Notes under the pieces: generated by a model
Told to the model about the DNA's origin: nothing
The model's database searches: none
Seen by the model: only the letters and a program-made list of their open reading frames with translations
Translations under genes and position numbers: made by a program
From: Malacoraja senta
Lineage: Eukaryota
Length of the DNA stretch: 64,000 bases
NCBI GenBank assembly: GCA_038087875.1
Contig: CM075978.1
Span: 175,150,001-175,214,000, forward strand
Reading direction: 5' to 3'
In this document: positions 1 through 64,000 of the stretch, piece by piece
How positions within the stretch are numbered: position 1 is the stretch's first letter
Layout: each line of letters opens with the position of its first letter

Positions 1-1871
1 AGGGAAGCTGACCAGGAATATAAAGAAGGACAGTAAAAGCATCTTTAGATATGTTAAGGGAAAAAGAGTAGCAAAGTCAAATGTGGGTCCCTTGAAGGCA
101 GACACGGGTGAAATTATTATGGGCAACAAGGAAATGGCAGAATAGTTGAATAGGTACTTCGGATCTGTCTTCACTAAGGAAGACACAAACAATCTCCCAG
201 ATGTACTGGAGGACAGAGGATCTAAGGGTGTAGAGGAACTGAAAGAATGTTTCATTAGACGAGAAATACTATTGGGTAGGCTAATGGGACTGAAGGATGA
301 TAAATCCCCTCGGCCTGATGGTCTGCATCCCAGGATCCTCAGGGAGGTGGCTCTAGAAATAGTGGACGCATTGGTGATCATTTTCCAATGTTCAATAGAT
401 TCAGGATCAGTTCCTGTGGATTGGAGAATAGTTAATGTTATCCCACTTTTCAAGAAAGGAGCGAGAGAGAAAACGCGGATTTACAGACAGTTAGCCTGAC
501 TTCGGTGGTAGGATATATGCTGGAGTCAATTATTAAAGAGGTAATAATGGGGCATTTGGATAGCCGTAAAAGGATTAGTCCAAGTCAACATGGATTTATG
601 AAAGGGAAATCATGCTTGACTAATCTTCGCTAAATTTGTGAGGATGTGACAAGTAAAATGGATGAAGGGGTGCCAGTGGATGTAGTGTATCTAGACTTTC
701 AGAAAGCCTTTGATGAGGTCCCGCACGGGAGACTGGTGACTAAAATTAGAGCACACGGTATTGGGGTAGGGTGTTGATAGAAAATTGGTTGGCAGACCGG
801 AAGCAAGGAGTAGGAGTGAACGGGTCCTTTTCAGAATGGCAGGCAGCGGCGAGTGGAGTGCCGCAAGGCTCGGTGTTGGGGCCGCAACTGTTTACCATAT
901 ATATTAATGATTTGGAAGAGGGAATTAGGATCAACACTAGCAAGTTTGCGGATGACACAAAGCTGGGTGACAGTGTGAACTGTGAAGAGGATGTTACGAG
1001 GTTTCAGGGTGACCTGGACAGGTTGGGTGAGTGGGCAGATGCGTGGCAGATGCAGTATAATATATATACATGTGAAGTTATCCACTTTGGCGGCAAAAAC
1101 AAGGGGGCAGATTATTATCTCAATGGGGTTAGGTTAGGTAAGGGGGAGGTACAGCGAGACCTGGGTGTCCTTGTACACGGGTCACTGAAAGTTGGCGTGC
1201 AGGTACAGCAGGCAGTGAAGAAAGCTAATGGAATGTTGGCCTTCATAACAAGAGGATTTCAGTATATTAGTAAAGAGGTTCTTCTGCAGTTGTATAGGGC
1301 TATGGTGAGACCACATCTGGAGTATTGTGTACAGATTTGGTCACCTAATTTGAGGAAGGACATCCTTGTGATTGAGGCAGTGCAGCGTAGGTTCACGAGA
1401 TTGATCCCTGGGATGGCGGGATTGTCATATGAGGAAAGATTGAAAAGTCTAGGCTTGTATTCACTGGAGTTTAGAAGGATGAGGGGTTATCTTATAGAAA
1501 TATATAAAATTATAAAAGGACTGGACAAGCTAGATGCAGGAAAAATGTTCCCAATGTTGGGCGAGTCCAGAACCAGGGGCCACAGCCTTAGAATAAAGGG
1601 GAGGTCATTTAAGACTGAGGTGAGAAAAAACCTTTCCACCCAGAGAGTTGTGAATTTATGGAATTCCCTGCCACAGAGGGCAGTGGAGGCTAAATCACAG
1701 GATGGATTTAAGAGAGAGTTAGATAGAGCTCTAGGGGCTAGTGGAGTCAATGTATATGGGGAGAAGGCAGGCACGGGTTATTGATTGTGGACGATCAGCC
1801 ATGATTGGCGGTGCTGGCTCGAATGGCCGAATGGCATCCTCCTGCACCTATGTTTCTATGTTTCTATGTTT
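1..1871 (+). mobile_element. CR1-type LINE, 3' part of ORF2 (RT), disabled, with (TATGTTTC)n tail
   Basis: ORFs 146-499 (KSPRPDGLHPRIL) and 771-1784 (GVPQGSVLGP, FADDTK, RGHSLRI) separated by stops and frameshifts; microsatellite tail at about 1849-1871. Confidence 0.95.
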
Positions 1872-2689
1872 GGTATCCACTTAAGCCACAATCGAATTCC
1901 CGGATGGCTGAAGAGTAGCGAATGTTGCCCTTTTCTTTCTGAAGGAAATAAGTAAGCAAGGAAATCACAAGCTGTTGAGGTTCATGTCAGTCATCGGGAA
2001 TCTATTGGAGCTCACGTCTGATTGAATTTAATGTAATGATGAAGGTGATTTATGTGGATGGGGCAGTGACATTTGTCTGCATGGATTCTGAAAAACCCGT
2101 ATTTGAATGCTAATTCCGTAATTGAATGCTAATGGAGATGATTTCAATGTGTGGGACACATGGTGATTTGTTACTTTGGATTGATTAGCTGCATTTAGTA
2201 TTGCAAACAGTTCTGGTTGCCCCATTACAGGGATGATGTGAATGTATTTGAGAGGATGCAGCGGAGGTTTACCAGAACGTTGCCTGGATCAGTGTTTCAG
2301 CTACAAGGGGAGGTTGAATTATTTTTTCTGAATGTCAGAGTCTGAGGGGACAATAGATAAAATTATTATTTTTTAAATGACGGGCATAGATAGGGTAGTC
2401 TGTCACAAATTGTATCCTAGGGTGGGAAATGTCGAACATTAGAGGGCATGGATATAAACTGAGTGGGGGAAGGTTGATATTGATGTATGCGGCACGCTCT
2501 TTACACAGAGATAGGTTGGCAGAGGGGCTGGAATGCATCATGCCGATCACAGTGTCCCATCTGCATTAGTCCCATCTGCCGGCGTTTGGTCTCCAAAACC
2601 ATCCATGTCCTGTTCAAATGTCCTTTAAATGTTGTTGTAGTTTCAGCCTCAATAATCTCATCTGGCAGTTCATTTCATATCCCCACTAT

Positions 2690-3226
2690 CAGATTAGATT
2701 AGATTTTATTCCTTGTCATTTGAACCTCAAAGAGGCTCAAACGAAACTCCGTTTCCACAGTCATACAAACAAAACAATTCCTACACGACACACAAACAAT
2801 TCAATTTACAGAAAACATCTATCACAGTGAATCTCCTCCTCACTGTGATGGAAGGCAAAGTCTTTTCTCTCCCCTGCACCATTTTTCTCCCGATGTTGAA
2901 GCCCCAGGCGGGCAATGTTAAGTCCCACGGCCGTTGAAGCCGTGCCGGGCGGACGGCCTCGCTCCGGGCCCAAAAGTCACAAAGTTGGAGCCCCCGGCGG
3001 GCGCTGGAATGTCCCGCAGCCATTAAAGTCGCGCCGGGCGATTTACGGCCCAGCTCCGGGTCGTTCCAACCCTGCGACACGGGCGGGAGAAGTTGCGTTA
3101 CGGGAGCTCCGGAAAGCGGTCTCTCACCCGGACCCGCGAGCTCCCGATATCACTGTCTACCGGTCTGCAGCTGGAGCTCCGGAGTCGGGCCGCAGCAGCG
3201 AGCCACCACCGCTCCTCGCGCTCCCA
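2690..3226 (-). mobile_element. GC-rich non-autonomous retroelement with microsatellite tail; related copy at about 7813-8205
   Basis: (AGATT)n at the left end; shares the cctcactgtgatggaag segment and a small hairpin with 7940-7990; interrupts a block that is duplicated at 59.3-61.8 kb. Confidence 0.5.
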
Positions 3227-3746
3227 AATTCTATACTCATTACCCTGACTGATACAGGCCTGAAGCCTTCTTAACCACCCTGTCTACCTGTGACACCACT
3301 CTCAAGGAACTATGTACTGTACCAGCACACCTTGACCCTTCTGCTCTAGAAACGTTTTGCCGTTTACTATTAAGGTCCTGCCCACATTTCACTTCCCAAA
3401 ATATAAAATCTCACACTTATCTGCATTAAACTCGTTAACCATTCATCAGCCCACTTGCCCAACTGAACAAGATCCTGCTGTAACCTTTGATAACCATTTT
3501 CGCTATCTACAATATTACCCAACTAACAGTCATCTGCAATCTTACTAATCCGGCTTTGTATGTTCTCATCCAAATCGTTGATATACAGTAAGCCACAAAC
3601 AGCAATAGGCCCAGCACCGATCCTGGAGGCACACCACTATTCAGAGCCCTCCACTCCAAACCCTCTGAAGAAGGGTCTCGACCCAAAACGTCGCTCATTC
3701 CTTTTCTCCAGAGATGCTGTCTGTCCCGCTGAGTTACTTCAGCATT

Positions 3747-4197
3747 TTCAATTCAATTCAATTCAATTCAACTTTAATGTCATTGCACAAATACTGAGTA
3801 TGGGTACAACGAAATGCAGTTTTGCGTCAGTCCGTAGTAGTAGTGCAATATAGAAATTTTTTTAAAAAGAGGATACAGAATAATCAAAAATACAGAATAA
3901 TTAACAATGGGGACGGAGGGACCGAAGGAATCTATCGGCGGGACTCCGAGTTCAGCAATGCGACGGTATAATTGTAGAAGCTGTTCCTCATCCTACTGGT
4001 ACGAGACCTGAGGCTCCTGTACCGCCTCCCTGATGGGAGGAGGGCAAACAGTCCATGGTTGGGGTGGGAGGGGTCTTTAATGATCTTCCCAGCCCGTTTC
4101 AGACACCGTTTTCGGTGGAGAGCATCCATGGCAGGGAGCGGGGCACCGATGATGTGCTGCGCGGTTTTCACCACCCGTTGTAGTGTTTTGTGTCCAT
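3747..4197 (-). mobile_element. Rex1/Babar-like (or L2-like) LINE 3' fragment
   Basis: Minus ORF 3932-4174 ends HPNHGLFALLPSGRRYRSLRSRTSRMRNSFY, the typical RT C-terminus of this group; (TTCAA)n tail. Confidence 0.8.
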
Positions 4198-4959
4198 CTC
4201 CGCTTTAAACCAGCAGCTCCAGTTCCTACGTACACAATTGCCACCCTGCAATCTTCCGGCACCTCACCCATATTTGATGATGACTCATATATCTCAGCCA
4301 GGTCACCTGCAATTTGTTCTCTAGCTTCCCGCGGTGCCCTCGGATAAATCTGATCAGGCCCGGAGGATTTGTCTACCTTTTACACGTTAGGACGTTGAGC
4401 ACCTCTATCGTAATACAGACTGCCCTCAAGACACTACCATTGATTGCCCTCAAGTTCCCAGATCTTCATGTTTTTCATGCAAGGAAAAGCCTAGGAGCTT
4501 TAGATCTGTGCCTGACATCTATGGCAGATATGTTACTGGAGAGTATTCTGAGATAAGATATATATGCAGCTTTATGAACAATGGCTGATAGGTGACATTG
4601 AACCTGGTGTATTTACGAAGGTAATATAGCCTCACATATGACCAAGAGTTTTGAAGAAGCAACTTAGAAGGTTGAAGATGGCAATGACAGAGAAAATGTT
4701 TTCATGGAAGGTTCTGCATGCCAAGTTACCCTGGAAGGCTAGATCGCGTGAGAGCTACCTTAATGGGCAGAAATTCTGATTTATGGAAGGAAGTAGTTTA
4801 AAAAATCAGATTGAAGGCTGTGACTCTTGTTGTGTTCATGGATCGGGGCTGGGTCCATTGCTGTTTGTGTTTTATATCAACAATTTGGATGAGAAGAAAC
4901 GAGGCATGATAATAATGTCTGCAGATGCCATTAATGGAGGTGGTATCGTAGACTGGGTC

Positions 4960-5475
4960 GGCACGGCAGCGCAGTGGTAGAGTTGCTGCCTTACAGCGCC
5001 AAGGAATCGTGTTCGATCCTGACTACGGGTGCTGTCTTATGGAATTTGTATGTTCTCCCTGTGATCACGAGAATTTTCCCCGAGATCTTTAGTTTCTTCC
5101 CACACTCCAAAGCAGTACAGGTTTGTAGGTTAAAGAAGGGACTGCAGATGCTGGAAAATCGAAGGTACACAAAAATGCTGGAGAAACTCAGCGGGTGCAG
5201 CAGCATCTATGGAGCGAAGGAAATAGGCAACGATTCGGGCCTGAAGAAGGGTTTCGGCCCGAAACGTTGCCTATTTCCTTCGCTCCATAGATGCTGCTGC
5301 ACCCGCTGAGTTTCTCCAGCATTTTTGTGTACCTCAGGTTTGTAGGTTAATTGGCTTGATCTAAATGTAAATTGTCCTTAGTGTGTGTGCGCGACAGTGT
5401 TAGTGTATGGGGATTGCTGGTTGATGAAGACTTGGTGGACGAAAGGGCCTGTTTACACGCTGAACCTCTAAACTT
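4960..5475 (+). mobile_element. tRNA-headed SINE (HE1/V-SINE-like) interrupted by an inverted pair of Penelope-derived units
   Basis: A-box-like TGGTAGAGT and B-box GTTCGATCC; same core as copies near 13340-13650, 26405-26688(-), 40283-40556 and 44560-44714. Insert 5135-5334 is flanked by a duplicated caggtttgtaggttaa. Confidence 0.8.
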
Positions 5476-6604
5476 AAAATACTAACCAGTGAAGATGGTC
5501 ATCAAAAATTACAGCAGGATCTTGATCAGTTGGGCACATGGATTGAGGGATAGCCAATGAAGCTTACTGCAAGCATTTGCGAGTTGTTGCATTTTGGGAG
5601 TTCACCCCAGGGCAGGACATTTCTAGTGAAGCCTGGGAAAAGTTATAGGGCAGTGGGATCTAGGCATACGGATACATCGTTACCTGTACATGGCGTCACA
5701 GGTAGATGGGTTAGTAAGGAAAGCTTTTGGCACATTTTCATTCAGTTGTCAAGGTATTCAGTTCATAATTTCTGTTATGGTGAAGTCGTAGGAGACGATG
5801 GTGAGATCACATTTTGAATATTATTTTCACTTTTGGTCACCCTGCTTCGGGAAGGATGTCATTATGTTGGAAATGGTGAATAGAGACGTTTACCAGATGT
5901 TATCAAGACTGGAAGGCCTGAGCAATGTGGTAAGGTTGGGCGGACTAGGATCACAGGAGGCCGAAGGTGATATTCTGGGCGTGTATAACATCATGAGAGA
6001 AATAGATAGGTTGAATGCTCCGTCATTTACCCAGGGTGGGTAAATCAAGAAGCAGAGGCCAAAGGTTTATAGTGAGAGGGAATGCTTTAATAGGAACCTG
6101 AGGGGGAACATTTTCACTCAGATGGAGGTGGGTGTATGAAGCGAGCTACCAGAGGAGATAGTTGGGGCAGGTATAACAACAGCATTTAAATGACAAGTAG
6201 ATAGGTACTTGGATAGAATAGTGCAGAGGAATTTTGGTAAAACGCGGGTAAATTTGGCGAGCTTCGATTAGCATCTTGGTCAACGTGGACGAAGTGGGCC
6301 GAAGGGCTTATTTCCAGTGCTCGATGGCTCTATACCACTATGACAGGCCTGTTCTCGTGCTGCACGACTCTGGGAACCTTCCCAAGACGCACAGAAAGCT
6401 ATATTTCCAACCACGTTGTTCCTGTCATGATATCCCCGCAATCTCACGATGGTCTGCCGAATCTTCATCGTAGCCCTATTAAAGGAATTGTTCACTTTTG
6501 GAGTAAATGAACTAAACTGTAACACATTAGGCCGGATGTGGTATCAACTAGGCCGTAGGTTGATGTAAGATGACAAGTGCATTCTGGTAGTGAAATTCTA
6601 TAGC

Positions 6605-7150
6605 AATAACAAATTGGAGGAACAGCATCTGATATTTCGCTTGGGCAGCTTGCAGCCCAGTGGTATGAATATTAATTTATCTCTCTTCGGGTAGCCCCGG
6701 CATTCCCTCTCTCTCTATCCCTCCCCCATCCAAGTCGCAACAGCTTCTCATTTACACCCTACAAACTGCTTACAATGGCCTGTTTCCTTTATCATCGTTA
6801 CTTGTTTTGCCGAGCTTTCATTCATTGTTCTTTATCTCTCCACATCACCGTCCACAATCTCTCGTTTCCCTTATCCCTAACCAGTCTGCAGAAACGTCTC
6901 GACCAGAAACGTCACCTATTCCTTCTCTCCAGAGATGCTGCCCGTCCCGCTGAGTTACTCCAGCTTTTTGTGTTTAAGAAACAACTGCTGATGCTGGAAA
7001 AATCGAAGGTAGACAAAATTGCTGGACAAACTCAGCGGGTGAAGCAGCATCTATGGAGAGAAGGAACAGGTAACGTTTCGGGTCGAGACCCTTATTCCTT
7101 CGCTGCATAGATGCTGCGTCACCCGCTGAGTTTGTCCGGCATTTTTGTCT
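6605..7150 (+). mobile_element. Penelope-like element 3' remnant plus short terminal units
   Basis: aaattggaggaacagcatctgatatttcgcttgggcagc matches the end of the GIY-YIG ORF at about 60415-60450; followed by gagatgctg...ccgctgagtt units in both orientations. Confidence 0.7.
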
Positions 7151-8205
7151 ACCAGCTTTTTGTGTGTATCTTACATTAACTTACCACTTGCTTGTCGAAC
7201 CTCACTGTTTGGTGGAAATGAATAATGAATAGACTTCGGAGACTTGCAGGTACCTTTGAATATCAACATTTCCGCATATCTTACCCTAAAACATATAATC
7301 GGCACCTGTGCACTGTCTGTCTACGGGTGTGTATAATTTCAATTTCCCCCTCATGGTACTCCATCTGCCACGGCATTTCCTCATTGTATTTCATCTGTCG
7401 TGACATCTTACTCACCACGTATTTTTAAGGCAACGCTAAACCTGGTCACCTTGCCGAATCCATTGATTAAACCTGTTCATACTTCAATAAAGGATCATTT
7501 CATTTTCATTGGTCACGAGCTGCCACATTGAGAAGTGTCTGTTTATTCCGATTCTTTGCTTTCGAATCATTAACCAAGTCACAATTCACACGTCTCTGCT
7601 GATCCCCATTCTATGTGCTCTTTTTACCGAGCTCCGATTTTGAAAAGCTTTCGGAAGATTGAAAGTCTGTGGAAACCTAAAATAAGCTGCAGCCACTTGC
7701 AAACGCACCACGATGCGCACCACAAGAATTACAAGGCAGCACATGTTTGCTATGACACTTGATCTTATCTTCCCATTTCGCGGCGATCCTACCCCTCTCT
7801 TTCTCTCGCTGTCCAAGTTCAAGTTCGCGTTTATTGTCACTTTTAACCAACTAAGGTCCAGTGAAATTTGAGTTACCACACATCCATACTAAGTGAAAAG
7901 AGCACAGTACACACATAAAATAAATTTAACATGAACATGCACCACAGTGGATTCAACATTCCTCACTGTGATGGAAGTCAATAAAGTTCAGTCATCTTCC
8001 TCCTTTGTTCACCCGTGATAATCGGGGCCTTGAACACTCCGCACTTCGCCGCTGCAGACGGTCCGATGTCCAGACCCACTCGTCGGGATGATTAAAACTC
8101 CGTCGTCGGGTCGGATTGGAACACCCCGCGGCATAGAGTTCCCGAGTCGGCCTCTTCTTTCCGGAGACCGCGGGCTACACGGTGTTAAAGTCCACATGCC
8201 CCGCG

Positions 8206-11200
8206 GTCTTTGTATTGTATCCAGGATAAGGGGGGAGTATGAGGGCCAGGGTAGTTTACTGTTCTGGATGTCAGATGTGGGAGGTCATGGAGTCTGATAC
8301 CCCTCCAGATGTCCACATCTGTGCCAGGTGCGTCGAGATGGGGCTCCTAAGGGACCGTGTTCGGAACCTGGTGCAGCAGCTCGATGACCTCTGTCTGATC
8401 AGGGAGAGTGAGGAGGTCATCGAAAGGAGTTATAGGGTGGTGGGCACTCCAAGACCACGGGAGGCAGACAAGTGGGTCACGGTTAGGAAGGGCAAGGGGC
8501 AGAGGCAGGGACTAGTGAGTACCCCGGTGGCTGTATACCTTGAAAATAAGTACTCCTGTTTGAGTATTGTTGGGGGGGACAGCCTTCCTGGGGTAGCGAC
8601 AGCGGCCGGGCCTCCGGCACAGAGACCGGCCCTATTGCTCAGAAGGGTAGGGAAAAGAAGAGGAGGGCAATAGTAATAGGGGACTCTATAGTTAGGGCGT
8701 CGGATAGGCGATTCTGTGGTGCAGTCAGGAGACCCGGATGGTAGTTTGCCTCCCTGGCGCCAGGGTCAGGAATGTGTCTGAACGCGTCCAAGATATCCTG
8801 AAATCGGAGGGAGAGGAGCCTGAGGTCGTGGTACATATAGGTACCAATGACATAGGCAGAAAAAGAGAAGAGGTCCTGAAAGGAGAATTTAATGAGTTGG
8901 GAGGAGAGTTAAGGAGAAGGACCGCAAAGGTAACAATCTCAGGATTACTACCTGTGTCACGCGACAGTGAGATTAGGAATGGAATGAGGTCGAGGATAAA
9001 TGCGTGGCTGAGGAACTGGTGCAGCGGGCAGGGATTCAAATTTCTGGATCATTGGGACCTCTTTTGGGGAAGGTGTGACCTGTACAGAAAGGACGGGTTG
9101 CACTTGAACCCGAGGGGGACCAATATCCTGGCGGGGAGATTTGCAAAGTCTACTGGGGAGACCTTAAACTAGAACAGTTGGGGGGAGGGACTCAAATAGA
9201 GAAAGCTAGTAGACAATGTGGGAGGCAGGAGGCACAGAAGGGAAGCACTCGGATCCAAAGTGTAGGGGAGAAAGAAGAAAAATATTATAAACAGAGAAGA
9301 AGTGGTGGTGGGTTTCTTAAATGTGTATATTTTAATGCTAGGAGCATTGTCCCATGGAGCATTGTCCCACGGTTACTGGCGGTGAAGCACGGTGTAGCAG
9401 GAAGTGGAGACTGCGCGTGGACCGCTAGGGGACCGCGCATGGCCCGCGGGGTCGGTCCCACGCAGATCGCCGGAACCGTATGTAGTTGGTCCCGACACCG
9501 TGCGGTGCTCAGAAAAACTGACACTGTCCAAAAATCTCGGCTTGCCGCCCCGCCGCCGCCGCCTCTTCGCCGCGAGCACCGCCCGTACACCGCGAGCACC
9601 GCCTGTATGCCGCGAGCACTGCTTGGACGCCACGAGCCATCTCGACGTCATCGCATAGCGCGTTGCATTGCGCGATGACGTCATCACCCGACGCCGCGCT
9701 CGCCGCATGCATTTGCATGCTCGTGGGACAGGCCGTACGGTAAACATGGCCTCCGCGCGGCAACCGCTTCCAGTTAGGTTGCGCTTGCCGCATGTTCGTG
9801 GGACCGGCCGTATGGTGAACACTCTGCCCCCGCGCGGTACCTGCGCGGCCCATGCTTCCGGGGACGCCGCGTTTCAACGCCTGTTGCCGCCTGCCCGTGG
9901 GACAGCGCCTTAAAGGTGGATGAGCTTAGAGCCTGGATTGAGACCTGGAAGTATGATGTTGTGGCGATCAATGAAACATTGTTGCAGGAGGGCTGTGATT
10001 GGAAACTAAATATTCCAGGATTTCGCTGCTTCAGGGGTGATAGAATGGGAGGGGCAAGAGGTGGGGGTGTTGCATTGCTTGTCAAGGACGATATTACAGC
10101 AGTGCTTTGGCAGGATAGATTAGAGGGCTCGTCTAGGGAGGCTATTTGGGTGGAACTGAGAAATGGGAAAGGGGTAGCAACACTTATAGGGGTGTATTAT
10201 AGACCACCTAATGGGGAACGAGAATTGGAAGAGCAAATATGTAAGGATATAGCAGATATTAGTAGTAAGCACAAGGTAGTGATTGTGGGAGATTTCAATT
10301 TTCCACACATAGACTGGGAAACACATTCTGTAAAAGGGCTGGATGGTTTTGAGTTTGTAAAATGTGTGCAGGATAGTTTTTTGCAGCAATACATAGAGGT
10401 GCCTACTAGAGAAAGGGCAGTGCTGGACCTCCTGTTAGGAAATGAGACAGGGCAGGTGGCAGAGGTATGCGTTTGGGAGCACTTCGGGTCCAGTGATCAC
10501 AATACCATTAGTTTCAATATAATTATGGACAGGGTCAGAACTGGACCCAGGGTTGAGATTTTTGATTGGAGAAAGGCTAACTATGAGGAGATGCGAAAGG
10601 ATTTAAAAGGAGTGAATTGGCACATGTTGTTTTATGGGAAGGATCTAGAAAAGAAATGGAGGACATTTAAAGGTGAAATTTTAAGAGTACAGAATCTTTA
10701 TGTCCCTGTTCGGTTGAAAGGAAATAGTAAAAATTGGAAAGAGCAATGGTTTTTCAAGGGAAATTGGACACGGTTCGGAAAAAGAGAGAGATCTACAATA
10801 ATTATAGGCAGCATGGAGTAAATGAGGTGCTTGAGGAGTATAAAGAATGTAAAAAGAATATTAAGAAATAAATTAGAAAACCTAAAAGAAGATATGAGGT
10901 TGCTTTGGCAAGTAAAGTGAAAGTAAATCCAAAGGGTTTCTACAGCTATATTAATAGCAAAAGGATAACAAGGAATAAAATTGGTCCATTAGAGAGTCAG
11001 GGTGGACAGCTATCTGCAGAGCCAAAAGAGATGGGGGAGATATTGAACAATTCCTTTTCTTCGGTATTCACCAAGGAGAAGGATATTGAATTATGTGAGG
11101 TAAGGGAAACAAGCAGAGTAGCAATGGAATCTATGAGATTCAAAGAAGAGGAGGTGTGGACACTTTTGAAAAATATGAAAACGGATAAGTCTCCAGGTCC

Positions 11201-12783
11201 TGACAGGATATTCCCTCGGACATTGAGGGAAGTTAGTGTAGAAATAGCAGGGGCTATGACAGAAATATTTCAAATGTCATTAGAAACGGGAATAGTGCCA
11301 GGGGATTGGCGTACTGCGCATGTTGTTCCGTTGTTTAAAAAGGGTTCTAAGAGTAAACCTAGCAAGTATAGACCTGTTAGTTTGACGTCAGTGGTAGGCA
11401 AATTAATGGAAAGGATACTTAGAGACAATATATATAAGCATCTGGATAAGCAGGGTCTGATTAGGAACAGTCAACATGGATTTGTGCCTGGAAGGTCATG
11501 TTTAACTAATCTTCTTGAATTTTTCGAAGAGGTTACTAGGGAAATTGATGAGGGTAAAGCAGTGGATGTTGTCTATATGGACTTCAGTAAGGCCTTTGAC
11601 AAGGTTCCTCGTGGAAGGTTGGTTAAGAAGATTCAATTGTTGGGTATTAATGGTGGAGTAGCAAGATGGATTCAACAGTGGCTGAATGGGAGATGCCAGA
11701 GAGTAATGGTGGATGGCTGTTTGTCAGGTTGGAGGCCGGTGACTAGTGGGGTGCCGCAGGTGTCTGTGTTGGGTCCACTGTTGTTTGTCATGTACATCAA
11801 TGATCTGGATGATGGTGTGGAAAATTGGATTAGTAAGTATGCAGATGATACTAAGATAGGTGGTGTTGTGGAAAATGAAGTAGATTTTCAAAATCTACAG
11901 AGAGGTTTAGGCCATTTGGAAGAGTGGGCTGAAAGATGGCAGATGGAGTTTAATGCTGATAAATGTGAGGTGCTAAATCTTGGTAGGACAAATCAAAATA
12001 GGACGTACATGGTAAATCGTAGCGAATTGAGGAATGCAGTTGAACAGACGGATCTAGGAATAACTGTGCATAGTTCCCTGAAGGTGGAATCTCGTGTAGA
12101 TAGGGTGGTAAAGAAAGCTTTTGGTGTGCTGGCCTTTATAAATCAGAGCACTGAATATAGAAGTTGGGATGTAATGTTAAAATTGTACAAGGCATTGGTG
12201 AGGCCAATTCTGGAGTATGGAGTACAATTTTGGTCGCCTAATTATAGGAAGGATCTCAACAAAATAGAGAGCGTACAGAGGAGATTTACTAGTATGTTGC
12301 CTGGGTTTCAATAACTAAGTTACAGAGAAAGGTTGAACAAGTTAGGTCTTTATTCTTTGGAGCGCAGAAGGTTAAGGGAGGACTTGATAGAGGTCTTTAA
12401 AATGATGAGCGGGTTAGACAGAGTTGACGTGGATAAGCTTTTCTCATTGAGAGTAGGGATGATTCAAACAAGGGGACATGACTTGAGAATTAAGGGACCG
12501 AAGTTTAGGGGTAACATTAGGGGGAACTTCTTTACACAAAGAGTGGTAGCTGTGTGGAATGAGCTTCCAGTGGAAGTGGTGGAGGCAGGTTCGATTTTAT
12601 CCTTTAAAAATCGATTGGATGGGTGTATGGACGGGAAAGGAATGGAGGGTTATGGTCTGAGTGCAGGTAGATAGGACTAGGGGGAAGAAAGTAGAAAGAA
12701 GTGGGGAAAAAAAGTGTTCGGCACGGACTTGAAGGGCCGAGATGGCCTGTTTCCGTGCTGTAATGGTTATATGGTTATATGGT
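8206..12783 (+). mobile_element. Near full-length CR1 LINE (ORF1 zinc finger + SGNH esterase; ORF2 APE endonuclease + RT), disabled
   Basis: ORF1 pieces 8239-8673 (CSGC...CARC) and 8738-9172 (HIGTNDIG, DGLHLN); ORF2 pieces 9916-10821 (YRPP, GDFNFPHIDW, SDH), 10905-12314 (YADDTK) and 12333-12674; (ATATGGTT)n tail. Confidence 0.95.
9349..9909. mobile_element. GC-rich palindromic MITE (possibly PIF/Harbinger-like) inserted at the CR1 ORF2 start
   Basis: Splits the CR1 motif FNARSIV/KVDELRAW; imperfect TIRs tgtcccacgg...ccgtgggaca; internal gtgggac repeats and tgacgtca palindromes. Confidence 0.7.
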
Positions 12784-14098
12784 CGGAGCTCTTCTTCTGG
12801 CGATCGTCGGTAAAGGATCCCCGGTTCCGCGCCGCGCTATCGGCTGAAGCTCCGGGCCCGGTATCCAGGAAAGGCGCACCACTCCAAGATGTTAGGCCGC
12901 AAAAGGAGGGGAGAGGGGCGGGGGAGATGCGACAAGGAGCAAATCGCATCTCCGTCGAAGTAAGTAATGTTTCCCCAAATCGCCCCCCCCCCCCCCCCAT
13001 CCCCACATAAACTAACCAAAAAACATTGGAAACCAAACGGAAGTTTCACATTTGCTATTTAGAACTATCCTGGAATAATTACTGAATCTATAGAACCACA
13101 GAGGATAATATCCAATATATTTTTTTTTAAATTCTACAAATCTGTGAACATTGAAGACTGAAGAAGCGTTTCGGCCCGAAACGTTGCATATTTCCTTCGC
13201 TCCATAGATGCTGCTGCACCCGCTGAGTTTCCCCAGCACTTTTGTCTACCTTCGATTTCCCAGCATCTGCAGTTCCTCCTTAAACAACATAGAAGACCAG
13301 CTGATTGTAATTCTTCAATGCTTGGGCGCATAAACCTCTTCAATGGTGGTAACTGGTCGAGATGCTGCCTCACATTGGCGGAGATCCTCGATCGATCCTA
13401 ACCTCGTTCGGTGCTGTCTGTGGGGAATTTGCAATTTCTCCTTGTAACCACATGGATTTTCTTCGTGTGCTCTGATTTCTTCCTACATCCCAAAGACTTG
13501 CTGCTTTGTTGGCTGCTGTAATTGGCCCTTAACATGTAGGTAGTGGGTGAGAAAGTGGGATAACATGGAGCTGGTGTGAAGGGGTGATCGATTGTTGGTG
13601 TGGATTAGGTGCTCCGTTGGGACTGTTCTATATTCTCTAAATTCTAAATTCTTTAGTAACATTTAGGGTTTGAAAGTATTTATTTTCCTTTATCCCCTGC
13701 GCCAGTCCTTTATTCAACGGCATATCCATAAGCCTCATTTGTCCTTTTCCCAAGGCAGAGATAATGTACAGTATATGATCATTTGTTCTACGCGTTGGTT
13801 TTCCTCTCCCATTCTAACTGCTGCAGTATCTTTAAAGCGCTTAGATTTGACTGGCGTGGCATTTCCTTGCGACACATTCCACGAATCCTATTTATGTATT
13901 TCTCGTTGCGTTACTTTGATATTATACTTTCGATTGGCCATATCATATAAAGCATATGTAAAAGTTAACCGGGTTTGTGACATAAGCGAAGCTGCATCAA
14001 ATTAAAACTTTTCATGATACACAAAATGTGCCATATTCTCTTGATAATATCTGCAACGTCTGTGTCCTCCGTGACATTAAGTGTGCTTTTCAGCGCTA

Positions 14099-14117
14099 TG
14101 ACGTCAAAAAGTGAAAC
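14099..14117 (+). promoter_or_regulatory. Adjacent CRE (TGACGTCA) and IRF-E-like (AAAAGTGAAAC) sites upstream of gene A
   Basis: Sequence TGACGTCAAAAAGTGAAAC lies 110-130 bp before the predicted ATG; motif match only. Confidence 0.4.
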
Positions 14118-14227
14118 AGAACCATTCGAGCCACGCGGTATTGCTGCAAGACGGTCGCCAACAAGCTTCACTGCTTGACTCGCTGTCAGAGAGCAAACAT
14201 CGTTGAATTTCATCATCTTGGCTCAGA

Positions 14228-14282
14228 ATGTTTATGTTTGCCGTGCTGCTGTGTCTCTCGATCCTGCGCATGAGTTACACAG
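14228..14282 (+). CDS. Gene A exon 1: signal peptide MFMFAVLLCLSILRMSYT
   Basis: ATG, hydrophobic core, phase-1 donor AG|GTTAAT, 170-bp intron joining in frame to the V exon. Confidence 0.8.
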
Positions 14283-14452
14283 GTTAATATATTTCCCTCT
14301 ATTAAACGAAAATAACAGGGAAAAGGTCAATCCGCAAAAAGTATAAGATGTACAACTCTTACTTTTCGGTCGAGCTATTTCAGCTATTTGGATTTTTATC
14401 AATCCGTTCATTGTCATTTCACATGTTTAACGTTTGTTTTTAATTCTGACAG

Positions 14453-14776
14453 TTACTGACGGGGCCTCCTCGTTCAGGGTGCGTCTGATTCCCGATAAGG
14501 TAACGAAAGTGAAAGGTGAAAATGTATCCCTATACTGTGCTTTCCCAATCTTCGGTCAGAAAGCACTGGTGGATGTATACTGGAAGAGAGACGGTCAAGA
14601 AGAGACTTTGAATCCCATCGCAAACAGGAGGATGATATTCAACAATGTCCTGAAGGGATCTGCCGAATTACATCTGTTGGACGTGAGCTTCCGTGACTCC
14701 GGGATCTATTATTGCAGTGTGAGAGGCGGGGAAGGAAAGAGTTCCAAAAGCAATGGCACGAGGATTATTGTACACG
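14453..14776 (+). CDS. Gene A exon 2: Ig V-set domain including the G strand (NKp30/SIRP-like)
   Basis: Acceptor ttctgacag| and donor G|GTGAGT, both phase 1; VSLYC..VYW..DSGIYYC; ends SNGTRIIVH. Confidence 0.95.
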
Positions 14777-17060
14777 GTGAGTCTTACTTGATGTTTCGAA
14801 TCACAATACAAAAACAAATATGGTGTGCTACAGAGTTATAAAGTAGCAATAAACGGGCCCTTTCTCAGTCTGTACTAGAGGTTTTGCTCTAGCGATTTAA
14901 GTAATTGGTTTTTCGTGATTGTTGCACCATGAGATCTTTGGACAATCATTATTCTTTAATTTCATATCATTTAGTTATCATTTTTATGTGTAGGGTTAAT
15001 TTTCGAGGCGAGCCCTCAACTGCATCCTGCGAAAGGAGTATAGATTAAGATTGCAGATAGCAGTCAATGAAATATAAACCATCATATGTTAACGAGTATT
15101 GTATCTGCAGTCGTTTAGTCAAAAAAACTACGTTCGAGTCGATACCTGTGATATCCAGATGATGGAGCATTCTTGGGGGATCGCGAATTGAGCTCTATGT
15201 TGCAGAATATCCATGTTTGACCATTTATGTAGCTATTTCTAGTCCAACTAGTAAGTGTTAACAAAACGTGTGTTGTTAGAAGAAACATTTGGTGAATAGT
15301 GAGCCTGATATATTCTAACCGCAAACTTGTGTAAGACTATTCCACCGTGATTTTAGGAATTCATAGTTTCAAAGAAAATCAATGATAAAATACGAGTCAC
15401 AACATATCTGCGACTACAGAAATTAGTTTCTGCCGAGAACGTTATAGCGGAAGTAACAAAAGTTCATGATGAAAATTGTTCAAGAAATTCAGAGGTATAG
15501 CAAGGAAGAATAGGTGGGGTGCGTGGTGGCGTATTAGTGTCGGTGGAAGACAAAAAAACATTACATGATAAACGGGGGGAAATCTGAGAATAATGCAACG
15601 TCACAAAATATGTAAACAAAGGAGATAAATGTAGTACCAGAATTCAAATGATTAAATTGCAAATTGAGAATATTAATCAAAACGTTTTCCGTCAATTTAC
15701 GTTGAGTTTCATTGGAACCCAGCAGAGCGTCGAGTGGGAGAACAGAAGCTTCAATACGAATGACAATTGCACGTCAGTGTCATACTCGATTTCTGGGTGG
15801 AAATATGCCAGAAAGCTTCACCCAACTGAGTAAGGTCTTCCCACCGCACATTTCAATCCCACATCAACAACTACTGAATACACACAGACACGCTACCATA
15901 CCTTGTCCAGTTTAAGTGCCGTGACATGCATTGCGAACAGGACAAATACCTAAAGCACCCCATCATTTTCGAAACTTATAACTGCTCAAAAATCAATCAA
16001 CAACTCCTAAACATAGAACATGAATAGGCCCTTCGGCCCACAATTCCAGTGCCGAATATGGTGCCAAACTAAATAAATCTCCGCTCTGTGTGAGACATAT
16101 CCTTTCATTCCCTGTATTTGCCTATTTAAAAATATCTAAGATGCCCCTATCGTATCTGCCTCTGCAACTACGCATGATGTAGTTAAGCTGGAAAGGGTAT
16201 AGAGCAGATTTACGAGGATGTTGCCACCACGCCAGGGTCTCAGCTATAGGGAGAGCCGAAGCAGGCCAGGACTTTATTCTATTGCAGCCCAGGAGCGTAA
16301 GGAGTGTATCTGATCATGACCGGGATAAATCGGTAATGTGCAAAGCCTTTTACCCGGAGTAGTGGAATCAAGTCCTTGTAAACGAAACATTTCAACACAT
16401 TAAATTACAATAACCGAGGAAAAGAAGTTTGCGTTGCAATTGAGAGATCAATTATGTGCCCGCCACCAGGAAAGCGAAATTGTCAGTCCCATGCACCCTT
16501 TCTTTCTTGGAACGCTTAAATTGCTTTCCACCAGGTGTTTATTTAATTTATTTTTCACGATCTGATTAGCTCTGCTTCCAGCACATTTCCGATCACTACT
16601 TGTGAAACATTCCCGGAAATTCTCTGGTGAGAGCACTTGCATAGATCAGTTTGGGATGGAGATCAAAGATTTACCATCCGATGTGGACATAATGCTTTTG
16701 TTACGTGGACGGGAGCAAAATGGTGACGCTCCTTTGCCTTTATAGATGGTGTCCTATTTGGTGTTAAGTAATGGCTGTTGCTAAACATTTCATTCTATTA
16801 AATCACCCCCCCCCCTCCTCGATCAGCCCCATTTTAATCAAATGCATGCATATTTTATCCCTAAATCCTTTCCAGTGGCCTTCCTTCCACAGACTCGTTT
16901 ACAGTTCCCATGCTTTTCCTTGCAGCCCTTCTCAAATATAGCCACAATATTAGTCATCCACCAGTCTTCATAAAGATCTTTACATGCTAATCCTCTGTTG
17001 ATACACACTCTTATTTTGATGTTTTGGTTTCATTGATTCTCGACGTCTCTAGATTAATTC

Positions 17061-19551
17061 CATTCAAGGGTGAAATTTTAAGAGTACAGAATCTTTATGT
17101 CCCTGTTCGGTTGAAAGGAAATAGTAAAAAATGGAAAGAGCCATGGTTTTCAAGGGAAATTGGACACTTGGTTCGGAAAAAGAGAGAGATCTACAATAAT
17201 TATAGGCAGCATGGAGTAAATGAGGTGCTTGAGGAGTATAAAGAATGTAAAAAGAATATTAAGAAAGAAATTAGAAAAGCTAAAAGAAGATATGAGGTTG
17301 CTTTGGCAAGTAAGGTGAAAGTAAATCCAAAGGGTTTCTACAGCTATATTAATTAGTAAAAGGATAACAAGGAATAAAATCGGTCCATTTGAGAGTCAGA
17401 GTGGACAGCTATCTGCAGAGCCAAAAGAGATGGGGGAGATATTGAACAATTTCTTTTCTTCGGTATTCACGAAGGAGAAGGATATGGAATTATGTGAGGT
17501 AAGGGAAACGAGCAGAGTAGCAATGGAAAATTGTGAGATTCGGGACTTCCGGTGGCGCTATGGAGGCTTGAGTCCAGCGCCAACTAGCNNNNNNNNNNNN
17601 NNNNNNNNNNNNNNNNNNNNNNNNNNNNNNNNNNNNNNNNNNNNNNNNNNNNNNNNNNNNNNNNNNNNNNNNNNNNNNNNNNNNNNNNNNNNNNNNNNNN
17701 NNNNNNNNNNNNNNNNNNNNNNNNNNNNNNNNNNNNNNNNNNNNNNNNNNNNNNNNNNNNNNNNNNNNNNNNNNNNNNNNNNNNNNNNTACTGGAAAACA
17801 CTTCCTATCTCAATGGTTGGCAAAATTAATGCTATAAAAATGATTTTTTTTACCGCAAATATTATACCTTTTTCAGACAATTCCGATATATCTGACAAAA
17901 AAACTTTTAAAAAAAAACTGGACTCTATTGTTAATGATTTTATCTGGGATTATAAGAATCATAGGATAAACAAAAGACCCTTGTGTAAATCAAAAATAAA
18001 TGGAGGCTTGGTTTTACCCAACTTTTTGTTTTATTTCTGGGCTGTTAATATTAAAAATATGAATTTCTGGTTGGAAGAAATAGATCATCAACCAGACTGG
18101 TTAAAAATGGAAAAGGAAGATTGTTTACCTTTTGATATCGGTTCGATATTATTTGCTACGTCTAAATTAAACAAAAAAAATTATAGGGAAAACCCTATAA
18201 TATTTAGTGCTATACGAATTTGGAAACAATTAAAAAAGACATTAAAATTAGATAATTTATCACTTTTTCTTCCAATTGTGAATAACCCTTTGTTTAAGCC
18301 TTCATGGTTGGACGGGGGTTTTACACAATGGAAGAATTATGGAATTAAAAATATGGGACAACTTTATAAGGAAGGCACCTTTCTGACATTTCAGGAGTTG
18401 CAACAGACTTATGGACTTCGAGGAAATGATTATTTCAGATATCTTCAACTTAGAGATTATGTAAAATCGAACTCTCAAAATTTTCGAATTAGAAATTCAG
18501 AAATTCTTGATGAATGTTGGAACAAACATCCTAATACAGAAAAATTAATATCTTATATATATAATATCTTATTAGACAGTGACATTCCTTCGACGGAATT
18601 ACACAGACAAACATGGGAAAAAGAATTAAATCAAGTAATAACGAAAGATACTTGGGAAGAAAGTTTGCAACACATACATCAGTGCTCACTAAACGCCAGA
18701 CATTCTCTAATACAATTTAAAGTAATACATAGGTTACATTATTCAAAAACAAAACTACATAAAATTTTTCAACATATCTCACCTATATGTGATAAATGTC
18801 AGCATTTAGAAGCTACATTATCTCATATGTTTGCAAACTGTATAAAAATTAAAAAATTCTGGGTAAATATTTTCAGTATAATATCTAAAGTAACCGGCAC
18901 ACAATTGGACCCAGATCCAAAATTAATAATACTCGGATTATTAGAATTAAATCAAACATTTAGAACAACACAAAGAAACTTTATTGATTATAGTTTAATA
19001 ACAGGAAAAAAATTAATTCTAAAATTTTGGAAAGGCCCTATGGCCCCCACAATCAAAATGTGGATTATAGAAATGACGGAGACCTTAAACGTGGAAAGAA
19101 TCAGATTTTCCCTGTTGGACAAACAGGAATTATTCGTAGGAACATGGTCTCCTTTTATTGATTACTTAAAGGGTCAGAATAGTTCAGCACAGGAACCTGA
19201 CTAGCACTCGGGCTAAAGAATGGATGAAATGCTATACTCTGAAATGTACGAATATATCTCGAATGAAGTTTTTTATTTTAATAAATTTTTCCATTCTTCT
19301 TTAACTATTTTTCTCCTTTTTTTTTTTTTTTTTTCTTTGTTTTTTTTTATTTTTTTTTTAATTCTTCTTCTCTTTCTTTTCTTTCTTTACTTCATCTATC
19401 TCTTTAGTTCTATCTAGTTTAAAAAATAAAAAAATAAAAAGGCAAAAGGTATTGGAGACAATGTAATAATAATTGACAATATTATCAATTTAAAAATGTT
19501 AGACTGTAATGATGTAAATAGGTTGTGTACTTATCTCCAATAATAAAAAAT

Positions 19552-19584
<33 letters not shown>

Positions 19585-21277
19585 AAACTGTGAGATTCAA
19601 AGAAGAGGAGGTGCGGACACTTTTGAAAAATATGAAAACGGATAAGTCTCCAGGTCCTGACAGGATATTCCCTAGGACATTGAGGGAAGTTAGTGTAGAA
19701 ATAGCAGGGGCTATGACAGAAATATTTCAAATGTCATTAGAAACGGGAATAGTGCCGGAGGATTGGCGTACTGCGCATGTTGTTCCGTTGTTTAAAAAGG
19801 GTTCGAAGAGTAAACCTAGCAATTATAGACCTGTTAGTTTGACGTCAGTGGTGGGCAAATTAATGGAAAGGATACTTAAAGATAATATATATAAGCATCT
19901 GGATAAGCAGGGTCTGATTAGGAACAGTCAACATGGATTTGTGCCTGGAAGGTCATGCTTGACTAATCTTCTTGAATTTTTCGAAGAGGTTACTAGGGAA
20001 ATTGATGAGGGTAAAGCAGTGGATGTTGTCTATATGGACTTCAGTAAGGCCTTTGACAAGGTTCCTCATGGAAGGTTGGTTAAGAAGATTCAATTGTTGG
20101 GTATTAATGGTGGAGTAGCAAGATGGATTCAACAGTGGCTGAATGGGAGATGCCAGAGAGTAATGGTGGATGGCTGTTTGTCAGGTTGGAGGCCAGTGAC
20201 TAGTGGGGTGCCTCAGGGGTCTGTGTTGGGTCCACTGTTGTTTGTCATGTACATCAATGATCTGGATGAAGGTGTGGAAAATTGGATTAGTAAGTATGCA
20301 GATGATACTAAGATAGGTGGTGTTGTGGATAATGAAGTAGATTTTCAAAGTCTACAGAGAGATTTAGGCCATTTGGAAGAGTGGGCTGAAAGATGGCAGA
20401 TGGAGTTTAATGCTGACAAATGTGAGGTGCTACATCTCGGCAGGACAAATCAAAATAGGACGTACACGGTAAATGGTAGCGAATTGAGGAATGCAGTTGA
20501 ACAGAGGGATCTAGGAATAACTGTGCATAGTTCCCTGAAGGTGGAATCTCATGTAGATAGGGTGGTAAAGAAAGCTTTTGGTGTGCTGGCCTTTATAAAT
20601 CAGAGCATTGAATATAGAAGTTGGGATGTAATGTTAAAATTGTACAAGGCATTGGTGAGGCCAATTCTGGAGTATGGAGTACAATTTTGGTCGCCTAATT
20701 ATAGGAAGGATGTCAACAAAATAGAGAGAGTACAGAGGAGATTTACTAGAATGTTGCCTGGGTTTCAGCAACTAAGTTACAGAGAAAGGTTGAACAAGTT
20801 AGGTCTTTATTCTTTGGAGCGCAGAAGGTTAAGAGGGGACTTGATAGAGGTCTTTAAAATTATGAGCGGGTTAGACAGAGTGGACGTGGATAAGCTTTTC
20901 CCATTGAGAGTAGGGAAGATTCAAACAAGGGGACGTGACTTGAGAATTAAGGGACAGAAGTTTAGGGGGAACATTAGGGGGAACTTCTTTACTCAGAGAG
21001 CGGTAGCTGTGTGGAATGAGCTTCCAGTGGAAGTGGTGGAGGCAGGTTCGATGTTATCCTTTAAAAATAGATTGGATGGGTATATGGACGGGAAAGGAAT
21101 GGAGGGTTATGGTCTGAGTGCAGGTAGATGGGACTAGGGGGAAGTATTTTATTTTTAATTAAAAAAAATATATATATATATATATATATATATTAAATGT
21201 TCGGCACGGACTTGAAGGGCCGAGATGGCCTGTTTCCGTGCTGTTATGGTTATATGGTTATATGGTTATATGGTTAT
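17061..21277 (+). mobile_element. 5'-truncated CR1 LINE (same subfamily as 8206-12783) split by an L1 insertion; RT open 19590-21137
   Basis: Near-identical to 10660-12783 by eye; GVPQGSVLGP, YADDTK; (ATATGGTT)n tail. Confidence 0.95.
17542..19583 (+). mobile_element. L1/Tx1-clade LINE with both ends present, interior hidden by an assembly gap
   Basis: 5' end gggacttccggtggcgct; 200 N (17589-17788); open ORF2 C-terminus 17813-19204 with CDKC..H...C motif; aataa signal and poly(A); TSD gaaa(at/c)tgtgagattc on both sides. Confidence 0.9.
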
Positions 21278-21765
21278 AAGACACAACCGATGTGTTAACT
21301 CGCATCACCACATTCTAAATTAACTGCCCCACCCCCAACCCCCTGCCTGCCACCCGTGTTCCCTTTTTACCTTTATTTTGTACATTAAAACTAAGGTGTC
21401 TTCGTCGTTTATCCTATTAAAATTTATCAGATTACTTTTAAAAGTTCATATGAAATACAACTCTGCAGAACTTTTTCAAACTTGATCGGATCTTCCCACG
21501 GATTCCCAGTATTGTTTATTGTCGCTCATAAAACTACCCTTTTCACTCAAAACGTTATTTATTTTCCGGGTAACACGAGATACTACCCATTATGTCAAAC
21601 GTGCAAATTATTCTGCGCGTTGTCCCTCACAAGGCTTTCACGCATACATAAAGCTGCTTCTCTCTTTCAGCATATTTTACATATAATACAAAAATAACTA
21701 AATTTACGATTTAATTAACGCAATTTTCCGTTTGATTGGACCACCTTGAACTCTGCTTTGTCTGG

Positions 21766-21803
21766 TCGGTTACCTACAACGTTGCAACGTTGTAGGTAAC
21801 CGA
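21766..21803. repeat. Perfect 38-bp spacerless palindrome
   Basis: tcggttacctacaacgttgcaacgttgtaggtaaccga equals its own reverse complement (checked base by base). Confidence 0.95.
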
Positions 21804-22368
21804 AATCGCCCTATCACCAACTAGAGAGAAGTCAAGTCCTACCATCTACCATACAGGAGATTCTCAAACTATCTTTTTATCGGACTTTACTGGACTTTAT
21901 CTTGAGCTAAACGCACGCCGGTAATATTGAATATGTACAATGTGGACGGCTTGATCGTTATCATGTGTAGTATTTTCGCTGATTGAATAACACACAACAA
22001 AAAAGCATTTCACTGTGGCTCGGGGCACGTGATAATAAACTGAAACTGTGTAGCACAAAAAAAATAGAATCCCCCATGACAAGGAAATCTCGGAGGCAAG
22101 GTAGCTTTATCAAAGAGAGATGACCGAATGCTCTGTGCTCTATTTCACAGAGACTTGGCTCACCCATCCTCCCCAGACTCACCCAGACTCCCCAGCCGTC
22201 CATGCCGATAGTTTCTCCATTCGTCGCATGGACTGAAGGAAGGCATTGGGGAAAGTGATAGGTGGTCACATCTACCTCACATAGCGCTCAGATATAGTGG
22301 TTCTGTCCAACTGCGTTATAACAAGTGTTTACTGTACTATATATTTCCAACAACGTAGCTGAAATACT

Positions 22369-22467
22369 GTCTGTCTGAAGAAGGGTTTCGGCCCGAAACG
22401 TTGCCTATTTCCTTCGCTCCATAGATGCTGCTGCACCCGCTGAGTTTCTCCAGCATTTTTGTGTACC
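22369..22467 (+). mobile_element. 99-bp Penelope-derived unit flanked by a 13-bp direct repeat
   Basis: tagctgaaatact at 22356-22368 and 22468-22480; core matches 5241-5333 and 60623-60713. Confidence 0.85.
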
Positions 22468-22595
22468 TAGCTGAAATACTTTACTATTTAAGGAACGCCC
22501 AAGAAGGTATGGTATTATACATTTCGAAAGCGATTCTATTGTCTTCTAAATAAACATATAGGGGTACTAACTCCTTTGTCTTAAATTGTTTACAG

Positions 22596-22877
22596 TGTCA
22601 CCGACGCCTTTGAAGATTAAACAAATGGACACTCCTTCCCTGGCCCTAAACTGTACAACTGCTCCGTTTTTCCCGGAGGACTGTGAACTTACCTGGTATA
22701 AAGATGACCATGAAATCACTTCTGGAATAAGTACCACTAAAATACGGAACGATGAGGGCTTATACCTTGCTTCCAGCTTCCTGCGTGTAGTGGATAGCCG
22801 ATCGGTTTATAGTTGCCACCTATCTCACGTCACCCTCCTGGTTCGGACCATTGAAACTCACAGATTTCCTGGAATCG
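22596..22877 (+). CDS. Gene A exon 3: Ig C1-set domain
   Basis: Acceptor ttgtttacag| and donor G|GTATGA, phase 1/1; LNC...FFP....LTWYK...YSCHLSH is the C1 pattern (F[YF]P, W, YxCxxxH). Confidence 0.93.
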
Positions 22878-24027
22878 GTATGAGGTTTATACCTTCAATA
22901 ACGTCCCGAGATATATCACTGTTTTTTATGTCAAGGAATTTCATGAATTCCCACCCAACACTTACGCCAGACCGTTTTTAAGTATTTGAATGGAGATTGT
23001 GAGCATGCCTTTGTTGAAATGGAAAGGTATGACAGTCTATGAAATTAGATACTGGTTAGTAAGAGATATCGCGCAAAGATGACAGTTGTATTTGCATGTT
23101 TGTATAATAGCGGACGCTGGAACTCGCTGTTTATCTCCGATCATATAGATCTCTACAGCATGGAAGCATGGCCCTTCGGCACGCCCCGTCCACGTCAAGC
23201 AAATTGCCATTCTGGCCTAGACCCATCTCTCCGAATTTGACCATTTCCCCTCTAAATCTTTCCTATCCAAATATCTATCCACATATCATTTGAAAATCCG
23301 CAAATGTATACGCTTCCGTAGCTTCCTCGGAAAGAAATTGCCCCTTGGGACCCACGTAACCTTCCATGTTAAGAATCCATTACCCTGGCAAAAACGACTG
23401 TAAGCATTCACTTTCTCTACGCCCATCATAATTATATATACTTGAATTAGGTAAACCTCCTATGCCTCATGGGAAGAGGTCACAACTTATTCAGCATCAC
23501 CGGATAACTCCAGCCATGAATTCCAGATAATACCTTGGTGAATCCTTTCTGCACCTTTCCAACATAATGACATGGTACGTATAGCAGGATGACCAAGACT
23601 GCACACAGAACACCAACGAGTCATCTCAGCAAATACTTGTAAAGCTGTTTCCCTGCATAATAAGGGATCTGTTTTCTGTTTATATGTAAATTAATTTTCA
23701 ATCTTATCGCTGTAACATTGGAGACTGGAGAGGGGTTGTAATCCAACATATTTCAAGTTCCAAGGGTCAAAAACAACAAGACAGAGGCCAAGGGAGATTT
23801 TATGGCATTAACACAGATGATTTATTTTTCATTAACTCAGATGATTTATTTTTTCATCGTTGCTGATCTGTGATGAGATTCAAACAGAAGAGGAAAATGA
23901 AAAGAAAGGAGAAATAAGAAAATGTTCGAATGGTCATACACACAATACGGATAAACGATAATTCCGGTTGATGGGCGTTCCTCAGAACGGTCTGATCTGT
24001 TCTGTGCTCCCAGACATTTCAAGACAG

Positions 24028-26096
24028 ATTCTAAGGGGAGTATGAGGCAACCGTGGCAGACAAGAGAAGTTAGGGATATAATAACATTAAAAGAAAAGAT
24101 GTATAACACAGCAAAGAGTAGTCGGAAGCCAGAGGATTGGGAAACTTTCATAGGACAACAGAAGGAAACAAAACGGGCAATACGGGCTGAAATGGTGAAG
24201 TACGGGGGGAAGCTGGCCAGGAATATAAAGAAGGACAGTAACAGCTTCTTTAGATATGTTAAGGAAAAAAGAGTAGCAAAATCAGATGTAGGTCCCTTGA
24301 AGGCAGACACGGGCGAAATTATTATGGGGAAGAAGGAAATGGCAGAGGAGTTGAACAGGTACTTTGAATCTGTCTTCACTAACGAAGACACCAACAATCT
24401 CCCGGAAGTACTGGAGGATAGAGGATCAAAGGGGGTAGAGGAACTGAAAGAAATGATCATTAGGTGAGAAATAGTATTGGGTAGGCTAATGGGATTGAAG
24501 GATGATAAATCCCCTGGGCCCGATGATCTGCATCCCAGGGTCCTCAGGAAGGTGGCTCTAGAAATAGTGGTCGCACTGGTGATCATTTTCCAATGTTCAA
24601 TAGATTCAGGATCAGTTCCTGTGGAATGGAGGATAGCTAATGTTATCCCAATTTTCAAGAAAGGAGCGAGAGAGAAAACGTGGAATTACAGACCAGTTAG
24701 CCTGACTTCGGTGGTGGGAAAGATGCTGGAGTCAATCAATAAAGCGGTAATAATGGGGCATTTGGATAGCAGTAAAAGGATTAGTCCAAGTCAGCATGGA
24801 TTTATGAAAGGAAAATCATGCTTGACTAATCTTCTGGAATTTTTTGAGGATGTGACAAGCAGAATGGATGAAGGGGAGCCAGTGGATGTAGTGTGTCTAG
24901 ACTTTCAGTACGCCTTTGATAAGGTCCCGCACGGGAGACTGGTGACTAAAATTAGAGCACATGATATTGGGGGTAGGGTGTTGACGTGGATAGAACATTG
25001 GTTGGTAGACAGGAAGCAAAGTGTAGGAGTGAACGGGTCCTTTTCAGAATGGCAGGCAGTGGCGAGTGGAGTGCCGCAATGCTCGGTGTTGGGGCCGCAA
25101 CTGTTTACGATATATTAATGATTTGGAAAAGGGAATTAGGACCAACACCAGCAAGTTTGCAGATGACACAAAGCTGGGTGGCAGTGTGAACTGTGAAGAG
25201 GATGTTAGGACGTTGCAGGATGACCTGGACAGGTTGGGTGTGTGGGCAGATGCGTGACAGATGCAGTATAATATAGATAAATGTGAGGTTACCCACTTTG
25301 TGGCAAAAACAAGGGGACAGATTATTATCTCAATGGGTTAGGTTAGGTAAGGGGGGGTACAGCGAGACCTGGGTGTCCTTGTACACTGGTCACTGAAAGG
25401 TGGCGTGCAGGTACAGCAGGCAGTGAAGAAAACGAATGGAATGTTGTCCTTCATAACAAGAGGATTTCAGTATAGGAGTAGAGAGATTCTTCTGCAGTTG
25501 TATAGGGCTCTGGTAAGACCACATCTGGAGTATTGTGTACAGTTTTCGTCTCCTAATTTGAGGAATGACATCCTTCTGATTGAGGCAGTGCAGCGTAGGT
25601 TCACGAGATTGATCCCTGGGATGGCGGGACTGTCATATGAGGAAAGATTGAAAAGACTAGGCTTCTATTCACTGGGGTTTAGAAGGATGAGGGGAGATCT
25701 TATAAAAACATATAAAATTATAAAAAAGACTGGACAAGCTAGATGCAGGCAAAATATTCCCAATGTTGGGCGAGTCCAGAACCAGGGGCCACAGTCTTAA
25801 AAAAAAGGGGAGGCCATTTAAGATTTAGGAGAGAAAAAACGTTTTCAGCCAGAGAGTTGTGAATTTGTGGAATTCCCTGCAACAGAGAGCAGTGGAGGCC
25901 AAATCACTGGATGGATTTAAGAGAGAGTTAGATAGAGCTCTAGGGGCTGGTGGAATCAAGGGGTATGGGGAGAAGGCAGGCACGGGTTATTGATTGGGGA
26001 CAATCAGCCATGATCACAATGAATGGCGGAGTTGGCTCGAAGGGCCGAATGGCCTCCTACACCTATTTTCTATGTTTCTATGTTTCTATGTTTCTA
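24028..26096 (+). mobile_element. 5'-truncated, disabled CR1 LINE (same subfamily as 1-1871)
   Basis: ORF fragments 24042-24467, 24477-25118 and 25405-25800; (TATGTTTC)n tail. Confidence 0.95.
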
Positions 26097-29000
26097 ATGT
26101 ATTGTTAATTTTATGCGCCCATCATCTGGAATTTATCCCATTATCTTCATTCATTCAACTGCCAGTTTTCATCCAATTTTCTGAAATTGGTGAATTCGTT
26201 GTTCAGGTCTAAAGTTTTAGTGCATGCAGTGGGAAGATATTTCATAACGTTTTTGTGTGACTTCGTTGAGGTAGGACGAGATTCGAAAGAAAGTAAATTG
26301 AAAATCTAAGATGGATTAGGATTTGAGGTGACTGGGAACTGGAAATTGAGTTAACATCTTCATATTGACAGTTTTAGTTTTTGAGATATCGCGTGCAAAC
26401 GGAGCCTTCAGCCCACCGAGTCGACGTTGATCATCGATCACCGGCATATAGTTCTCTGTTGGAACACTTTTTCTTTCACTTCCTGCATTGGCGACAATTT
26501 ACAGAAGTCAATTAGCCTACAAACCTTCACATCCAAAGGATGTGCGAGGAGACCATATCACTCGAAGAACACCAACATTAAGATCGTACAAATTCCGCAC
26601 AGACAGCATCCCTGGTTAGGATCAAACCCGTGTCTCTCGCGTTGTGAGGCAGCAGCTCTACCGCTGCACCACTGTGCTGCCGCAGCTCTCGTTTGCATTT
26701 GGTATTTCCCTAGTAAAATAGACCGCACCGAATATATTAATTGAAATCGGAAATGGCCAACTCTGGCGGGAGTGCGCAGGTCCACGGATGGTGTTAATGG
26801 AAGTTTTGAAAGGGCAAACATTATATTATCTATCGCTGAATGCGAAGGTATGGTGAGAAGGCAACTAGGTGTACAGGAGAGTGAAGGTGGTTTGTGGTGA
26901 AATAATGCCTTTGCGATTAAAGAAAGTAGAGGGAGAACAGTTGTCAGCTGGTGCCATAACCCCGATGGTCGCTTAAAATACATAGCATGATTCCGTGAGA
27001 ATAGAGGGTAGTAGGATGGAAGATTACAAGAATAATCACAGGAATGAGTAGGTTAACCTATGATGAGCGTTTGATCGCTGGAGTTTAGAAGAATGAAGGG
27101 GGAACTCATTGAAGCATACAGAATAGTGAAAGTGTCGTGAGTGCACGTGGAGAGGATGTTTCCCCCAGCGGGAGAGTATAGGACTAGAGGTCATAGGCTC
27201 AGAAGTAAATTTTAAAAAAGGCCGTGGAGGCCGTCAGTGGATATTTTTTAGGCAGAGATAGATAGATTCTTGGTTGGTGCAGGTGTCAGACGCTATGAGG
27301 AGAAGGCAGTAGTATGGGGTTAGAAGGGAGAGATAGATCAGCCACGATTGAATGGCGGGTGATTATGATAGTTCGAATGGCCTAATTCTAATCCTATCCC
27401 CCAAGACCTATCCTGTTTGCTGCTACAGAGAACCCTGGAGCACCAGGAGAAAACCCACATGATTTCACCGATATGCAAACTCCACATAGACCGAGCCCAA
27501 GTTAGAATTGAACCTGTATATCTGGTGTTGTGAAACAGTAGCTCTACTAGATGTGTCGCTGTTGACCCCAAGGTGGTGATTGCCCTTCTCAATGAACACA
27601 AGGCCTGTTAAATCATCCTACTGAATGTTTCTCTGCCTCGGACTTGCTAAATGGCACTCATTGTTTTATTGGTCTGAGAGTTTCAGGTTAACAATTGAAA
27701 TAATGGGACTTTTTTCGAACTCATTACTAATGCTTGCAACACTTAAAATTACTTAAGATTACTTACAGATTATCGGTGAATCTGTGGGATTATTTGTAGA
27801 GAAGGCTGTGGAGGCCGCCAGTGGCTATTTTAAAGGCAGAGATAAATAGATTTTCGATTAATACAGGTGACAGAGGTTAAGGAGAATAGGAAGGAGAATG
27901 GGGTTCGGAGGGAGAGATAGTTCAGCCATGGTTGAATGGCGGAGTAGACTTGATGGACCGAATGGCAATTCTACTATTACTTATGACCCAATGACCTTAT
28001 GGACAAGAAAAAAGCTCTTCTTGTTCAAGGTGGGTGTCGGAACAAGATTTCAGAGCAGCAGACTGATAAATTGAGCATGCATGGTTGAGGACCAAACTAT
28101 GATGGAGGCAAATATTTTGAGGTAAAGGGTGCTGATAGAAACAGCAATACAGAATGTCCGATTATCAGAAAATGTCAAACAATGTCTCAGAAAACACATA
28201 TAGATAATGGAGGCCGTTCACCTGGCTGAGTCGGAGGAAATGCGCTGGAGATAACTGTGCGGGTACGCGGGCTTTTTACAGGGATTAATAGCACCCCCCC
28301 TACCCCCCACCACCCCCACCCCCCCCCCTCCCTCCACCCCCTCCCCCCCAGATAAGTGTGGAAAATTTGAGATTGCAAAATGGAAAGCTAATGTAGAGGG
28401 AGCATTGTAAAGATTGGGCGAAACTTATTTGCCCAATCTTGCACTGGACGTACTTCCTATCCAAACGCAATGGCACAATCTCCTTGCTTTTACGTTAGTT
28501 CTTTCTTGATAAATAATAAGGATGCAATTAACTATGTGCCTGCCTTAACTTTAGTTACCATTATATAATACTCTCGATAGGTACCCCCCATTGTATATTT
28601 TGTTATTTTGTTTTTATAAATGCAATCGTCGATTCTTGGTAGTCTCTTCATCGTTTGGGGGTTCATAAGGTACAAACGTTGAATATCAATTTTCCACTTC
28701 CCCGCTATTATGAATAATAAGCTCAATCGCCGCTACGGAGACTGTATACTTTTCTCCAGACCCAAAACCAATGGTTCGAGTGTTTTATGTGGTTAAATGA
28801 AGAAAGGTCCTTGGGTTCAGCTAGTCCCTAATTGTACGAAATCTACAGTCGTCCCATTTCATTCCCTACACAGCCCCATCAACTCCCCACAAAATGATTT
28901 TCGCATTATTGACGAATATAGACACAAAATACTGGAGTAGCTGAACGGGACAGGCAGCATCATTGGAGAGAAGGAATGGGCGACGTTTCGGATCGAGACC

Positions 29001-30553
29001 CTTCTTCAAACTTAATGACTATGTATATAGACGTGTAACATTTCGATGGCCAATTAACCAACAATCTTGCAAGTCGTTGAGATTTGGGAAGATGTTAGAG
29101 TACCCTAAGAAAGTCACGTGATCACCGTGGGAATATAAAAACTCCAGAGAACACTGGAGGCTAGAATTGATCCAGGGTCTCTGCAGATGTGAAACAGCAG
29201 ATTTACTAACTGCGAAGATGTGCCAGGAGTGGATCCAGAGTGTCACTTTCTCGGGATGGTATAACGTGACTAACGTCTATATTGTTCAAACCATTTTGAA
29301 AGCTGGGATAGTGCACGTGTAACATTTCGATGGTGAATCAATGATTGGTTCGCCAAACCCTCTCAGAGATATATCACAACTCAGAATACTTCTGATCTCG
29401 TGTTGATAAATGAATCCTATCGACTGCAGTTATCTTTCCAAAATTGTAACAGTCAGTCTATAGTTCAATTAAATAGCCTTTACGACATCAAAGGTCCCAA
29501 CACGAAGAAGACACAGAACCGAAACGTAGAATAATTTATTTTTCCGAATACAAAGTACATTACAGATCGTGCGCGAGAAATCTTGTTTTTTATGCCCACT
29601 GGAATTAATTTTTGGTGTTTTCACTCCAGGTATTTCGTTTCCTTAAAGTTTATATTTTGATTGCCGGAAAGTTGGAGGATTCCTCCCTGTCACCAGTGAC
29701 ACGGCGGAACGAGGAGATGGGGTGACAAGCGCATCCGTGCAATGTCAAAATAGTATGTAGACATCAAATATGAAAGAGAAACAAAGGAAAATGTTTGAGA
29801 TTCGCAACTATCAGACAGTATATATGAAGAGTAAAACAAAGCTCAGTCCTCTTTAAATGCTACTGATCGATTTTAAAAAAATTAGAATTAAGGATGAAGT
29901 TTCAGGTACTTGGATGCACATGATAAAATATGCAGACGTCAGCATGATTGTGTTAACGGGGGATCTTGCCTGACAAATCTTTGGGGGGGTTTTGGGGAGA
30001 TAACAAGCGGGATGGACGAGAGAGAGTCAATGAGCGTCGTTTACTTGGAATTTAAGTAGGCCTTTGATAAGGTGCCCAATGTGAGGCAGCTAAACAAAAT
30101 AGAAGCGCTTGGCATTAGGGGCAAGGAATTAGCACGGATTGAAGATTGGCTGGCTGGCAGAAGGCAATCCATGTCAATAATGGGGCCTTTTGTGGTTGGC
30201 TACGTTTTAATAGTGGTATTCTGCAGGGGTCGGTGTTGAGTCTGCTACATTTTACATTATATGTTAATTGTCTGGATGATGAAATTGATGGCTTTGTCGG
30301 CAGGTTTTCCGATGATATGAAGATAGGTGCAGATAGTGTTGAAGAAGCAGGGAGTCTGCAGAAGGACTTGGACAGCTTGGAAGCGTGGGTGGAAACAAGT
30401 GGCAGATGGAATACTGTGTAGCAAAGTCATGCATTTGAGAGAAGAGAGAAAATGTAGAATCCATCCTGTAATTCCCTGCTTCGTGTAATCTGATTATTAA
30501 ATGAAGTCAACCTCTCTGAAAAATTCTAATATTCAGCTTTCATTTCCCTTTAG

Positions 30554-30665
30554 GAACAAGCGTTAAACTCATCTGCTTTCGGGCGGGTGGATTTGCCATA
30601 TGCGTTTTAATTATTCTAGCGCTGGTATTTTTTTGTCAGGCGGTACGAATTAGACAGTACTGAAG
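30554..30665 (+). CDS. Gene A exon 4: transmembrane exon with Arg (TSVKLICFRAGGFAICVLIILALVFF); contains an apparent +1 T frameshift
   Basis: Strong acceptor tttcatttccctttag| and donor AG|GTAAGA. As written it stops at 30663; with one T fewer in 30628-30634 it reads VRRYELDSTE through to a phase-1 donor. Confidence 0.88.
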
Positions 30666-31592
30666 GTAAGATGCGACTTTACCCTTGTCTGAAATTAGTG
30701 ACATAAGGAACTGCAGATGAAAAACGCAGTGCTGGAATAATTCGGCTATATATGTAGCATCTGGAGAGGCAATGGATAGGGGGTTTGGGTTTGAGTCACA
30801 TGTAAAGAAGGGTCCCGACCCGAAACTTCATCTATCGATGATCCCCGTAGACGATGCCTAACCCGCTGAATGACTACAACACTTCGTGTTTTCTCCGATA
30901 ATAGCAATGTTCAATTGAAGGAGCAAGGAGATGAGCTCATGTAACAAATAAAACAACAGGGCCTTTTTCTCCGGCCGTAGCATTATGTGGATAACAACAT
31001 TGTAACCCGTTTAAGCCGTTGGCTGTAAAAGCATTGTTATCGTTTGTAATACAAGATAGCGCTGTAAACACTATGTGAAATGCTGCAGAGGTCGGGTTGT
31101 TTAAATAAGGGCAGTTATCACAGGAAAGCGTACTCAAACCAGAGGTTTTGAACTTTCCGCGTGCATTTCCTCAGCAGTAGGACTAACGAGGAGAGGATTT
31201 GTTCAAATAACAAGAATAGCATGACCGCAATGATGACATTCTGCAGCCGAACGATTCTGGTCACAACTAGATTCTCAACTGATTATCGGCCGGCAGGTTG
31301 TGACATGTTGATAATTCAATTTGGTCGTTTATGTTCTCTGCTAGCCCCAGAAAATATTGAGGACATAACCCACTACTTTCAAAACAAGTGATTTTCTTGA
31401 TGGTATTACAAGATATAACCTGTCGTATCATGTTCTGCAAATGGACGCCCGTAATTATAATCACATTAATGGGCGAACAGGATGGTTCCATTTTACGTGG
31501 AACTCTCTATGTGCCTCGTTTGCAATTTTCCTTATCCTCTCGTATTCTTATGATTTAGTCCATGATCGTCAGCGACGTGCGCTTGCAAAATA

Positions 31593-32120
31593 GGTGCAGT
31601 AGTAGGCCATTTGACCCTTCGAGCCAGCACCGTATTTTAATATGATCATGGCTCATCATCCAGAATCAGTACCCTGTACCTGCTTTCTCCCCATATCCCT
31701 AGATCCTAGAGCTAAATCCAACTCTCTCTTGAATACATCCAGTGAATTCGCCCCAACTGTTTTTCTGTGGCAGATAATTCCACAGATTCACAACTCTCTG
31801 GGTGAAAACGTTTTTCCTCATCTCAGTCCTAAATGGCCTACCCCTTATTATTAAACTATGACCCTTGGTTCTGGACTTCCCCAACACGGGGAACATTTTC
31901 CTGCATCTAGCCTGTCCAATCCCTTAATAGTTTTATATGTTTTTATGATAACCTCTCATCCTTCTAAATTCCAGTAAATACAAGCCCAGTCGATCCATTC
32001 TTTCATCATATGTCAGTCACGCCATCCCGGAAATTAAACTGGTGAACCTCCGCTGCACTCTCACAATAGCAAGAATGTCCTTCCTCAAACTAGGACACCT
32101 AATACCTGCATGCTTACTTT
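31593..32120 (-). mobile_element. CR1 3' fragment
   Basis: Minus ORF 31699-31896 (SRTKGHSLIIRGRPFRTEMRKNVFTQRVVNLWN). Confidence 0.85.
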
Positions 32121-32338
32121 CAGTCTATGTCTAAGAAAGAACTGTGGATGCTGGTAAAATCGAAGGTAGTCACAAAAGCTAGATAAACTCAGCGGGTGAG
32201 GCAGCATCTATGAAGAGAAGCAATATGCGACGTTTCGGGTCGAGACCCTTCTTCAGACTGATCATACTGAAGAAGGGCCTCGACCCGAAACGCCGCCTAT
32301 TCTCTACCTTCAGTTTATGTCTAATCCGTCTGCGTCAG

Positions 32339-32448
32339 GCGAAGCATCCGTGAAGCATCATCACCGAGGCCCATCCTGTTCCAATTCTGAGCCCAGAAAT
32401 CGCGCCACCTGGATATTTTCCCAGAAGTTATCTTCCAACAAACTTTCG
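32339..32448 (+). CDS. Gene A exon 5 (predicted): cytoplasmic linker GEASVKHHHRGPSCSNSEPRNRATWIFSQKLSSNKLS
   Basis: Branch-like CTAAT then gcgtcag|; donor TCG|GTCAGT; open, and phase 1 to 0 as required between exons 4 and 6. Confidence 0.6.
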
Positions 32449-32679
32449 GTCAGTGTTCTGCACCATGCGTTTCACGATTTGGCTAATAGTCACTAATTAT
32501 TCAGGAAAACCAATTAGATACGAGTTGCTTCAATTACTTTTTAGGAATCTTATCACAGGGAAGTAGCCATATATAGCGTATAGCATACCCAACTTTCACC
32601 CCATTGTTTTATGTTTGCTCGTCTTCGCAATTGTATGTAAATGCTGAGTTTATTTCCCTTCAAATAAATGTTCCCTCAG

Positions 32680-32775
32680 AATCCAACGTACGCAGATTTG
32701 AACTTCAGCAGACAGAAGAAAACTGAGAAAAACAGACGGGACGAAAAACAAACTGGCTATGCTCAGGTCAGATAA
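32680..32775 (+). CDS. Gene A exon 6: terminal cytoplasmic exon NPTYADLNFSRQKKTEKNRRDEKQTGYAQVR*
   Basis: Acceptor gttccctcag|, phase 0; two tyrosine motifs (PTYADL, TGYAQV); AATAAA at 32881-32886. Confidence 0.8.
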   Translation, partial: NPTYADLNFSRQKKTEKNRRDEKQTGYAQVR

Positions 32776-33419
32776 AAGCGGAAGGGTGCTCCAAGGAAAA
32801 TTCGCGTACGTCGCCCATATAGGCGAATCGGCAGCTAATGGTCTTTGATTATTTTTCGATAGGTCAAAGAAGTGTCTGAAAATAAACTGACCTACGCAAC
32901 TCTGGATCTCATCGCTTCTCCGAAAGATCCAAGAACGGAGAAGAATAATGTAACAGAATATGCAGGAATGAAGATTTTAAAATGGCTGCGAAATCATCAA
33001 ACGTTCATTAGAGGTCATCCAATTTAAATTACATAAACCTGACTAACATTGTGTCACAGATCGCACAGATACATTAGCATTTACAAGAGAATCAGCAGTG
33101 AGCAGGGGATTTTAATGAGATGTTCTTCTCTGATAAACGTTACTCTCGTTAACGTCGATAGAAATACGATTAATTATCAGACTCTCGTCGCAATTCCTAG
33201 CTAACCACATAAGACCCTTATCTATCCACTTTTAGCCCATCTAAGTGCTTGTGGAAATGCCAGCTAAAGGGTGTGTATGTGTCTGCCTCCACCAACTCCT
33301 TGCCAGCTCGCCCATGGTAGTCACCATATTGTGCGTACATAATTATCTCACTCTATTCCACTCATCTCATCTGAAGCATACGCTCATCAGTTAAATATTT
33401 CTCCACTATATTAAGACAA

Positions 33420-34013
33420 AGACTGAATATCTATCCTGCCTCTACACCCCATACTTTAAGAAAATTGAACAGGTGCACCGTAGAAAGCATCGTATCGGGA
33501 TGTATCCCAGCTGGTTTGGAAATAGCTCCATCCAAGACCGCAAGAAATTGCAGAGAAATGTGGAGCAGCCCAGACCATCACGCAAACCACCTCCCTGCCA
33601 TTGACACCATCTACATTCCACGCTGCCTCGCAAAGCCACCACCAATGATGGTCTCAACACGGACACTCCCTCCTCTCCTCTCTCCCATCAGTCAACGGGA
33701 TTACGAAAGTATGAAAACGCACAGTGCAGATTCAGTGACAGTTTCTTCCCAGCTGTTATCAGGCAACTGGACCATCCTACCACCAACTAGCGAGCGGTCT
33801 TGTGCTACTATCTGCCTCATTGGTGACCTTCGGATTATCTTTAATCGTACTTTACTGGACTTGCACTAAACTGTACTCCCTTTATCCTGTATCTGTACAC
33901 TGTTGTGGCTTGAATGTAATCATGTACAGTCTTTCCGCTGATTGGATAGCCCACGACAGAAAAGATTTTCACTGTACCTCGGTACACGTGACAATAAACT
34001 AAATTAAAATAAG
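33420..34013 (+). mobile_element. Degenerate Rex1/Babar-like LINE 3' fragment
   Basis: RCTVESI..GCI...LPAIDTIY..RCL; 3' end gtacacgtgacaataaac; a similar 3' UTR lies near 21870-22050. Confidence 0.7.
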
Positions 34014-34709
34014 CTAAACGTTCCGATGCGAATAAACCCATCACTCTTAACCTCTATTTATAACAGAGGTTATGTCTGGCGAATGGCTCCTGCACTCTCC
34101 TGATCCCTTTAAACATAATCATGCCATCGCCAAAGGTAAATCAGCTAAAGCCAGGCAGAGTCGTCAAATAGTTCCAATTGTGCGTTAGCCCTACTGTTCA
34201 TTACGTCGACGAAATTGAGTTATCATTAAACAAAGAAGATGATGTTTTTGGAATAAAATTGCCTCTTTAGATCTACCTTTACCTGTTGTCTTTCCACACA
34301 CCCGTCAATGCGCTCTGTTCCAAGCTGCTGTCATATTCCAAGACGCATTCAGGGTGCGTCTTTAAGTTCCGTCGATAACTGCCAATCTTTAGTAGGAAAA
34401 ATAGACGTAATCAATGAATGGAAAATAAAGAGGCCGTATTACAGATTCACAATTATACAGTCGGACACGAGAAGATCTTCATACAATGGAGACACAAGTG
34501 TCTGGAACCTTGAGCAAAAAATGGAGTGTCGGGGTATCTATTCCGCAGGCCAGACAGCTTATGTGAAAGGGAAGGGAAGACGGGCCCTTCTTCAGCTCTG
34601 CACATAAAATATCAAATTGCTCAAGTAGAATTATTTAACTTTATATTTTCATTTTGATATGCAGCTGAAGAATTAGAAATGTACATTCTTTGAAACCTGT
34701 CATAAGAGT

Positions 34710-34737
34710 CTGAAGAAGGGTCTCGACCCGAAACGTC
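34710..34737 (+). ncRNA. Candidate minimal type I hammerhead ribozyme core in a Penelope-derived unit (representative copy)
   Basis: CUGAAGA-A-GGGU(CUCG)ACCC-GAAAC-GUC; sister copies at 5241, 22375 and 60623 have GGGU(UUCG)GCCC. There is an extra A after the CUGANGA box and stem III is only a palindromic ACGU. Confidence 0.5.
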
Positions 34738-34923
34738 ACCCATTCCTTCTCTCCAGAGATGCTGCCTGTCCCGCTGAGTTACTCCAGCATTTTCTGCCAC
34801 GACTCTTGGTCTATCGTGCAGGGATTTTGCTAAATTGGTCCATTTTTATGTCATTAGTGTCACCTGCATAACCCATTTGTTCATGTTCCATTCCTCATTT
34901 CTCACGTTCAAGGCCTGCACAGT

Positions 34924-35527
34924 CAATAGACAATAGACAATAGGTGCAGGAGTGGGCCATTTGACCCTTCGAGCCACCGACATTCAATGTGATCATGGAT
35001 GATCATCCCCAATCAGTACCCCGTTCCTGTCTTCTCCCCATATCCCCTGACTCCGCTATTTTAAGAGCCCTATCTAGCTCTCTCTTGAAAGCATCCAGAG
35101 AACCTGCCTCCACCGCCCTCTGAGGCAGAGAATTCCACAGACTCACCACTCTCTGTGAGAAAAAGTGTTTCCTCGTCTCCGTTCTAAATGGCTTACTCCT
35201 TGTTCTTAAACTGTGCCCCCTGGTTCTGGACTCCCCCAACATCGGGAACATGTTTCCTGCCTCTAGCGTGTCCAAGCCCTTAATAATCTTATGTTTCAAT
35301 GAGATCTCCTCTCATCCTTCTAAACTCCAGAGTGTACAAGCCCAGCTGCTCCATTCTCTCAGCATATGACCGTCCCGCCATCCCGGGAATTAACCTTGTA
35401 AACCTACGCTGCACTCCCTCAATAGCAAGAATGTCCTTCCTCAAATTAGGGGACCAAAACTGCACACAATACCCCAGGTGTGATCTCACTAGGGCTCTGT
35501 ACAACGGCAGAAGGACATCTTTGCTCC
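34924..35527 (-). mobile_element. CR1 3' fragment with (CAATAGA)n tail
   Basis: Minus ORFs 35289-35504 and 35003-35299 encode the CR1 RT C-terminus. Confidence 0.9.
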
Positions 35528-37112
35528 AGTCAGAAGGCCAATTAATGGTATACTTTGAACGGAGGAAGTGCCATTATCCTCCATTATTACTGACAATTAA
35601 ACCACGTGAGGAGCATTATGTTCAATTCTGGTCGACAGGGTGGGTCTATTTACGCTGGTCATAGTGCAGAGGTGATTCAGTGGTCTGTTGCCTAAATTAG
35701 AACATTTTAGTTATGGGGTGAAATTTGATCGGATTGGAATGTATTCCTCGAGCCTACGAGGCAGAGTGATGAACTGCTGCACGTATGTCAAATTATTGGA
35801 GGCATAGACAGTGACGACAGTCAGTATCTTTTCCAATTCAAGTCATATAGGAATCAAGAAGGCAGAGACCATATGCAACACTCAATTGACGAGGAAACGC
35901 CGACATGTCCCGTAGTCAAAAGAAGTAACCGTTTTCGTATGTACCCGGCTTCTACTCGTGCCGATGAAGTCATTGACCCAAGACCAGCATGAGCGGTCTA
36001 ACTTGAAGAGTCTATTTTTAATTAGGAAGCATTTGAAACGTTTCATGTTCGATAATGTATGACCCCTGAGTAAAAAACATCTCCACGTCAGTTCAATGCA
36101 GATCCTTACGTTTGTTAATGGGCAAGGTGTATGATCTGAAAGATGAATCCTAATGGTAAATTTCATAACTGGAATTGTCAGTTGATTGGGTTCAAAGGAG
36201 CATTTATTTGAGTCAGTAATAGCTTGAAACAATCCACATTGTTTGCGGAATATCCGAGTAAATTTGTTTATTTTTAATCTATAAGGAATGCATGGATCCA
36301 TAAATAAACTGAACAAAATCCACCATATACCAGAGCACTTGAAAATATGACTGCCTCGTCACTAATATTCCTGCGAATTTTTCAGAGTACGGTAGATTAC
36401 AATTTACAGTTTGGTTTATGTTTCCTGTATTGATGTCCATTTCTTCTACCACGCGTTCAGGTCGACGATGTGTTGTCTGTAAAATAGTGTTTCATAAGTA
36501 AGATCGTCGTCAATTCATTTCACCTTTTGCTTTGACAGCTGTGTCTCAGTAACTACGCCACCAAAATAAATTCATGGATCCATAAATAAAGACAATGCAT
36601 TCCGTAACACTGAATTGAAAATAAATATCCTCTCTCAGCTCTCGAACAATTTATTGGTAAATTATCCTTGATCAGCTTGTATTCATCTTGTTTAATTCCT
36701 TTTATCTTCAAATTTTTCAGTATTTCGTGACTAAGAAATTATAAGATGTTTCAGCTTCTAGCCGTCTACCACTNNNNNNNNNNNNNNNNNNNNNNNNNNN
36801 NNNNNNNNNNNNNNNNNNNNNNNNNNNNNNNNNNNNNNNNNNNNNNNNNNNNNNNNNNNNNNNNNNNNNNNNNNNNNNNNNNNNNNNNNNNNNNNNNNNN
36901 NNNNNNNNNNNNNNNNNNNNNNNNNNNNNNNNNNNNNNNNNNNNNNNNNNNNNNNNNNNNNNNNNNNNNNNNNNNNNNATTTTCTCGAAAATCAGACGCA
37001 AAAACGCGGAGATTTTTACAATTTCTGTAAGGATTTAACTTACAATTTCATAAATGCACTCCTCTCTAGATTTGGTCAATTATATCCCCAGATTTTGAAT
37101 AAAATTGTTCAC

Positions 37113-37331
37113 AAACTGCTGCATGAGTCAGTGCCACCTCACAGATGTCCAATTACAATGGATCTCATTTACATACATGACATCACAATGGGACAGGGTG
37201 TGGGAGATTGGAACCTTCACGTGGTCCCACTAAAATCAAACTGCTGCATGAGTCAGTGCCATGTCACAGATGTCTAATCACAATGGATCTCATTTACATA
37301 TGCCATCACAATGGGACAGGGGTGGGAGATC
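37113..37331. repeat. Two diverged copies of a ~95-bp unit (period ~123 bp)
   Basis: aaactgctgcatgagtcagtgcca...caatgggacaggg(t)gtgggagat occurs twice. Confidence 0.85.
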
Positions 37332-37990
37332 TCTCCCCCTCCCTCCCTCCCTTACACCCCCGTGCCTTCCCCCACTCCCCCATCTCCTCTCTCCCCTCCT
37401 CCCTCCCCCACTCTCTCCCCCCCTCTCTCCCCCCCTCCTCTCTCTCCCCCTCCTCCTCTCTCTCTCCCCCTCCACTCACCCCCTCTCCTCTCTCTCCCAC
37501 TCCACTCCTCTCTCCAGCTCTCCCCTCCCGCTCTTCCTCCCCCTCTCCCCTCTTCTCCCCCACCCTCTCCTCTCACCTCCCCCTCTTCCCCTCTCCTCTC
37601 CCGCCCCTTCCCCCACAACTCTCTCCCCCCTCACCCATCCTTCCCCTCCCCCCTCTACCACCCCCTTCCCCCTACCCCTTTATCCCCTTCACCCTCCCCG
37701 CTCTCCTCCCATCCTCATCCCCCTCCATCTCCCTTCCCCCTCCCCTTTCCTCCCCCTCCCCACTCTCTCCCCATCTCCCCCTCCCCACTCTCTCCCCATC
37801 TCCCCCTCCCCCTCCCCACTCTCTCCCCATCTCCCTCTCCCCTCCTCCCCCACCCCCCCCCCTCACCCACCCATCCTCTCCTCCTCCCCTCCACCCCCTC
37901 TCCCTCTCTCTCTTGCCCTTCTGTCTCTGCCCCTCTCTCTCTCTGTCTCTCCCCATTCTCTCTCTGCCCTCACTCTCTACCCCCCCTCTC
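37332..37990. repeat. ~650-bp C/T-rich low-complexity tract
   Basis: Almost all pyrimidines on +; the Pro/Ser- and Gly/Glu/Arg-rich ORFs here are compositional artefacts. Confidence 0.95.
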
Positions 37991-40900
37991 TAGACGCGCC
38001 TGCGAGTTGGGGGGCTATGCGTCAGTGGATAGGGCGGATATGGGGTAAAAGGAGCAAATTAATAATATTAATATAATATCAAGGGGGGTAGTTAGCGTGT
38101 GTGCGGGGTGGTAGTTAGTGTGTGTGACGCCACATGCCGCCCCCCCCCCCCCCCGCAACCGCACGTTGGGGGAACAGACCCATCGGGTCTGCACTTGGTC
38201 TAGTAAATTATATTTTTGTTGCTTCGTGTGGAGAGTAATTGAATCTTCGAGAAAGAAATAGGCTATTTGGCCGATCTTATCCATACTGGTCAAGCAGTTC
38301 TCTGCACTTCACCATCCCCACCATCCTCTCCATTTTAAATCATCAACATTAGGCATTTCCTCAAGATGGTGGTATCCATCGTCCAGGCTCCCAACCATAA
38401 GGGACATGCGGTTTCACGCCTCTACCATCCTGCAGGAGCCGCAGAAGCCTAAAACCCCACCCCGCCAGGTTCAGGAACAGGCACCTTCCAACAACCAAAA
38501 GGTTCTTGAAGTAGCCTGCTCAATCCTAATTCTACCTCAACAATAAAACACGATGGCACAACTATGAGCTTGTTTTTTAAAATTGTATTTGCATTAATTT
38601 ATTGTTTTCTGCCACGTTTCTTTATTCTTGCCATTGCCAAGCAGATGTTACGTATAACTTAAGAATAATTATGTATAATTGTATGTTGGTGAGGCTGCAT
38701 TTGGAGTATTGTGTTCGATTTTGTTTATCCTGTCATTAAGCTAGAAAGAGTGCAGAGAAATTTTACGAGAAAGTTGCTAGGAGTCGAGCGCCTCAGGTAG
38801 AGAGAGAGAGAGAGAGGAGCATTGCAGGAGCCTGAGGTGTTATCTTACAGAATGCATCAAATCAAAGAGGTGAAATTATAGGATAAGTCCACAGATACTA
38901 TTTATATCCAAGGGGAGGAGATCAAGAGCTAGAGGACATAGGTTGAAGGTGAGAAGTGAGAAATTTGTAAGGAACCTGAGGGGTAACTTTGAGAAACTTG
39001 TTGAGGCAAGTACAATCACTAGATTTAAACGATATTTGGAATATACTTGGTTAGCCAAGTTTAATGAGATATGGGCCATAGGCTGCGTCTTGATATGCGG
39101 AATCTGGTCAGAATGGACTATTTCCATGATCTATGATTCCATGACTATGTAATGAGAACAGGTTAATAAACAGTTGTACGCTAGAGAAGATCGACCATAA
39201 CATAACAGAATTCTTCATTAAGGTGGAGATTGGGGGAGTCGTTAATTTGAGATTAAGGTCCTGAATTTTATTTAAAAAATAAGGTATAAACAATATTACT
39301 CAATGAGATGAGAATGGATAGGTAATGATAAAATTAAACGAAAAACGTGCATGAGTTACAATTGCTTTCTTCTGTCTGGACCAAAAAAAACTGGTTCAAC
39401 CATGGAGTTCCATCCAATTTACGGATAATATTAGAACAAAAACAAAGAATGATAAGTACATGGTGGTCTCTTCAATTGCCAGTTGTGAAGCCAATCTATA
39501 AAATCTCCACAGATCAAACGAGCCACGATCTTCTGGATCAGTTACCACGAGGAAACGTATTCAAAGCGTTACTGAGATCCATATATACAACATCCATCGT
39601 TTATCTTCCTCAGCTGAGAGTGAACCTGTGGAAGGCAACTCGTCCAAGACGGAGTTCCTAGCAGCGCCCTTACGACATGCGCGGATCAATTGGCAGAGGT
39701 ATTCAAACATCTCTAACCTCGTTATTCTAATCTGAGGTCCTCACATGCTTCTGGAAGGTGACTTTTATCCCATTGGCAACGAACAGTCAGGTAGCATGCC
39801 TTAATGACTGCCGCCCACAGGCTCTGACATCCACCGTCCTCAGCGAGGCTTGTGATGATGCACATTAACACCAGCCTCCCAGTCAATTAGGCTGAGGTTT
39901 CTCGGGTTGTCGCAAGTTCTCTGGTAGGTCGCCTGAATTGGGTAAAATGATCATTGTCAATGCCCCAACAGTTCCCTCTTTTGCTTCTCAAAACTAAGCT
40001 GGGATGGATCCCCCTTCATTATATAAATAACCTCTAAAATATCCATATCTCATAGATCTCGCTTTCCTCAATTGCATCAATTTGGTGACTACTGATGCGA
40101 AGTGCACGCTTGATACCCCAGGCAACTTTTCTAGCTCCAGGTGTAATTGTCGTCCTTTGTCCTTGAGTGGCCATAACTCAATCCCTGGTTGCCTTCTTGT
40201 TTTTACTATATGTATATAATGCCTTGGGATTTTCTATAATCCTACTCGCTAAGGATATTTGATACCAGATTATCCAAGACCACTTTGTCTGCCTTACAGC
40301 GCCAGAGACCAGGAATCGATCCTGATTACGGATGCTGTTTGTACGGAGTTTGCACGTTTTCCCTGTGACGCCCTGGGTTATCTCCGGGTGCACTGCTTTC
40401 CTCCCGCATCGCAAGGACTTGCAAGTTTGTAGATTAATTGGCTTCTGTAAAATAAATGTCCCCAGTGTGTATGATACACGTGTAATCGTTGGTCTGCGCG
40501 GATTCAGTGGGACCAAGGGCCTGTTTCCACGCTGTATCTCTAAACTAAATTAAAACCTAATTTCCTGTTGAACCTCATCCCTGTTTTCTTTAGATTCCTG
40601 AAAGACATTTAATCGAACGGGTTCTACTCTGCCCTTCCAGATTTGGATTGCTTATCGCGTATTCAGCTATTTAACTTTTCAATGGCTGTGTTGTCGTATT
40701 CCAGTGATTCCAGTGATAATAAGTTCGTAAGTTCATAGGTTCTTGGAGCAGAATTAGGCCATTCGGCCCATCAAGTCAACTTCGCCATTCAATCGTGGTC
40801 GATCTATCTTGCCCTCTAAACACCGTTCTCGTGCCTTCCCCACGTAACCCCTGACACCCTTACTAATAATCCGTCACTCACCGCTTTAAAACATCAATTG

Positions 40901-43900
40901 GCTTGACTTCCACAACAATGAATTCTACAGATTCACCACCCCCTGACTGATGAAATGCCTCCTCATCTCTTTTCTAAAGGTACCTCATTTTATTCTGAGG
41001 CTATGGTCTCTGGTCCCAGACTCTATAAGTGGCAACAACCTCTCCATTTTACTCAAGCCTTTCACTATTTGGTAGGTTTCAATGGGATTCATAATGAAAT
41101 ATCACAGGATTAAAATGGGCTTACCTATGATCCTTTTGATCAAAATCGACCAAACGTTTACCAAAATGTAATGCTTTAAACACTTAAAGCATAAAAGACA
41201 TATGGGCCACTTTCTGTTTTTGAAGCTCCCTTACAAAATGTCGGCACCTAACCCACCACGAGACCCGAAGTTTACGCCAGAGTCATTATAATCACGTTGT
41301 TTGAATAAAAAAAACGCGACGAATGCACCCCCCCCCCCCGTTATAGCGCAATATAAAGTATACACGACGTTACTCAACGGGGGACGGTGGGAGGGGGGGG
41401 GGGAGACAACATACAGAATTTAACCGCTAAAATATTTGAGCAAACTAGATTTTTATTTCATGATTTTAAGTTATATTCATTAATAAGTATTTCAATGGAA
41501 AGCTTAAACACAAAAGAAAAACAATTATGTATGTATATATATATAAACGGTTACACTGCTTTTAATTAACACATTTAACACGTGACCAAATTGACACTGC
41601 TACTCACGTTCTGTTGCAAAAACTTGCTGCATCAGAAAATCCTTATCGGGTGATAAATGATAAAAATCATAAGCATAATCAGAATTTGACTTATTTAATT
41701 GCAAAATTAATGTAATCTTTCTGGTATAAATTAGCCTTAGGATTTGATGAAATCCTGCTTGAAAAATGTCACAAAAAAAAGGCAAGAACACAGGGACATA
41801 TCTGATTTTTTCTTTGTAAAAACAGGTTTATTTATTTTTGCTTCATCTCATTATTTTGGTTATACGCCATGATTTATACTACTTAAAATCCAGGGTATGA
41901 AACAATGGGAAAATTACATTAATAAAATCAAGGACATAATCTGCAAGTTTGGAACATAATCTGGAAGTTTCACTACTGAGTGCTGTATTTACGGAAACGC
42001 TTATATCAGTTCCTCTCTATTCCGCTAGTAGCGAGGAAGTCTACAATATAGCCCACATAGTCTACAAAGACATCCACAGAGCAGTAATAAAATATGGCTG
42101 GAAAACGTAGCAAAATTGGGGATTATGAGAACTTTAGGCTTCAGCCACGAGGTTAAGGGTAGTTAGAAGGGTAGATGTAGAATATAAGATGAAGCTTACG
42201 GATATTTAACCACTGACTGCAAAAGCTTCTATGTATAAGTGTCTGTATGTGAGTGTGTGCGTGTGTGTGAAGAGGGAAGATAGATGATGGAAATCTTAAG
42301 TACCTACAGTCAGGAACGGTATCATTTATACAGAATTTGAATTATAAATTATTAAAACAAAGAAATAGGAGGACAATTAAAAATGCCATTTGATTAGCTT
42401 GAATGGGGGATTTAAAATGGCCTTGGATCTCTTTGAGAAACAGCTTGTCTAGTCGAGGGGAGGAACTAAGTGAAACCAATACTAGTGGATAAACGGTGTC
42501 TGTAGAATGAAGGTGACTGGCACCAATAAATCTCGAGGACCCAAAAGGCTCCACCAAAGTAAAACTTAACAAAATAGCTTTGGAAGTAATTGAGCAAAGG
42601 GAGTTAAAAATAGAATGGGGGGAAAGCGACCGCTCATAGCAAACGTCAATTTGTGAAACGGCGATCATGCTTGGCAAGTCTATCGTATTTTTGAGGAAGT
42701 AACTAGCAGAATATGTGAGGGGGAGTCCGTCGTTTTAGAGTATTTATACGCCCTGAAGCATTTCAGTAAAATCTTACCGAACAGACTAGAACAAATTAAA
42801 GGTTAGCATGTTGAGAGTAATCAGCAATTAGTTGGCCAACAGAAAAGAAAGAGTGGAAATAAACAGGTATTTTCCCCACTAGTAGCAGGCATTGAGTAGT
42901 AGGGTACCATCGAGTTCATTGCTGTGATTTCAGCTAGTCACGATATATATTGATAATTAGATCATGGAATTAAATGTATTGTATAGCTGTTTATCGACAG
43001 CATCAAACTGCGTGAGAGGATGAGCACTCTGGTGGATGCTGAGAAGCTTCGTTTTGAGAGAAAGGACAGATTCACGGCGGATGGAGTGCAATCTTAATAA
43101 ATGCGAGGTTCAACTTCGGTGATAATGACAAGAAGGACGATCATTGTCTGAATCCCGATAGATTATGAAACGCAGCAAAGCAACGAAGGAGGCAAATTAT
43201 AGAATGTTCTTCATATCAAGTGGATTCCACAATAGAAGAAGCATTGTCTCAATGCAGTTGTATAGACATTGTTGATTGCTCTCCTTGAGAGTTGAGTATA
43301 TTTTTGTATATTTGACTGTGAACAGATCTTCATGTGATGGTGTGAGTCAGTGAGATTTCAACAGGCTGGTAGACTGCGTCAAGACTGACCTATGCATTGG
43401 ATTAAATTGGGGTACTTAAGTTAAAATATGGAAGCCTAAGAAGGTAGCCCACAGAATGCTTAAATATCCACGGTCTAGGAAAGATATGATGGAGTAAGTT
43501 TGTTCGCGATTGATGGGAAAATCAGTACCAGGGATCATTATCAAAGAATAAGGGAAAATCCACTTCAGACTGTGATGAGGACCGCGTTCTTCTCTAGGAG
43601 ATGAGAACATCTACATATTTCTCTATATCATAAATCACTCGAATCCAAATGATTAAATACATTAACAATGGAGTACATATTGTTATAACATGACAGAGAC
43701 CTACAGCAGTAAACACATATCTGGGATCAAGGGACATTGGGAGAAAACAGGAGCTGGACATTGAATTTGCAAGTTGAGCCATGATCATACTGAACGACCA
43801 AGCAGGTTCGAAGGATCATATGGCCTATCCCTTCTCTAAATTCTTCGTTCCTATCTCAGTGCTTCCATAAATATCATCAGGTACATAATTGAGCCTACAA

Positions 43901-44045
43901 CAGTTATGTTTGCCGAGGACATTTATTTTGTTCTAATTTCTCCACGCAATTTGACTTGCAGTAACATTTGAAAGCCAAACGAAGGTAATAATTGGGAGTA
44001 AGTCCGAGTGTCGTTCGAATGTATCTGCAGTATTACACGTGTCTA

Positions 44046-44119
44046 TTAATTAATTAATTCATTCATTCGTCTTGCCTTCGTTTTCTGATCGGCACTTTCT
44101 TTCGATGTTCTGCACGTCC
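44046..44119 (-). CDS. Gene B exon 5 (predicted): short cytoplasmic tail GTCRTSKESADQKTKARRMNELIN*
   Basis: Pyrimidine-rich acceptor ttttctctctaaattacctccctatag|, phase 1; minus-strand AATAAA at 43927-43922; no tyrosine. Confidence 0.65.
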
Positions 44120-44781
44120 CTATAGGGAGGTAATTTAGAGAGAAAAAATCACTCTTGGCCTAGACAAAGCGTAGTAGCCAGTACATCTAGCAGCATATAA
44201 AACGTTATATTTTTTCTGATTACTTTTGTGTATTGTATACATGTATGCAGTGAAACTAATATCACGATAACAATAGTTAAAAATCTATAGAATATGAGTC
44301 CTCTTCAAGTTGTCGAATCGAAGCAGAATCAATTGCAAAATGAGTTTTTGCATCACCGACCCATTTTCTCAGACTCCACCCCTTATTCCACAACCTGGCC
44401 CACAACACCAAGCATCAATCCTTCATGTACAAATCGGTGACTAGCTCACAGGTTAGCTTCCGAGAAACCATGCACCTAATGAGATGCGGCGGGTGTATTT
44501 ATAGATCAGCTGTGTCCGATCCAATAAAACTCTCAAACATTATTTTCTCCAGTATATCTGGTTTCCCCCCCAGAGATTTACAGGTTTGTAGGTTAATTGG
44601 CTTGATATAATTATAAATTGTCGTTAGTGTGTGTAGGTTGCGGGGATCGCTGTTCGGCGCCGACTTGGTGAGCCGAAGGGCTTGTTTCCGCGCTGTATCT
44701 CTAAACTAAACTAAAGTATTGCTGAATTCCGATTGGTTAATTTTACAACAATCTAGAGATCAAATAGCTTCGGAGTCTTAC

Positions 44782-44874
44782 CTTTATATATCACAATGAA
44801 AGTAACGATTATGATAGGTATCAATCCTGCTCTTATGTAACCAAAAAGCGTATTATGAAGTGGATTAACAAAAA
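44782..44874 (-). CDS. Gene B exon 4: stalk + transmembrane with Arg (FVNPLHNTLFGYIRAGLIPIIIVTFIVIYK)
   Basis: Acceptor ttttttattgtttacag| and donor AAG|GTAAG; 93 bp, phase 1/1; same R-A-G motif as gene A. Confidence 0.9.
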
Positions 44875-47800
44875 CTGTAAACAATAAAAAAGATAGTGGT
44901 CAATTTTAACATATGTACAGTATTATATAATAGGACTGGCAATCAGTTCAACAGCGTCATTCTGTCTCTTTTTTTTAAATATCGATTTGACTTTTCGACG
45001 CGAAATAAACAGATATGAACATTGCCCATGAGCGCAGTTGCTGTTTCCATTTCTGTCCAATCCCAGTTGTGTGCATATGACTCATACAATGAAAGCATTA
45101 TTAAGGTGCAGAAACCTCCCAAATATTTGGCTACAACCAATACTGATCATTTCGAAGTGTGTATGTAGCCATGTTGCAGAGCGTAACATGTAGTGATGTA
45201 TAGCTGTGTCGGTACAACAGGCCATCTTGTGGAATATCCAGAAATGGGAAATTATAAAAACACTTATTTACTCTTCATCATGTGATTATACAGTGAGGCT
45301 GGACAAAATTCCACGCCGTCATTACGTTTATGACGGCCCTGATGTGCCCAAAGCTGAGTTCCAGACGATGCAATATTCGTAGAATATTGGGAATGTAATT
45401 ATGGAAATTGAATTTTGCTGTGAATTACGATCCCAAATCGACAGGAATCTTTTAAATTAAATTCAAGAGCGTGGGTGGATAATCCAAGGTAGATTTCGCT
45501 CGCTGTGACTGAGCAGTTACAAACGAGGTATCGTACAACACAGAAATACACATTCCTATATTTTGTTTATTTTTTAATCCAGGATGCGGATAGACAATCT
45601 GTCTTTTGGACCCTTCATTATATAGATGTGCATGACTTAGTAGTTCAATTCCAAAGGTGGATTGATGTTCTCTGTGTTCAGGGTGGCACGGTGACCATCT
45701 GCTTCAGAGGGCGGTGGAGGCCGGTTCTTTGGATACTTTCAAGAGAGACCTAGATAGGGCTCTTAAAGATAGCGGAGTCAGGGGATGTGGGGAGAAGGCA
45801 AGAACGGGGTACTGATTGGGGATGATCAGCCATAATCACATTGAATGGCGGTGCTGGCTCGAAGGGCCGAATGGCCTACTCCTGCACCTATTGTCTATTG
45901 AAAATCGATACAATAAAAATGCACAGTCGACAATGCGCCTTTCCTGCAGAATATCAATGAACTACCTGGAGGGGTTAGATATTGCGGCAGCTTCACATTA
46001 TCCCCTCTAAACACAGAATATTGTTATTAATTTGAGGTAATTAATTAATATCAACCTATCAGCAGTACTATTAAATTGCATTAAATATGCAATGATTTGG
46101 AACGGCATACCCGCGCATCTTTATTGAAAGGATGCGCACATAACAATTTCCGTCCTGTCTCGTGATCTTATTTCAAATGCATCAAATGACAACAGACATC
46201 GGTCAGCTTTTATCTTTGATTGCAAGTTTTGTAAGAACCGTGAACTGATTACTTAGTGGACTTTATTACATCCATCCTTTCGAACCCGGATAATCGAAGA
46301 GCAACGTCCTATTCCCCGCTTTTTCTTGATTACTCTCTCCATCACTTTCCTTCGTATGCCTCCCTGAAAGCTCGTTTATTTATTAGTTGCTTGCTTTATT
46401 CCTATGAGCGACAACTTTAATAACCAACATTTTGTTTGAAGCTTTGTCGAATCCTTTTCTCAAAAATTCTTATTGACGTCATCTACATCAATTATTCATC
46501 AAATTGTCTTGTTACTTCATCAAAAAACCATTTGTCCAATAGACACACGGGAATTAATTGTATAATTTGCTCGTTAGACTTTCTCCATTATGTACAAATG
46601 TCTCTAATGTACAAGCAATGGTCCTTATTCGGGCATGAAACAGCATGCCCTCATTATATTTACAGAAATTCTGGCGTAGGTTTTCTAATGCAGTTATTTA
46701 TCTTCAATGATGATGCTGGCAGATCATGTAACCATGACGAAATTTTCAAATGTCTCTAATTTAATTACATTGAAACCATCTGTTAGATTTGTTTAATCAT
46801 GGGCGGACGCTGCCTACTTTTAGCGAAGAAGTACATTGGAATTCATTGGAAATTGAATTCTAACAAGTAAAGTAAGTGAACCTGGAATTATGTAACGCAA
46901 TTCATTTGAAAAATGGCAATTATAACCGATCGTGTGAAATCTGCAAGCGAAGGACAAGGTCCCAGCGCAAAAAGTAATTTATGGAGAGCATAAATTTCAA
47001 GAATAATGGTAAATAAATGAAAAACACGCAGAATTACTTTGTGGAATGTTGTCTTCCCCTGCCTCGACAGGTTTAGAAATCGTGAAACACGAATGGGCAA
47101 ATCCCTTGTAAAGTTTAAAGAATCTCACTGGTTGTGAGTGGATTGGTGCAAAGGAGAATAAGTCCAGTCCAAATCTGAAGAAACATATTGAGGGAAGAGT
47201 AAAACACATGCCGGGCGAAGCTAACGTCATATGGCAGGAGTATATTTGCATGATAGGTGAGGCCATATGCAGAAAGTGTGACTTTTGCACAAGCGAACAT
47301 TCGTTCGTATGCCGAGGTGAATCGTCCTGTTTGACATCTCTAGCTGAAGAAGAATAATCATTTATGATGGAAGAAGCATTTTACATCGGTTTATTGCTCG
47401 TAGGACTTCTATGTCAATGTGTTCCTCTCATTGCTAGCATTTATGTCTTGCTTCTACATTCGTTCACAGGCGGACGGGAGACAATAACTTTAGCAAGTGT
47501 GTGTTCCTGATACATGAGCCGTCCGCGTTAAAACTGAGATTTCTAAAATATAACCTTAATTCATTTAACGGTATTCATGACTCCCCAGGTGCGGAACCTG
47601 CCAGACAAAGCCAGCTCTTCAAATACGATCAATGTTGTTGTCGTAATTGCATTAGCTAATCAATAATTATTGTCCATGCACTAAGCTATGTTCGAAACTC
47701 GTTGAGTGGTAAACTAGTAACTCCACAGTAGACGGCTTTGCGAAATCGACAAGGCTGCTTGGGAATCATGGTATTTTGGTGCGCGTGCTGAAGATGTGCT

Positions 47801-47879
47801 GAAAGGAGCGCTGTCACTGGAACAGGCTGGCTACTATCCGCTAAATGCCTGTGTTTTGCTTCAATTACGCAGAGGAATG

Positions 47880-49260
47880 ACAGTTGATGAGCCTCACGTC
47901 AGTGAAAGGGAAGTTATTGAAGATAATAATTCGGGATAGATTTTCTTGGCATTTGGAAGAAAGTGGATTAATTACCGACGGTCAGCATGTCCACGGCAAG
48001 TCAGACTGATCGAGAAAATTAGGATGCATGGGATTCAGGGTGAATTGGTCCGAGTTGGTCGTCTGGATTCAGAACTGGCTTATTCATAGAAGACAGAGGG
48101 TTCGGATAGAAGGGTGTTATTCTGGATGGAGGTCTGTGACAATTGGAGTTCCACAGAGATCAATGTCTGTGATTTCTATATGAATGACGTAGATGTAATT
48201 GTAAATGAGTTGGTGATTATGTTTGCAGACGACACCAAAATGGGCGAAGTTACGGACAGCCAGGAAGACTGCCAATGTTTTAGATGCACTCGGACCAACG
48301 TGTCAAGGGTGACCAACGATCACTTGTTTACACATTCTATATTATCCCATTTTCTCATACATTCTCTACACATTGCGGACAATTTTATAGAGACCAATTA
48401 ATCTATACACCCGTACATCTTTGGAATGTCGAAGGAAACCGCAGCACCTGAACGAAGCCCACGCGATCATTGGGAGAAAGTGCAACCTCCATACAAACAG
48501 CACCCGAGGTCAGGGTTGAACCAGGGTTTCCAGCGTTATGATGCGCATCTCTACCAGCTAATCTACATTGCTGCATTTAACCACGATGCTCTCTGGATTA
48601 GAGCGTAATGGGCATAAGGAGATGTTGGAACAGAGGTTGTCTCCACCCGAACGATGGAGGCTGAATGGATTCCAGATGGAAGTACATGTAATTGTGGCAT
48701 CATATGTCAGATCCCTTTTCTCATGTTGTAAAGGTTAAAGACCAGAGGACGTGGGTTTACGTTGGAGGGGCAAAGTTTAAATGAGATATGCCGAGCAAGT
48801 GCTTAGCACAGAGCGTGGTCGGTGTCTGAAGCGTGCTGCTAGATGTGGTAGTGTAGAAATATACAAAGATACAAAGGTACAATAGTGATATTTAAGATGC
48901 TTTTAAAAATACATGAGGTTGATCTTAATATCTTTATGATGCGTAGGTGCGGTCATTTTCCAAGGGTGGAAAGCGTCAATACTAGAGGGCATAGCTATAA
49001 GCCGAGAGTGGCAAAGTTCCATGGAGATGTGCGGGGCATGTTTTTTTACTGAGAGTATTGAGATCCTGGGACGGATTGCCAGGGATAGTGGTGGAAGCAG
49101 ATACGGTAGTGGCGTTTAACTAGCTTGTCGACTGGCGCATGGAAGTGCGGGGACTAGAGGAATATGGATTAAGTACAGGCAGATGAAATCAGTTTAACTT
49201 GGCATCGTGTTGTGCACAAACATTGCGGCCGAATGTATGCCAGTGTTGTACTTGGTATGA
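47880..49260 (+). mobile_element. Old degenerate CR1 fragments (one of many; others near 1900-2540, 5500-6350, 27000-28000, 29950-30440, 42640-43850)
   Basis: Residual motifs such as MFADDTKMG (48114-48401) and a CR1-type 3' UTR; boundaries approximate. Confidence 0.65.
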
Positions 49261-49940
49261 TTTTTGTTCAGCCTCCGCTACACAAGCGAAAAAAGGCCCA
49301 GCCAATCCAATCTCCACCCTATAACTAAAACCATTCTGATCTGATTATATCCTCGTAATCGCCTTTGTACTGTTTATACCCTTTCACGGCAGGGTGACAA
49401 GAAGTGTACACAATTCACGATTATTCACATTTAGTACACTTGTAGTGTGTTTCATGTACTCGATATACCGACTGATGAAGACAAATGTATGCCTTCTTCG
49501 TTACAACTATCTATTTCTGCCGCAACTTCCATGGAACCATATACATGTGCGCCTAGGCTTCTCTGTCCCACAACACCCACCATGGCTTTGCCATCTATGT
49601 TATGTCTGTCCTATTTTGTTTTCCGAAAAATCAACACTGCATTTAACGTAAACAGTGCAAAGGCGATTTCGAGGATATAATCAGGTCAGATTGGTTTCAG
49701 TTATAGGGTGGGGGTTGGATTGGATGGGCCTTTTTGCGTTAGTGTAGAGGAGGCTGAACATAAAACATACAACAGTACAACACTGGCTTACATTCGGCCC
49801 GCAATGTTTGTGCACATCACGATGCCAAGTTAAACTGATTTCATGTGCCTGTAAATGATCCATATCCCTCTACTCCCCGCACTTCCATGCGCCTGTCGAA
49901 AAGCTTCTTAAACGCCACTACCGTATCTGCCTCCAACACT
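49087..49940. repeat. Long inverted repeat: ~290-bp arms (49087-49376, 49649-49940) with a 272-bp spacer
   Basis: Arms align in reverse complement along their whole length, roughly 85-90% identical by eye. Confidence 0.9.
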
Positions 49941-50484
49941 GTGCAATTGTCATTCCTCAGCCCATTGGCCGACTTGACCAAGATGCCGTTGTAATGTTTG
50001 ATAAACTACTTCATAGTCCACCAAACCACAATTTATTTGTGCTACCCGCAAACTATCCTTGCATGCACATCCAAATCGTTAGTATACAAAAACAGACAGT
50101 GGACCCAACACCGATCCCTGTGGCATACTACTCATCCGAGACCTTTAGCCATAGAATCAATCCTCTACCATTGACCATCTGCCTCAAGGCAATTTCGTAT
50201 CCAATTCCCCGGATCCAATGCGAACTAACCATTCCGATTTGTCAACCAATACCTTATCAAATTACTCGCTAAAGTCTAAATAGGCATAGCATCGCAATTC
50301 CTGATCAATGTTCATGGTCACCGCTTCAAACCCCTTACTCAATTTCGTAAGACGCGAATTTCCACGCACAACCAAAATTTGACCCTCCATGATCAGTCCA
50401 TGGCTCCCCAAATGCATGCAGACCCTGTCCAATGATTCCTGTTCCTGTGGCCAAATTGCATCGGAAATGTATCGTTATTCTTAC

Positions 50485-50787
50485 CTCGACTGTAGAAAGT
50501 ATAACTGATATTGGTTGGATTCGGAAGAGAAATATGAGACACCTGGCAGGTATAAACTGTCCCGCTCTCCACATGGCCTGTCTCGGTCAGGCAGCTCCAA
50601 GCTTCGTACAGTCCTGCTGTTGTCTGCGTTTTGTTTGGATCAATCTTCTGTATAATATCTGACCCATTTTTGTACCAAGTAATATTTAGATCAAGAGGAA
50701 AGAACGTTGCTGTTTTACAAACGAGAATTAGAGCAACTGATGTGTTCACTGGCAGCATGGTGGTCAAGCTCAGAGGAGTTGGGCGGT
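50485..50787 (-). CDS. Gene B exon 3: Ig C1-set domain
   Basis: Acceptor ttttattttccag| and donor G|GTAAGA, phase 1/1; LVC...FFP.DLNITWYK...GTVYTCQVSHISL. Confidence 0.95.
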
Positions 50788-52900
50788 CTGGAAAATAAAA
50801 CGATTATTAAATTTCACCAGTCCGGTGATTTTCGTGACTTGAATCAAATTTCATTGCAGCCTCGAAAATAATCTTCATTGAACAATATTTTTTTTCAGCC
50901 TAGTTGTATAACTAATGCACTTAAAGCGATTTAAAACTGCTAAGTTTGTTCCTTGTGGTATAAACTAACGGCTAATTTCATTCCTTTTAAACCTTTTTAT
51001 TGTATGCCCTGATTTTACAGTTTGCGTCTATTATACAACAATTACCTTACTTCATAAATATCATATCGTTTCTGTTTCTACTCGCAGCGCAAGTAAATGA
51101 TGCGTTCTGTTCCATGCACAGACATTAAGAGCCAAAGCATTAACTTGAATTTTCTAAACGTCTTCACGATTTTTATTATAATTTGGTGATATCATTGTAC
51201 AAAATGTAACCCATAATAACAGCTCGACTATCAAAATGTTACAAATATATTCTTTACCGTTGTTGAAATAAATAAATCGTGCAGAAGATTTATTCAGCAG
51301 TAACTTGAGGTCAAAAATATGTTTGAGTTAGAAGGTCAGAAAAATGTGTGTCCTTGTGTGAAACAATATTGTAAAGTTGGACCAGAGCGTACAGCTTGCT
51401 ATTTATAATTCCGTTAAGCACAGAAGAAAGTAATTGCATTACTTCGAGAGCAATTATCCCAGCACCAACACATTCCCTTAAGAATTTGGATGGTATGTTA
51501 AGGCCTCCGACACACCATATCAATGACATTCATTCATGGAAAAGTCACCAACCCTTTCCATTTACAACAGCTCAAACAGTGATCAGCGTCTGCGTACGCC
51601 GCCCAAAATGTAGGCTTGAGATACAAACTACAAGTACATTTGCACCAGTTATAAACAATCCTTTTTCAATATCTATATGATCTTAATGCCATTTCCATCG
51701 CTTGGAAGGTGAGCGGAGAATACACGTTAATGCAACAATGTGTAGGAAGGAACTGTAGATGCTGGGTTAAACCGAAGATAGACACAAAAAGCTGGAGTAA
51801 CTCAGCGCGCAGAAGGCATCTCTGGATAAAAGGAAAAGGTGACGTTTCGGGTCGTGACCCTTCTGCAGACTAAATGTAACAATATAGATCTTGAATTTTG
51901 CATTCCTCAATGATTGACTCGATTCACGGCTCCTATATAATTTCAAGTAATCCGGGACAATCAGATGTGTGACCAAACTTATACTACGGTTAAACATGGT
52001 ACCAATTGAGCAAGTGCAAAAGAGGTTCACCAGAATGTTGACTGAAATAAAGGGCCTTTTTATAACGAGACATTTGGTAAACTGCGTTTATTCTCAATGG
52101 AAGGAAGGAAGCAGAGTAGTGACTTAATAAACGTTTTTGTTTTAAATATCGGGGCCACATAGCATAGACGGGGTCTTTTCCTCAGAATAGTGGAATTAAG
52201 AACTATGTGGCACGGTTTTTAGGTAAAAGGGGGGAAATGTAAATGAGAAGAGGAAGTTTTACATACCTGGAACATCTACCACCGGAGAGGGTGCAGTACA
52301 ATAATAACATTTAAATTGCGTTAGACCAGTAATTGCGCAGAAGCGTTATAGAGCGATATGGGCCTAATGCAGGCAAACAGCATCAACATACACAATTAGC
52401 ACCGTCGGCAGAGGCGACGTGGGCAGAACGGGCCAGTTGTTGTGTTGTATGATTCTATGATTCTGTAATTCCTTACACTTGTAATTCCTTACACTTTAGA
52501 TTAAAAAAAGATGGCAGCTCCAAATATATAAATTAAAAAAATAATATCCTTGATCAGTACCACATTCGGAACCCTACATATTTTCAATCTCAACTACCTG
52601 TGCCGTGTGTCGTTGGTTTCAGTAACACCATTCCCTCTGCGTTGAAGCAATTCTAAAATATATGCGAAAGGTTCTATAATTCTGTCAAGCAGATGTGGAA
52701 GGCGTAATTTACTCTCTCCATCGGTCTATTCGGATTCTTTGGTAATTGCGTCAAAAATACTATCTAACCAATCACACAAATCATATTATTTCAAAGGACA
52801 CAGATGATGAATAAAGCGCAATTTCTTCAACGTGATTGAGCTTATCGCTTTGAGTTGGTGAAGTTAACCGATCTGGCTTACCCCTCTCCCCGAAACTCAC

Positions 52901-53212
52901 CGTAAACTACCAGCTTTGTACCAGTCCCGTTTAAAACGTTGGTACGTGTCAAGCTGCAAAAATAGAGCCCGGCGTCCTTCACTGTCACGTCCTCCAGCCG
53001 TAAGACAGCGCTTCCCCCTCTCAGGAAATAAAACTGGATTCGTTTATCTGCACTTTCATCCAGGAATCTATTATCCCCATCTCTCCACCAATGCACTTTG
53101 TACGGCCTGTTGTCTGAGAAGATTGGATAAATGCAGTAAAGCACTGCCGAGTCACCCCGCATCAAAACAGCTTCTGGAACTTGTGTTACGGTCAACGGGC
53201 CATCGTCACCAG
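52901..53212 (-). CDS. Gene B exon 2: Ig V-set domain with J-like GTGTKLVV G strand
   Basis: Acceptor tttcgtttcccgacag| and donor G|GTGAGT, phase 1/1; VLYC..VHWWRDG..DAGLYFC..NGTGTKLVVY. Confidence 0.95.
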
Positions 53213-53401
53213 CTGTCGGGAAACGAAAAATGAAACGATAAGGCTTAGGATTAAACTAATGACCAAATTAATTGAAAATTGTACGTAACGAGAACAAAAA
53301 TAAAGATAAACTTATAAGTTAATAATTAAGTTAATTTATAATATTTAAGTTATAAATATTTATAACTAAATTTATAATAATTAAGTTAATTTAAAATATA
53401 C

Positions 53402-53453
53402 CTGCGCAGCTGACGTGAAGAACAATCAATTGCAGTAAGACACGTGTCATCAT
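53402..53453 (-). CDS. Gene B exon 1: signal peptide MMTRVLLQLIVLHVSCA
   Basis: ATG ATG, hydrophobic core, phase-1 donor CAG|GTATAT, 189-bp intron in frame with the V exon. Confidence 0.88.
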
Positions 53454-54010
53454 TCACGGCAAAACTGCAGAGAACAGTCGAATGAAACAAGTGTCGAATA
53501 AATAGTGAGAGAGGAATACCGCGAGTATGCTTGGGTTCAGTGGGTGTGCCGGAAAGTGAGTCTGCTCATGCTCGTGCCTCTCTGCGCATTGACGCGGATC
53601 AAAGGTCAAGTTAGTGGCTGCTCACACATTTCCGAAAACTTCACAAAGCATTTGCTGAACAACTACAGAAATTCAATGCAGCTAGAAATTGCTGCCATTG
53701 CGCTTTAGCCCATGCTCTCTATTAAGCAATGTCCTCGTACTGATCGTCCCGAATATGCTGTCCACGGTCGACCTTTGTGAAAATACAGTGACGGGTCGCA
53801 GATGCGCCCTGCTTTGATTGCGCCAATACTTTCCATTCAACACGCCATGATGCTAAGCAAGCTAAGTCATCATGAAGTATCAAGCAAGTACATAGAGCCT
53901 TTCTCGAAACAGTTCAGCCACCTCCTCCTCCACCCTTTGCCCAGCCTTTGCTACATTTTACTGCGGTATGACATGCAAAGCGCCAGAGGTTCACATTGTT
54001 GAGTTCATTG

Positions 54011-57000
54011 GCGAATTGAAAGGCGAGCGATTCACATCATGCTCAGAACTGGCAATTAATCGAGGATGTACATAAGAGAGTATTTCTGTCATCCAAACAG
54101 ACCTCAGATCGGCAACATTTTGCACTTCTGCGATGGTCCGCGTACATCCGAGCAGAGGCAGGAGTGGGGTGTCGAGCATAAATTCGCCTGAATGATGGGA
54201 CCAATTTAACTCCATCCCCATTTCTCCGTTGTCACAGGATTTTAAAAAAAGATCGTTTTCGATTCGGTAAAAACGGTAGGAGTCAAAAGAACAAGAAATA
54301 CAACTGGAGATACACACAAATTGCTGGAATAACTCAGCGGGACAGGCAGCATCTCTAGAGAGAAGGAATGGGTGACGTTTCGGGTCGAGACTGAAGAAGG
54401 GTCTCGACCTGAAACGTCACCATTCCTTCTCTCCAGAGATGTTGCCTAGCCCACTGAGTTACTCCGCATCTTGTGCATACCTTCGATTTAAACTATAATC
54501 TGCAGTACTTTTTGACACATTTTGCCCGCTCCACTGCGAAATCTCCTCAAGGTATGTTTCGTTTGAAGAAGTAAAACTGTCTGAAGAAAGGTCTCGACCT
54601 AATGCGTCACCTTTCCCTTCTCTCCAGGGATGCTGCTTGTCCCGCTGAGTTACGCCAGTTATTTGTATCTATCTTCCGCAAAACTTAAACGTTAGGAACA
54701 GGGAATATGCCATCTGAACACTCAAGGCTGCCTCGCCATTCAGCAAGTGCTTAATCCACCCTTGCCTCCAATTCTCCTTCAATGCCATTTCCCCATAGCC
54801 TTCCATCCTCCATTCGAAATGTCCCCTTTGCCGTTCTAGCCGTCCCACATTTTCTGCAACTTGAAACTAAACTCCTTTCCCTCTTTGTCATTTTGCTATT
54901 GAGAATTAGACCGGAAGCTTTTTTATTTTCATTTATCTCTCGACTGACGCTGCGAATGTTGAATGCGGACTGTTCCGGTTGTTGAAAGAATACGACACTG
55001 AAAGTTCAAAGCTATAAAAGTTATTTGTAACTCAGAAGCCGAGGACGGCTGTGTAATTCTAATTCTCAACTTGCCACAATACGAATCGCACAAAAATACG
55101 TGTTTTTATGGCGGGATCATCTTGGGTTTTATTTTTGATTGATTCATAAATTCTTGGAATTTATTCTTACATTTCAACATAAATACTACTACAGAATATG
55201 ACAACTGAATTGTTCGGAAAGGGCCGCTTAATCACCATTCGTTTTTGTGTTAACTGATGTCAGGTTGACAGAAGATACAGTTGATTGCGAATTGAAAGGC
55301 GAGCGATTCACATCATGCTCAAAACTGGCAATTAATCGAGGATGTACATAAGAGAGTATTTCTGTCATCCAAACAGACCTCAGATCGGCAAGATTTTGCA
55401 CTTCTGCGATGGTCCGCGTACATCCAAGCAGAGGCAGGAGTGGGGTGTCGAGCATAAATTCGCCTGAATGATGGGACCAATTTAACTCCATCCCCATTTC
55501 TCCGTTGTCACAGGATTTAAAAAAAAGATCGTTTTCGATTCGGTAAAAACGGTAGGAGTCAAAAGAACAAGAAATACAGCTGGAGATACACACAAATTGC
55601 TGGAATAACTCAGCGGGACAGGCAGCATCTCTAGAGAGAAGGAATGGGTGACGTTTCGGGTCGAGACTGAAGAAGGGTCTCGACCTGAAACGTCACCATT
55701 CCTTCTCTCCAGAGATGTTGCCTAGCCCACTGAGTTACTCCGCATCTTGTGCATACCTTCGATTTAAACTATAATCTGCAGTACTTTTTGACACATTTTG
55801 CCCGCTCCACTGCGAAATCTCCTCAAGGTATGTCTCGTTTGAAGAAGTAAAACTGTCTGAAGAAAGGTCTCGACGTAATGCGTCACCTTTCCCTTCTCTC
55901 CAGAGATGCTGCTTGTCCCGCTGAGTTACGCCAGTTATTTGTATCTATCTTCCGCAAAACTTAAACGTTAGGAACAGGGAATATGCCATCTGAACACTCA
56001 AGGCTGCCTCGCCATTCAGCAAGTGCTTAATCCACCCTTGCCTCCAATTCTCCTTCTATGCCATTTCCCCATAGCCTTCCATCCTCTGATCTTTCAAATT
56101 AAATATCGGTAAATCAATTAAATGCTTTCAATAATCGACCTTCATAACTCCATAGGGAAAGGAGTTTCAGCTCCTTCCGTTAAAAGCAATTCCGATGCGA
56201 CTCGATTTTAAATAGCTGTCCACTTTTCTTGAAATTAGTATCTTCAATTGAGCAGAGCAGACAGCGCCTTTGGTCAGAACAGAGACAACAACTGAGGCAC
56301 TGGAGAAAGCAGAACTGTTAGTTTAATTTAGTCACCTTTTTTCTCCAAGGAAATCCTACCGACCCTATCATTCTGCGGCGAAATCCGCCATTCTGCTGAC
56401 ATGAAATAATACCTCTTCTTCCATGTTCCAAGACTACACTGTAGTCTTCGATTTCCTTGCCCGCAGCAGAACAGATCTGCTCTGTATTGTTAATTCTGAA
56501 ATCACACTGTCAAATTTACTGAACATTCCCTGCATTTCTGTGGCATGTTTTCCAGCACTTATGCGCTCCAGTCCTATTCGAAATGTCCCCTTTGCCGTTC
56601 TAGCCGTCCCACATTTTCTGCAACTTGAAACTAAACTCCTTTCCCTCTTTGTCATTTTGCTATTGAGAATTAGACCAGAAGCTTTTTTATTTTCATTTAT
56701 CTCTCGACTGACGCTGCGAATGTTGAATGCGGACTGTTCCGGTTGTTGATAGAATACGACCCTGAAAGTTCAGAGCTATAAATGTTATTTGTAACTCAGA
56801 AGCCGAGGACGGCTGTGTAATTCTAATTCTCAACTTGCCACAATACGAATCGCACAAAAATACGTGTTTTTATGGCGGGATCATCTTGGGTTTTATTTTT
56901 GATTGATTCATAAATTCTTGGAATTTATTCTTACATTTCAACATAAATACTACTACAGAAGATGACAACTGAATTGTTCGGAAAGGGCCGCTTAATCACC

Positions 57001-57050
57001 ATTCGTTTTTGTGTTAACTGATGTCAGGTTGACAGAAGATACAGTTGATT
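54011..57050. repeat. Recent tandem duplication: copy 1 54011-55286 (1276 bp), copy 2 55287-57050 (1764 bp, ~488 bp extra)
   Basis: Near-identical sequence; the ORF track shows duplicated peptides (53991-54317 vs 55228-55593; 54782-54985 vs the end of 56423-56749). Confidence 0.95.
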
Positions 57051-58504
57051 GCAATGGGAGTAAGCAATTTAATAAAAATCAGCAAGTACTTCTGCTTCTG
57101 CCAATCCGTTTTGGAAAATGCATGCTAGTGAGTGCATAATACTCGGGAGAGTGACACGTTTGGCTGCCGTATTTTTCAATTAACTATTCCATGGAAACGC
57201 ATTGCCTCGACATATTGCAGACATATTAAATGATTAAATACCGCGTTTCCTTTTCTTGGATTGCTGTGAGCTTCCGAATCTGTCATTTCCCCTCAGGTCA
57301 GTTAGTCTGATCAAGTTCATTGATTGATGAAACACATTAAACAGTTGGACAAATTCTTCCCTTTAACCACATGCAAATGTTTCAATTGAAACTTGATGAA
57401 AACGAGTCATTCCTCAATATGCGTGTGTGCTTTTTTCCAATGACATTCACGCCGCCGACAAGAATGAATAAGAAAAAAATTGATAACGCGATTGGATCTC
57501 CCCATTCATTCATCCCCAATCTCACAACGGGGCTCTCAAATCCTCTTCAGAAGGCATATGGCTTAACTAAACGAAGTAGATATCCTGTGGATAACAGATA
57601 TCATCTGGGTTTTGGAGATAGTGGGTAAGTTAGTCGTACTGTGGTGTCATTTCATAGAGGGGGAAATGACAGGGGAACTGGTACATCATAGGGGGTCACC
57701 CACTACGATAGTTGCACATGTCTTTTCCGTATTCACAACGGGCACTACAATTTTACAATGAAATGTGTTATGCTGTACTTTGGAAATAAACTTCCGATAC
57801 ATCTTCCGAATACATATCAGCATGCAGACCATCTATGGTATGATTTACAATTTGAAATATTTATGATATTCATATGGCTGCATGAATGATTCAAATCTGA
57901 ACAACGACATTACTTGCGGGGTAATCTCACAGTCGCGAAATCGCATTCGTTAAACGTTTAAACATACTTACCCAACACAACTAAAGTCGTCCCGGTACCG
58001 TTGCCAACTAAAGTGCCCCGGCGGGTAATGGTACAATAATACACTCCTGCATCCTGTAGACTCATATTGACTATTTTCAGTAAGCGACTGGATTAAGGAA
58101 TAATGCCCGAAACCTTTCTCCCGTCGGGGCAATGGATGAAAAAAAACGATTGTCATCCTGTTTCCACCAATGTATGCTTACGCGGGGCCCTTCCCGAAAG
58201 AAGGGATGAGAGGAGTGAAAATAAGCATGTTGGCCCTTCGGGACTTTCACTACTTAATGAAGTTGAGTTACTTTTTCTGAAGTTTCACCAGATCGTGAAG
58301 GGAAAAAAAACACGACCGATTTAGTAATATTTCACCCCAGAAGGCAAAACGCAGGAGCAGGGCTAATTGCAAATGAAAATAAAGACACGGATTAACGAAA
58401 TCTTGAATAGATTTAGGTTTGTATAAAAGATGTAGGAGTGTATAAAAGATTTATGGACTGTCAAGTATCTGTGAAAATTATCCCCCAAAAAGGGAAACAG
58501 CGAA

Positions 58505-59010
58505 GTGCGGTGCTGGTCAACATATCTGCAGCAAGTGATCACAGGGCGTGAACCGTTTTTGAAGGTTGGATTGTCAGACGATGAAGCGCGTCACTCCTTC
58601 CGTGACTCTAGCGCGGCAATGTGGCGACGTTTTAAGTTGGATTTTCAAGTCTCCATTGGACAAGCTTATGATAATGGATCAAATATGTTAGGAAGGTATA
58701 ATGGTGTACAAGCAGTTGTACGAGAGCTTAATTCAAACTGCATTTTCTCTAGCCGTGGAAATCATACACTAAACCTTGTGGGTGTTGACTGCGCCTAGTC
58801 ATGCAAGGAAGCAGTTACTTACTTTGGAAGATTCAACAAATGTACAAAATGTTCAGCAGCAGTCCACAAAGGTGGGAAATACTTATGCGACATCTTATTG
58901 TTTCTCTGCATGGAATGTCCAATACTAGATGGTCTGAACGTATCGACGGTGTTAAACCTATTGTACAACATTTAGATTCTGTAAGAAAAGCTTTAACTGA
59001 GCTTGATCCT
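58505..59010 (+). pseudogene. hAT-superfamily transposase remnant (ZMYM1/ZBED-like)
   Basis: GQAYDNGSNMLGRYNGVQA, NHTLNLV and TRWSERID motifs, with a stop and frameshift. Confidence 0.85.
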
Positions 59011-59311
59011 CTAAATCAGGGGTCGGCAACCTTGTTCTGCATCGGGGCCAGGACCCATGTCTGTGAGCGGATAGCGTGTCACATCTATCGCCTTTGTTAA
59101 TAAATGGAGGTAATAATACAGTCGTAGTTTTGTTTAGAAGGCGCTGTATTTAGTGGAGGGAGAGGGAGCCTGGTCAAAGCCAACCTCCCTTGCCTCCACG
59201 GAGCTTTCATTGCTCCCAGTGACGGAGGGCGAGGCGGGGGATGCTGGGACCAGGAGGGCGGCTGCCAGCTCGGAGTGGCGGGCCTACCGGCGTCCATGGT
59301 GACCATGGTGC

Positions 59312-61797
59312 TCCATCTGCACTCGTCCCATCTGCCCGCGTTTGGTCTCCTAAACCATCCATGTGCTGTTCAAATGTTCTTTAAATGTTGTTGTAGTTTC
59401 TGCCTCAATAATCTCATCTGGCAGTTCATTTCATATCCCCACTAGGTGGAAAATGGTTCCTCAGCTCCTTACACAGCTGTAACAAAACATCCCAATTTAT
59501 ACCAACTTCCATCCGGCACTCAAATACACCTGGACCATTTCCGACACTTCCCTACCATTCCTTGACCTCCCTATCTCCATCGCAGGTGATAGACTTCTTA
59601 CCGACATCCACTACAAACCTACCGACTCCCATGGCTATCTGGACTGCACTTCTTCCCACCTGCTTCTTGTAAGGACTCCATCCCCCACTCCCAATGCCTC
59701 CGTCTACGCCGCATCTGCTCCCAGGATGAGGCGTTCCACACCAGGGCATCCGAAATGTCCTCATTCTTCAGGGAACGGATGTTCCCCTCCTCCACCATAG
59801 TTAAGGCTCGCACCAGGGTCTTTGCCACACCCCGCAACACTGCTCTCTCTCCCCATCCCCCCCACTCACAACAAGGGCAGAGTCCCCCTAGTCCTCACCT
59901 TTCACCCCACCAGCCGTCACATACAACAAGTGATCCTCCGTCAGTTTCGCCACCTCCAACGTGACCCCACCACTCGCCACATCTTCCCATCTCCCCCCAT
60001 GTCTGCCTTCCGCAAAGACCGCTCCCTCCGTAACTCCCTTGTCAATTCTTCCCTTCCCTCCCGCACCACCCCCTCCCCGGGTACTTTCCCTTGCAACCGC
60101 AAGAGATGCAACACTTGTCCCTTCACCTCCCCCCTCGACTCCATTCAAGGACCTAAGCAGTCGTTCCAGGTGCGACAGAGGTTCACCTGCATCTCCTCCA
60201 ACCTCATCTATTGCATCCGCTGCTCTAGATGCCAGCTGATCTACATCGGTGAGACCAAGCGGAGGCTTGGCGATCGTTTCGCCGAACACCTCCGGTCGGT
60301 CCGCAATTACCAACCTGACCTCCCGGTGGCTCAGCACTTCAACTCCCCCTCCCATTCCGTATCTGACCTCTCTGTCCTGGGTCTCCTCCATGGCCACAGC
60401 GAGCAACACCGGAAATTGGAGGAAATGCACCTCATATTCCGCTTGGGCAGTCTACATCCTGGGGGCTTGAACATCCTGGGGGGGAATTCTCCCAATTCTG
60501 CTAGCCCTTGCTGTCCCCTCCCCTTCATCAGCCCTCTGGTTGTCTCCTCCCCTCCCCTAGCCCTCGGGCTCCCCCTCCGCCTTTTTTCCTTTTTTCCTTT
60601 CTTCTCCCCACCCCCTATCAGTCTGAAGAAGGGTTTCGGCCCGAAACGTTGCCTATTTCCTTCGCTCCATAGATGCTGCTGCACCCGCTGAGTTTCTCCA
60701 GCATTTTTGTGTACATCCCAAATTATATACTCGGTACCCTGACTGATGAAGGCCTGTGTACCGAAAGCCTTCTTAACCTCCTTGTCTACCTGTGACACCA
60801 CTCTCAAGGAACTATGTACCGTACCAGCACACCTTGACCCCTCTGCTTTACAAACTCCCAAGAACCCTGCCGTTCACTATTATGGTCCTGCCCACAAATG
60901 ACTTCCCAAAATGCAAAACCTCACACATATCTGCATTAAACTCCATTGACCATTCATTAGCCCACTTGTCCACTGATCAAGATGCTGCAGTATCATTTGA
61001 TAACCATTTTCGCTATCTACAATACCACCCAATTATCAGTCATCTGCAATCTTACAAATCCGGCCTTGTATGTTCTCATCCATATCATTGATATACAGCA
61101 AGCCACAAACAGCAATGGGCCTAGTACCGATCCTGGAGGAACACCACTCGCCCTCCATTCCAAAAAAACAATCTTCTGAAGAAGGGTCTCGACCCGAAAT
61201 GTCACTCATTCCTTCTCTCAGGAGATGCTGTTTATCATTTTGTGTCTCTCTTCCTGGATCCCATGTGATCTCGCCCTCCAGAGCACCTACCTTGTCAGAC
61301 AGCTTGCTGAAATCCAGTTACACATCTACAGCTCTGCCGCCATCAACCTTTTTGGTCACATCTTGAAAAATTCGATCAGATTCGTGAGGCACGCTGTTCC
61401 ACATGCAAAACCATGCTGGGTAACCCTAATCAGCCCTTGTCTATCCAAATACATCTATAAATTATCCTTCAGAGTACTGTCTGGAAAAGCCTAGGAACTA
61501 TAGATTTGTGAGCCTGACATCTATGGCTGATATGTTACTGGAGAGTATTCTGAGATATGCAGGTTTATGAACCATTGCATATCAGTGATATTGAACCTGG
61601 TGTATTTACGCAGGTGATATAGCCTCACGTATGTGATCAAGAGTTTTGAAGAAGTAACTTAGAAGGTTGAAGATGGCAAGGCCATAGATAATGTTTATAT
61701 GGAAGCTTCTGCATGCCAAGTTGCCCTGGAAAGCTAGATGGCATGAGAACTAGCTTAATGGGTAGAGAATCTGATTTATGAAAGGAAGTGGTTAAAA
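59312..61797 (+). repeat. Diverged direct segmental duplicate of 2556-4803
   Basis: Three colinear blocks: 2556-2688/59312-59444, 3227-3745/60718-61240 and 4484-4803/61484-61797. Confidence 0.85.
59501..60713 (+). mobile_element. 5'-truncated Penelope-like element (RT C-terminus + GIY-YIG endonuclease) with terminal unit
   Basis: ORF 59822-60691 contains SSNLIYCIRCSRCQLIYIGETKRRLGDRFAEH; FLDL..HYKPTDSH upstream; flanked by an imperfect acatcccaa.ttata duplication. Confidence 0.92.
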
Positions 61798-64000
61798 CAT
61801 TTTAATTAAAAATCACTATTATTATTTAGTATATTCATATTTAACCATACATGTAACTACTAATACTTATTAAATATCAATATTACTACTAAAATTACTG
61901 ACATCTATATTATTCATAAATATTTTTACCGTGTATGATTAATAACAATGATTAATAACTAACAGTTTCTGGTTAACGTAGAAATAGATTACATACATAT
62001 ATTCCATAGGAATATAAGTAAGAGGTAATTTAGCCCATGTATTAATAAGGTTTGATGGTTTTCTTCTTTATTTTTCAATTCAAAATTAAAAATACATACT
62101 TAAAGAAGATATTAATACGGTATTTAGAGAATAATAACGTTGTTAACTTTTACTGTTGTTTACCTTTTTTTTTTTTTTTTTAAACTCCCAAAGAAGTTAT
62201 TTGATTGTCAGAAATATTATCTTTTTTTTATATTTTTAAAGCACGGAGCTAGGATTTTTTTCTTTTACAAAGGCTACGGAAGTCTTTAGAATTCTAGCCA
62301 CGCTAGTGTGGCTATCACTAACTACACTAATTGTAGTTGTAGGTTTTTTTCTTTCACCCTATACTAATCAACTATATCACTTTTTTCACTTTAATTATTG
62401 TTATAATTTTAAGTTTGAATGGAACTACAAGGTTAATTCAAGGAGATGTGTTCGGAGGAGCGATGTATGGCATTTAAAATGCATCTATCTGAGGTTCAGG
62501 GACAAGGTCAGGTTTTATGTGTTGTACCTTCTGCTCGGCTATAGACCACCCTAGAAACAATATGCAAGATGGTAATATGACAAGAGGGGGTGAAGGAATA
62601 ACTTTTTGTAGTTGGAATGTTAAGGGAATCAATGAACCAATTAAGAGAGGTAAAGTTTTAGCACATTTAAATTCACTCAAGACAGATATAATATTCCTCC
62701 AAGAAACACACCTTAAAAAGGAATCACAATATAGACTTAAAGCTAAGTGGATTGCTGAATCGTACCATGCCTCTTTTTCACACAAGTCCAGAGGAGTTGC
62801 AATATTAATTCATAAAGGAATATCTTTTACACATTCATCAAGAATAGCGGATATAGATGGTAGATATATTATATTAGTTGGAGAGTTAAATGGGGAAAAA
62901 GTGATTCTTCTTAATATATATGGACCTAATTTTGATAATCCTATGTTTTTTAATAAAACATTTAATATAATCCCAGAATTTACACAATATAAATTAATAA
63001 TTGGAGGAGATTTCAATTGTACATTAGACTCTTATTTAGATAGATCATCAAGGCAAAAAAAAGTAAAATCTCTATCAAATGTATTTTTAAATTCATTTAT
63101 TAATACCACTAATATTAAGGATGTCTGGAGAATTGAAAACCCAACTGGACGGGAATACTCATTTTACTCACCGGTACATAAAACATACTCAAGAATAGAT
63201 TATTTTTTAGTTGACTCCACGTTTATCCCATTTACTTATAACTCAAAATACCATAATATTATAATCTTAGACCACGCACCTGTAACATTTATGATTAAAT
63301 TAAATGGAATGTCCGAGAAACAAACATATTGGAGATTTAACCCACAAATATTGAATGAAATATCATGCCAGGAATATCTTATTAAACAGATTCAAACATT
63401 TTTCGAGGCAAATGACAAACCTGACACATCTGTTTCTCTTATTTGGGAAACACTTAAAGCTTTTGTCCGAGGCGCATTAATTTCTGCCCAAGTATTTTAT
63501 AACAAAGAGAACCGGATTAAACAACAAACATTGGAAAGGGAAATAAAGCAACTAGATATAGAAAATGCGAGAATGCCATCTATGTTAAAATATAATAAAA
63601 TTGCTGTACTGAAATATAAACTAAACAAAATGTATTCGGAACAAGAAATAAAACTTTATCAGCACACTAAACAACTACATTTTGAGTTCGGAGACAAACC
63701 ACAAAAATTATTGGCACGTCAGCTACGAAAAATGGAGGGGGAAAAAATAATTCATAAAATTAGAACAGATACAGGAGAATTATTAAAATTGCCCAAGGAT
63801 ATAAACGAGAGATTTCTCCAATACTATCACAATCTTTACTCAACTAAAACTGTAGTACAACCAGAAGGAATAGCAGATTTTTTACAAAAATGTAATTTAA
63901 AAGGTTTAGATTCAAAAGATAGAGAATTATTAGAAGCGGAGATTACGATAAAAGATATTGAAGAGTCTATTGGATCTTTAAAAAAATTGTAAAGCAGTAG
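61798..64000 (+). mobile_element. L1/Tx1-clade LINE: AT-rich spacer plus ORF2 N-terminus (APE endonuclease), runs off the window
   Basis: ITFCSWNVKG, FLQETHL, GGDFN, YSRIDYF, DHAP motifs in ORF 62517-63992 (likely Met at about 62562); the stop follows a 7-A run. Confidence 0.93.

What the first reader, a model, noticed from the sequence alone, without database searches (positions are those of the whole stretch)
14228..53453. Tail-to-tail pair of V-C1 immune receptors: a candidate paired activating/inhibitory system
Seen: two convergent paralogous genes share one exon plan (leader, V, C1, TM with R-A-G, cytoplasmic), with phase-1 junctions through the TM exon. The V domains are clearly related (YC..PIF.....V.W.RDG, DxGxYxC, NGT) but very divergent. 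Gene B has a tyrosine-free tail; gene A has YADL and TxYxxV motifs. Established: paired receptor families (KIR, SIRP, LILR, CD300, teleost NITR) combine charged-TM adaptor-coupled members with ITIM members. Inference: this is a chondrichthyan paired receptor family mixing an NKp30-like V and TM with a SIRP/B7H6-like C1. I cannot tell whether it has been described.
Basis: partly seen in the sequence, partly recalled or inferred. Interest (0 to 1): 0.9.

Follow-up and report, generated by a model that had tools for sequence, protein, structure and literature searches.

The report
Two activating-type V-C1 immune receptor genes
Two neighbouring genes of a cartilaginous fish encode antibody-like surface sensors from a large shark, ray and chimaera family that has no settled name and comes in 'on' and 'off' versions; both copies here are of the 'on' type, and one still carries the unused remains of an 'off' tail.

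Summary
Two convergent genes each encode leader, germline-joined V(J), C1-set domain and a transmembrane (TM) exon with Arg-Ala-Gly, joined by phase-1 GT-AG junctions. Both assembly gaps lie outside exons.

The genes belong to a multigene family that I found only in Chondrichthyes (18 species). Databases give its members only conflicting automatic names (SIRP-alpha-like, tapasin-related, B7H6-like, Ig-lambda-like). The family mixes inhibitory members (uncharged TM, 2-4 ITIM/ITSM-like tyrosines) with activating-type members (TM Arg, short tail). The two types interleave on the tree, with at least 9 switches.

The reading "A inhibitory, B activating" is not supported for this pair. Gene B (277 aa) is activating-type. 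Gene A also has the TM Arg (CGG, against Leu CTG in Mobula and in a same-species paralogue). One extra T relative to the Mobula exon puts a stop 9 codons after the TM. Independent DNA contigs from two samples show the same seven-T run.

Gene A's two tyrosine-motif exons are still open but cannot be reached in frame. The linking micro-exon was not found, and one donor is weakened. Gene A therefore looks like an inhibitory receptor converted to an activating one.

No RNA data were available. I could not read the shark NCR3 paper, so prior description is unresolved. The scan's first readers flagged related genes elsewhere in this genome.

The parts
14228..14282 (+). Gene A exon 1: split leader (18 codons + 1 base, phase 1)
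   Evidence: ATG, hydrophobic leader and GT donor read directly. In frame in the spliced model.
14453..14776 (+). Gene A exon 2: germline-joined V(J) domain, ending ..SNGTRIIVH
   Evidence: Pfam V-set E 1.2e-10. 53-58% identical to the Mobula/Hemitrygon P0078 group. NKp30 aligns over its full length at E 2e-4.
17589..17788 (.). Assembly gap inside gene A intron 2. It touches no exon.
   Evidence: N run, flanked by retrotransposon ORFs. The V and C1 exons on either side have the same nearest relatives.
22596..22877 (+). Gene A exon 3: C1-set domain
   Evidence: Pfam C1-set E 1.6e-11. AG acceptor and GT donor, phase 1.
30554..30665 (+). Gene A exon 4: TM exon. Arg codon CGG at 30580-30582, T7 run at 30628-30634, in-frame TGA at 30661-30663.
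   Evidence: Read directly. Alignment to the Mobula birostris TM exon shows CTG(Leu) to CGG(Arg) and a single extra base in the T run. A contig of X1 is identical, and X2 shows no deletion at the T run.
32680..32766 (+). Gene A relic exon: NPTYADLNF...TGYAQ (ITIM-like plus ITSM-like tyrosines). Phase-0 acceptor, weak GTC donor.
   Evidence: Open frame and splice sites. tblastn matches to the tails of relatives, E down to 6e-8. All other contigs have A, not C, at donor position +3.
32863..33027 (+). Gene A relic exon: ..KLTYATLDL...TEYAGMKI.. then stop (second ITIM/ITSM-like pair)
   Evidence: Open frame and AG acceptor. 63% identical to the Hemitrygon P0156 tail over 35 aa, E 9e-7.
36774..36978 (.). 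Assembly gap in the intergenic stretch between the two 3' ends
   Evidence: N run. No family exon lies nearby.
44046..44119 (-). Gene B exon 5: 24-aa tyrosine-free tail ending ..NELIN, then stop. AATAAA at 43927-43922.
   Evidence: Aligns to the first cytoplasmic exon of Heptranchias P0002 up to its first ITIM (weak, E 0.02).
44782..44874 (-). Gene B exon 4: TM exon with Arg (AGA, 44833-44831) in ..GYIRAGLI..
   Evidence: Relatives P0004 and P0002 have Gly or Leu at that place.
50485..50787 (-). Gene B exon 3: C1-set domain
   Evidence: Pfam C1-set E 3.6e-11. PDB matches to MR1/MHC-I alpha3, IgM and SIRP-alpha.
52901..53212 (-). Gene B exon 2: V(J) domain ending ..NGTGTKLVVY (full GxGTxLxV J motif)
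   Evidence: Pfam V-set E 2.3e-8. 59% identical to Heptranchias P0002.
53402..53453 (-). Gene B exon 1: split leader (phase 1)
57976..58300 (-). Third V exon of the family, a pseudogene upstream of gene B (two stops, one frameshift, first Cys lost)
   Evidence: tblastn E 2e-34, 60-70% identical to skate proteins P0077 and P0083. Frames shown.

Best explanation
Genes A and B are two members of a multigene family of non-rearranging V(J)-C1-TM receptors found so far only in cartilaginous fish. The family works as a paired receptor system.

**Inhibitory members.** These have an uncharged TM and a tail with two pairs of ITIM/ITSM-like tyrosines. They are inferred to recruit SHP-type phosphatases.

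**Activating-type members.** These have an Arg in the outer third of the TM and a short tail. They are inferred to couple to an ITAM adaptor with an acidic TM residue, of the CD3-zeta/FcR-gamma type, as NKp30 does.

**Both genes in this window are activating-type.**
- Gene B is an established one. It has Arg, a 24-aa tail and its own poly(A) signal, and no tyrosine exons remain.
- Gene A is an inhibitory gene converted to an activating one. A single T-to-G change made Leu into Arg. One extra T in a T run shifted the frame into a stop 9 codons after the TM. The two ITIM/ITSM exons persist downstream as unreachable relics.

**Shown versus inferred.** Shown here: the gene models, the family, the two lesions and their presence in independent DNA. 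Inferred: expression, adaptor coupling, signalling sign and ligand.
For: **Gene models.**

**Family.** A HMMER search of the gene B V exon against 1.84 billion representative proteins finds many V-C1-TM relatives. Every relative that carries a name is from a chondrichthyan, 18 species in all including Callorhinchus, and all names are automatic and inconsistent.

**TM and tail survey.** Inhibitory members read ..SGCAAGG.. in the TM and have 2-4 xxYAxL/TxYAxI motifs. Activating-type members have Arg at about the same TM place and tails of 5-37 aa (P0054, P0072, P0083, P0142, P0159, P0176, P0177, P0178, P0124).

**Tree of the ectodomains.** The two types interleave. Parsimony needs 12 changes, and starred branches force at least 9, among 45 labelled rows. 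This is no more clustered than shuffled labels. Near-identical ectodomains can carry opposite tails (P0078 and P0159).

**Gene A conversion.**
- In the DNA alignment with the Mobula TM exon, the only gap is one base in the T run, and CTG stands where gene A has CGG.
- The other frame of the exon end reads VRRYELDSTE. This matches the RRCRVDRTE / KRWKLERSE found in relatives.
- The Mobula gene needs a 44-nt micro-exon between the TM exon and the first tyrosine exon. None was found here.

**DNA contigs.**
- A contig of run X1 is identical to the window across the TM exon.
- Run X2, a second sample with 6 SNPs, has no deletion at the T run.
- A collinear 93%-identical contig of a related species keeps CGG, and no deletion is reported at its T run.
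- 88%-identical paralogue contigs have CTG(Leu). In one species such a contig also has one T fewer.
- Gene A alone has derived changes in the first tyrosine exon and a weakened donor (GTC instead of GTA).

**Gene B.** No tyrosine-exon remains were found downstream. AATAAA lies about 120 nt after the stop.
Against: - No RNA evidence exists for either gene. The only runs holding the sequence cover introns evenly, so they are DNA.
- Gene A could be a decaying pseudogene rather than a working activating receptor. Its stop lies 2 nt before a good donor. If splicing continued downstream, the mRNA could be an NMD target. The nearest AATAAA is 285 nt downstream.
- Gene A's two relic exons have stayed open over 84 codons. 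This leaves room for a use that I did not find.
- The X2 contig has 13 gap letters that the output does not place.
- X1 may come from the same individual as the assembly.
- Activating and inhibitory labels for relatives rest on RefSeq gene models, which can miss tail exons.
- Adaptor coupling is inferred from NKp30, KIR and SIRP-beta precedents. It was not tested.
Confidence: 0.68

Rival explanations
1. First reader's reading. Gene A is the inhibitory partner (ITIM/ITSM tail, 325 aa), gene B is the activating one, and the stop in gene A's TM exon is a homopolymer slip of the assembly or a rare allele.
For: The tyrosine exons are open and have an AG acceptor each. The -1 frame of the TM exon end matches relatives. 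A T7 run is error-prone in long reads. A related species has a contig with one T fewer.
Against: Short-read-derived contigs of two samples show T7. Gene A has Arg where its inhibitory relatives have Leu. With T6 the phases still do not fit (phase 1 into phase 0), and no 3n+2 linking exon was found. A direct splice gives a stop after 15 codons. The donor of the first tyrosine exon is GTC only in gene A. The T6 contig also carries Leu, so it looks like the paralogue and not gene A.
Confidence: 0.1
2. Gene A is a pseudogene on its way out. The frameshift simply killed an inhibitory receptor, the Arg is incidental, and only gene B is functional.
For: Frameshift, missing micro-exon, weakened donor and unique substitutions in the tail exon. 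The first Gly of the J motif is Ser in gene A. A dead V exon lies nearby. Gene birth and death is usual in such clusters.
Against: Leader, V, C1 and TM exons are all open, with canonical Cys/Trp residues and intact splice sites. Arg plus a short tail is exactly the recurrent activating design of this family. In the collinear contig of a related species the Arg is kept and no T-run deletion is reported, which suggests that the state has been maintained.
Confidence: 0.18
3. A and B are the two chains of one heterodimeric, TCR-like but non-rearranging receptor. Each chain is V(J)-C1 with a basic TM residue. They pair through C1 and assemble with CD3-type modules.
For: The chain architecture equals that of a TCR or Ig light chain. 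Fold matches include TCR beta and Ig light chains. The two divergent paralogues sit together and both carry a TM Arg.
Against: There is no cysteine in the connecting peptide of gene B. Relatives occur as many independent genes with their own ITIM tails, which is typical of single-chain receptors. The nearest relatives of A and B in other species are inhibitory. No pairing test was possible, because no multimer prediction tool was available.
Confidence: 0.05
4. The genes are simply members of an already described family: the shark 'NCR3 (NKp30) family' of Kinlein et al. 2021, or shark B7H6 of Flajnik et al. 2012.
For: VJ-type V domain with the NKp30-like motifs W(W/K)RDG and GNGTRxxV, and a TM R-A-G. 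NKp30 aligns over the whole V domain. Some RefSeq relatives are named NCR3LG1-like. V-TM isoforms without C1 are predicted in relatives (P0058, P0103, P0140). The 2021 paper reports eight highly divergent subtypes (from my memory of its abstract).
Against: I could not read either paper. No relative carries an NKp30/NCR3 name, and no nurse shark entry appeared in three searches. Veríssimo et al. 2023 (PMC10751288) list NKp30 among the 'VJ genes' and call UrIg the novel non-rearranging VJ-C1 gene. That would be odd if shark NCR3 were known to be VJ-C1. NKp30 and B7H6 are not the best sequence matches.
Confidence: 0.4

Closest known systems
SIRP family (SIRP-alpha inhibitory, SIRP-beta activating) of tetrapods
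   Same: N-terminal V domain with a J-like strand, followed by C1-set domain(s). Paired design: a tail with four tyrosines in two pairs, against a charged TM with a short tail. SIRP-alpha and SIRP-gamma C1 domains match gene B's C1 at E about 1e-10. Most RefSeq relatives are auto-named SIRP-alpha-like or SIRP-beta-1-like. From memory, the human SIRP-alpha tail order (ITYADLNL, TEYASI, LTYADLDM, SEYASV) resembles gene A's relic tail (PTYADLNF, TGYAQV, LTYATLDL, TEYAGM).
   Different: One C1 domain instead of two. The activating forms use Arg near the outer face of the TM, not the Lys of SIRP-beta. The V domain is not specifically SIRP-like in PDB searches. Identity to SIRP-alpha in the fold alignment is 15%. 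CD47 binding is unknown.
NKp30 (NCR3)
   Same: Non-rearranging VJ-type V domain in one exon after a split leader. The J-like end (GNGTRLVV in man, from memory; SNGTRIIV in gene A). An Arg-Ala-Gly in the TM with a short tail. Whole-V alignment to PDB 3noi, 3pv6 and 9fww.
   Different: A C1 domain lies between V and TM. The family includes many ITIM-tailed members. The sequence match is weak (E 2e-4 to 4e-3) and no better than to PD-L1 or pIgR. MHC linkage is not shown: the scan's unchecked notes place this genome's MHC genes on other pieces.
B7H6 (NCR3LG1) and the B7/butyrophilin family
   Same: The same V-C-TM layout. B7H6 is the second-best fold match (TM-score 0.58, rmsd 5.3 A over 258 residues). 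PD-L1, CD276 and butyrophilins follow. PD-L1 V is the best single-domain PDB sequence match of gene A's V.
   Different: 18-20% identity. B7 ligands have no TM Arg forms and no paired ITIM/ITSM tails. A separate, slower-evolving subgroup of the shark family (P0039, P0046, P0183; Lys-rich tails) sits at the tree's midpoint root. That subgroup may be the true B7H6-like branch.
Activating KIR and Ly49 derived from inhibitory genes
   Same: The same evolutionary route: a charged TM residue gained and the ITIM tail cut off by a small lesion, recurrently within one family. I take this from Abi-Rached and Parham 2005, from memory. Here at least 9 switches are needed on the tree, and gene A shows the two lesions directly.
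   Different: Unrelated ectodomains (KIR: Ig domains of another set; Ly49: lectin). Here the relic tail exons are still open.
Teleost NITR and elasmobranch UrIg/UrIg2
   Same: Non-rearranging receptors with a germline-joined VJ domain. NITR also come as ITIM or charged-TM forms. UrIg2 (PDB 9dmx) matches gene A's C1 at E 1.7e-13 summed over three of its domains.
   Different: NITR lack a C1-set domain. UrIg and UrIg2 have 3-9 C1 domains, form disulfide-linked homodimers, and are single or low-copy genes without ITIM/Arg pairing (PMC12227049).

Membership tests
Paired activating/inhibitory Ig-superfamily receptor family (generic kind) | Closely related ectodomains combined with either ITIM-type tails or a charged TM residue plus a short tail, within one gene family | tested here: met
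   TM and tail survey of about 90 relatives. The tree has interleaved types, including near-identical ectodomains with opposite tails.
Paired activating/inhibitory Ig-superfamily receptor family (generic kind) | The two genes of this window form an activating/inhibitory pair | tested here: not met
   Both have a TM Arg and a short tail as encoded. Gene A's tyrosine exons are unreachable in frame. The T7 run is confirmed in DNA contigs.
Paired activating/inhibitory Ig-superfamily receptor family (generic kind) | Association of charged-TM members with ITAM adaptors, and SHP recruitment by ITIM members | not testable with these tools
   Needs co-expression and biochemistry.
NKp30 / NCR3 | Ectodomain made of a single VJ-type V domain only | tested here: not met
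   A C1-set exon lies between V and TM in both genes.
NKp30 / NCR3 | TM arginine with a short signalling-motif-free tail | tested here: met
   CGG at 30580-30582 and AGA at 44833-44831. Tails of 9 and 24 aa.
NKp30 / NCR3 | Sequence orthology (NKp30 as nearest named relative) | tested here: not met
   NKp30 PDB chains score E 2e-4 to 4e-3, behind PD-L1, pIgR and others. It is not among the top Swiss-Prot fold matches.
NKp30 / NCR3 | Linkage to the MHC | not testable with these tools
   The window holds only these genes and repeats. The scan's unchecked notes put MHC genes on other pieces of the assembly.
SIRP family | V domain followed by two C1-set domains | tested here: not met
   One C1 exon per gene. 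No further family exon is present in the window.
SIRP family | Four-tyrosine inhibitory tail in some members, charged TM in others | tested here: met
   Relatives have 2-4 motifs. Gene A's relic exons hold four. The charge is Arg, not Lys.
SIRP family | Orthology to SIRP, and CD47 binding | tested here: inconclusive
   The C1 domain matches SIRP-alpha and SIRP-gamma at E 1e-10, but the whole-chain fold identity is 15%. The tail comparison rests on memory only, and the Atlas search of a tail gave only generic TM adaptors. Binding is not testable.
B7H6 (NCR3LG1) | V-C1-TM ligand with a long motif-bearing tail, orthologous in sequence | tested here: inconclusive
   The layout is shared and it is fold rank 2. 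However, identity is 18-20%, B7H6 chains are absent from the best 60 PDB sequence matches of both domains, and TM Arg forms are foreign to B7H6.

The most novel reading that the evidence does not exclude
The V(J)-C1-TM(Arg) genes are surviving relatives of the pre-RAG antigen-receptor chain and of the ancestor of NKp30 before it lost its C1 domain. On this reading cartilaginous fish keep a large, undescribed cluster of antigen-receptor-shaped, non-rearranging paired receptors with NKp30-type TM coupling and SIRP-alpha-type tails, and gene A is a direct snapshot of an inhibitory-to-activating switch.
Probability: 0.2. Interest if true: 0.8.

Novelty: new variant of a known kind. Interest (0 to 1): 0.6.

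Why it matters
Paired activating and inhibitory receptors (KIR, LILR, SIRP, NITR) are central to innate recognition, but little is known of them in the oldest jawed vertebrates. This locus matters for three reasons.

- **An unnamed paired family.** Sharks, rays and chimaeras have a large family built on an antigen-receptor-like V(J)-C1 chain. Databases currently hide it under conflicting automatic names.
- **Recurrent switching.** The signalling sign has switched many times within the family.
- **A switch caught in the act.** Gene A preserves both causal lesions (Leu to Arg, and a one-base frameshift) together with the intact relics of its inhibitory tail. That makes the conversion directly testable.

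If the family is related to NKp30, B7H6 and SIRP as its mosaic features suggest, it bears on the origin of NK receptors and of antigen-receptor chains.

Tried and rejected
**Literature.**
- Kinlein 2021, Flajnik 2012 and Ohta and Flajnik 2015 are not held in the library.
- Searches for shark paired, ITIM or SIRP receptors found nothing relevant.

**RNA evidence.**
- No RNA run holds the genes. The holders are DNA, so the junctions could not be confirmed by reads.

**Searches for named relatives.**
- Three word-indexed protein searches (one gene A relative, a 36-member family profile, an orectolobiform profile) returned only automatic names and no nurse shark NCR3 entry.
- Profile searches of the V and C1 alignments against PDB are swamped by multi-domain proteins and antibodies and do not discriminate. 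The same holds for the Foldseek PDB search.
- The ESM Atlas look-up of the gene B V exon gave only generic V-set clusters. The look-up of a relative's tail gave only generic tyrosine-motif adaptors.

**Linking micro-exon in gene A.**
- Three searches all failed: enumeration of splice sites and frames, tblastn with the relatives, and a motif scan.
- The one weak hit, at 30758-30784, lies in a common repeat and was rejected.

**Relics in gene B.**
- No ITIM relics were found downstream of gene B.

**Synteny in Mobula.**
- The Mobula gene B relative P0004 could not be located, because only the longest isoform of a gene is indexed. Conservation of the tail-to-tail arrangement was therefore not tested.

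**Hypotheses rejected.**
- An assembly misjoin at gap 1.
- One-to-one orthology with SIRP, B7H6 or NKp30.

Full report
**1. What is in the sequence**

The window is mostly retrotransposon debris (LINE-type reverse-transcriptase ORFs). It holds two convergent Ig-superfamily genes.

Gene A lies on the + strand.
- Split leader: 14228-14282.
- Single-exon V domain with a J-like end: 14453-14776.
- C1-set exon: 22596-22877.
- TM exon: 30554-30665.
- Every junction is GT-AG in phase 1. The spliced model gives 256 aa and stops at a TGA (30661-30663) inside the TM exon.

Gene B lies on the - strand.
- Leader: 53453-53402.
- V(J): 53212-52901.
- C1: 50787-50485.
- TM: 44874-44782.
- Tail: 44119-44046.
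- The model is a clean 277-aa ORF with canonical sites at every junction. AATAAA lies about 120 nt after the stop.

Pfam calls V-set (E 1e-10 and 2e-8) and C1-set (about 1e-11) for the four domain exons. A and B are real but divergent paralogues. The V domains are 34% identical (E 2e-20) and the C1 domains 41% (E 2e-18). Both TM exons carry Arg-Ala-Gly.

**2. The assembly gaps**

Gap 17589-17788 sits in gene A's V-to-C1 intron, between LINE ORFs. Gap 36774-36978 sits between the two 3' ends. Neither touches an exon.

I tested for a misjoin at the first gap in two ways.
- Gene A's V and C1 exons both find the same Mobula/Hemitrygon gene group as nearest relatives.
- The Mobula birostris gene has a 7.2-kb intron at that place, against 7.8 kb here.

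**3. The family**

A full HMMER search with gene B's V exon against 1.84 billion representative proteins found many single-V relatives of 220-490 aa with the same V-C1-TM plan. Look-ups and three further searches gave one consistent picture.
- Every relative that carries a name comes from a cartilaginous fish. The 18 species are Heptranchias perlo, Heterodontus francisci, Scyliorhinus canicula and S. torazame, Mustelus asterias, Carcharodon carcharias, Cetorhinus maximus, Chiloscyllium plagiosum and C. punctatum, Hemiscyllium ocellatum, Stegostoma tigrinum, Mobula birostris and M. hypostoma, Hypanus sabinus, Hemitrygon akajei, Narcine bancroftii, Amblyraja radiata, Leucoraja erinacea and Callorhinchus milii.
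- Their names are automatic and contradictory: SIRP-alpha-like, SIRP-beta-1-like, tapasin-related, NCR3LG1-like, CD276 homolog, Ig lambda-like, MHC class II-like.
- The best identities to the window's genes are only 50-59%.

**4. A paired family**

I surveyed the TM segments and tails of about 90 relatives. Two designs appear.
- Inhibitory design: an uncharged TM (..SGCAAGG..) with a tail of 70-150 aa holding 2-4 motifs of the type xSYAxL, TVYAQx, LTYAxL or TEYAxI.
- Activating design: an Arg at about the same TM place (ICRSIGG, ILRCAMG, ISRCVMG, AIRCTVG, CVRIMCG) with a tail of 5-37 aa.

On a maximum-likelihood tree of 70 ectodomains (quick search) the two designs interleave.
- Parsimony needs 12 changes among 45 labelled rows, and starred branches alone force at least 9.
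- This is no more clustered than shuffled labels (mean 13.4).
- Nearly identical ectodomains carry opposite signalling parts (P0078 against P0159; P0174 against P0072).

Gene A falls in a 98%-supported clade with the Mobula/Hemitrygon P0078 group (5 inhibitory, 1 activating). Gene B falls with Heptranchias P0002 (inhibitory) and a Callorhinchus protein (99%).

**5. Gene A is a converted inhibitory gene**

I aligned gene A's TM exon with that of Mobula P0078. Outside the short intron flank, the only gap in the whole exon is one base inside gene A's T7 run (30628-30634). Mobula has CTG (Leu) where gene A has CGG (Arg, 30580-30582).

Downstream of the T run the other frame reads VRRYELDSTE and ends in phase 1 at a good donor. 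This matches the RRCRVDRTE / KRWKLERSE that follows the TM in relatives. The ancestral frame therefore ran on, and the extra T created the stop.

Two further exons downstream remain open.
- Exon 32680-32766 reads NPTYADLNF...TGYAQ.
- Exon 32863-33027 reads ..KLTYATLDL...TEYAGMKI.. and then stops.
- Both match the tails of relatives, with E down to 6e-8.

These exons cannot be used, for three reasons.
- The first begins in phase 0, while the TM exon would end in phase 1.
- In Mobula a 44-nt micro-exon bridges the two. I found no counterpart here by three methods.
- A direct splice gives a stop after 15 codons.

**6. Is the extra T real?**

The only runs that hold the region cover introns evenly, so they are DNA. 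They are available only as assembled contigs. Laying four runs on 30300-33200 gave the following.
- A 453-nt contig of X1 (same species) is identical to the window across the TM exon.
- X2 (same species, another sample, 6 SNPs) shows no deletion at the T run.
- X22 (related species) has a collinear contig, about 93% identical over 1.3 kb. It keeps CGG, and no deletion is reported at its T run.
- Contigs about 88% identical, present in all four runs including the window's own species, carry CTG (Leu). In X27 such a contig also has one T fewer. This is evidently the inhibitory sibling gene.
- In the first tyrosine exon the window's copy alone has derived states: three amino-acid changes, and C instead of A at donor position +3 (GTC against GTA).

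Caveats:
- X1 may be the assembly's own individual.
- The X2 contig has 13 gap letters that the output does not place.
- Not all indels of low-depth contigs are listed.

**7. Gene B**

Its TM reads ..LFGYIRAGLIP... The closest relatives read ..IYGYLGTGII.. and ..IFGCLGAGLI.., so Arg stands where they have Gly or Leu.

Its tail exon aligns with the first cytoplasmic exon of Heptranchias P0002. It ends (..NELIN, then stop, in an AT-rich repeat) where P0002 has its first ITIM (..RLTYLTL). The match is weak (E 0.02), so this last point is only suggestive.

No tyrosine exons remain downstream.

**8. Comparison with known families**

Sequence matches to solved structures:
- NKp30 aligns over the whole V domain including the J-like end, but only at E 2e-4 to 4e-3. 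This is behind PD-L1 V (1.7e-6 for gene A) and pIgR D1.
- The C1 domains match MHC-I/MR1 alpha3, IgM, SIRP-alpha and SIRP-gamma (E about 1e-10), HLA-DM beta and UrIg2.

Fold matches came from an AlphaFold model of the activating relative P0072 (pLDDT 84).
- The best reviewed matches are PD-L1, B7H6, TCR beta, SIRP-alpha, CD276, butyrophilins, TAPBPL and Ig light chains.
- All are at 21% identity or less.

The family is therefore a mosaic.
- It has a VJ-type V domain and a TM Arg as in NKp30.
- It has a V-C layout as in B7H6 and the B7 family.
- It has a C1 domain and, from my memory of the human sequence, a four-tyrosine tail as in SIRP-alpha.
- It is a one-to-one orthologue of none of them.

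A slower-evolving subgroup with Lys-rich tails (P0039, P0046, P0183) sits at the midpoint root of the tree. It may be the true B7H6-like branch.

**9. Has it been described?**

Kinlein et al. 2021 reported eight divergent nurse shark 'NCR3 family' subtypes. I could not read that paper or Flajnik et al. 2012. No entry named NKp30 or NCR3 appeared among the relatives.

Veríssimo et al. 2023 (PMC10751288) list NKp30 among the 'VJ genes' of the MHC. They call UrIg the novel non-rearranging VJ-C1 gene. This suggests that a VJ-C1-TM multigene family was not recognised then.

I put the chance that this family overlaps the published NCR3 family at about 0.4. V-TM isoforms that skip C1 are predicted in relatives.

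The scan's own first readers flagged many further V-C1 genes up to about 380 kb before the window, about 24 kb after it, and about 4.9 Mb beyond it. These include tyrosine-tailed ones next to this window. Those notes are unchecked.

**10. Verdict**

The family-level idea of a paired system is right. The assignment within this pair is wrong: both genes are activating-type, and gene A is a convert that still carries its inhibitory relics. Expression, adaptor coupling and ligand remain inferred.

Noticed in passing
window 57976-58300 (- strand): A third V exon of the same family lies upstream of gene B and is dead. It has two stops and one frameshift, and the first canonical Cys is replaced (FHSS). 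Its nearest relatives are skate proteins (60-70% identity). No matching C1 exon lies nearby.
   Followed up: partly
window 37208-38076, next to gap 36774-36978: About 0.9 kb of CT-rich low-complexity sequence gives long Pro/Ser/Leu ORFs in three frames. The 36-38 kb composition bin has the window's strongest GC skew (-0.51).
   Followed up: no
window 53991-54317 and 55228-55593 (- strand): Two nearly identical ORFs of 108 and 121 aa (both starting MCISSCISCSFDSYRF) lie about 1.24 kb apart. This looks like a tandem duplication of unknown nature just upstream of gene B's leader.
   Followed up: no
window 30814-31156: About 330 bp are present in the window but absent from the collinear contig of a related species (X22 record 17). 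The stretch includes a very high-depth repeat at 30785-30881, so it is probably a SINE-type insertion in gene A's intron after the TM exon.
   Followed up: no
window 32680-32766: Read in phase 1, as after a direct splice from the TM exon, this exon gives ESNVRRFELQQTEEN and then a stop. Its VRRFELQQTE resembles the -1 reading of the TM exon end (VRRYELDSTE; 7 of 10 residues, with different codons). This may be chance or an old internal duplication.
   Followed up: no
L001 (Mobula birostris CM057570.1, 3.83 Mb): RefSeq model P0058 joins the V exon of another gene directly to the TM and tail exons of the P0078 gene, skipping C1. Similar V-TM isoforms are predicted in Heterodontus and Scyliorhinus. 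If real, they are NKp30-shaped products of V-C1 genes.
   Followed up: partly
window 44046-44070 (- strand): Gene B's stop codon lies in a short AATG/AATT repeat (..GAATGAATGAATTAATTAATTAA), at the position where its nearest relative has its first ITIM.
   Followed up: partly
window 1-12700, 17000-21200, 24000-25800, 62500-64000: There are several LINE-type endonuclease and reverse-transcriptase ORFs, some long (463-515 aa). Copies at 10905-12314 and 19590-21137 are nearly identical, so the elements are young.
   Followed up: no

What the first reader, a model, noticed from the sequence alone, without database searches (positions are those of the whole stretch)
14228..14776. Antigen-receptor-like architecture without rearrangement: leader, short intron, pre-joined VJ exon, C1
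Seen: both genes have a split leader with a short intron (170 and 189 bp). One exon holds strands A-G with a J-like end (GTGTKLVV in gene B, SNGTRIIV in gene A), followed by a true C1 exon. No heptamer/nonamer RSS lies near either V exon. Established: C1-set domains are largely limited to Ig, TCR, MHC, B2M, tapasin, SIRP and B7H6, and non-rearranging VJ-C1 genes have been proposed as resembling the pre-RAG antigen-receptor ancestor. Inference: these are candidates for that lineage.
Basis: partly seen in the sequence, partly recalled or inferred. Interest (0 to 1): 0.75.

Follow-up and report, generated by a model that had tools for sequence, protein, structure and literature searches.

The report
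Skate non-rearranging V-C1 immune receptor genes
The window holds two apparently intact skate genes for surface receptors shaped like one antibody chain (a ready-joined V domain plus a true C1 domain) that never rearrange; they belong to a large shark, ray and chimaera family of paired activating and inhibitory receptors, so nothing singles them out as relics of the antigen-receptor ancestor.

Summary
Both genes have a split leader (introns of exactly 170 and 189 bp), one phase-1 exon encoding a whole V domain with a J-like G strand, and a separate exon that scores as C1-set by Pfam, PDB sequence search and fold search. No RSS exists anywhere in the 64 kb.

About 90 database proteins share this V-C1-TM design. 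All come from cartilaginous fish, lie in one chromosomal cluster per species, and carry contradictory automatic names (SIRP-alpha-like, tapasin-related-like, lambda-like, NCR3LG1-like). Gene B is 93% identical to a Leucoraja erinacea prediction, so the window is from a skate.

Activating-type members (Arg in the membrane span, short tail) and inhibitory-type members (tyrosine-motif tails) interleave on the V tree. Both window genes are of the activating type. NKp30 is the nearest named V domain (28-32% identity). The C1 domain is most like MHC class II and Ig constant domains.

I could not show expression, MHC linkage, or a closer tie to Ig/TCR than NKp30, SIRP or UrIg have. The scan already reported this family on neighbouring DNA of the same genome (s1-140140, s1-140093, s1-140183, s1-140261). 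No readable paper describes it, and several key papers were not held.

The parts
14228..14282 (+). Gene A leader exon (ATG, 55 nt, ends in phase 1)
14283..14452 (+). Gene A leader intron, 170 bp, GT..AG
14453..14776 (+). Gene A V(J) exon. It encodes a whole V domain whose G strand reads SNGTRIIV (first Gly of GxG replaced by Ser).
   Evidence: Pfam V-set E 1.2e-10; 123 bits to the family V HMM; sister to a Mobula/Hemitrygon clade on the V tree
22596..22877 (+). Gene A C1 exon. It lies 7.8 kb downstream of the V exon; the intron holds LINE fragments and an N gap at 17589-17788.
   Evidence: Pfam C1-set E 1.6e-11; 107 bits to the family C1 HMM
30554..30665 (+). Gene A stalk/transmembrane exon with Arg (..CFRAGGF..). 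A TGA stop at 30661-30663 lies just before a GT donor, giving a 256-aa product.
53402..53453 (-). Gene B leader exon
53213..53401 (-). Gene B leader intron, 189 bp
52901..53212 (-). Gene B V(J) exon, G strand NGTGTKLVV
   Evidence: Pfam V-set E 2.3e-8; model pLDDT 90; NKp30 is the top fold hit; 93% aa identity to L. erinacea P0156
50485..50787 (-). Gene B C1 exon with the Ig/MHC signature YTCQVSH
   Evidence: Pfam C1-set E 3.6e-11; PDB phmmer hits MHC-I alpha3, IgM, SIRP, DM-beta and UrIg2; model pLDDT 92 with MHC-II beta2/alpha2 as top hits
44782..44874 (-). Gene B stalk/transmembrane exon with Arg (..GYIRAGLIP..)
   Evidence: the closest L. erinacea locus has Gly at this position
44046..44119 (-). 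Gene B last coding exon, giving a short tail that ends in TAA and a 277-aa product
   Evidence: the L. erinacea locus has a GT donor where the window has GC
57961..58253 (-). Broken third V exon of the same family. The 3' half is intact and has a donor; the 5' half is frameshifted and holds a stop.

Best explanation
Genes A and B are germline-joined, non-rearranging members of a multigene family restricted to cartilaginous fish. Family members are type I membrane receptors built as leader, V(J) domain, one C1-set domain, short stalk, transmembrane span and tail.

The family works as paired receptors. Inhibitory members have an uncharged membrane span and long tails with ITIM/ITSM-type tyrosines. 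Activating members have an Arg in the outer third of the membrane span and a tail of 5-35 residues. Both window genes read as the activating type.

By analogy with NKp30 (inferred, not shown), the Arg would dock an Asp-bearing ITAM adaptor of the CD3-zeta/FcR-gamma type, and the V domain would bind a germline-defined ligand. The ligand is unknown.

Compared with its closest available relative in little skate, gene B looks like an activating derivative of an inhibitory-type gene. It has Gly changed to Arg in the membrane span, a tail-exon donor changed from GT to GC with read-through to a stop, and no ITIM tail exon in the collinear DNA.

Shown: gene structure, domain types, absence of RSS, family membership, and the family's taxonomic range within the databases searched. 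Inferred: expression, adaptor use, signalling direction and ligand binding.
For: - Spliced ORFs of 256 aa (A) and 277 aa (B), with canonical GT-AG, phase-1 exon borders.
- V-set plus C1-set domains.
- No RSS in the window.
- The HMMER search of 1.84 billion representatives found many 220-410 aa proteins with one N-terminal V match. The 30 looked up are all from sharks, rays, skates or Callorhinchus. The word-based searches returned only cartilaginous-fish family members, followed by a drop from 194 to 41 bits.
- Gene B is 93% identical in both V and C1 to L. erinacea P0156. Gene A's best hits are 54-57%.
- On the V tree both genes sit inside well-supported subfamilies, and the activating label needs 12 changes on the tree. 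Near-identical ectodomains carry opposite tails, for example P0077 and P0083.
- The short leader intron (about 160-190 bp) is also present in Callorhinchus genes.
- Fold models: NKp30 is the top V hit in Swiss-Prot and PDB at 28-32% identity. The V model superposes on antibody V domains at Z 14-15, rmsd 1.6-1.9 A. The top C1 hits are all C1-set domains: MHC-II in Swiss-Prot, and MHC-II, beta2-microglobulin and HLA-DM in the PDB.
- The little skate locus is collinear with the gene B region. Leader, V and C1 exons are 95-97% identical in DNA, against about 83-84% for the blocks spanning the introns and 5' flank, and 71-76% downstream of C1. The TM and tail differences are as stated above.
- dN/dS is 0.45 over V plus C1, from few changes.
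Against: - No transcript evidence. The only runs holding the sequence are DNA-like contigs that run through the leader intron.
- Gene A has a degenerate J motif, a long terminal branch, and a stop 2 nt before a good donor, so it may be decaying or may use another reading.
- Adaptor pairing and ligand binding rest on analogy only.
- The L. erinacea locus may be a paralogue, not the orthologue. The step in non-coding identity after the C1 exon would fit gene conversion of the 5' part.
- Taxonomic restriction rests on databases with limited sensitivity for short Ig domains.
Confidence: 0.75

Rival explanations
1. One reading: these genes are surviving relatives of the non-rearranging VJ-C1 gene that the RAG transposon invaded, and so are closer to the Ig/TCR ancestor than other VJ genes are.
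For: VJ-type V exon, split leader with a short intron, and a true C1 exon, with no RSS. The V model superposes best on antibody and shark VNAR V domains by geometry. The family is old, being present in both chimaeras and elasmobranchs.
Against: - The same features hold for SIRP, NKp30 plus a C1, and UrIg/UrIg2.
- The best sequence-aware V hits are NKp30, at 28-32% identity against 25% or less for most Ig/TCR V domains. UrIg2 V is not among the top 50.
- No linkage to the MHC or the antigen-receptor complex was shown. That linkage is the core argument for UrIg/UrIg2.
- The family shows rapid birth-and-death and switching between activating and inhibitory forms, which is typical of innate paired receptors.
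Confidence: 0.1
2. They are NKp30 (NCR3)-lineage genes that keep, or gained, a C1 domain. On this reading the family is a sister of the MHC-linked shark NCR3 genes.
For: NKp30 is the top fold hit for the gene B V domain in two libraries, and full-length phmmer matches to NKp30 exist for both genes. Both genes have an Arg-Ala-Gly in the membrane span and a short tail; that human NKp30 has the same motif is from my memory, not tested. V-only isoforms or paralogues inside the family show that the C1 is easily dropped.
Against: - NCR3 proper is a V-only cluster beside AIF1 in the shark MHC class III region. NCBI names those genes 'NCR3-like', a name no family member carries.
- Identity to NKp30 is only about 30%. 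For gene A, PD-L1 V scores higher than NKp30.
- Earlier unverified notes place NKp30-like V-only clusters on other pieces of this genome.
Confidence: 0.3
3. They are the cartilaginous-fish counterpart of the SIRP family (V plus C1 domains, with an ITIM-tailed alpha form and a charged-TM beta form).
For: 'SIRP-alpha-like' is the commonest automatic name. C1 phmmer hits SIRP-alpha and SIRP-gamma at about 1e-10. The nearest Atlas cluster by features is a V-C1-C1 set whose structural neighbours include SHPS1/SIRP fragments. One skate member, P0077, has two C1 domains. The family has multi-tyrosine inhibitory tails and charged-TM partners.
Against: Each window gene has a single C1 exon. SIRP V domains do not appear among the best 60 sequence hits or the top 30-50 fold hits for the V domain. 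The charged residue is Arg near the outer face of the membrane, as in NKp30, whereas SIRP-beta has a Lys (from my own knowledge, not tested).
Confidence: 0.2
4. They are B7/butyrophilin-type ligands (V plus a C1-like domain), not receptors.
For: Some members are auto-named NCR3LG1-like or CD276 homolog. For gene A's V domain, PD-L1 is the best single-domain PDB sequence hit, at E 1.7e-6. Gene A's C1 has weak secondary Pfam hits to CD80-like C2-set (9e-5) and BTN Ig-C (7e-4).
Against: C1-set scores about 6-7 orders of magnitude better than the B7-type C models. No B7 or BTN structure is in the top 30-50 fold hits for gene B's C1 or V. The G strand is a conserved J-type GxGTxLxV. Family members carry ITIM/ITSM tails or a TM Arg, which are receptor hallmarks.
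Confidence: 0.05
5. One or both genes are unexpressed or decaying copies in a birth-and-death cluster.
For: No RNA support was found. A broken V exon of the same family lies 4.5 kb upstream of gene B. Gene A has a degenerate GxG motif, a stop just before a donor, and an intron full of LINE insertions.
Against: All exons of both genes are open with intact splice sites and canonical Cys/Trp residues. Gene B's exons are far better conserved than its introns when compared with the little skate locus, and dN/dS is below 1.
Confidence: 0.15

Closest known systems
NKp30 / NCR3 (mammals to sharks)
   Same: Germline-joined VJ-type V domain. NKp30 is the nearest named V by Foldseek in Swiss-Prot and PDB, at 28-32% identity. 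Both have an Arg in the membrane span with a short tail, and both are non-rearranging.
   Different: NKp30 has no C domain, whereas these genes have a true C1 exon. Shark NCR3 genes sit in MHC class III beside AIF1, while this cluster has no shown MHC linkage. The family also includes many ITIM-tailed members.
SIRP family (SIRP-alpha/beta/gamma)
   Same: VJ-like V followed by C1-set domains. Both families have paired inhibitory (multi-tyrosine tail) and activating (charged TM, short tail) members. The C1 domain hits SIRP d2/d3 at about 1e-10. SIRP-like is the commonest automatic name.
   Different: SIRPs have two C1 domains and these genes have one. SIRP V domains are not among the best V matches. 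The charged residue is Arg, not Lys. No CD47 link is known.
UrIg and UrIg2 (elasmobranch non-rearranging Ig-like genes; PMC12227049)
   Same: Split leader, a single VJ exon, C1-type constant domains, no rearrangement, and a cartilaginous-fish distribution. UrIg2 C domains are among the C1 sequence hits.
   Different: UrIg has V plus 3 C1 and is secreted by liver. UrIg2 has V plus 9-11 C1. Both are essentially single genes with defined MHC or antigen-receptor-complex linkage. Here there is one C1, a signalling-type TM and tail, a large multigene cluster, and a V domain closer to NKp30.
Teleost NITRs (novel immune-type receptors)
   Same: Non-rearranging V domains with a J-like motif, large clustered multigene families, and activating and inhibitory forms (and my own knowledge).
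   Different: NITRs are confined to bony fish and have V or V plus I-type domains, not C1. No sequence relationship was tested here.
B7 / butyrophilin family, including B7H6
   Same: V plus a C1-like ectodomain with phase-1 exons. Some family members are auto-named after B7H6 or CD276, and gene A's V hits PD-L1.
   Different: B7 V domains lack the J-type strand. The C1 domain here scores far better as classical C1-set than as B7-type C. TM Arg and ITIM tails point to a receptor, not a ligand.

Membership tests
Rearranging antigen receptors (Ig/TCR) | V and J segments separated and flanked by RSS (heptamer, 12/23 spacer, nonamer) | tested here: not met
   0 RSS-like sites in 64 kb on both strands, against 0.68 expected. 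V and J-like parts lie in one exon.
Rearranging antigen receptors (Ig/TCR) | V domain with a J-type G strand (GxGTxLxV) followed by a C1-set domain | tested here: met
   Gene B reads GTGTKLVV; gene A has the degenerate SNGTRIIV. C1-set by Pfam, PDB and fold search.
NKp30 / NCR3 | Ectodomain of a single VJ-type V domain with no C domain | tested here: not met
   Each gene has a C1 exon that splices in frame between the V and TM exons.
NKp30 / NCR3 | V domain groups with NKp30 V domains | tested here: inconclusive
   NKp30 is the top Foldseek hit at 28-32% identity, and phmmer gives E 2e-4 to 7e-4. E-values barely separate it from CD79b, Ig-lambda and VNAR. PD-L1 scores higher for gene A. No tree with named references could be built.
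NKp30 / NCR3 | Arg in the membrane span with a short cytoplasmic tail | tested here: met
   Gene A reads CFRAGGF with a tail of about 10 residues; gene B reads YIRAGLIP with a tail of about 26 residues.
NKp30 / NCR3 | Location in MHC class III next to AIF1/LST1 | not testable with these tools
   Shark NCR3 genes lie there. The window holds no marker gene, and large assemblies gave no record name or DNA.
SIRP | V domain followed by two C1-set domains | tested here: not met
   A family C1 HMM scan of all six frames finds one C1 exon per gene. One skate relative, P0077, has two.
SIRP | Paired ITIM-tailed and charged-TM members with similar ectodomains | tested here: met
   Family table and V tree. 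Met at the family level; both window genes are the charged-TM type.
SIRP | Binding of CD47 | not testable with these tools
   Needs a binding assay.
UrIg / UrIg2 | VJ exon followed by three or more C1-type domains | tested here: not met
   One C1 exon per gene. Definition taken.
UrIg / UrIg2 | Linkage to MHC class III (UrIg) or to the IgH/TCR-alpha-delta complex (UrIg2) | not testable with these tools
   No synteny markers in the window. The Callorhinchus cluster is on MU249845.1 at 15.22-15.74 Mb, but that scaffold could not be matched to the RefSeq names used in the MHC paper.
B7 / butyrophilin | IgC domain of the CD80-like or BTN type, and a V domain without a J-type strand | tested here: not met
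   C1-set 1.6e-11 and 3.6e-11, against C2-set_2 at 9e-5 (A only) and C2-set_3 at 7e-4 and 0.095. The J-type strand is conserved. No B7 or BTN in the top fold hits.
Unnamed cartilaginous-fish V-C1-TM receptor family (public gene predictions) | V and C1 domains that score strongly against family profiles and nest within the family tree | tested here: met
   V 120 and 118 bits in the spliced proteins; V 123 and 121 bits, C1 107 and 130 bits on the exon ORFs. Both genes sit inside supported clades at 100/96 and 100/97. Gene B is 93% identical to L. erinacea P0156.

The most novel reading that the evidence does not exclude
This V-C1-TM family, present in chimaeras, sharks and rays, preserves the primordial form of the NKp30 lineage. 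On this reading it is a signalling, germline-joined VJ-C1 receptor from which V-only NKp30 arose by loss of the C1 exon. The V-only isoforms and paralogues inside the family show that step. The family would be a third surviving witness, beside UrIg and UrIg2, of the kind of VJ-C1 gene that existed when the RAG transposon split a V exon.
Probability: 0.12. Interest if true: 0.7.

Novelty: new variant of a known kind. Interest (0 to 1): 0.4.

Why it matters
Non-rearranging VJ-C1 genes are central to the question of which gene the RAG transposon invaded. Only UrIg and UrIg2 are discussed as such in sharks in the papers I could read.

If trees and synteny tie this family to NKp30 or to the MHC paralogous regions, it would add a large, signalling-competent third family to that discussion. 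It would also give a concrete route between V-C1 and V-only receptors.

Independently of origins, the family looks like the cartilaginous-fish equivalent of the SIRP, KIR or NITR type of paired receptors. The comparison of gene B with the little skate locus is a compact example of how an activating receptor can arise from an inhibitory one.

For this particular window the result is modest: two more members of a family that public gene sets and earlier notes of this scan already contain.

Tried and rejected
1. RNA support. Two run searches found only runs whose contigs cross the leader intron and come in several 90-99% variants, meaning DNA with alleles or paralogues. There were no splice joints, so expression is untested.

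2. Named outgroups for V and C1 trees. The third word-based protein search, relaxed to E 0.1, added only one unrelated eel protein.

3. Profile searches of the PDB. The top 60 rows are swamped by multi-domain proteins (titin, pIgR, whole antibodies) and do not rank single domains.

4. MHC linkage.
- Large assemblies returned no DNA or record name.
- The Callorhinchus cluster was located on MU249845.1 but could not be matched to the NW_ names of the MHC and paralogue scaffolds.
- Comparing contig lengths with chromosome numbers gave no consistent assignment.
- The family's automatic names do not occur in the held part of the MHC paper's gene lists, which proves little because the file was cut when stored.

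5. Literature. Kinlein 2021 (shark NCR3 family), Flajnik 2012, Ohta and Flajnik 2015 and the 2023 UrIg paper were requested and are not held. Fu 2019 (PRARP) did not come up in the search and was not requested by id; Ohta 2019 was not looked up. A published description of this family cannot be excluded. Full-text searches for VJ-C1, NCR3 plus C1, or SIRP plus elasmobranch found none.

6. Rejected: that the CACGGTG at 14773 is an RSS heptamer. It is the exon end plus the GT donor, and no nonamer follows.

Full report
**What is in the sequence**

The window is repeat-rich vertebrate DNA. It holds many LINE reverse-transcriptase ORFs and two N gaps.

Gene A (+ strand):
- The leader exon is 14228-14282, a 170-bp GT..AG intron follows, and the V exon is 14453-14776. 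The V exon is in phase 1 at both ends and encodes a whole V domain ending ...KSNGTRIIVH.
- A second Ig exon at 22596-22877 follows, across a 7.8-kb intron filled with LINE fragments and a gap.
- A stalk/transmembrane exon at 30554-30665 reads ..CFRAGGFAICVLIILALVFF.. and ends in a TGA two bases before a good GT donor.
- Spliced, this gives a 256-aa protein.

Gene B (- strand):
- The leader is 53453-53402, the intron is 189 bp, and the V exon is 53212-52901, ending NGTGTKLVVY.
- The Ig exon is 50787-50485, the TM exon is 44874-44782 (..GYIRAGLIPIIIVTFIVIY..), and the last coding exon is 44119-44046.
- Spliced, this gives 277 aa.
- All borders are GT-AG and phase 1.

An HMM scan of all six frames finds no further C1 exon. 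It does find one more V exon, at 57961-58253 (-), which is broken by a frameshift and a stop.

**Domain types and absence of rearrangement signals**

- Pfam gives V-set for both first domains (E 1.2e-10 and 2.3e-8) and C1-set for both second domains (1.6e-11 and 3.6e-11). The B7-type C models are far behind (C2-set_2 at 9e-5 for A only).
- phmmer of gene B's C1 against PDB sequences hits MHC class I alpha3, IgM constant domains, SIRP-alpha and SIRP-gamma, HLA-DM beta and UrIg2. The family profile hits Ig heavy-chain constant regions and UrIg2.
- AlphaFold models of gene B's two domains are confident, with pLDDT 90 and 92.
- The C1 model's best 30 Swiss-Prot matches are all MHC class II membrane-proximal domains. 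Its best 50 PDB matches are those plus beta2-microglobulin and HLA-DM.
- For the V model, NKp30 is the best match in both libraries (28-32% identity). CD79b, Ig-lambda V, shark VNAR, CD8-beta and TCR-alpha follow closely.
- By geometry alone the V model superposes best on antibody V domains (Z 14-15, rmsd 1.6-1.9 A). The DSSP string shows the G strand split at the GxG position.
- An RSS scan of the whole window found nothing, against 0.68 sites expected by chance. The only heptamer-like string near a V exon is the splice donor of gene A.

The one caveat is that gene A's first Gly of the J-type GxG is Ser.

**What the genes belong to**

A HMMER search with gene B's V exon against 1.84 billion representatives returned giant multi-Ig proteins and, beside them, dozens of 220-410 aa proteins with one N-terminal V match. 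Their sequences show the same plan:
- a V domain ending NGTG[T/S]xLxV;
- a C1 domain with ..C.TA.FYP......TWYKNG.. and YTCxVSH;
- a TM span and a tail.

All 30 clusters looked up, and all hits of two further searches, come from sharks, rays, skates or the chimaera Callorhinchus. They carry contradictory automatic names: SIRP-alpha-like, tapasin-related-like, Ig lambda-1-like, NCR3 ligand 1-like, CD276 homolog, and even MHC class I or II chain-like. Scores drop from 194 to 41 bits after the last family member.

In each species the members share one chromosome-sized contig. In Callorhinchus they span at least 15.22-15.74 Mb of MU249845.1.

Gene B is 93% identical in both domains to L. erinacea P0156, so the window comes from a skate. 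Gene A is 54-57% identical to Mobula and Hemitrygon members. Genes A and B are only 33% (V) and 37% (C1) identical to each other.

The short leader intron is also present in Callorhinchus genes, at about 160-190 bp.

**How it most likely works**

A table of 89 family proteins shows three tail types:
- uncharged TM with tails of 70-150 residues bearing ITIM/ITSM-like tyrosines;
- TM with an Arg near its outer end and tails of 5-35 residues;
- a tyrosine-free basic tail.

On the V-domain tree, activating-type and inhibitory-type members interleave. The activating label needs 12 changes. Near-identical ectodomains carry opposite tails, for example the Amblyraja protein P0077 and P0083. This is the pattern of paired receptor families.

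Some predictions lack the C1 domain: P0103 is a C1-less isoform of the gene that also gives P0106, and P0138 is a V-only gene inside the Callorhinchus cluster. One skate member has two C1 domains.

Both window genes are of the Arg-bearing, short-tailed type. By analogy with NKp30 I infer pairing with an Asp-bearing ITAM adaptor. This is inference, not a result.

**Comparison with the little skate locus**

The little skate locus (L004) is collinear with the gene B region.
- Leader, V and C1 exons are 95-97% identical in DNA. The blocks spanning the introns and 5' flank are about 83-84% identical, and DNA downstream of C1 is 71-76%.
- In L004 the TM exon has Gly where gene B has Arg.
- In L004 the next exon ends in a GT donor where gene B has GC and reads on to a stop.
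- In L004 an ITIM/ITSM exon follows. Homology to the window stops before that point.

Gene B therefore looks like an activating derivative of an inhibitory-type gene, or of its paralogue. dN/dS is 0.7 for V and 0.34 for C1, from few changes.

**What could not be shown**

- Expression is unverified. The only runs with this DNA are genomic-looking contigs, present in several variants.
- MHC linkage is unresolved. Shark NCR3 genes proper lie beside AIF1 in MHC class III. Nothing links the V-C1 cluster to that region or to the paralogous regions listed in the MHC paper.
- A tree with named references could not be built.
- For gene A, PD-L1 is a slightly better single-domain sequence hit than NKp30. 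The V affiliation is therefore a lead and is not settled.

**Comparison with what is known**

UrIg (V plus 3 C1, secreted, MHC-linked) and UrIg2 (V plus 9-11 C1, linked to IgH/TCR-alpha-delta) are the published non-rearranging antigen-receptor-like genes of elasmobranchs. The present genes fail the domain-number feature of UrIg, SIRP and NKp30, so I do not file them under any of these.

They work most like the SIRP or NKp30 type of germline receptor. No readable paper describes the family, but several key papers were not held.

Earlier notes of this scan report the same family from about 285 kb before to about 4.9 Mb beyond this window, and reached similar conclusions. I treated those notes as leads and re-derived the points above.

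**Verdict**

The evolutionary inference is not excluded, but these genes support it no better than NKp30 or SIRP genes would. This is an undescribed-looking but already predicted variant of a known kind of receptor, and the window adds two activating-type members and one dead V exon.

Noticed in passing
window 57961-58253 (-): A third V exon of the same family, broken. The 3' half (..[36 protein letters not shown] plus a GT donor) is intact. The 5' half is frameshifted and holds a stop. It resembles the Amblyraja P0077/P0083 subfamily.
   Followed up: partly
window 43258-44874 (-) against L004 18310-20136: Gene B differs from the closest little skate locus in exactly the features that set signalling direction. 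The TM has Arg (AGA) where the skate locus has Gly (GGA). The tail-exon donor is GC where the skate locus has GT. The ITIM/ITSM exon (IVYSDF..STIYTQV) is present in little skate, but homology to the window ends at 43258, before it. This fits an inhibitory-to-activating conversion or a paired paralogue.
   Followed up: partly
window 30628-30665 (+): Gene A's TM exon ends in TGA two bases before a strong GT donor, just downstream of a run of seven T. A possible tail exon with NPTYADL and TGYAQV motifs lies at about 32680-32775. Whether gene A is short-tailed or ITIM-tailed depends on this reading, which other first-stage notes raise separately.
   Followed up: partly
P0077 (Amblyraja radiata), P0103/P0106 (Heterodontus francisci), P0138 (Callorhinchus, L003): Domain number is plastic in the family. 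One skate prediction has two near-identical C1 domains. Some isoforms or genes skip the C1 and are NKp30-shaped V-TM receptors.
   Followed up: partly
P0156 (L. erinacea) and window 50440-50485 (-): The NCBI model of the little skate relative reads through the C1 exon's donor into the intron (..YTFYSRGKNNDTF..). This hints at an intron-retaining, possibly secreted, isoform. The same read-through frame is open for 40 codons in the window.
   Followed up: no
window 14150-14850, runs X1, X2, X7, X15: Public runs hold this stretch as many short contigs at 90-99% identity, with numerous variant positions in the V exon. This is what multiple alleles or close paralogues would give. Several other organisms share 16-28% of the 31-mers.
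   Followed up: no
window 750-1781, 10872-12311, 19518-21134, 24468-25115, 62493-63989: Long LINE-type reverse-transcriptase and endonuclease ORFs fill the introns and intergenic DNA. The copies at 11166-12783 and 19623-21270 are about 90% identical to elements in the little skate locus.
   Followed up: no
window 37181-38073, next to the N gap at 36774-36978: A stretch of about 0.9 kb is open in all three + frames and encodes Pro/Ser/Leu-rich low-complexity repeats, with strong C over G skew. It is probably a simple-repeat array and not a gene.
   Followed up: no

Follow-up and report, generated by a model that had tools for sequence, protein, structure and literature searches.

Pairs of activating and inhibitory receptors are central to the control of NK cells and myeloid cells in mammals, and almost nothing of this kind has been described in sharks and rays. 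Activating KIR and Ly49 receptors arose from inhibitory ancestors through truncation of the tail and acquisition of a basic transmembrane (TM) residue, and their ectodomains remained matched. The SIRPs are built of three domains (V-C1-C1), and SIRP-beta couples through a Lys to DAP12. NKp30 (NCR3), an activating natural cytotoxicity receptor of humans, has an Arg in its TM helix and a tail without an ITAM, and signals via CD3-zeta (PMC2195691). UrIg2 has been described with nine C1-type domains (PMC12227049). No description of a chondrichthyan V-C1-TM receptor family was found in our literature search. Gene B of the skate Malacoraja senta shares V and C1 homology and the exon plan with a family of this type, whose members are all database predictions, and the results described below suggest that it is probably the activating arm of a paired receptor, derived from an inhibitory sister gene by gain of a TM Arg and loss of the tail.

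Gene B occupies positions 53453-44046 on the minus strand of the window, i.e. the whole stretch of 64,000 nucleotides that was analysed. The preliminary description had proposed a model of five exons and 277 aa with a downstream AATAAA, and this model was reproduced exactly: exons 1 to 5 (52 + 312 + 303 + 93 + 74 = 834 nt) join from ATG to TAA into 277 codons with no internal stop, and all splice junctions are GT-AG and in phase 1. Exon 1 (53402-53453, donor GTATAT) carries the start codon and the signal peptide MMTRVLLQLIVLHVSCA; its counterpart in the thorny skate Amblyraja radiata (L002, 60741-60792) is conserved. Exon 2 (52901-53212, acceptor ccgacAG, donor GTGAGT) encodes the V-set domain, in which a J-like strand (NGTGTKLVVY) is incorporated, and exon 3 (50485-50787, acceptor ttttccAG, donor GTAAGA) the C1-set domain. 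The six N-glycosylation sequons noted earlier are present at N112, 136, 156, 162, 173 and 214, four of them in exon 3, as is the extra Cys of the C1 domain (AWSCLT), which is Cys187; this residue is Cys or Tyr among relatives. Exon 4 (44782-44874, acceptor tttacAG, donor GTAAGA) encodes a short stalk and the TM helix, and exon 5 (44046-44119, acceptor cctatAG) the cytoplasmic tail GTCRTSKESADQKTKARRMNELIN and the TAA stop. An AATAAA poly(A) signal (43922-43927) follows about 120 nt past the stop, with an aligned counterpart in A. radiata at L002 67971. The 100 nt upstream of the start codon (53454-53553), a probable 5'UTR or promoter, is unusually conserved, being 95-99% identical to the A. 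radiata orthologue and the paralogues described below, as compared with 81-89% for the introns. The gene model is far beyond chance, as A. radiata has five corresponding exons with identical boundaries. Exon 4 was the sole in-phase candidate with a hydrophobic stretch resembling a TM exon of the family; another in-phase hydrophobic candidate, at 50117-50054, was rejected as it matched no relative. Protein searches, which were queried with the V exon and homologues rather than with the whole spliced protein of 277 aa, found no annotated protein of gene B.

Both Ig domains of gene B passed the curated cut-offs of Pfam (V-set, E 2.3e-8; C1-set, E 3.6e-11), and just one C1 exon lies between the V and TM exons. 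In a Foldseek search of the PDB with the AF2 model of the V domain (pLDDT 91), NKp30 structures took ranks 1 to 3 with 28-30% identity and E-values of about 5e-9, the E-values of Ig lambda, VNAR and TCR V domains lying within an order of magnitude of these. With phmmer, NKp30 reached an E-value of only 7e-4. The C1 domain matched MHC alpha3, Ig Cmu and SIRP d2/d3 in the PDB. Arg237 (codon AGA at 44833-44831) is the sixth residue of the 21-residue helix in LFGYIRAGLIPIIIVTFIVIY, near its outer end, and the tail that follows consists of 25 aa without a tyrosine motif. BLASTP gave E-values of 8e-93 to P0002 and 1e-97 to P0151 of Mobula, and the family has more than 30 members in sharks, rays and a chimaera.

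A tandem paralogue of gene B, referred to as copy 1, is present in A. radiata (L002, 7689-27970) and Leucoraja erinacea (L001). Gene B shares 93% (V) and 91-92% (C1) aa identity with these copy-1 genes. The V exon is 96-98% identical at the nt level in all comparisons with the orthologue and paralogues (97.8% between the two A. radiata copies), and V-exon dS between paralogues is 0.03-0.08 with an intron divergence of 14-19%. The TM exon of gene B, on the other hand, is 92.5% identical to that of its orthologue and 74-77% identical to that of copy 1. This exon-by-exon pattern of identity is typical of paired receptors. At the site of the gene B Arg, copy 1 has a Gly codon, GGA (IGAGLI in the TM), and its exon 5 is 44 nt long with a canonical donor (AAG/GTAAGA). 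In A. radiata, exon 5 of copy 1 is followed by three more tail exons, in frame and with canonical AG/GT sites, whose motifs IVYSAF, TIYTQ, LTYTTL and TVYAQ are ITIM and ITSM-like; these exons are known from A. radiata, the L. erinacea locus ending short of them.

The preliminary description had regarded gene B as a member of a pair, which requires correction as to the partner: gene A of the window is not the matched one, being only 34% (V) and 41% (C1) identical to gene B, and the sequence comparisons indicate that the matched partner is the copy-1 paralogue. This partner is known from A. radiata and L. erinacea, and in M. senta it would lie outside the window, presumably tens of kb past its high end on the minus strand. 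Two database models of relatives were corrected in the course of these comparisons. The A. radiata model P0156 was rejected as support for the joins of exons 3, 4 and 5, as it is a chimera of the copy-1 C1 and TM exons with a copy-2 tail exon 52 kb off. The L. erinacea model P0154 was rejected as evidence of a secreted form, as it continues past the donor of exon 3 into intron sequence.

The orthologue of gene B in A. radiata is copy 2 (L002, 60741-67860), with about 89-93% nt identity over the locus and 88% aa identity over 274 residues without a gap. It keeps all splice sites, the TM Arg (IRAGLI), the GC at exon 5 described below, the short tail and the AATAAA. The idea that the Arg is unique to M. 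senta was rejected on this ground, and L. erinacea L001 (P0154) was rejected as an orthologue, being the copy-1 paralogue (75-84% nt identity, as against about 90% for copy 2). Compared with this orthologue, gene B appears from its substitutions to be under purifying selection: Nei-Gojobori dN/dS was 0.44 overall and 0.33 for V and C1, and synonymous changes were in excess (binomial p=0.006). The TM and tail segment had 8 non-synonymous changes and 1 synonymous change (dN/dS >1); therefore, this segment, apart from the Arg, is apparently weakly constrained.

Arg residues at a comparable site, together with short tails, were found elsewhere in the family. In horn shark, P0149 shares 87% identity with P0126 and has GCARGAL and a truncated tail where P0126 has GCAGGAL and an ITIM tail; P0157 of Mobula hypostoma has GYVARG and a short tail. 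We raise tentatively, and regard as doubtful at present, the idea that inhibitory receptors were converted into activating ones independently at least three times, in skates (gene B), horn shark (P0149 versus P0126) and Mobula (P0157, one residue over), each time with a Gly or small-residue TM site changed to Arg, the tyrosine tail cut and gene conversion keeping the V exon matched to that of the inhibitory partner. If this were true, adaptor-coupled paired recognition would already have acted on V(J)-C1 molecules resembling antigen receptors in the most ancient lineage of jawed vertebrates still living, and the arms race with pathogens that is believed to produce such pairs would have operated there too.

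These data also bear on the reading of gene B as a signalling-dead derivative, a decoy or a decaying gene, in which the inhibitory tail was lost and the Arg is incidental. The dN/dS above 1 of the TM and tail segment fits this reading, and so does the C1 exon of A. radiata copy 2, which is diverging fast (dS 0.30). The NCBI pipelines, furthermore, gave no clean model of the orthologue, P0156 being chimeric, and the two sequencing runs found, of unknown kind, contained a fraction of 0.80-0.81 of the words from a stretch rich in introns, which is DNA-like and not evidence of expression. However, the frame, the five splice junctions, the Arg codon, the stop region and the AATAAA are intact in two species whose introns have diverged by about 11%, the ectodomain is constrained (see above), and the combination of Gly to Arg with truncation recurs in horn shark and Mobula, which would be hard to obtain by chance decay. 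We consider a signalling-dead gene B unlikely.

The way in which gene B came to end in a short tail can be followed in its exon 5, the first 44 nt of which correspond to an internal exon of the inhibitory paralogue. At the ancestral donor site (44075-44074), gene B and A. radiata copy 2 have GC (AAG/GCAAGA), and a stop follows 6-9 codons on. The minus strand from 44046 to 33000 was scanned for ITIM and ITSM exons by regex and tblastn; no cassette exon was found, and a relic of the terminal tail exon of the family, TTHRRPERVVEEMDINTGN..., was detected on that strand at 36279-36476, 7.6 kb downstream of exon 5. The relic is 78% identical at the nt level to the region of the terminal tail exon of A. 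radiata copy 1 and retains an acceptor (ttttacAG), and a 1-nt deletion carries its frame past the ancestral stop. None of its four tyrosines (LPYSEK, QSYFQV, LWYMVD and FIYGSM) fits an ITIM, ITSM or ITAM consensus. Nothing in the window corresponds to the copy-1 segment with both tyrosine cassettes (L002, 19963-26989). Downstream exons adding tyrosine motifs, which would have spoken against the earlier description of the gene, are absent from the genomic sequence of this scanned interval, which includes an unread run of 205 N at 36774-36978.

Since the GC donor survives and the relic lies downstream of it, the stop in exon 5 is not the only possible end of gene B, and the main transcript might be spliced from the GC donor (after 44076) to the relic exon at 36476, giving a tail of 80 aa instead of 25 aa. 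The context of the donor is good for the GC type and coincides exactly with the GT donor of the paralogue, and the relic has, besides its acceptor, 65 codons open in phase and, immediately downstream of these, signals of the AATAAA/ATTAAA type. On the other hand, the A. radiata orthologue lacks a counterpart of 33.2-41.1 kb of the window, hence the relic exon, and has nevertheless kept the GC and the read-through stop; the relic is also frame-shifted relative to the functional copy-1 exon. A main transcript of this form is, in our view, quite improbable, and even if spliced in this way the receptor would be non-inhibitory by motif, no canonical tyrosine motif being added. That gene B is still inhibitory through ITIM exons missed in the N run, which lies on the path, or too diverged to be recognised, as the short and fast-evolving tail exons of the family might allow, is very improbable, given that the N run falls within an insertion between segments contiguous in copy 1 (L002, 27447/27451) and not at a cassette site, that the cassette segment is missing from the window, that motif scans of the strand of gene B were empty and that the gap-free A. 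radiata orthologue has no such exon either.

Gene B is probably, then, the activating arm of a pair, and a mechanism can be outlined on this basis. Its product, if expressed, would be a type I membrane glycoprotein and would belong to a family of V(J)-C1 receptors of cartilaginous fish that do not rearrange, with an ectodomain consisting of a putative NKp30-like V domain on a C1 domain and almost identical to that of its inhibitory sister. Because the ectodomains are nearly identical, the two receptors probably share a ligand. The sister gene, copy 1, is predicted to signal via its ITIM and ITSM-like tail exons. In gene B the inhibitory tail has been lost by deletion of both tyrosine cassettes and a change of the exon-5 donor from GT to GC, such that the frame reads through to a stop, and a single change from GGA to AGA has placed an Arg in the outer third of the helix. 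From the analogy to NKp30, SIRP-beta, activating KIR and other such receptors, this Arg may be expected to recruit an ITAM adaptor whose helix contains an Asp (of the CD3-zeta, FcR-gamma or DAP12 type), and binding of the ligand would then give an activating signal. The FcR gamma chain was dated to bony fish in a survey of 2014 (PMC4016189); therefore, the skate adaptor is uncertain. The preliminary description had called gene B an intact activating member: the intactness stands, as the A. radiata orthologue has retained the open frame, splice sites, TM Arg, short tail and poly(A) signal, and gene B lacks the inhibitory exons of its sister; the activating output would follow from the adaptor pairing just outlined.

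The path from brake to accelerator is legible in the DNA, with one base accounting for the Arg, one base for the loss of the donor and a deletion for the two tyrosine cassettes, and the relic exon persists. Gene B and its sister offer a concrete and testable pair for the study of ligand and signalling adaptor in cartilaginous fish.

Among described receptors, NKp30 resembles gene B in its non-rearranging V domain with a J-like strand, the Arg towards the outer end of the helix and the short tail without an ITAM. However, a single V domain makes up the whole ectodomain of NKp30, which binds B7-H6 and has an MHC-linked gene, whereas gene B adds a C1 domain, and in Foldseek NKp30 leads Ig lambda, VNAR and TCR V domains by only a small margin. 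In addition, the R-A-G motif of gene B arose recently from G-A-G and is therefore convergent and not inherited. SIRP-alpha and SIRP-beta correspond to gene B and its sister in having a membrane-distal V domain followed by C1, a multi-tyrosine inhibitory member, a short-tailed activating member with a basic TM residue, and near-identical ectodomains. The family profile matched SIRP-alpha over V and C1 with an E-value of 6.7e-31, and databases often name the relatives 'SIRP-alpha-like'. Ig heavy chain and UrIg2 (9dmx, E 2.6e-35) outscored SIRP with the same profile, and specific SIRP orthology is therefore not supported; gene B also differs from the V-C1-C1 and Lys arrangement of SIRP in having two domains, with a single C1, and Arg.

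UrIg and UrIg2 are, like gene B, cartilaginous-fish molecules with a germline-joined VJ followed by a C1-set domain (PMC12227049, PMC10751288). In contrast to the nine C1-type domains of UrIg2, gene B has one C1, a TM Arg and a short tail, and neither UrIg nor UrIg2 is described as a two-domain paired activating and inhibitory receptor with an Arg TM. The route of activating KIR and Ly49 resembles that of gene B, for which each step is visible in the DNA, although their domains are of an unrelated type (C2/I-set, or lectin for Ly49) and they use Lys with DAP12. With respect to the class of paired activating and inhibitory IgSF receptors, three features were found in gene B: an ectodomain matched to that of its partner, a basic TM residue, and a short tail without ITIM or ITSM opposite a motif-bearing partner. 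Gene B is probably a fresh example of this well-known paired-receptor design.

The five exons of gene B lie on the minus strand of the window: exon 1 (53453-53402, 52 nt, ATG start, donor GTATAT), exon 2 (53212-52901, 312 nt, acceptor ccgacAG, donor GTGAGT), exon 3 (50787-50485, 303 nt, acceptor ttttccAG, donor GTAAGA), exon 4 (44874-44782, 93 nt, acceptor tttacAG, donor GTAAGA), and exon 5 (44119-44046, 74 nt, acceptor cctatAG, TAA at its end). All joins are in phase 1, giving a frame of 834 nt (277 codons), and AATAAA is present at 43927-43922 (-). Exon 2 encodes a V-set domain (Pfam E 2.3e-8) with the J-like NGTGTKLVVY at its end, and exon 3 encodes a C1-set domain (Pfam E 3.6e-11). Cys44/103 and Cys145/202 are the domain cysteines, and Cys187 is additional; six N-X-S/T sequons were found (N112, 136, 156, 162, 173, and 214), and Arg237 is the sixth residue of the transmembrane (TM) helix LFGYIRAGLIPIIIVTFIVIY. 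Every detail checked agreed with the structure and features given in the preliminary description. Both sequencing runs located appear to be of DNA, since 0.80-0.81 of the words of an intron-rich stretch are present in them. Intron 3 is 5.6 kb long in the window versus 3.8 kb in Amblyraja radiata, and a reverse-transcriptase-like retroelement fragment with a FADDTK motif lies within it at 47800-48400 (+). Other such fragments are at 792-1238, 11829-11966, 20139-20423, and 25153-25446 (+).

When the V exon was compared with 1.84 billion representative proteins, dozens of V-C1-TM proteins of 220-490 aa were matched, which align with gene B across both domains (e.g. the relative P0002, E 8e-93). 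Their source names place them in skates, stingrays, manta rays, several sharks, and the chimaera Callorhinchus; automatic annotation has labelled them inconsistently, as SIRP-alpha-like, tapasin-related-like, NCR3LG1-like, Ig lambda-like, or uncharacterized. Most have several ITIM/ITSM-like tyrosines in the tail, and several have a charged TM with a short tail. Against the PDB, the family profile matched V-C1 tandems, the best being IgA heavy chain, shark UrIg2 (E 2.6e-35), and SIRP-alpha (E 6.7e-31). The AlphaFold model of the gene B V domain (pLDDT 91) had NKp30 as its first three Foldseek matches, with Ig lambda, VNAR, and TCR V domains close behind. Literature searches found no publication on this chondrichthyan family.

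Gene B was compared with a Leucoraja erinacea locus (L001) and a 78-kb A. radiata locus (L002), which carries two gene-B-like genes in tandem (copies 1 and 2). Since the gene B region aligned at 89-93% nucleotide identity with copy 2 (L002 60180-68814) but at only 75-84% with copy 1 and L001, copy 2 is the orthologue of gene B. It has the same five-exon plan with identical splice sites and retains the Arg (VGCIRAGLIA), the tail GTCRKSKEGADQKTKARRMNE-stop, and AATAAA. The proteins are 88% identical over 274 residues without gaps; dN/dS was 0.44 overall and 0.33 for V+C1, with an excess of synonymous changes (p=0.006). The TM and tail showed eight non-synonymous changes versus one synonymous; thus, constraint there seems to extend only to overall hydrophobicity and the Arg. 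The copy 2 C1 exon (L002 62933-63235) is an outlier, with 88-90% nucleotide identity to all others and dS of 0.27-0.41, unlike the gene B C1 exon, which shares 94-95% identity with the copy-1 genes. The sequences suggest that, in A. radiata, this exon was exchanged with a third paralogue or evolved at an accelerated rate.

In copy 1 of A. radiata and L. erinacea, the TM reads IGAGLI (codon GGA) versus IRAGLI (AGA) in gene B, and exon 5 is an internal exon of 44 nt ending AAG|GTAAGA. In A. radiata, three more tail exons follow in frame with canonical AG/GT sites: two 111-nt cassettes with tyrosine motifs (IVYSAF ... TIYTQ and LTYTTL ... TVYAQ) and a terminal exon (TIHGRPERMAEEMDINTGYNNQIVKS-stop). 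These exons mark copy 1 as an inhibitory receptor, and between it and gene B the ectodomain identity is 93% for V and 91-92% for C1. The V exons were 96-98% identical at the nucleotide level in all comparisons, whereas the TM exons of the two types were 74-77% identical; V-exon dS between paralogues was 0.03-0.08 against 14-19% divergence of the adjacent intron, suggesting that the binding domain has been homogenised. Public models of these relatives are faulty: P0156 (L002 10001-67858) joins copy-1 C1 and TM exons to a copy-2 tail exon 52 kb apart, and P0154 (L001 10001-13106) lacks a signal exon and runs past the exon-3 donor into the intron.

Gene B had been proposed as an intact activating member of a pair. 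Pair membership is upheld by the matched paralogue copy 1, but not with gene A as the partner, whose V and C1 domains are only 34% and 41% identical to those of gene B. The real partner would be the copy-1 paralogue, known from A. radiata and L. erinacea and expected outside the window in Malacoraja senta. Gene A (14479-14775, 22601-22837, 30554-30665, 32680-32775, and about 32875-32985, +), a divergent V-C1 receptor lying tail-to-tail with gene B, belongs to a different subfamily. It has the TM ICFRAGGFA and tail exons with NPTYADL..TGYAQV and KLTYATLDL..TEYAG; its 5' part best matched the middle A-like gene of A. radiata (about 88-92%), and its TM and tail part the A-like gene adjoining copy 2 (about 91%). 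A solitary V-exon relic of another subfamily (58292-57973, -; 60-74% identity to the skate proteins P0083 and P0077) is interrupted by two in-frame stops and one frameshift and has lost its first domain Cys to a substitution (YFHSS), with no matching C1 exon downstream.

The exon-5 donor is GC in gene B and copy 2, and the frame continues to a stop after 6-9 codons. Between 43258 and 38667 the window loses its collinearity with copy 1, and the copy-1 segment absent from the window (L002 19963-26989) is the one with both cassettes. A run of N (36774-36978) falls, by this collinearity, inside an insertion and not at the cassette position. A terminal-exon relic (36476-36279) keeps its acceptor and has a 1-nt deletion shifting the frame past the old stop; no canonical motif is present in it, and this exon is also lost in copy 2. 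Related inhibitory proteins of manta ray, stingray, horn shark, and sevengill shark carry Gly or Ala where gene B has Arg; the Arg is thus derived, and the R-A-G likeness to NKp30 and gene A is therefore a convergence. An Arg combined with a shortened tail is seen again in horn shark, where P0149 (GCARGAL, truncated tail) and P0126 (GCAGGAL, ITIM tail) are 87% identical, and in Mobula hypostoma (P0157; GYVARG TM, short tail). The 8 kb between genes A and B (33189-41144) has no counterpart beside copy 2 and aligns collinearly, at a paralogue-level identity of 78-85%, with the 3' end of copy 1; comparison of the loci suggests that A. radiata lost it by deletion once the two species had diverged.

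Receptors that signal through a borrowed ITAM adaptor are recognisable by a motif-free tail combined with an Arg close to the outer end of their helix. By analogy with NKp30, gene B probably borrows such an adaptor through its TM Arg. The FcR gamma chain, one candidate adaptor, was dated to bony fish by a 2014 survey (PMC4016189). NKp30, an Arg-helix receptor that uses CD3-zeta as its ITAM adaptor (PMC2195691), shares with gene B both the Arg near the outer helix end and a tail without signalling motifs.
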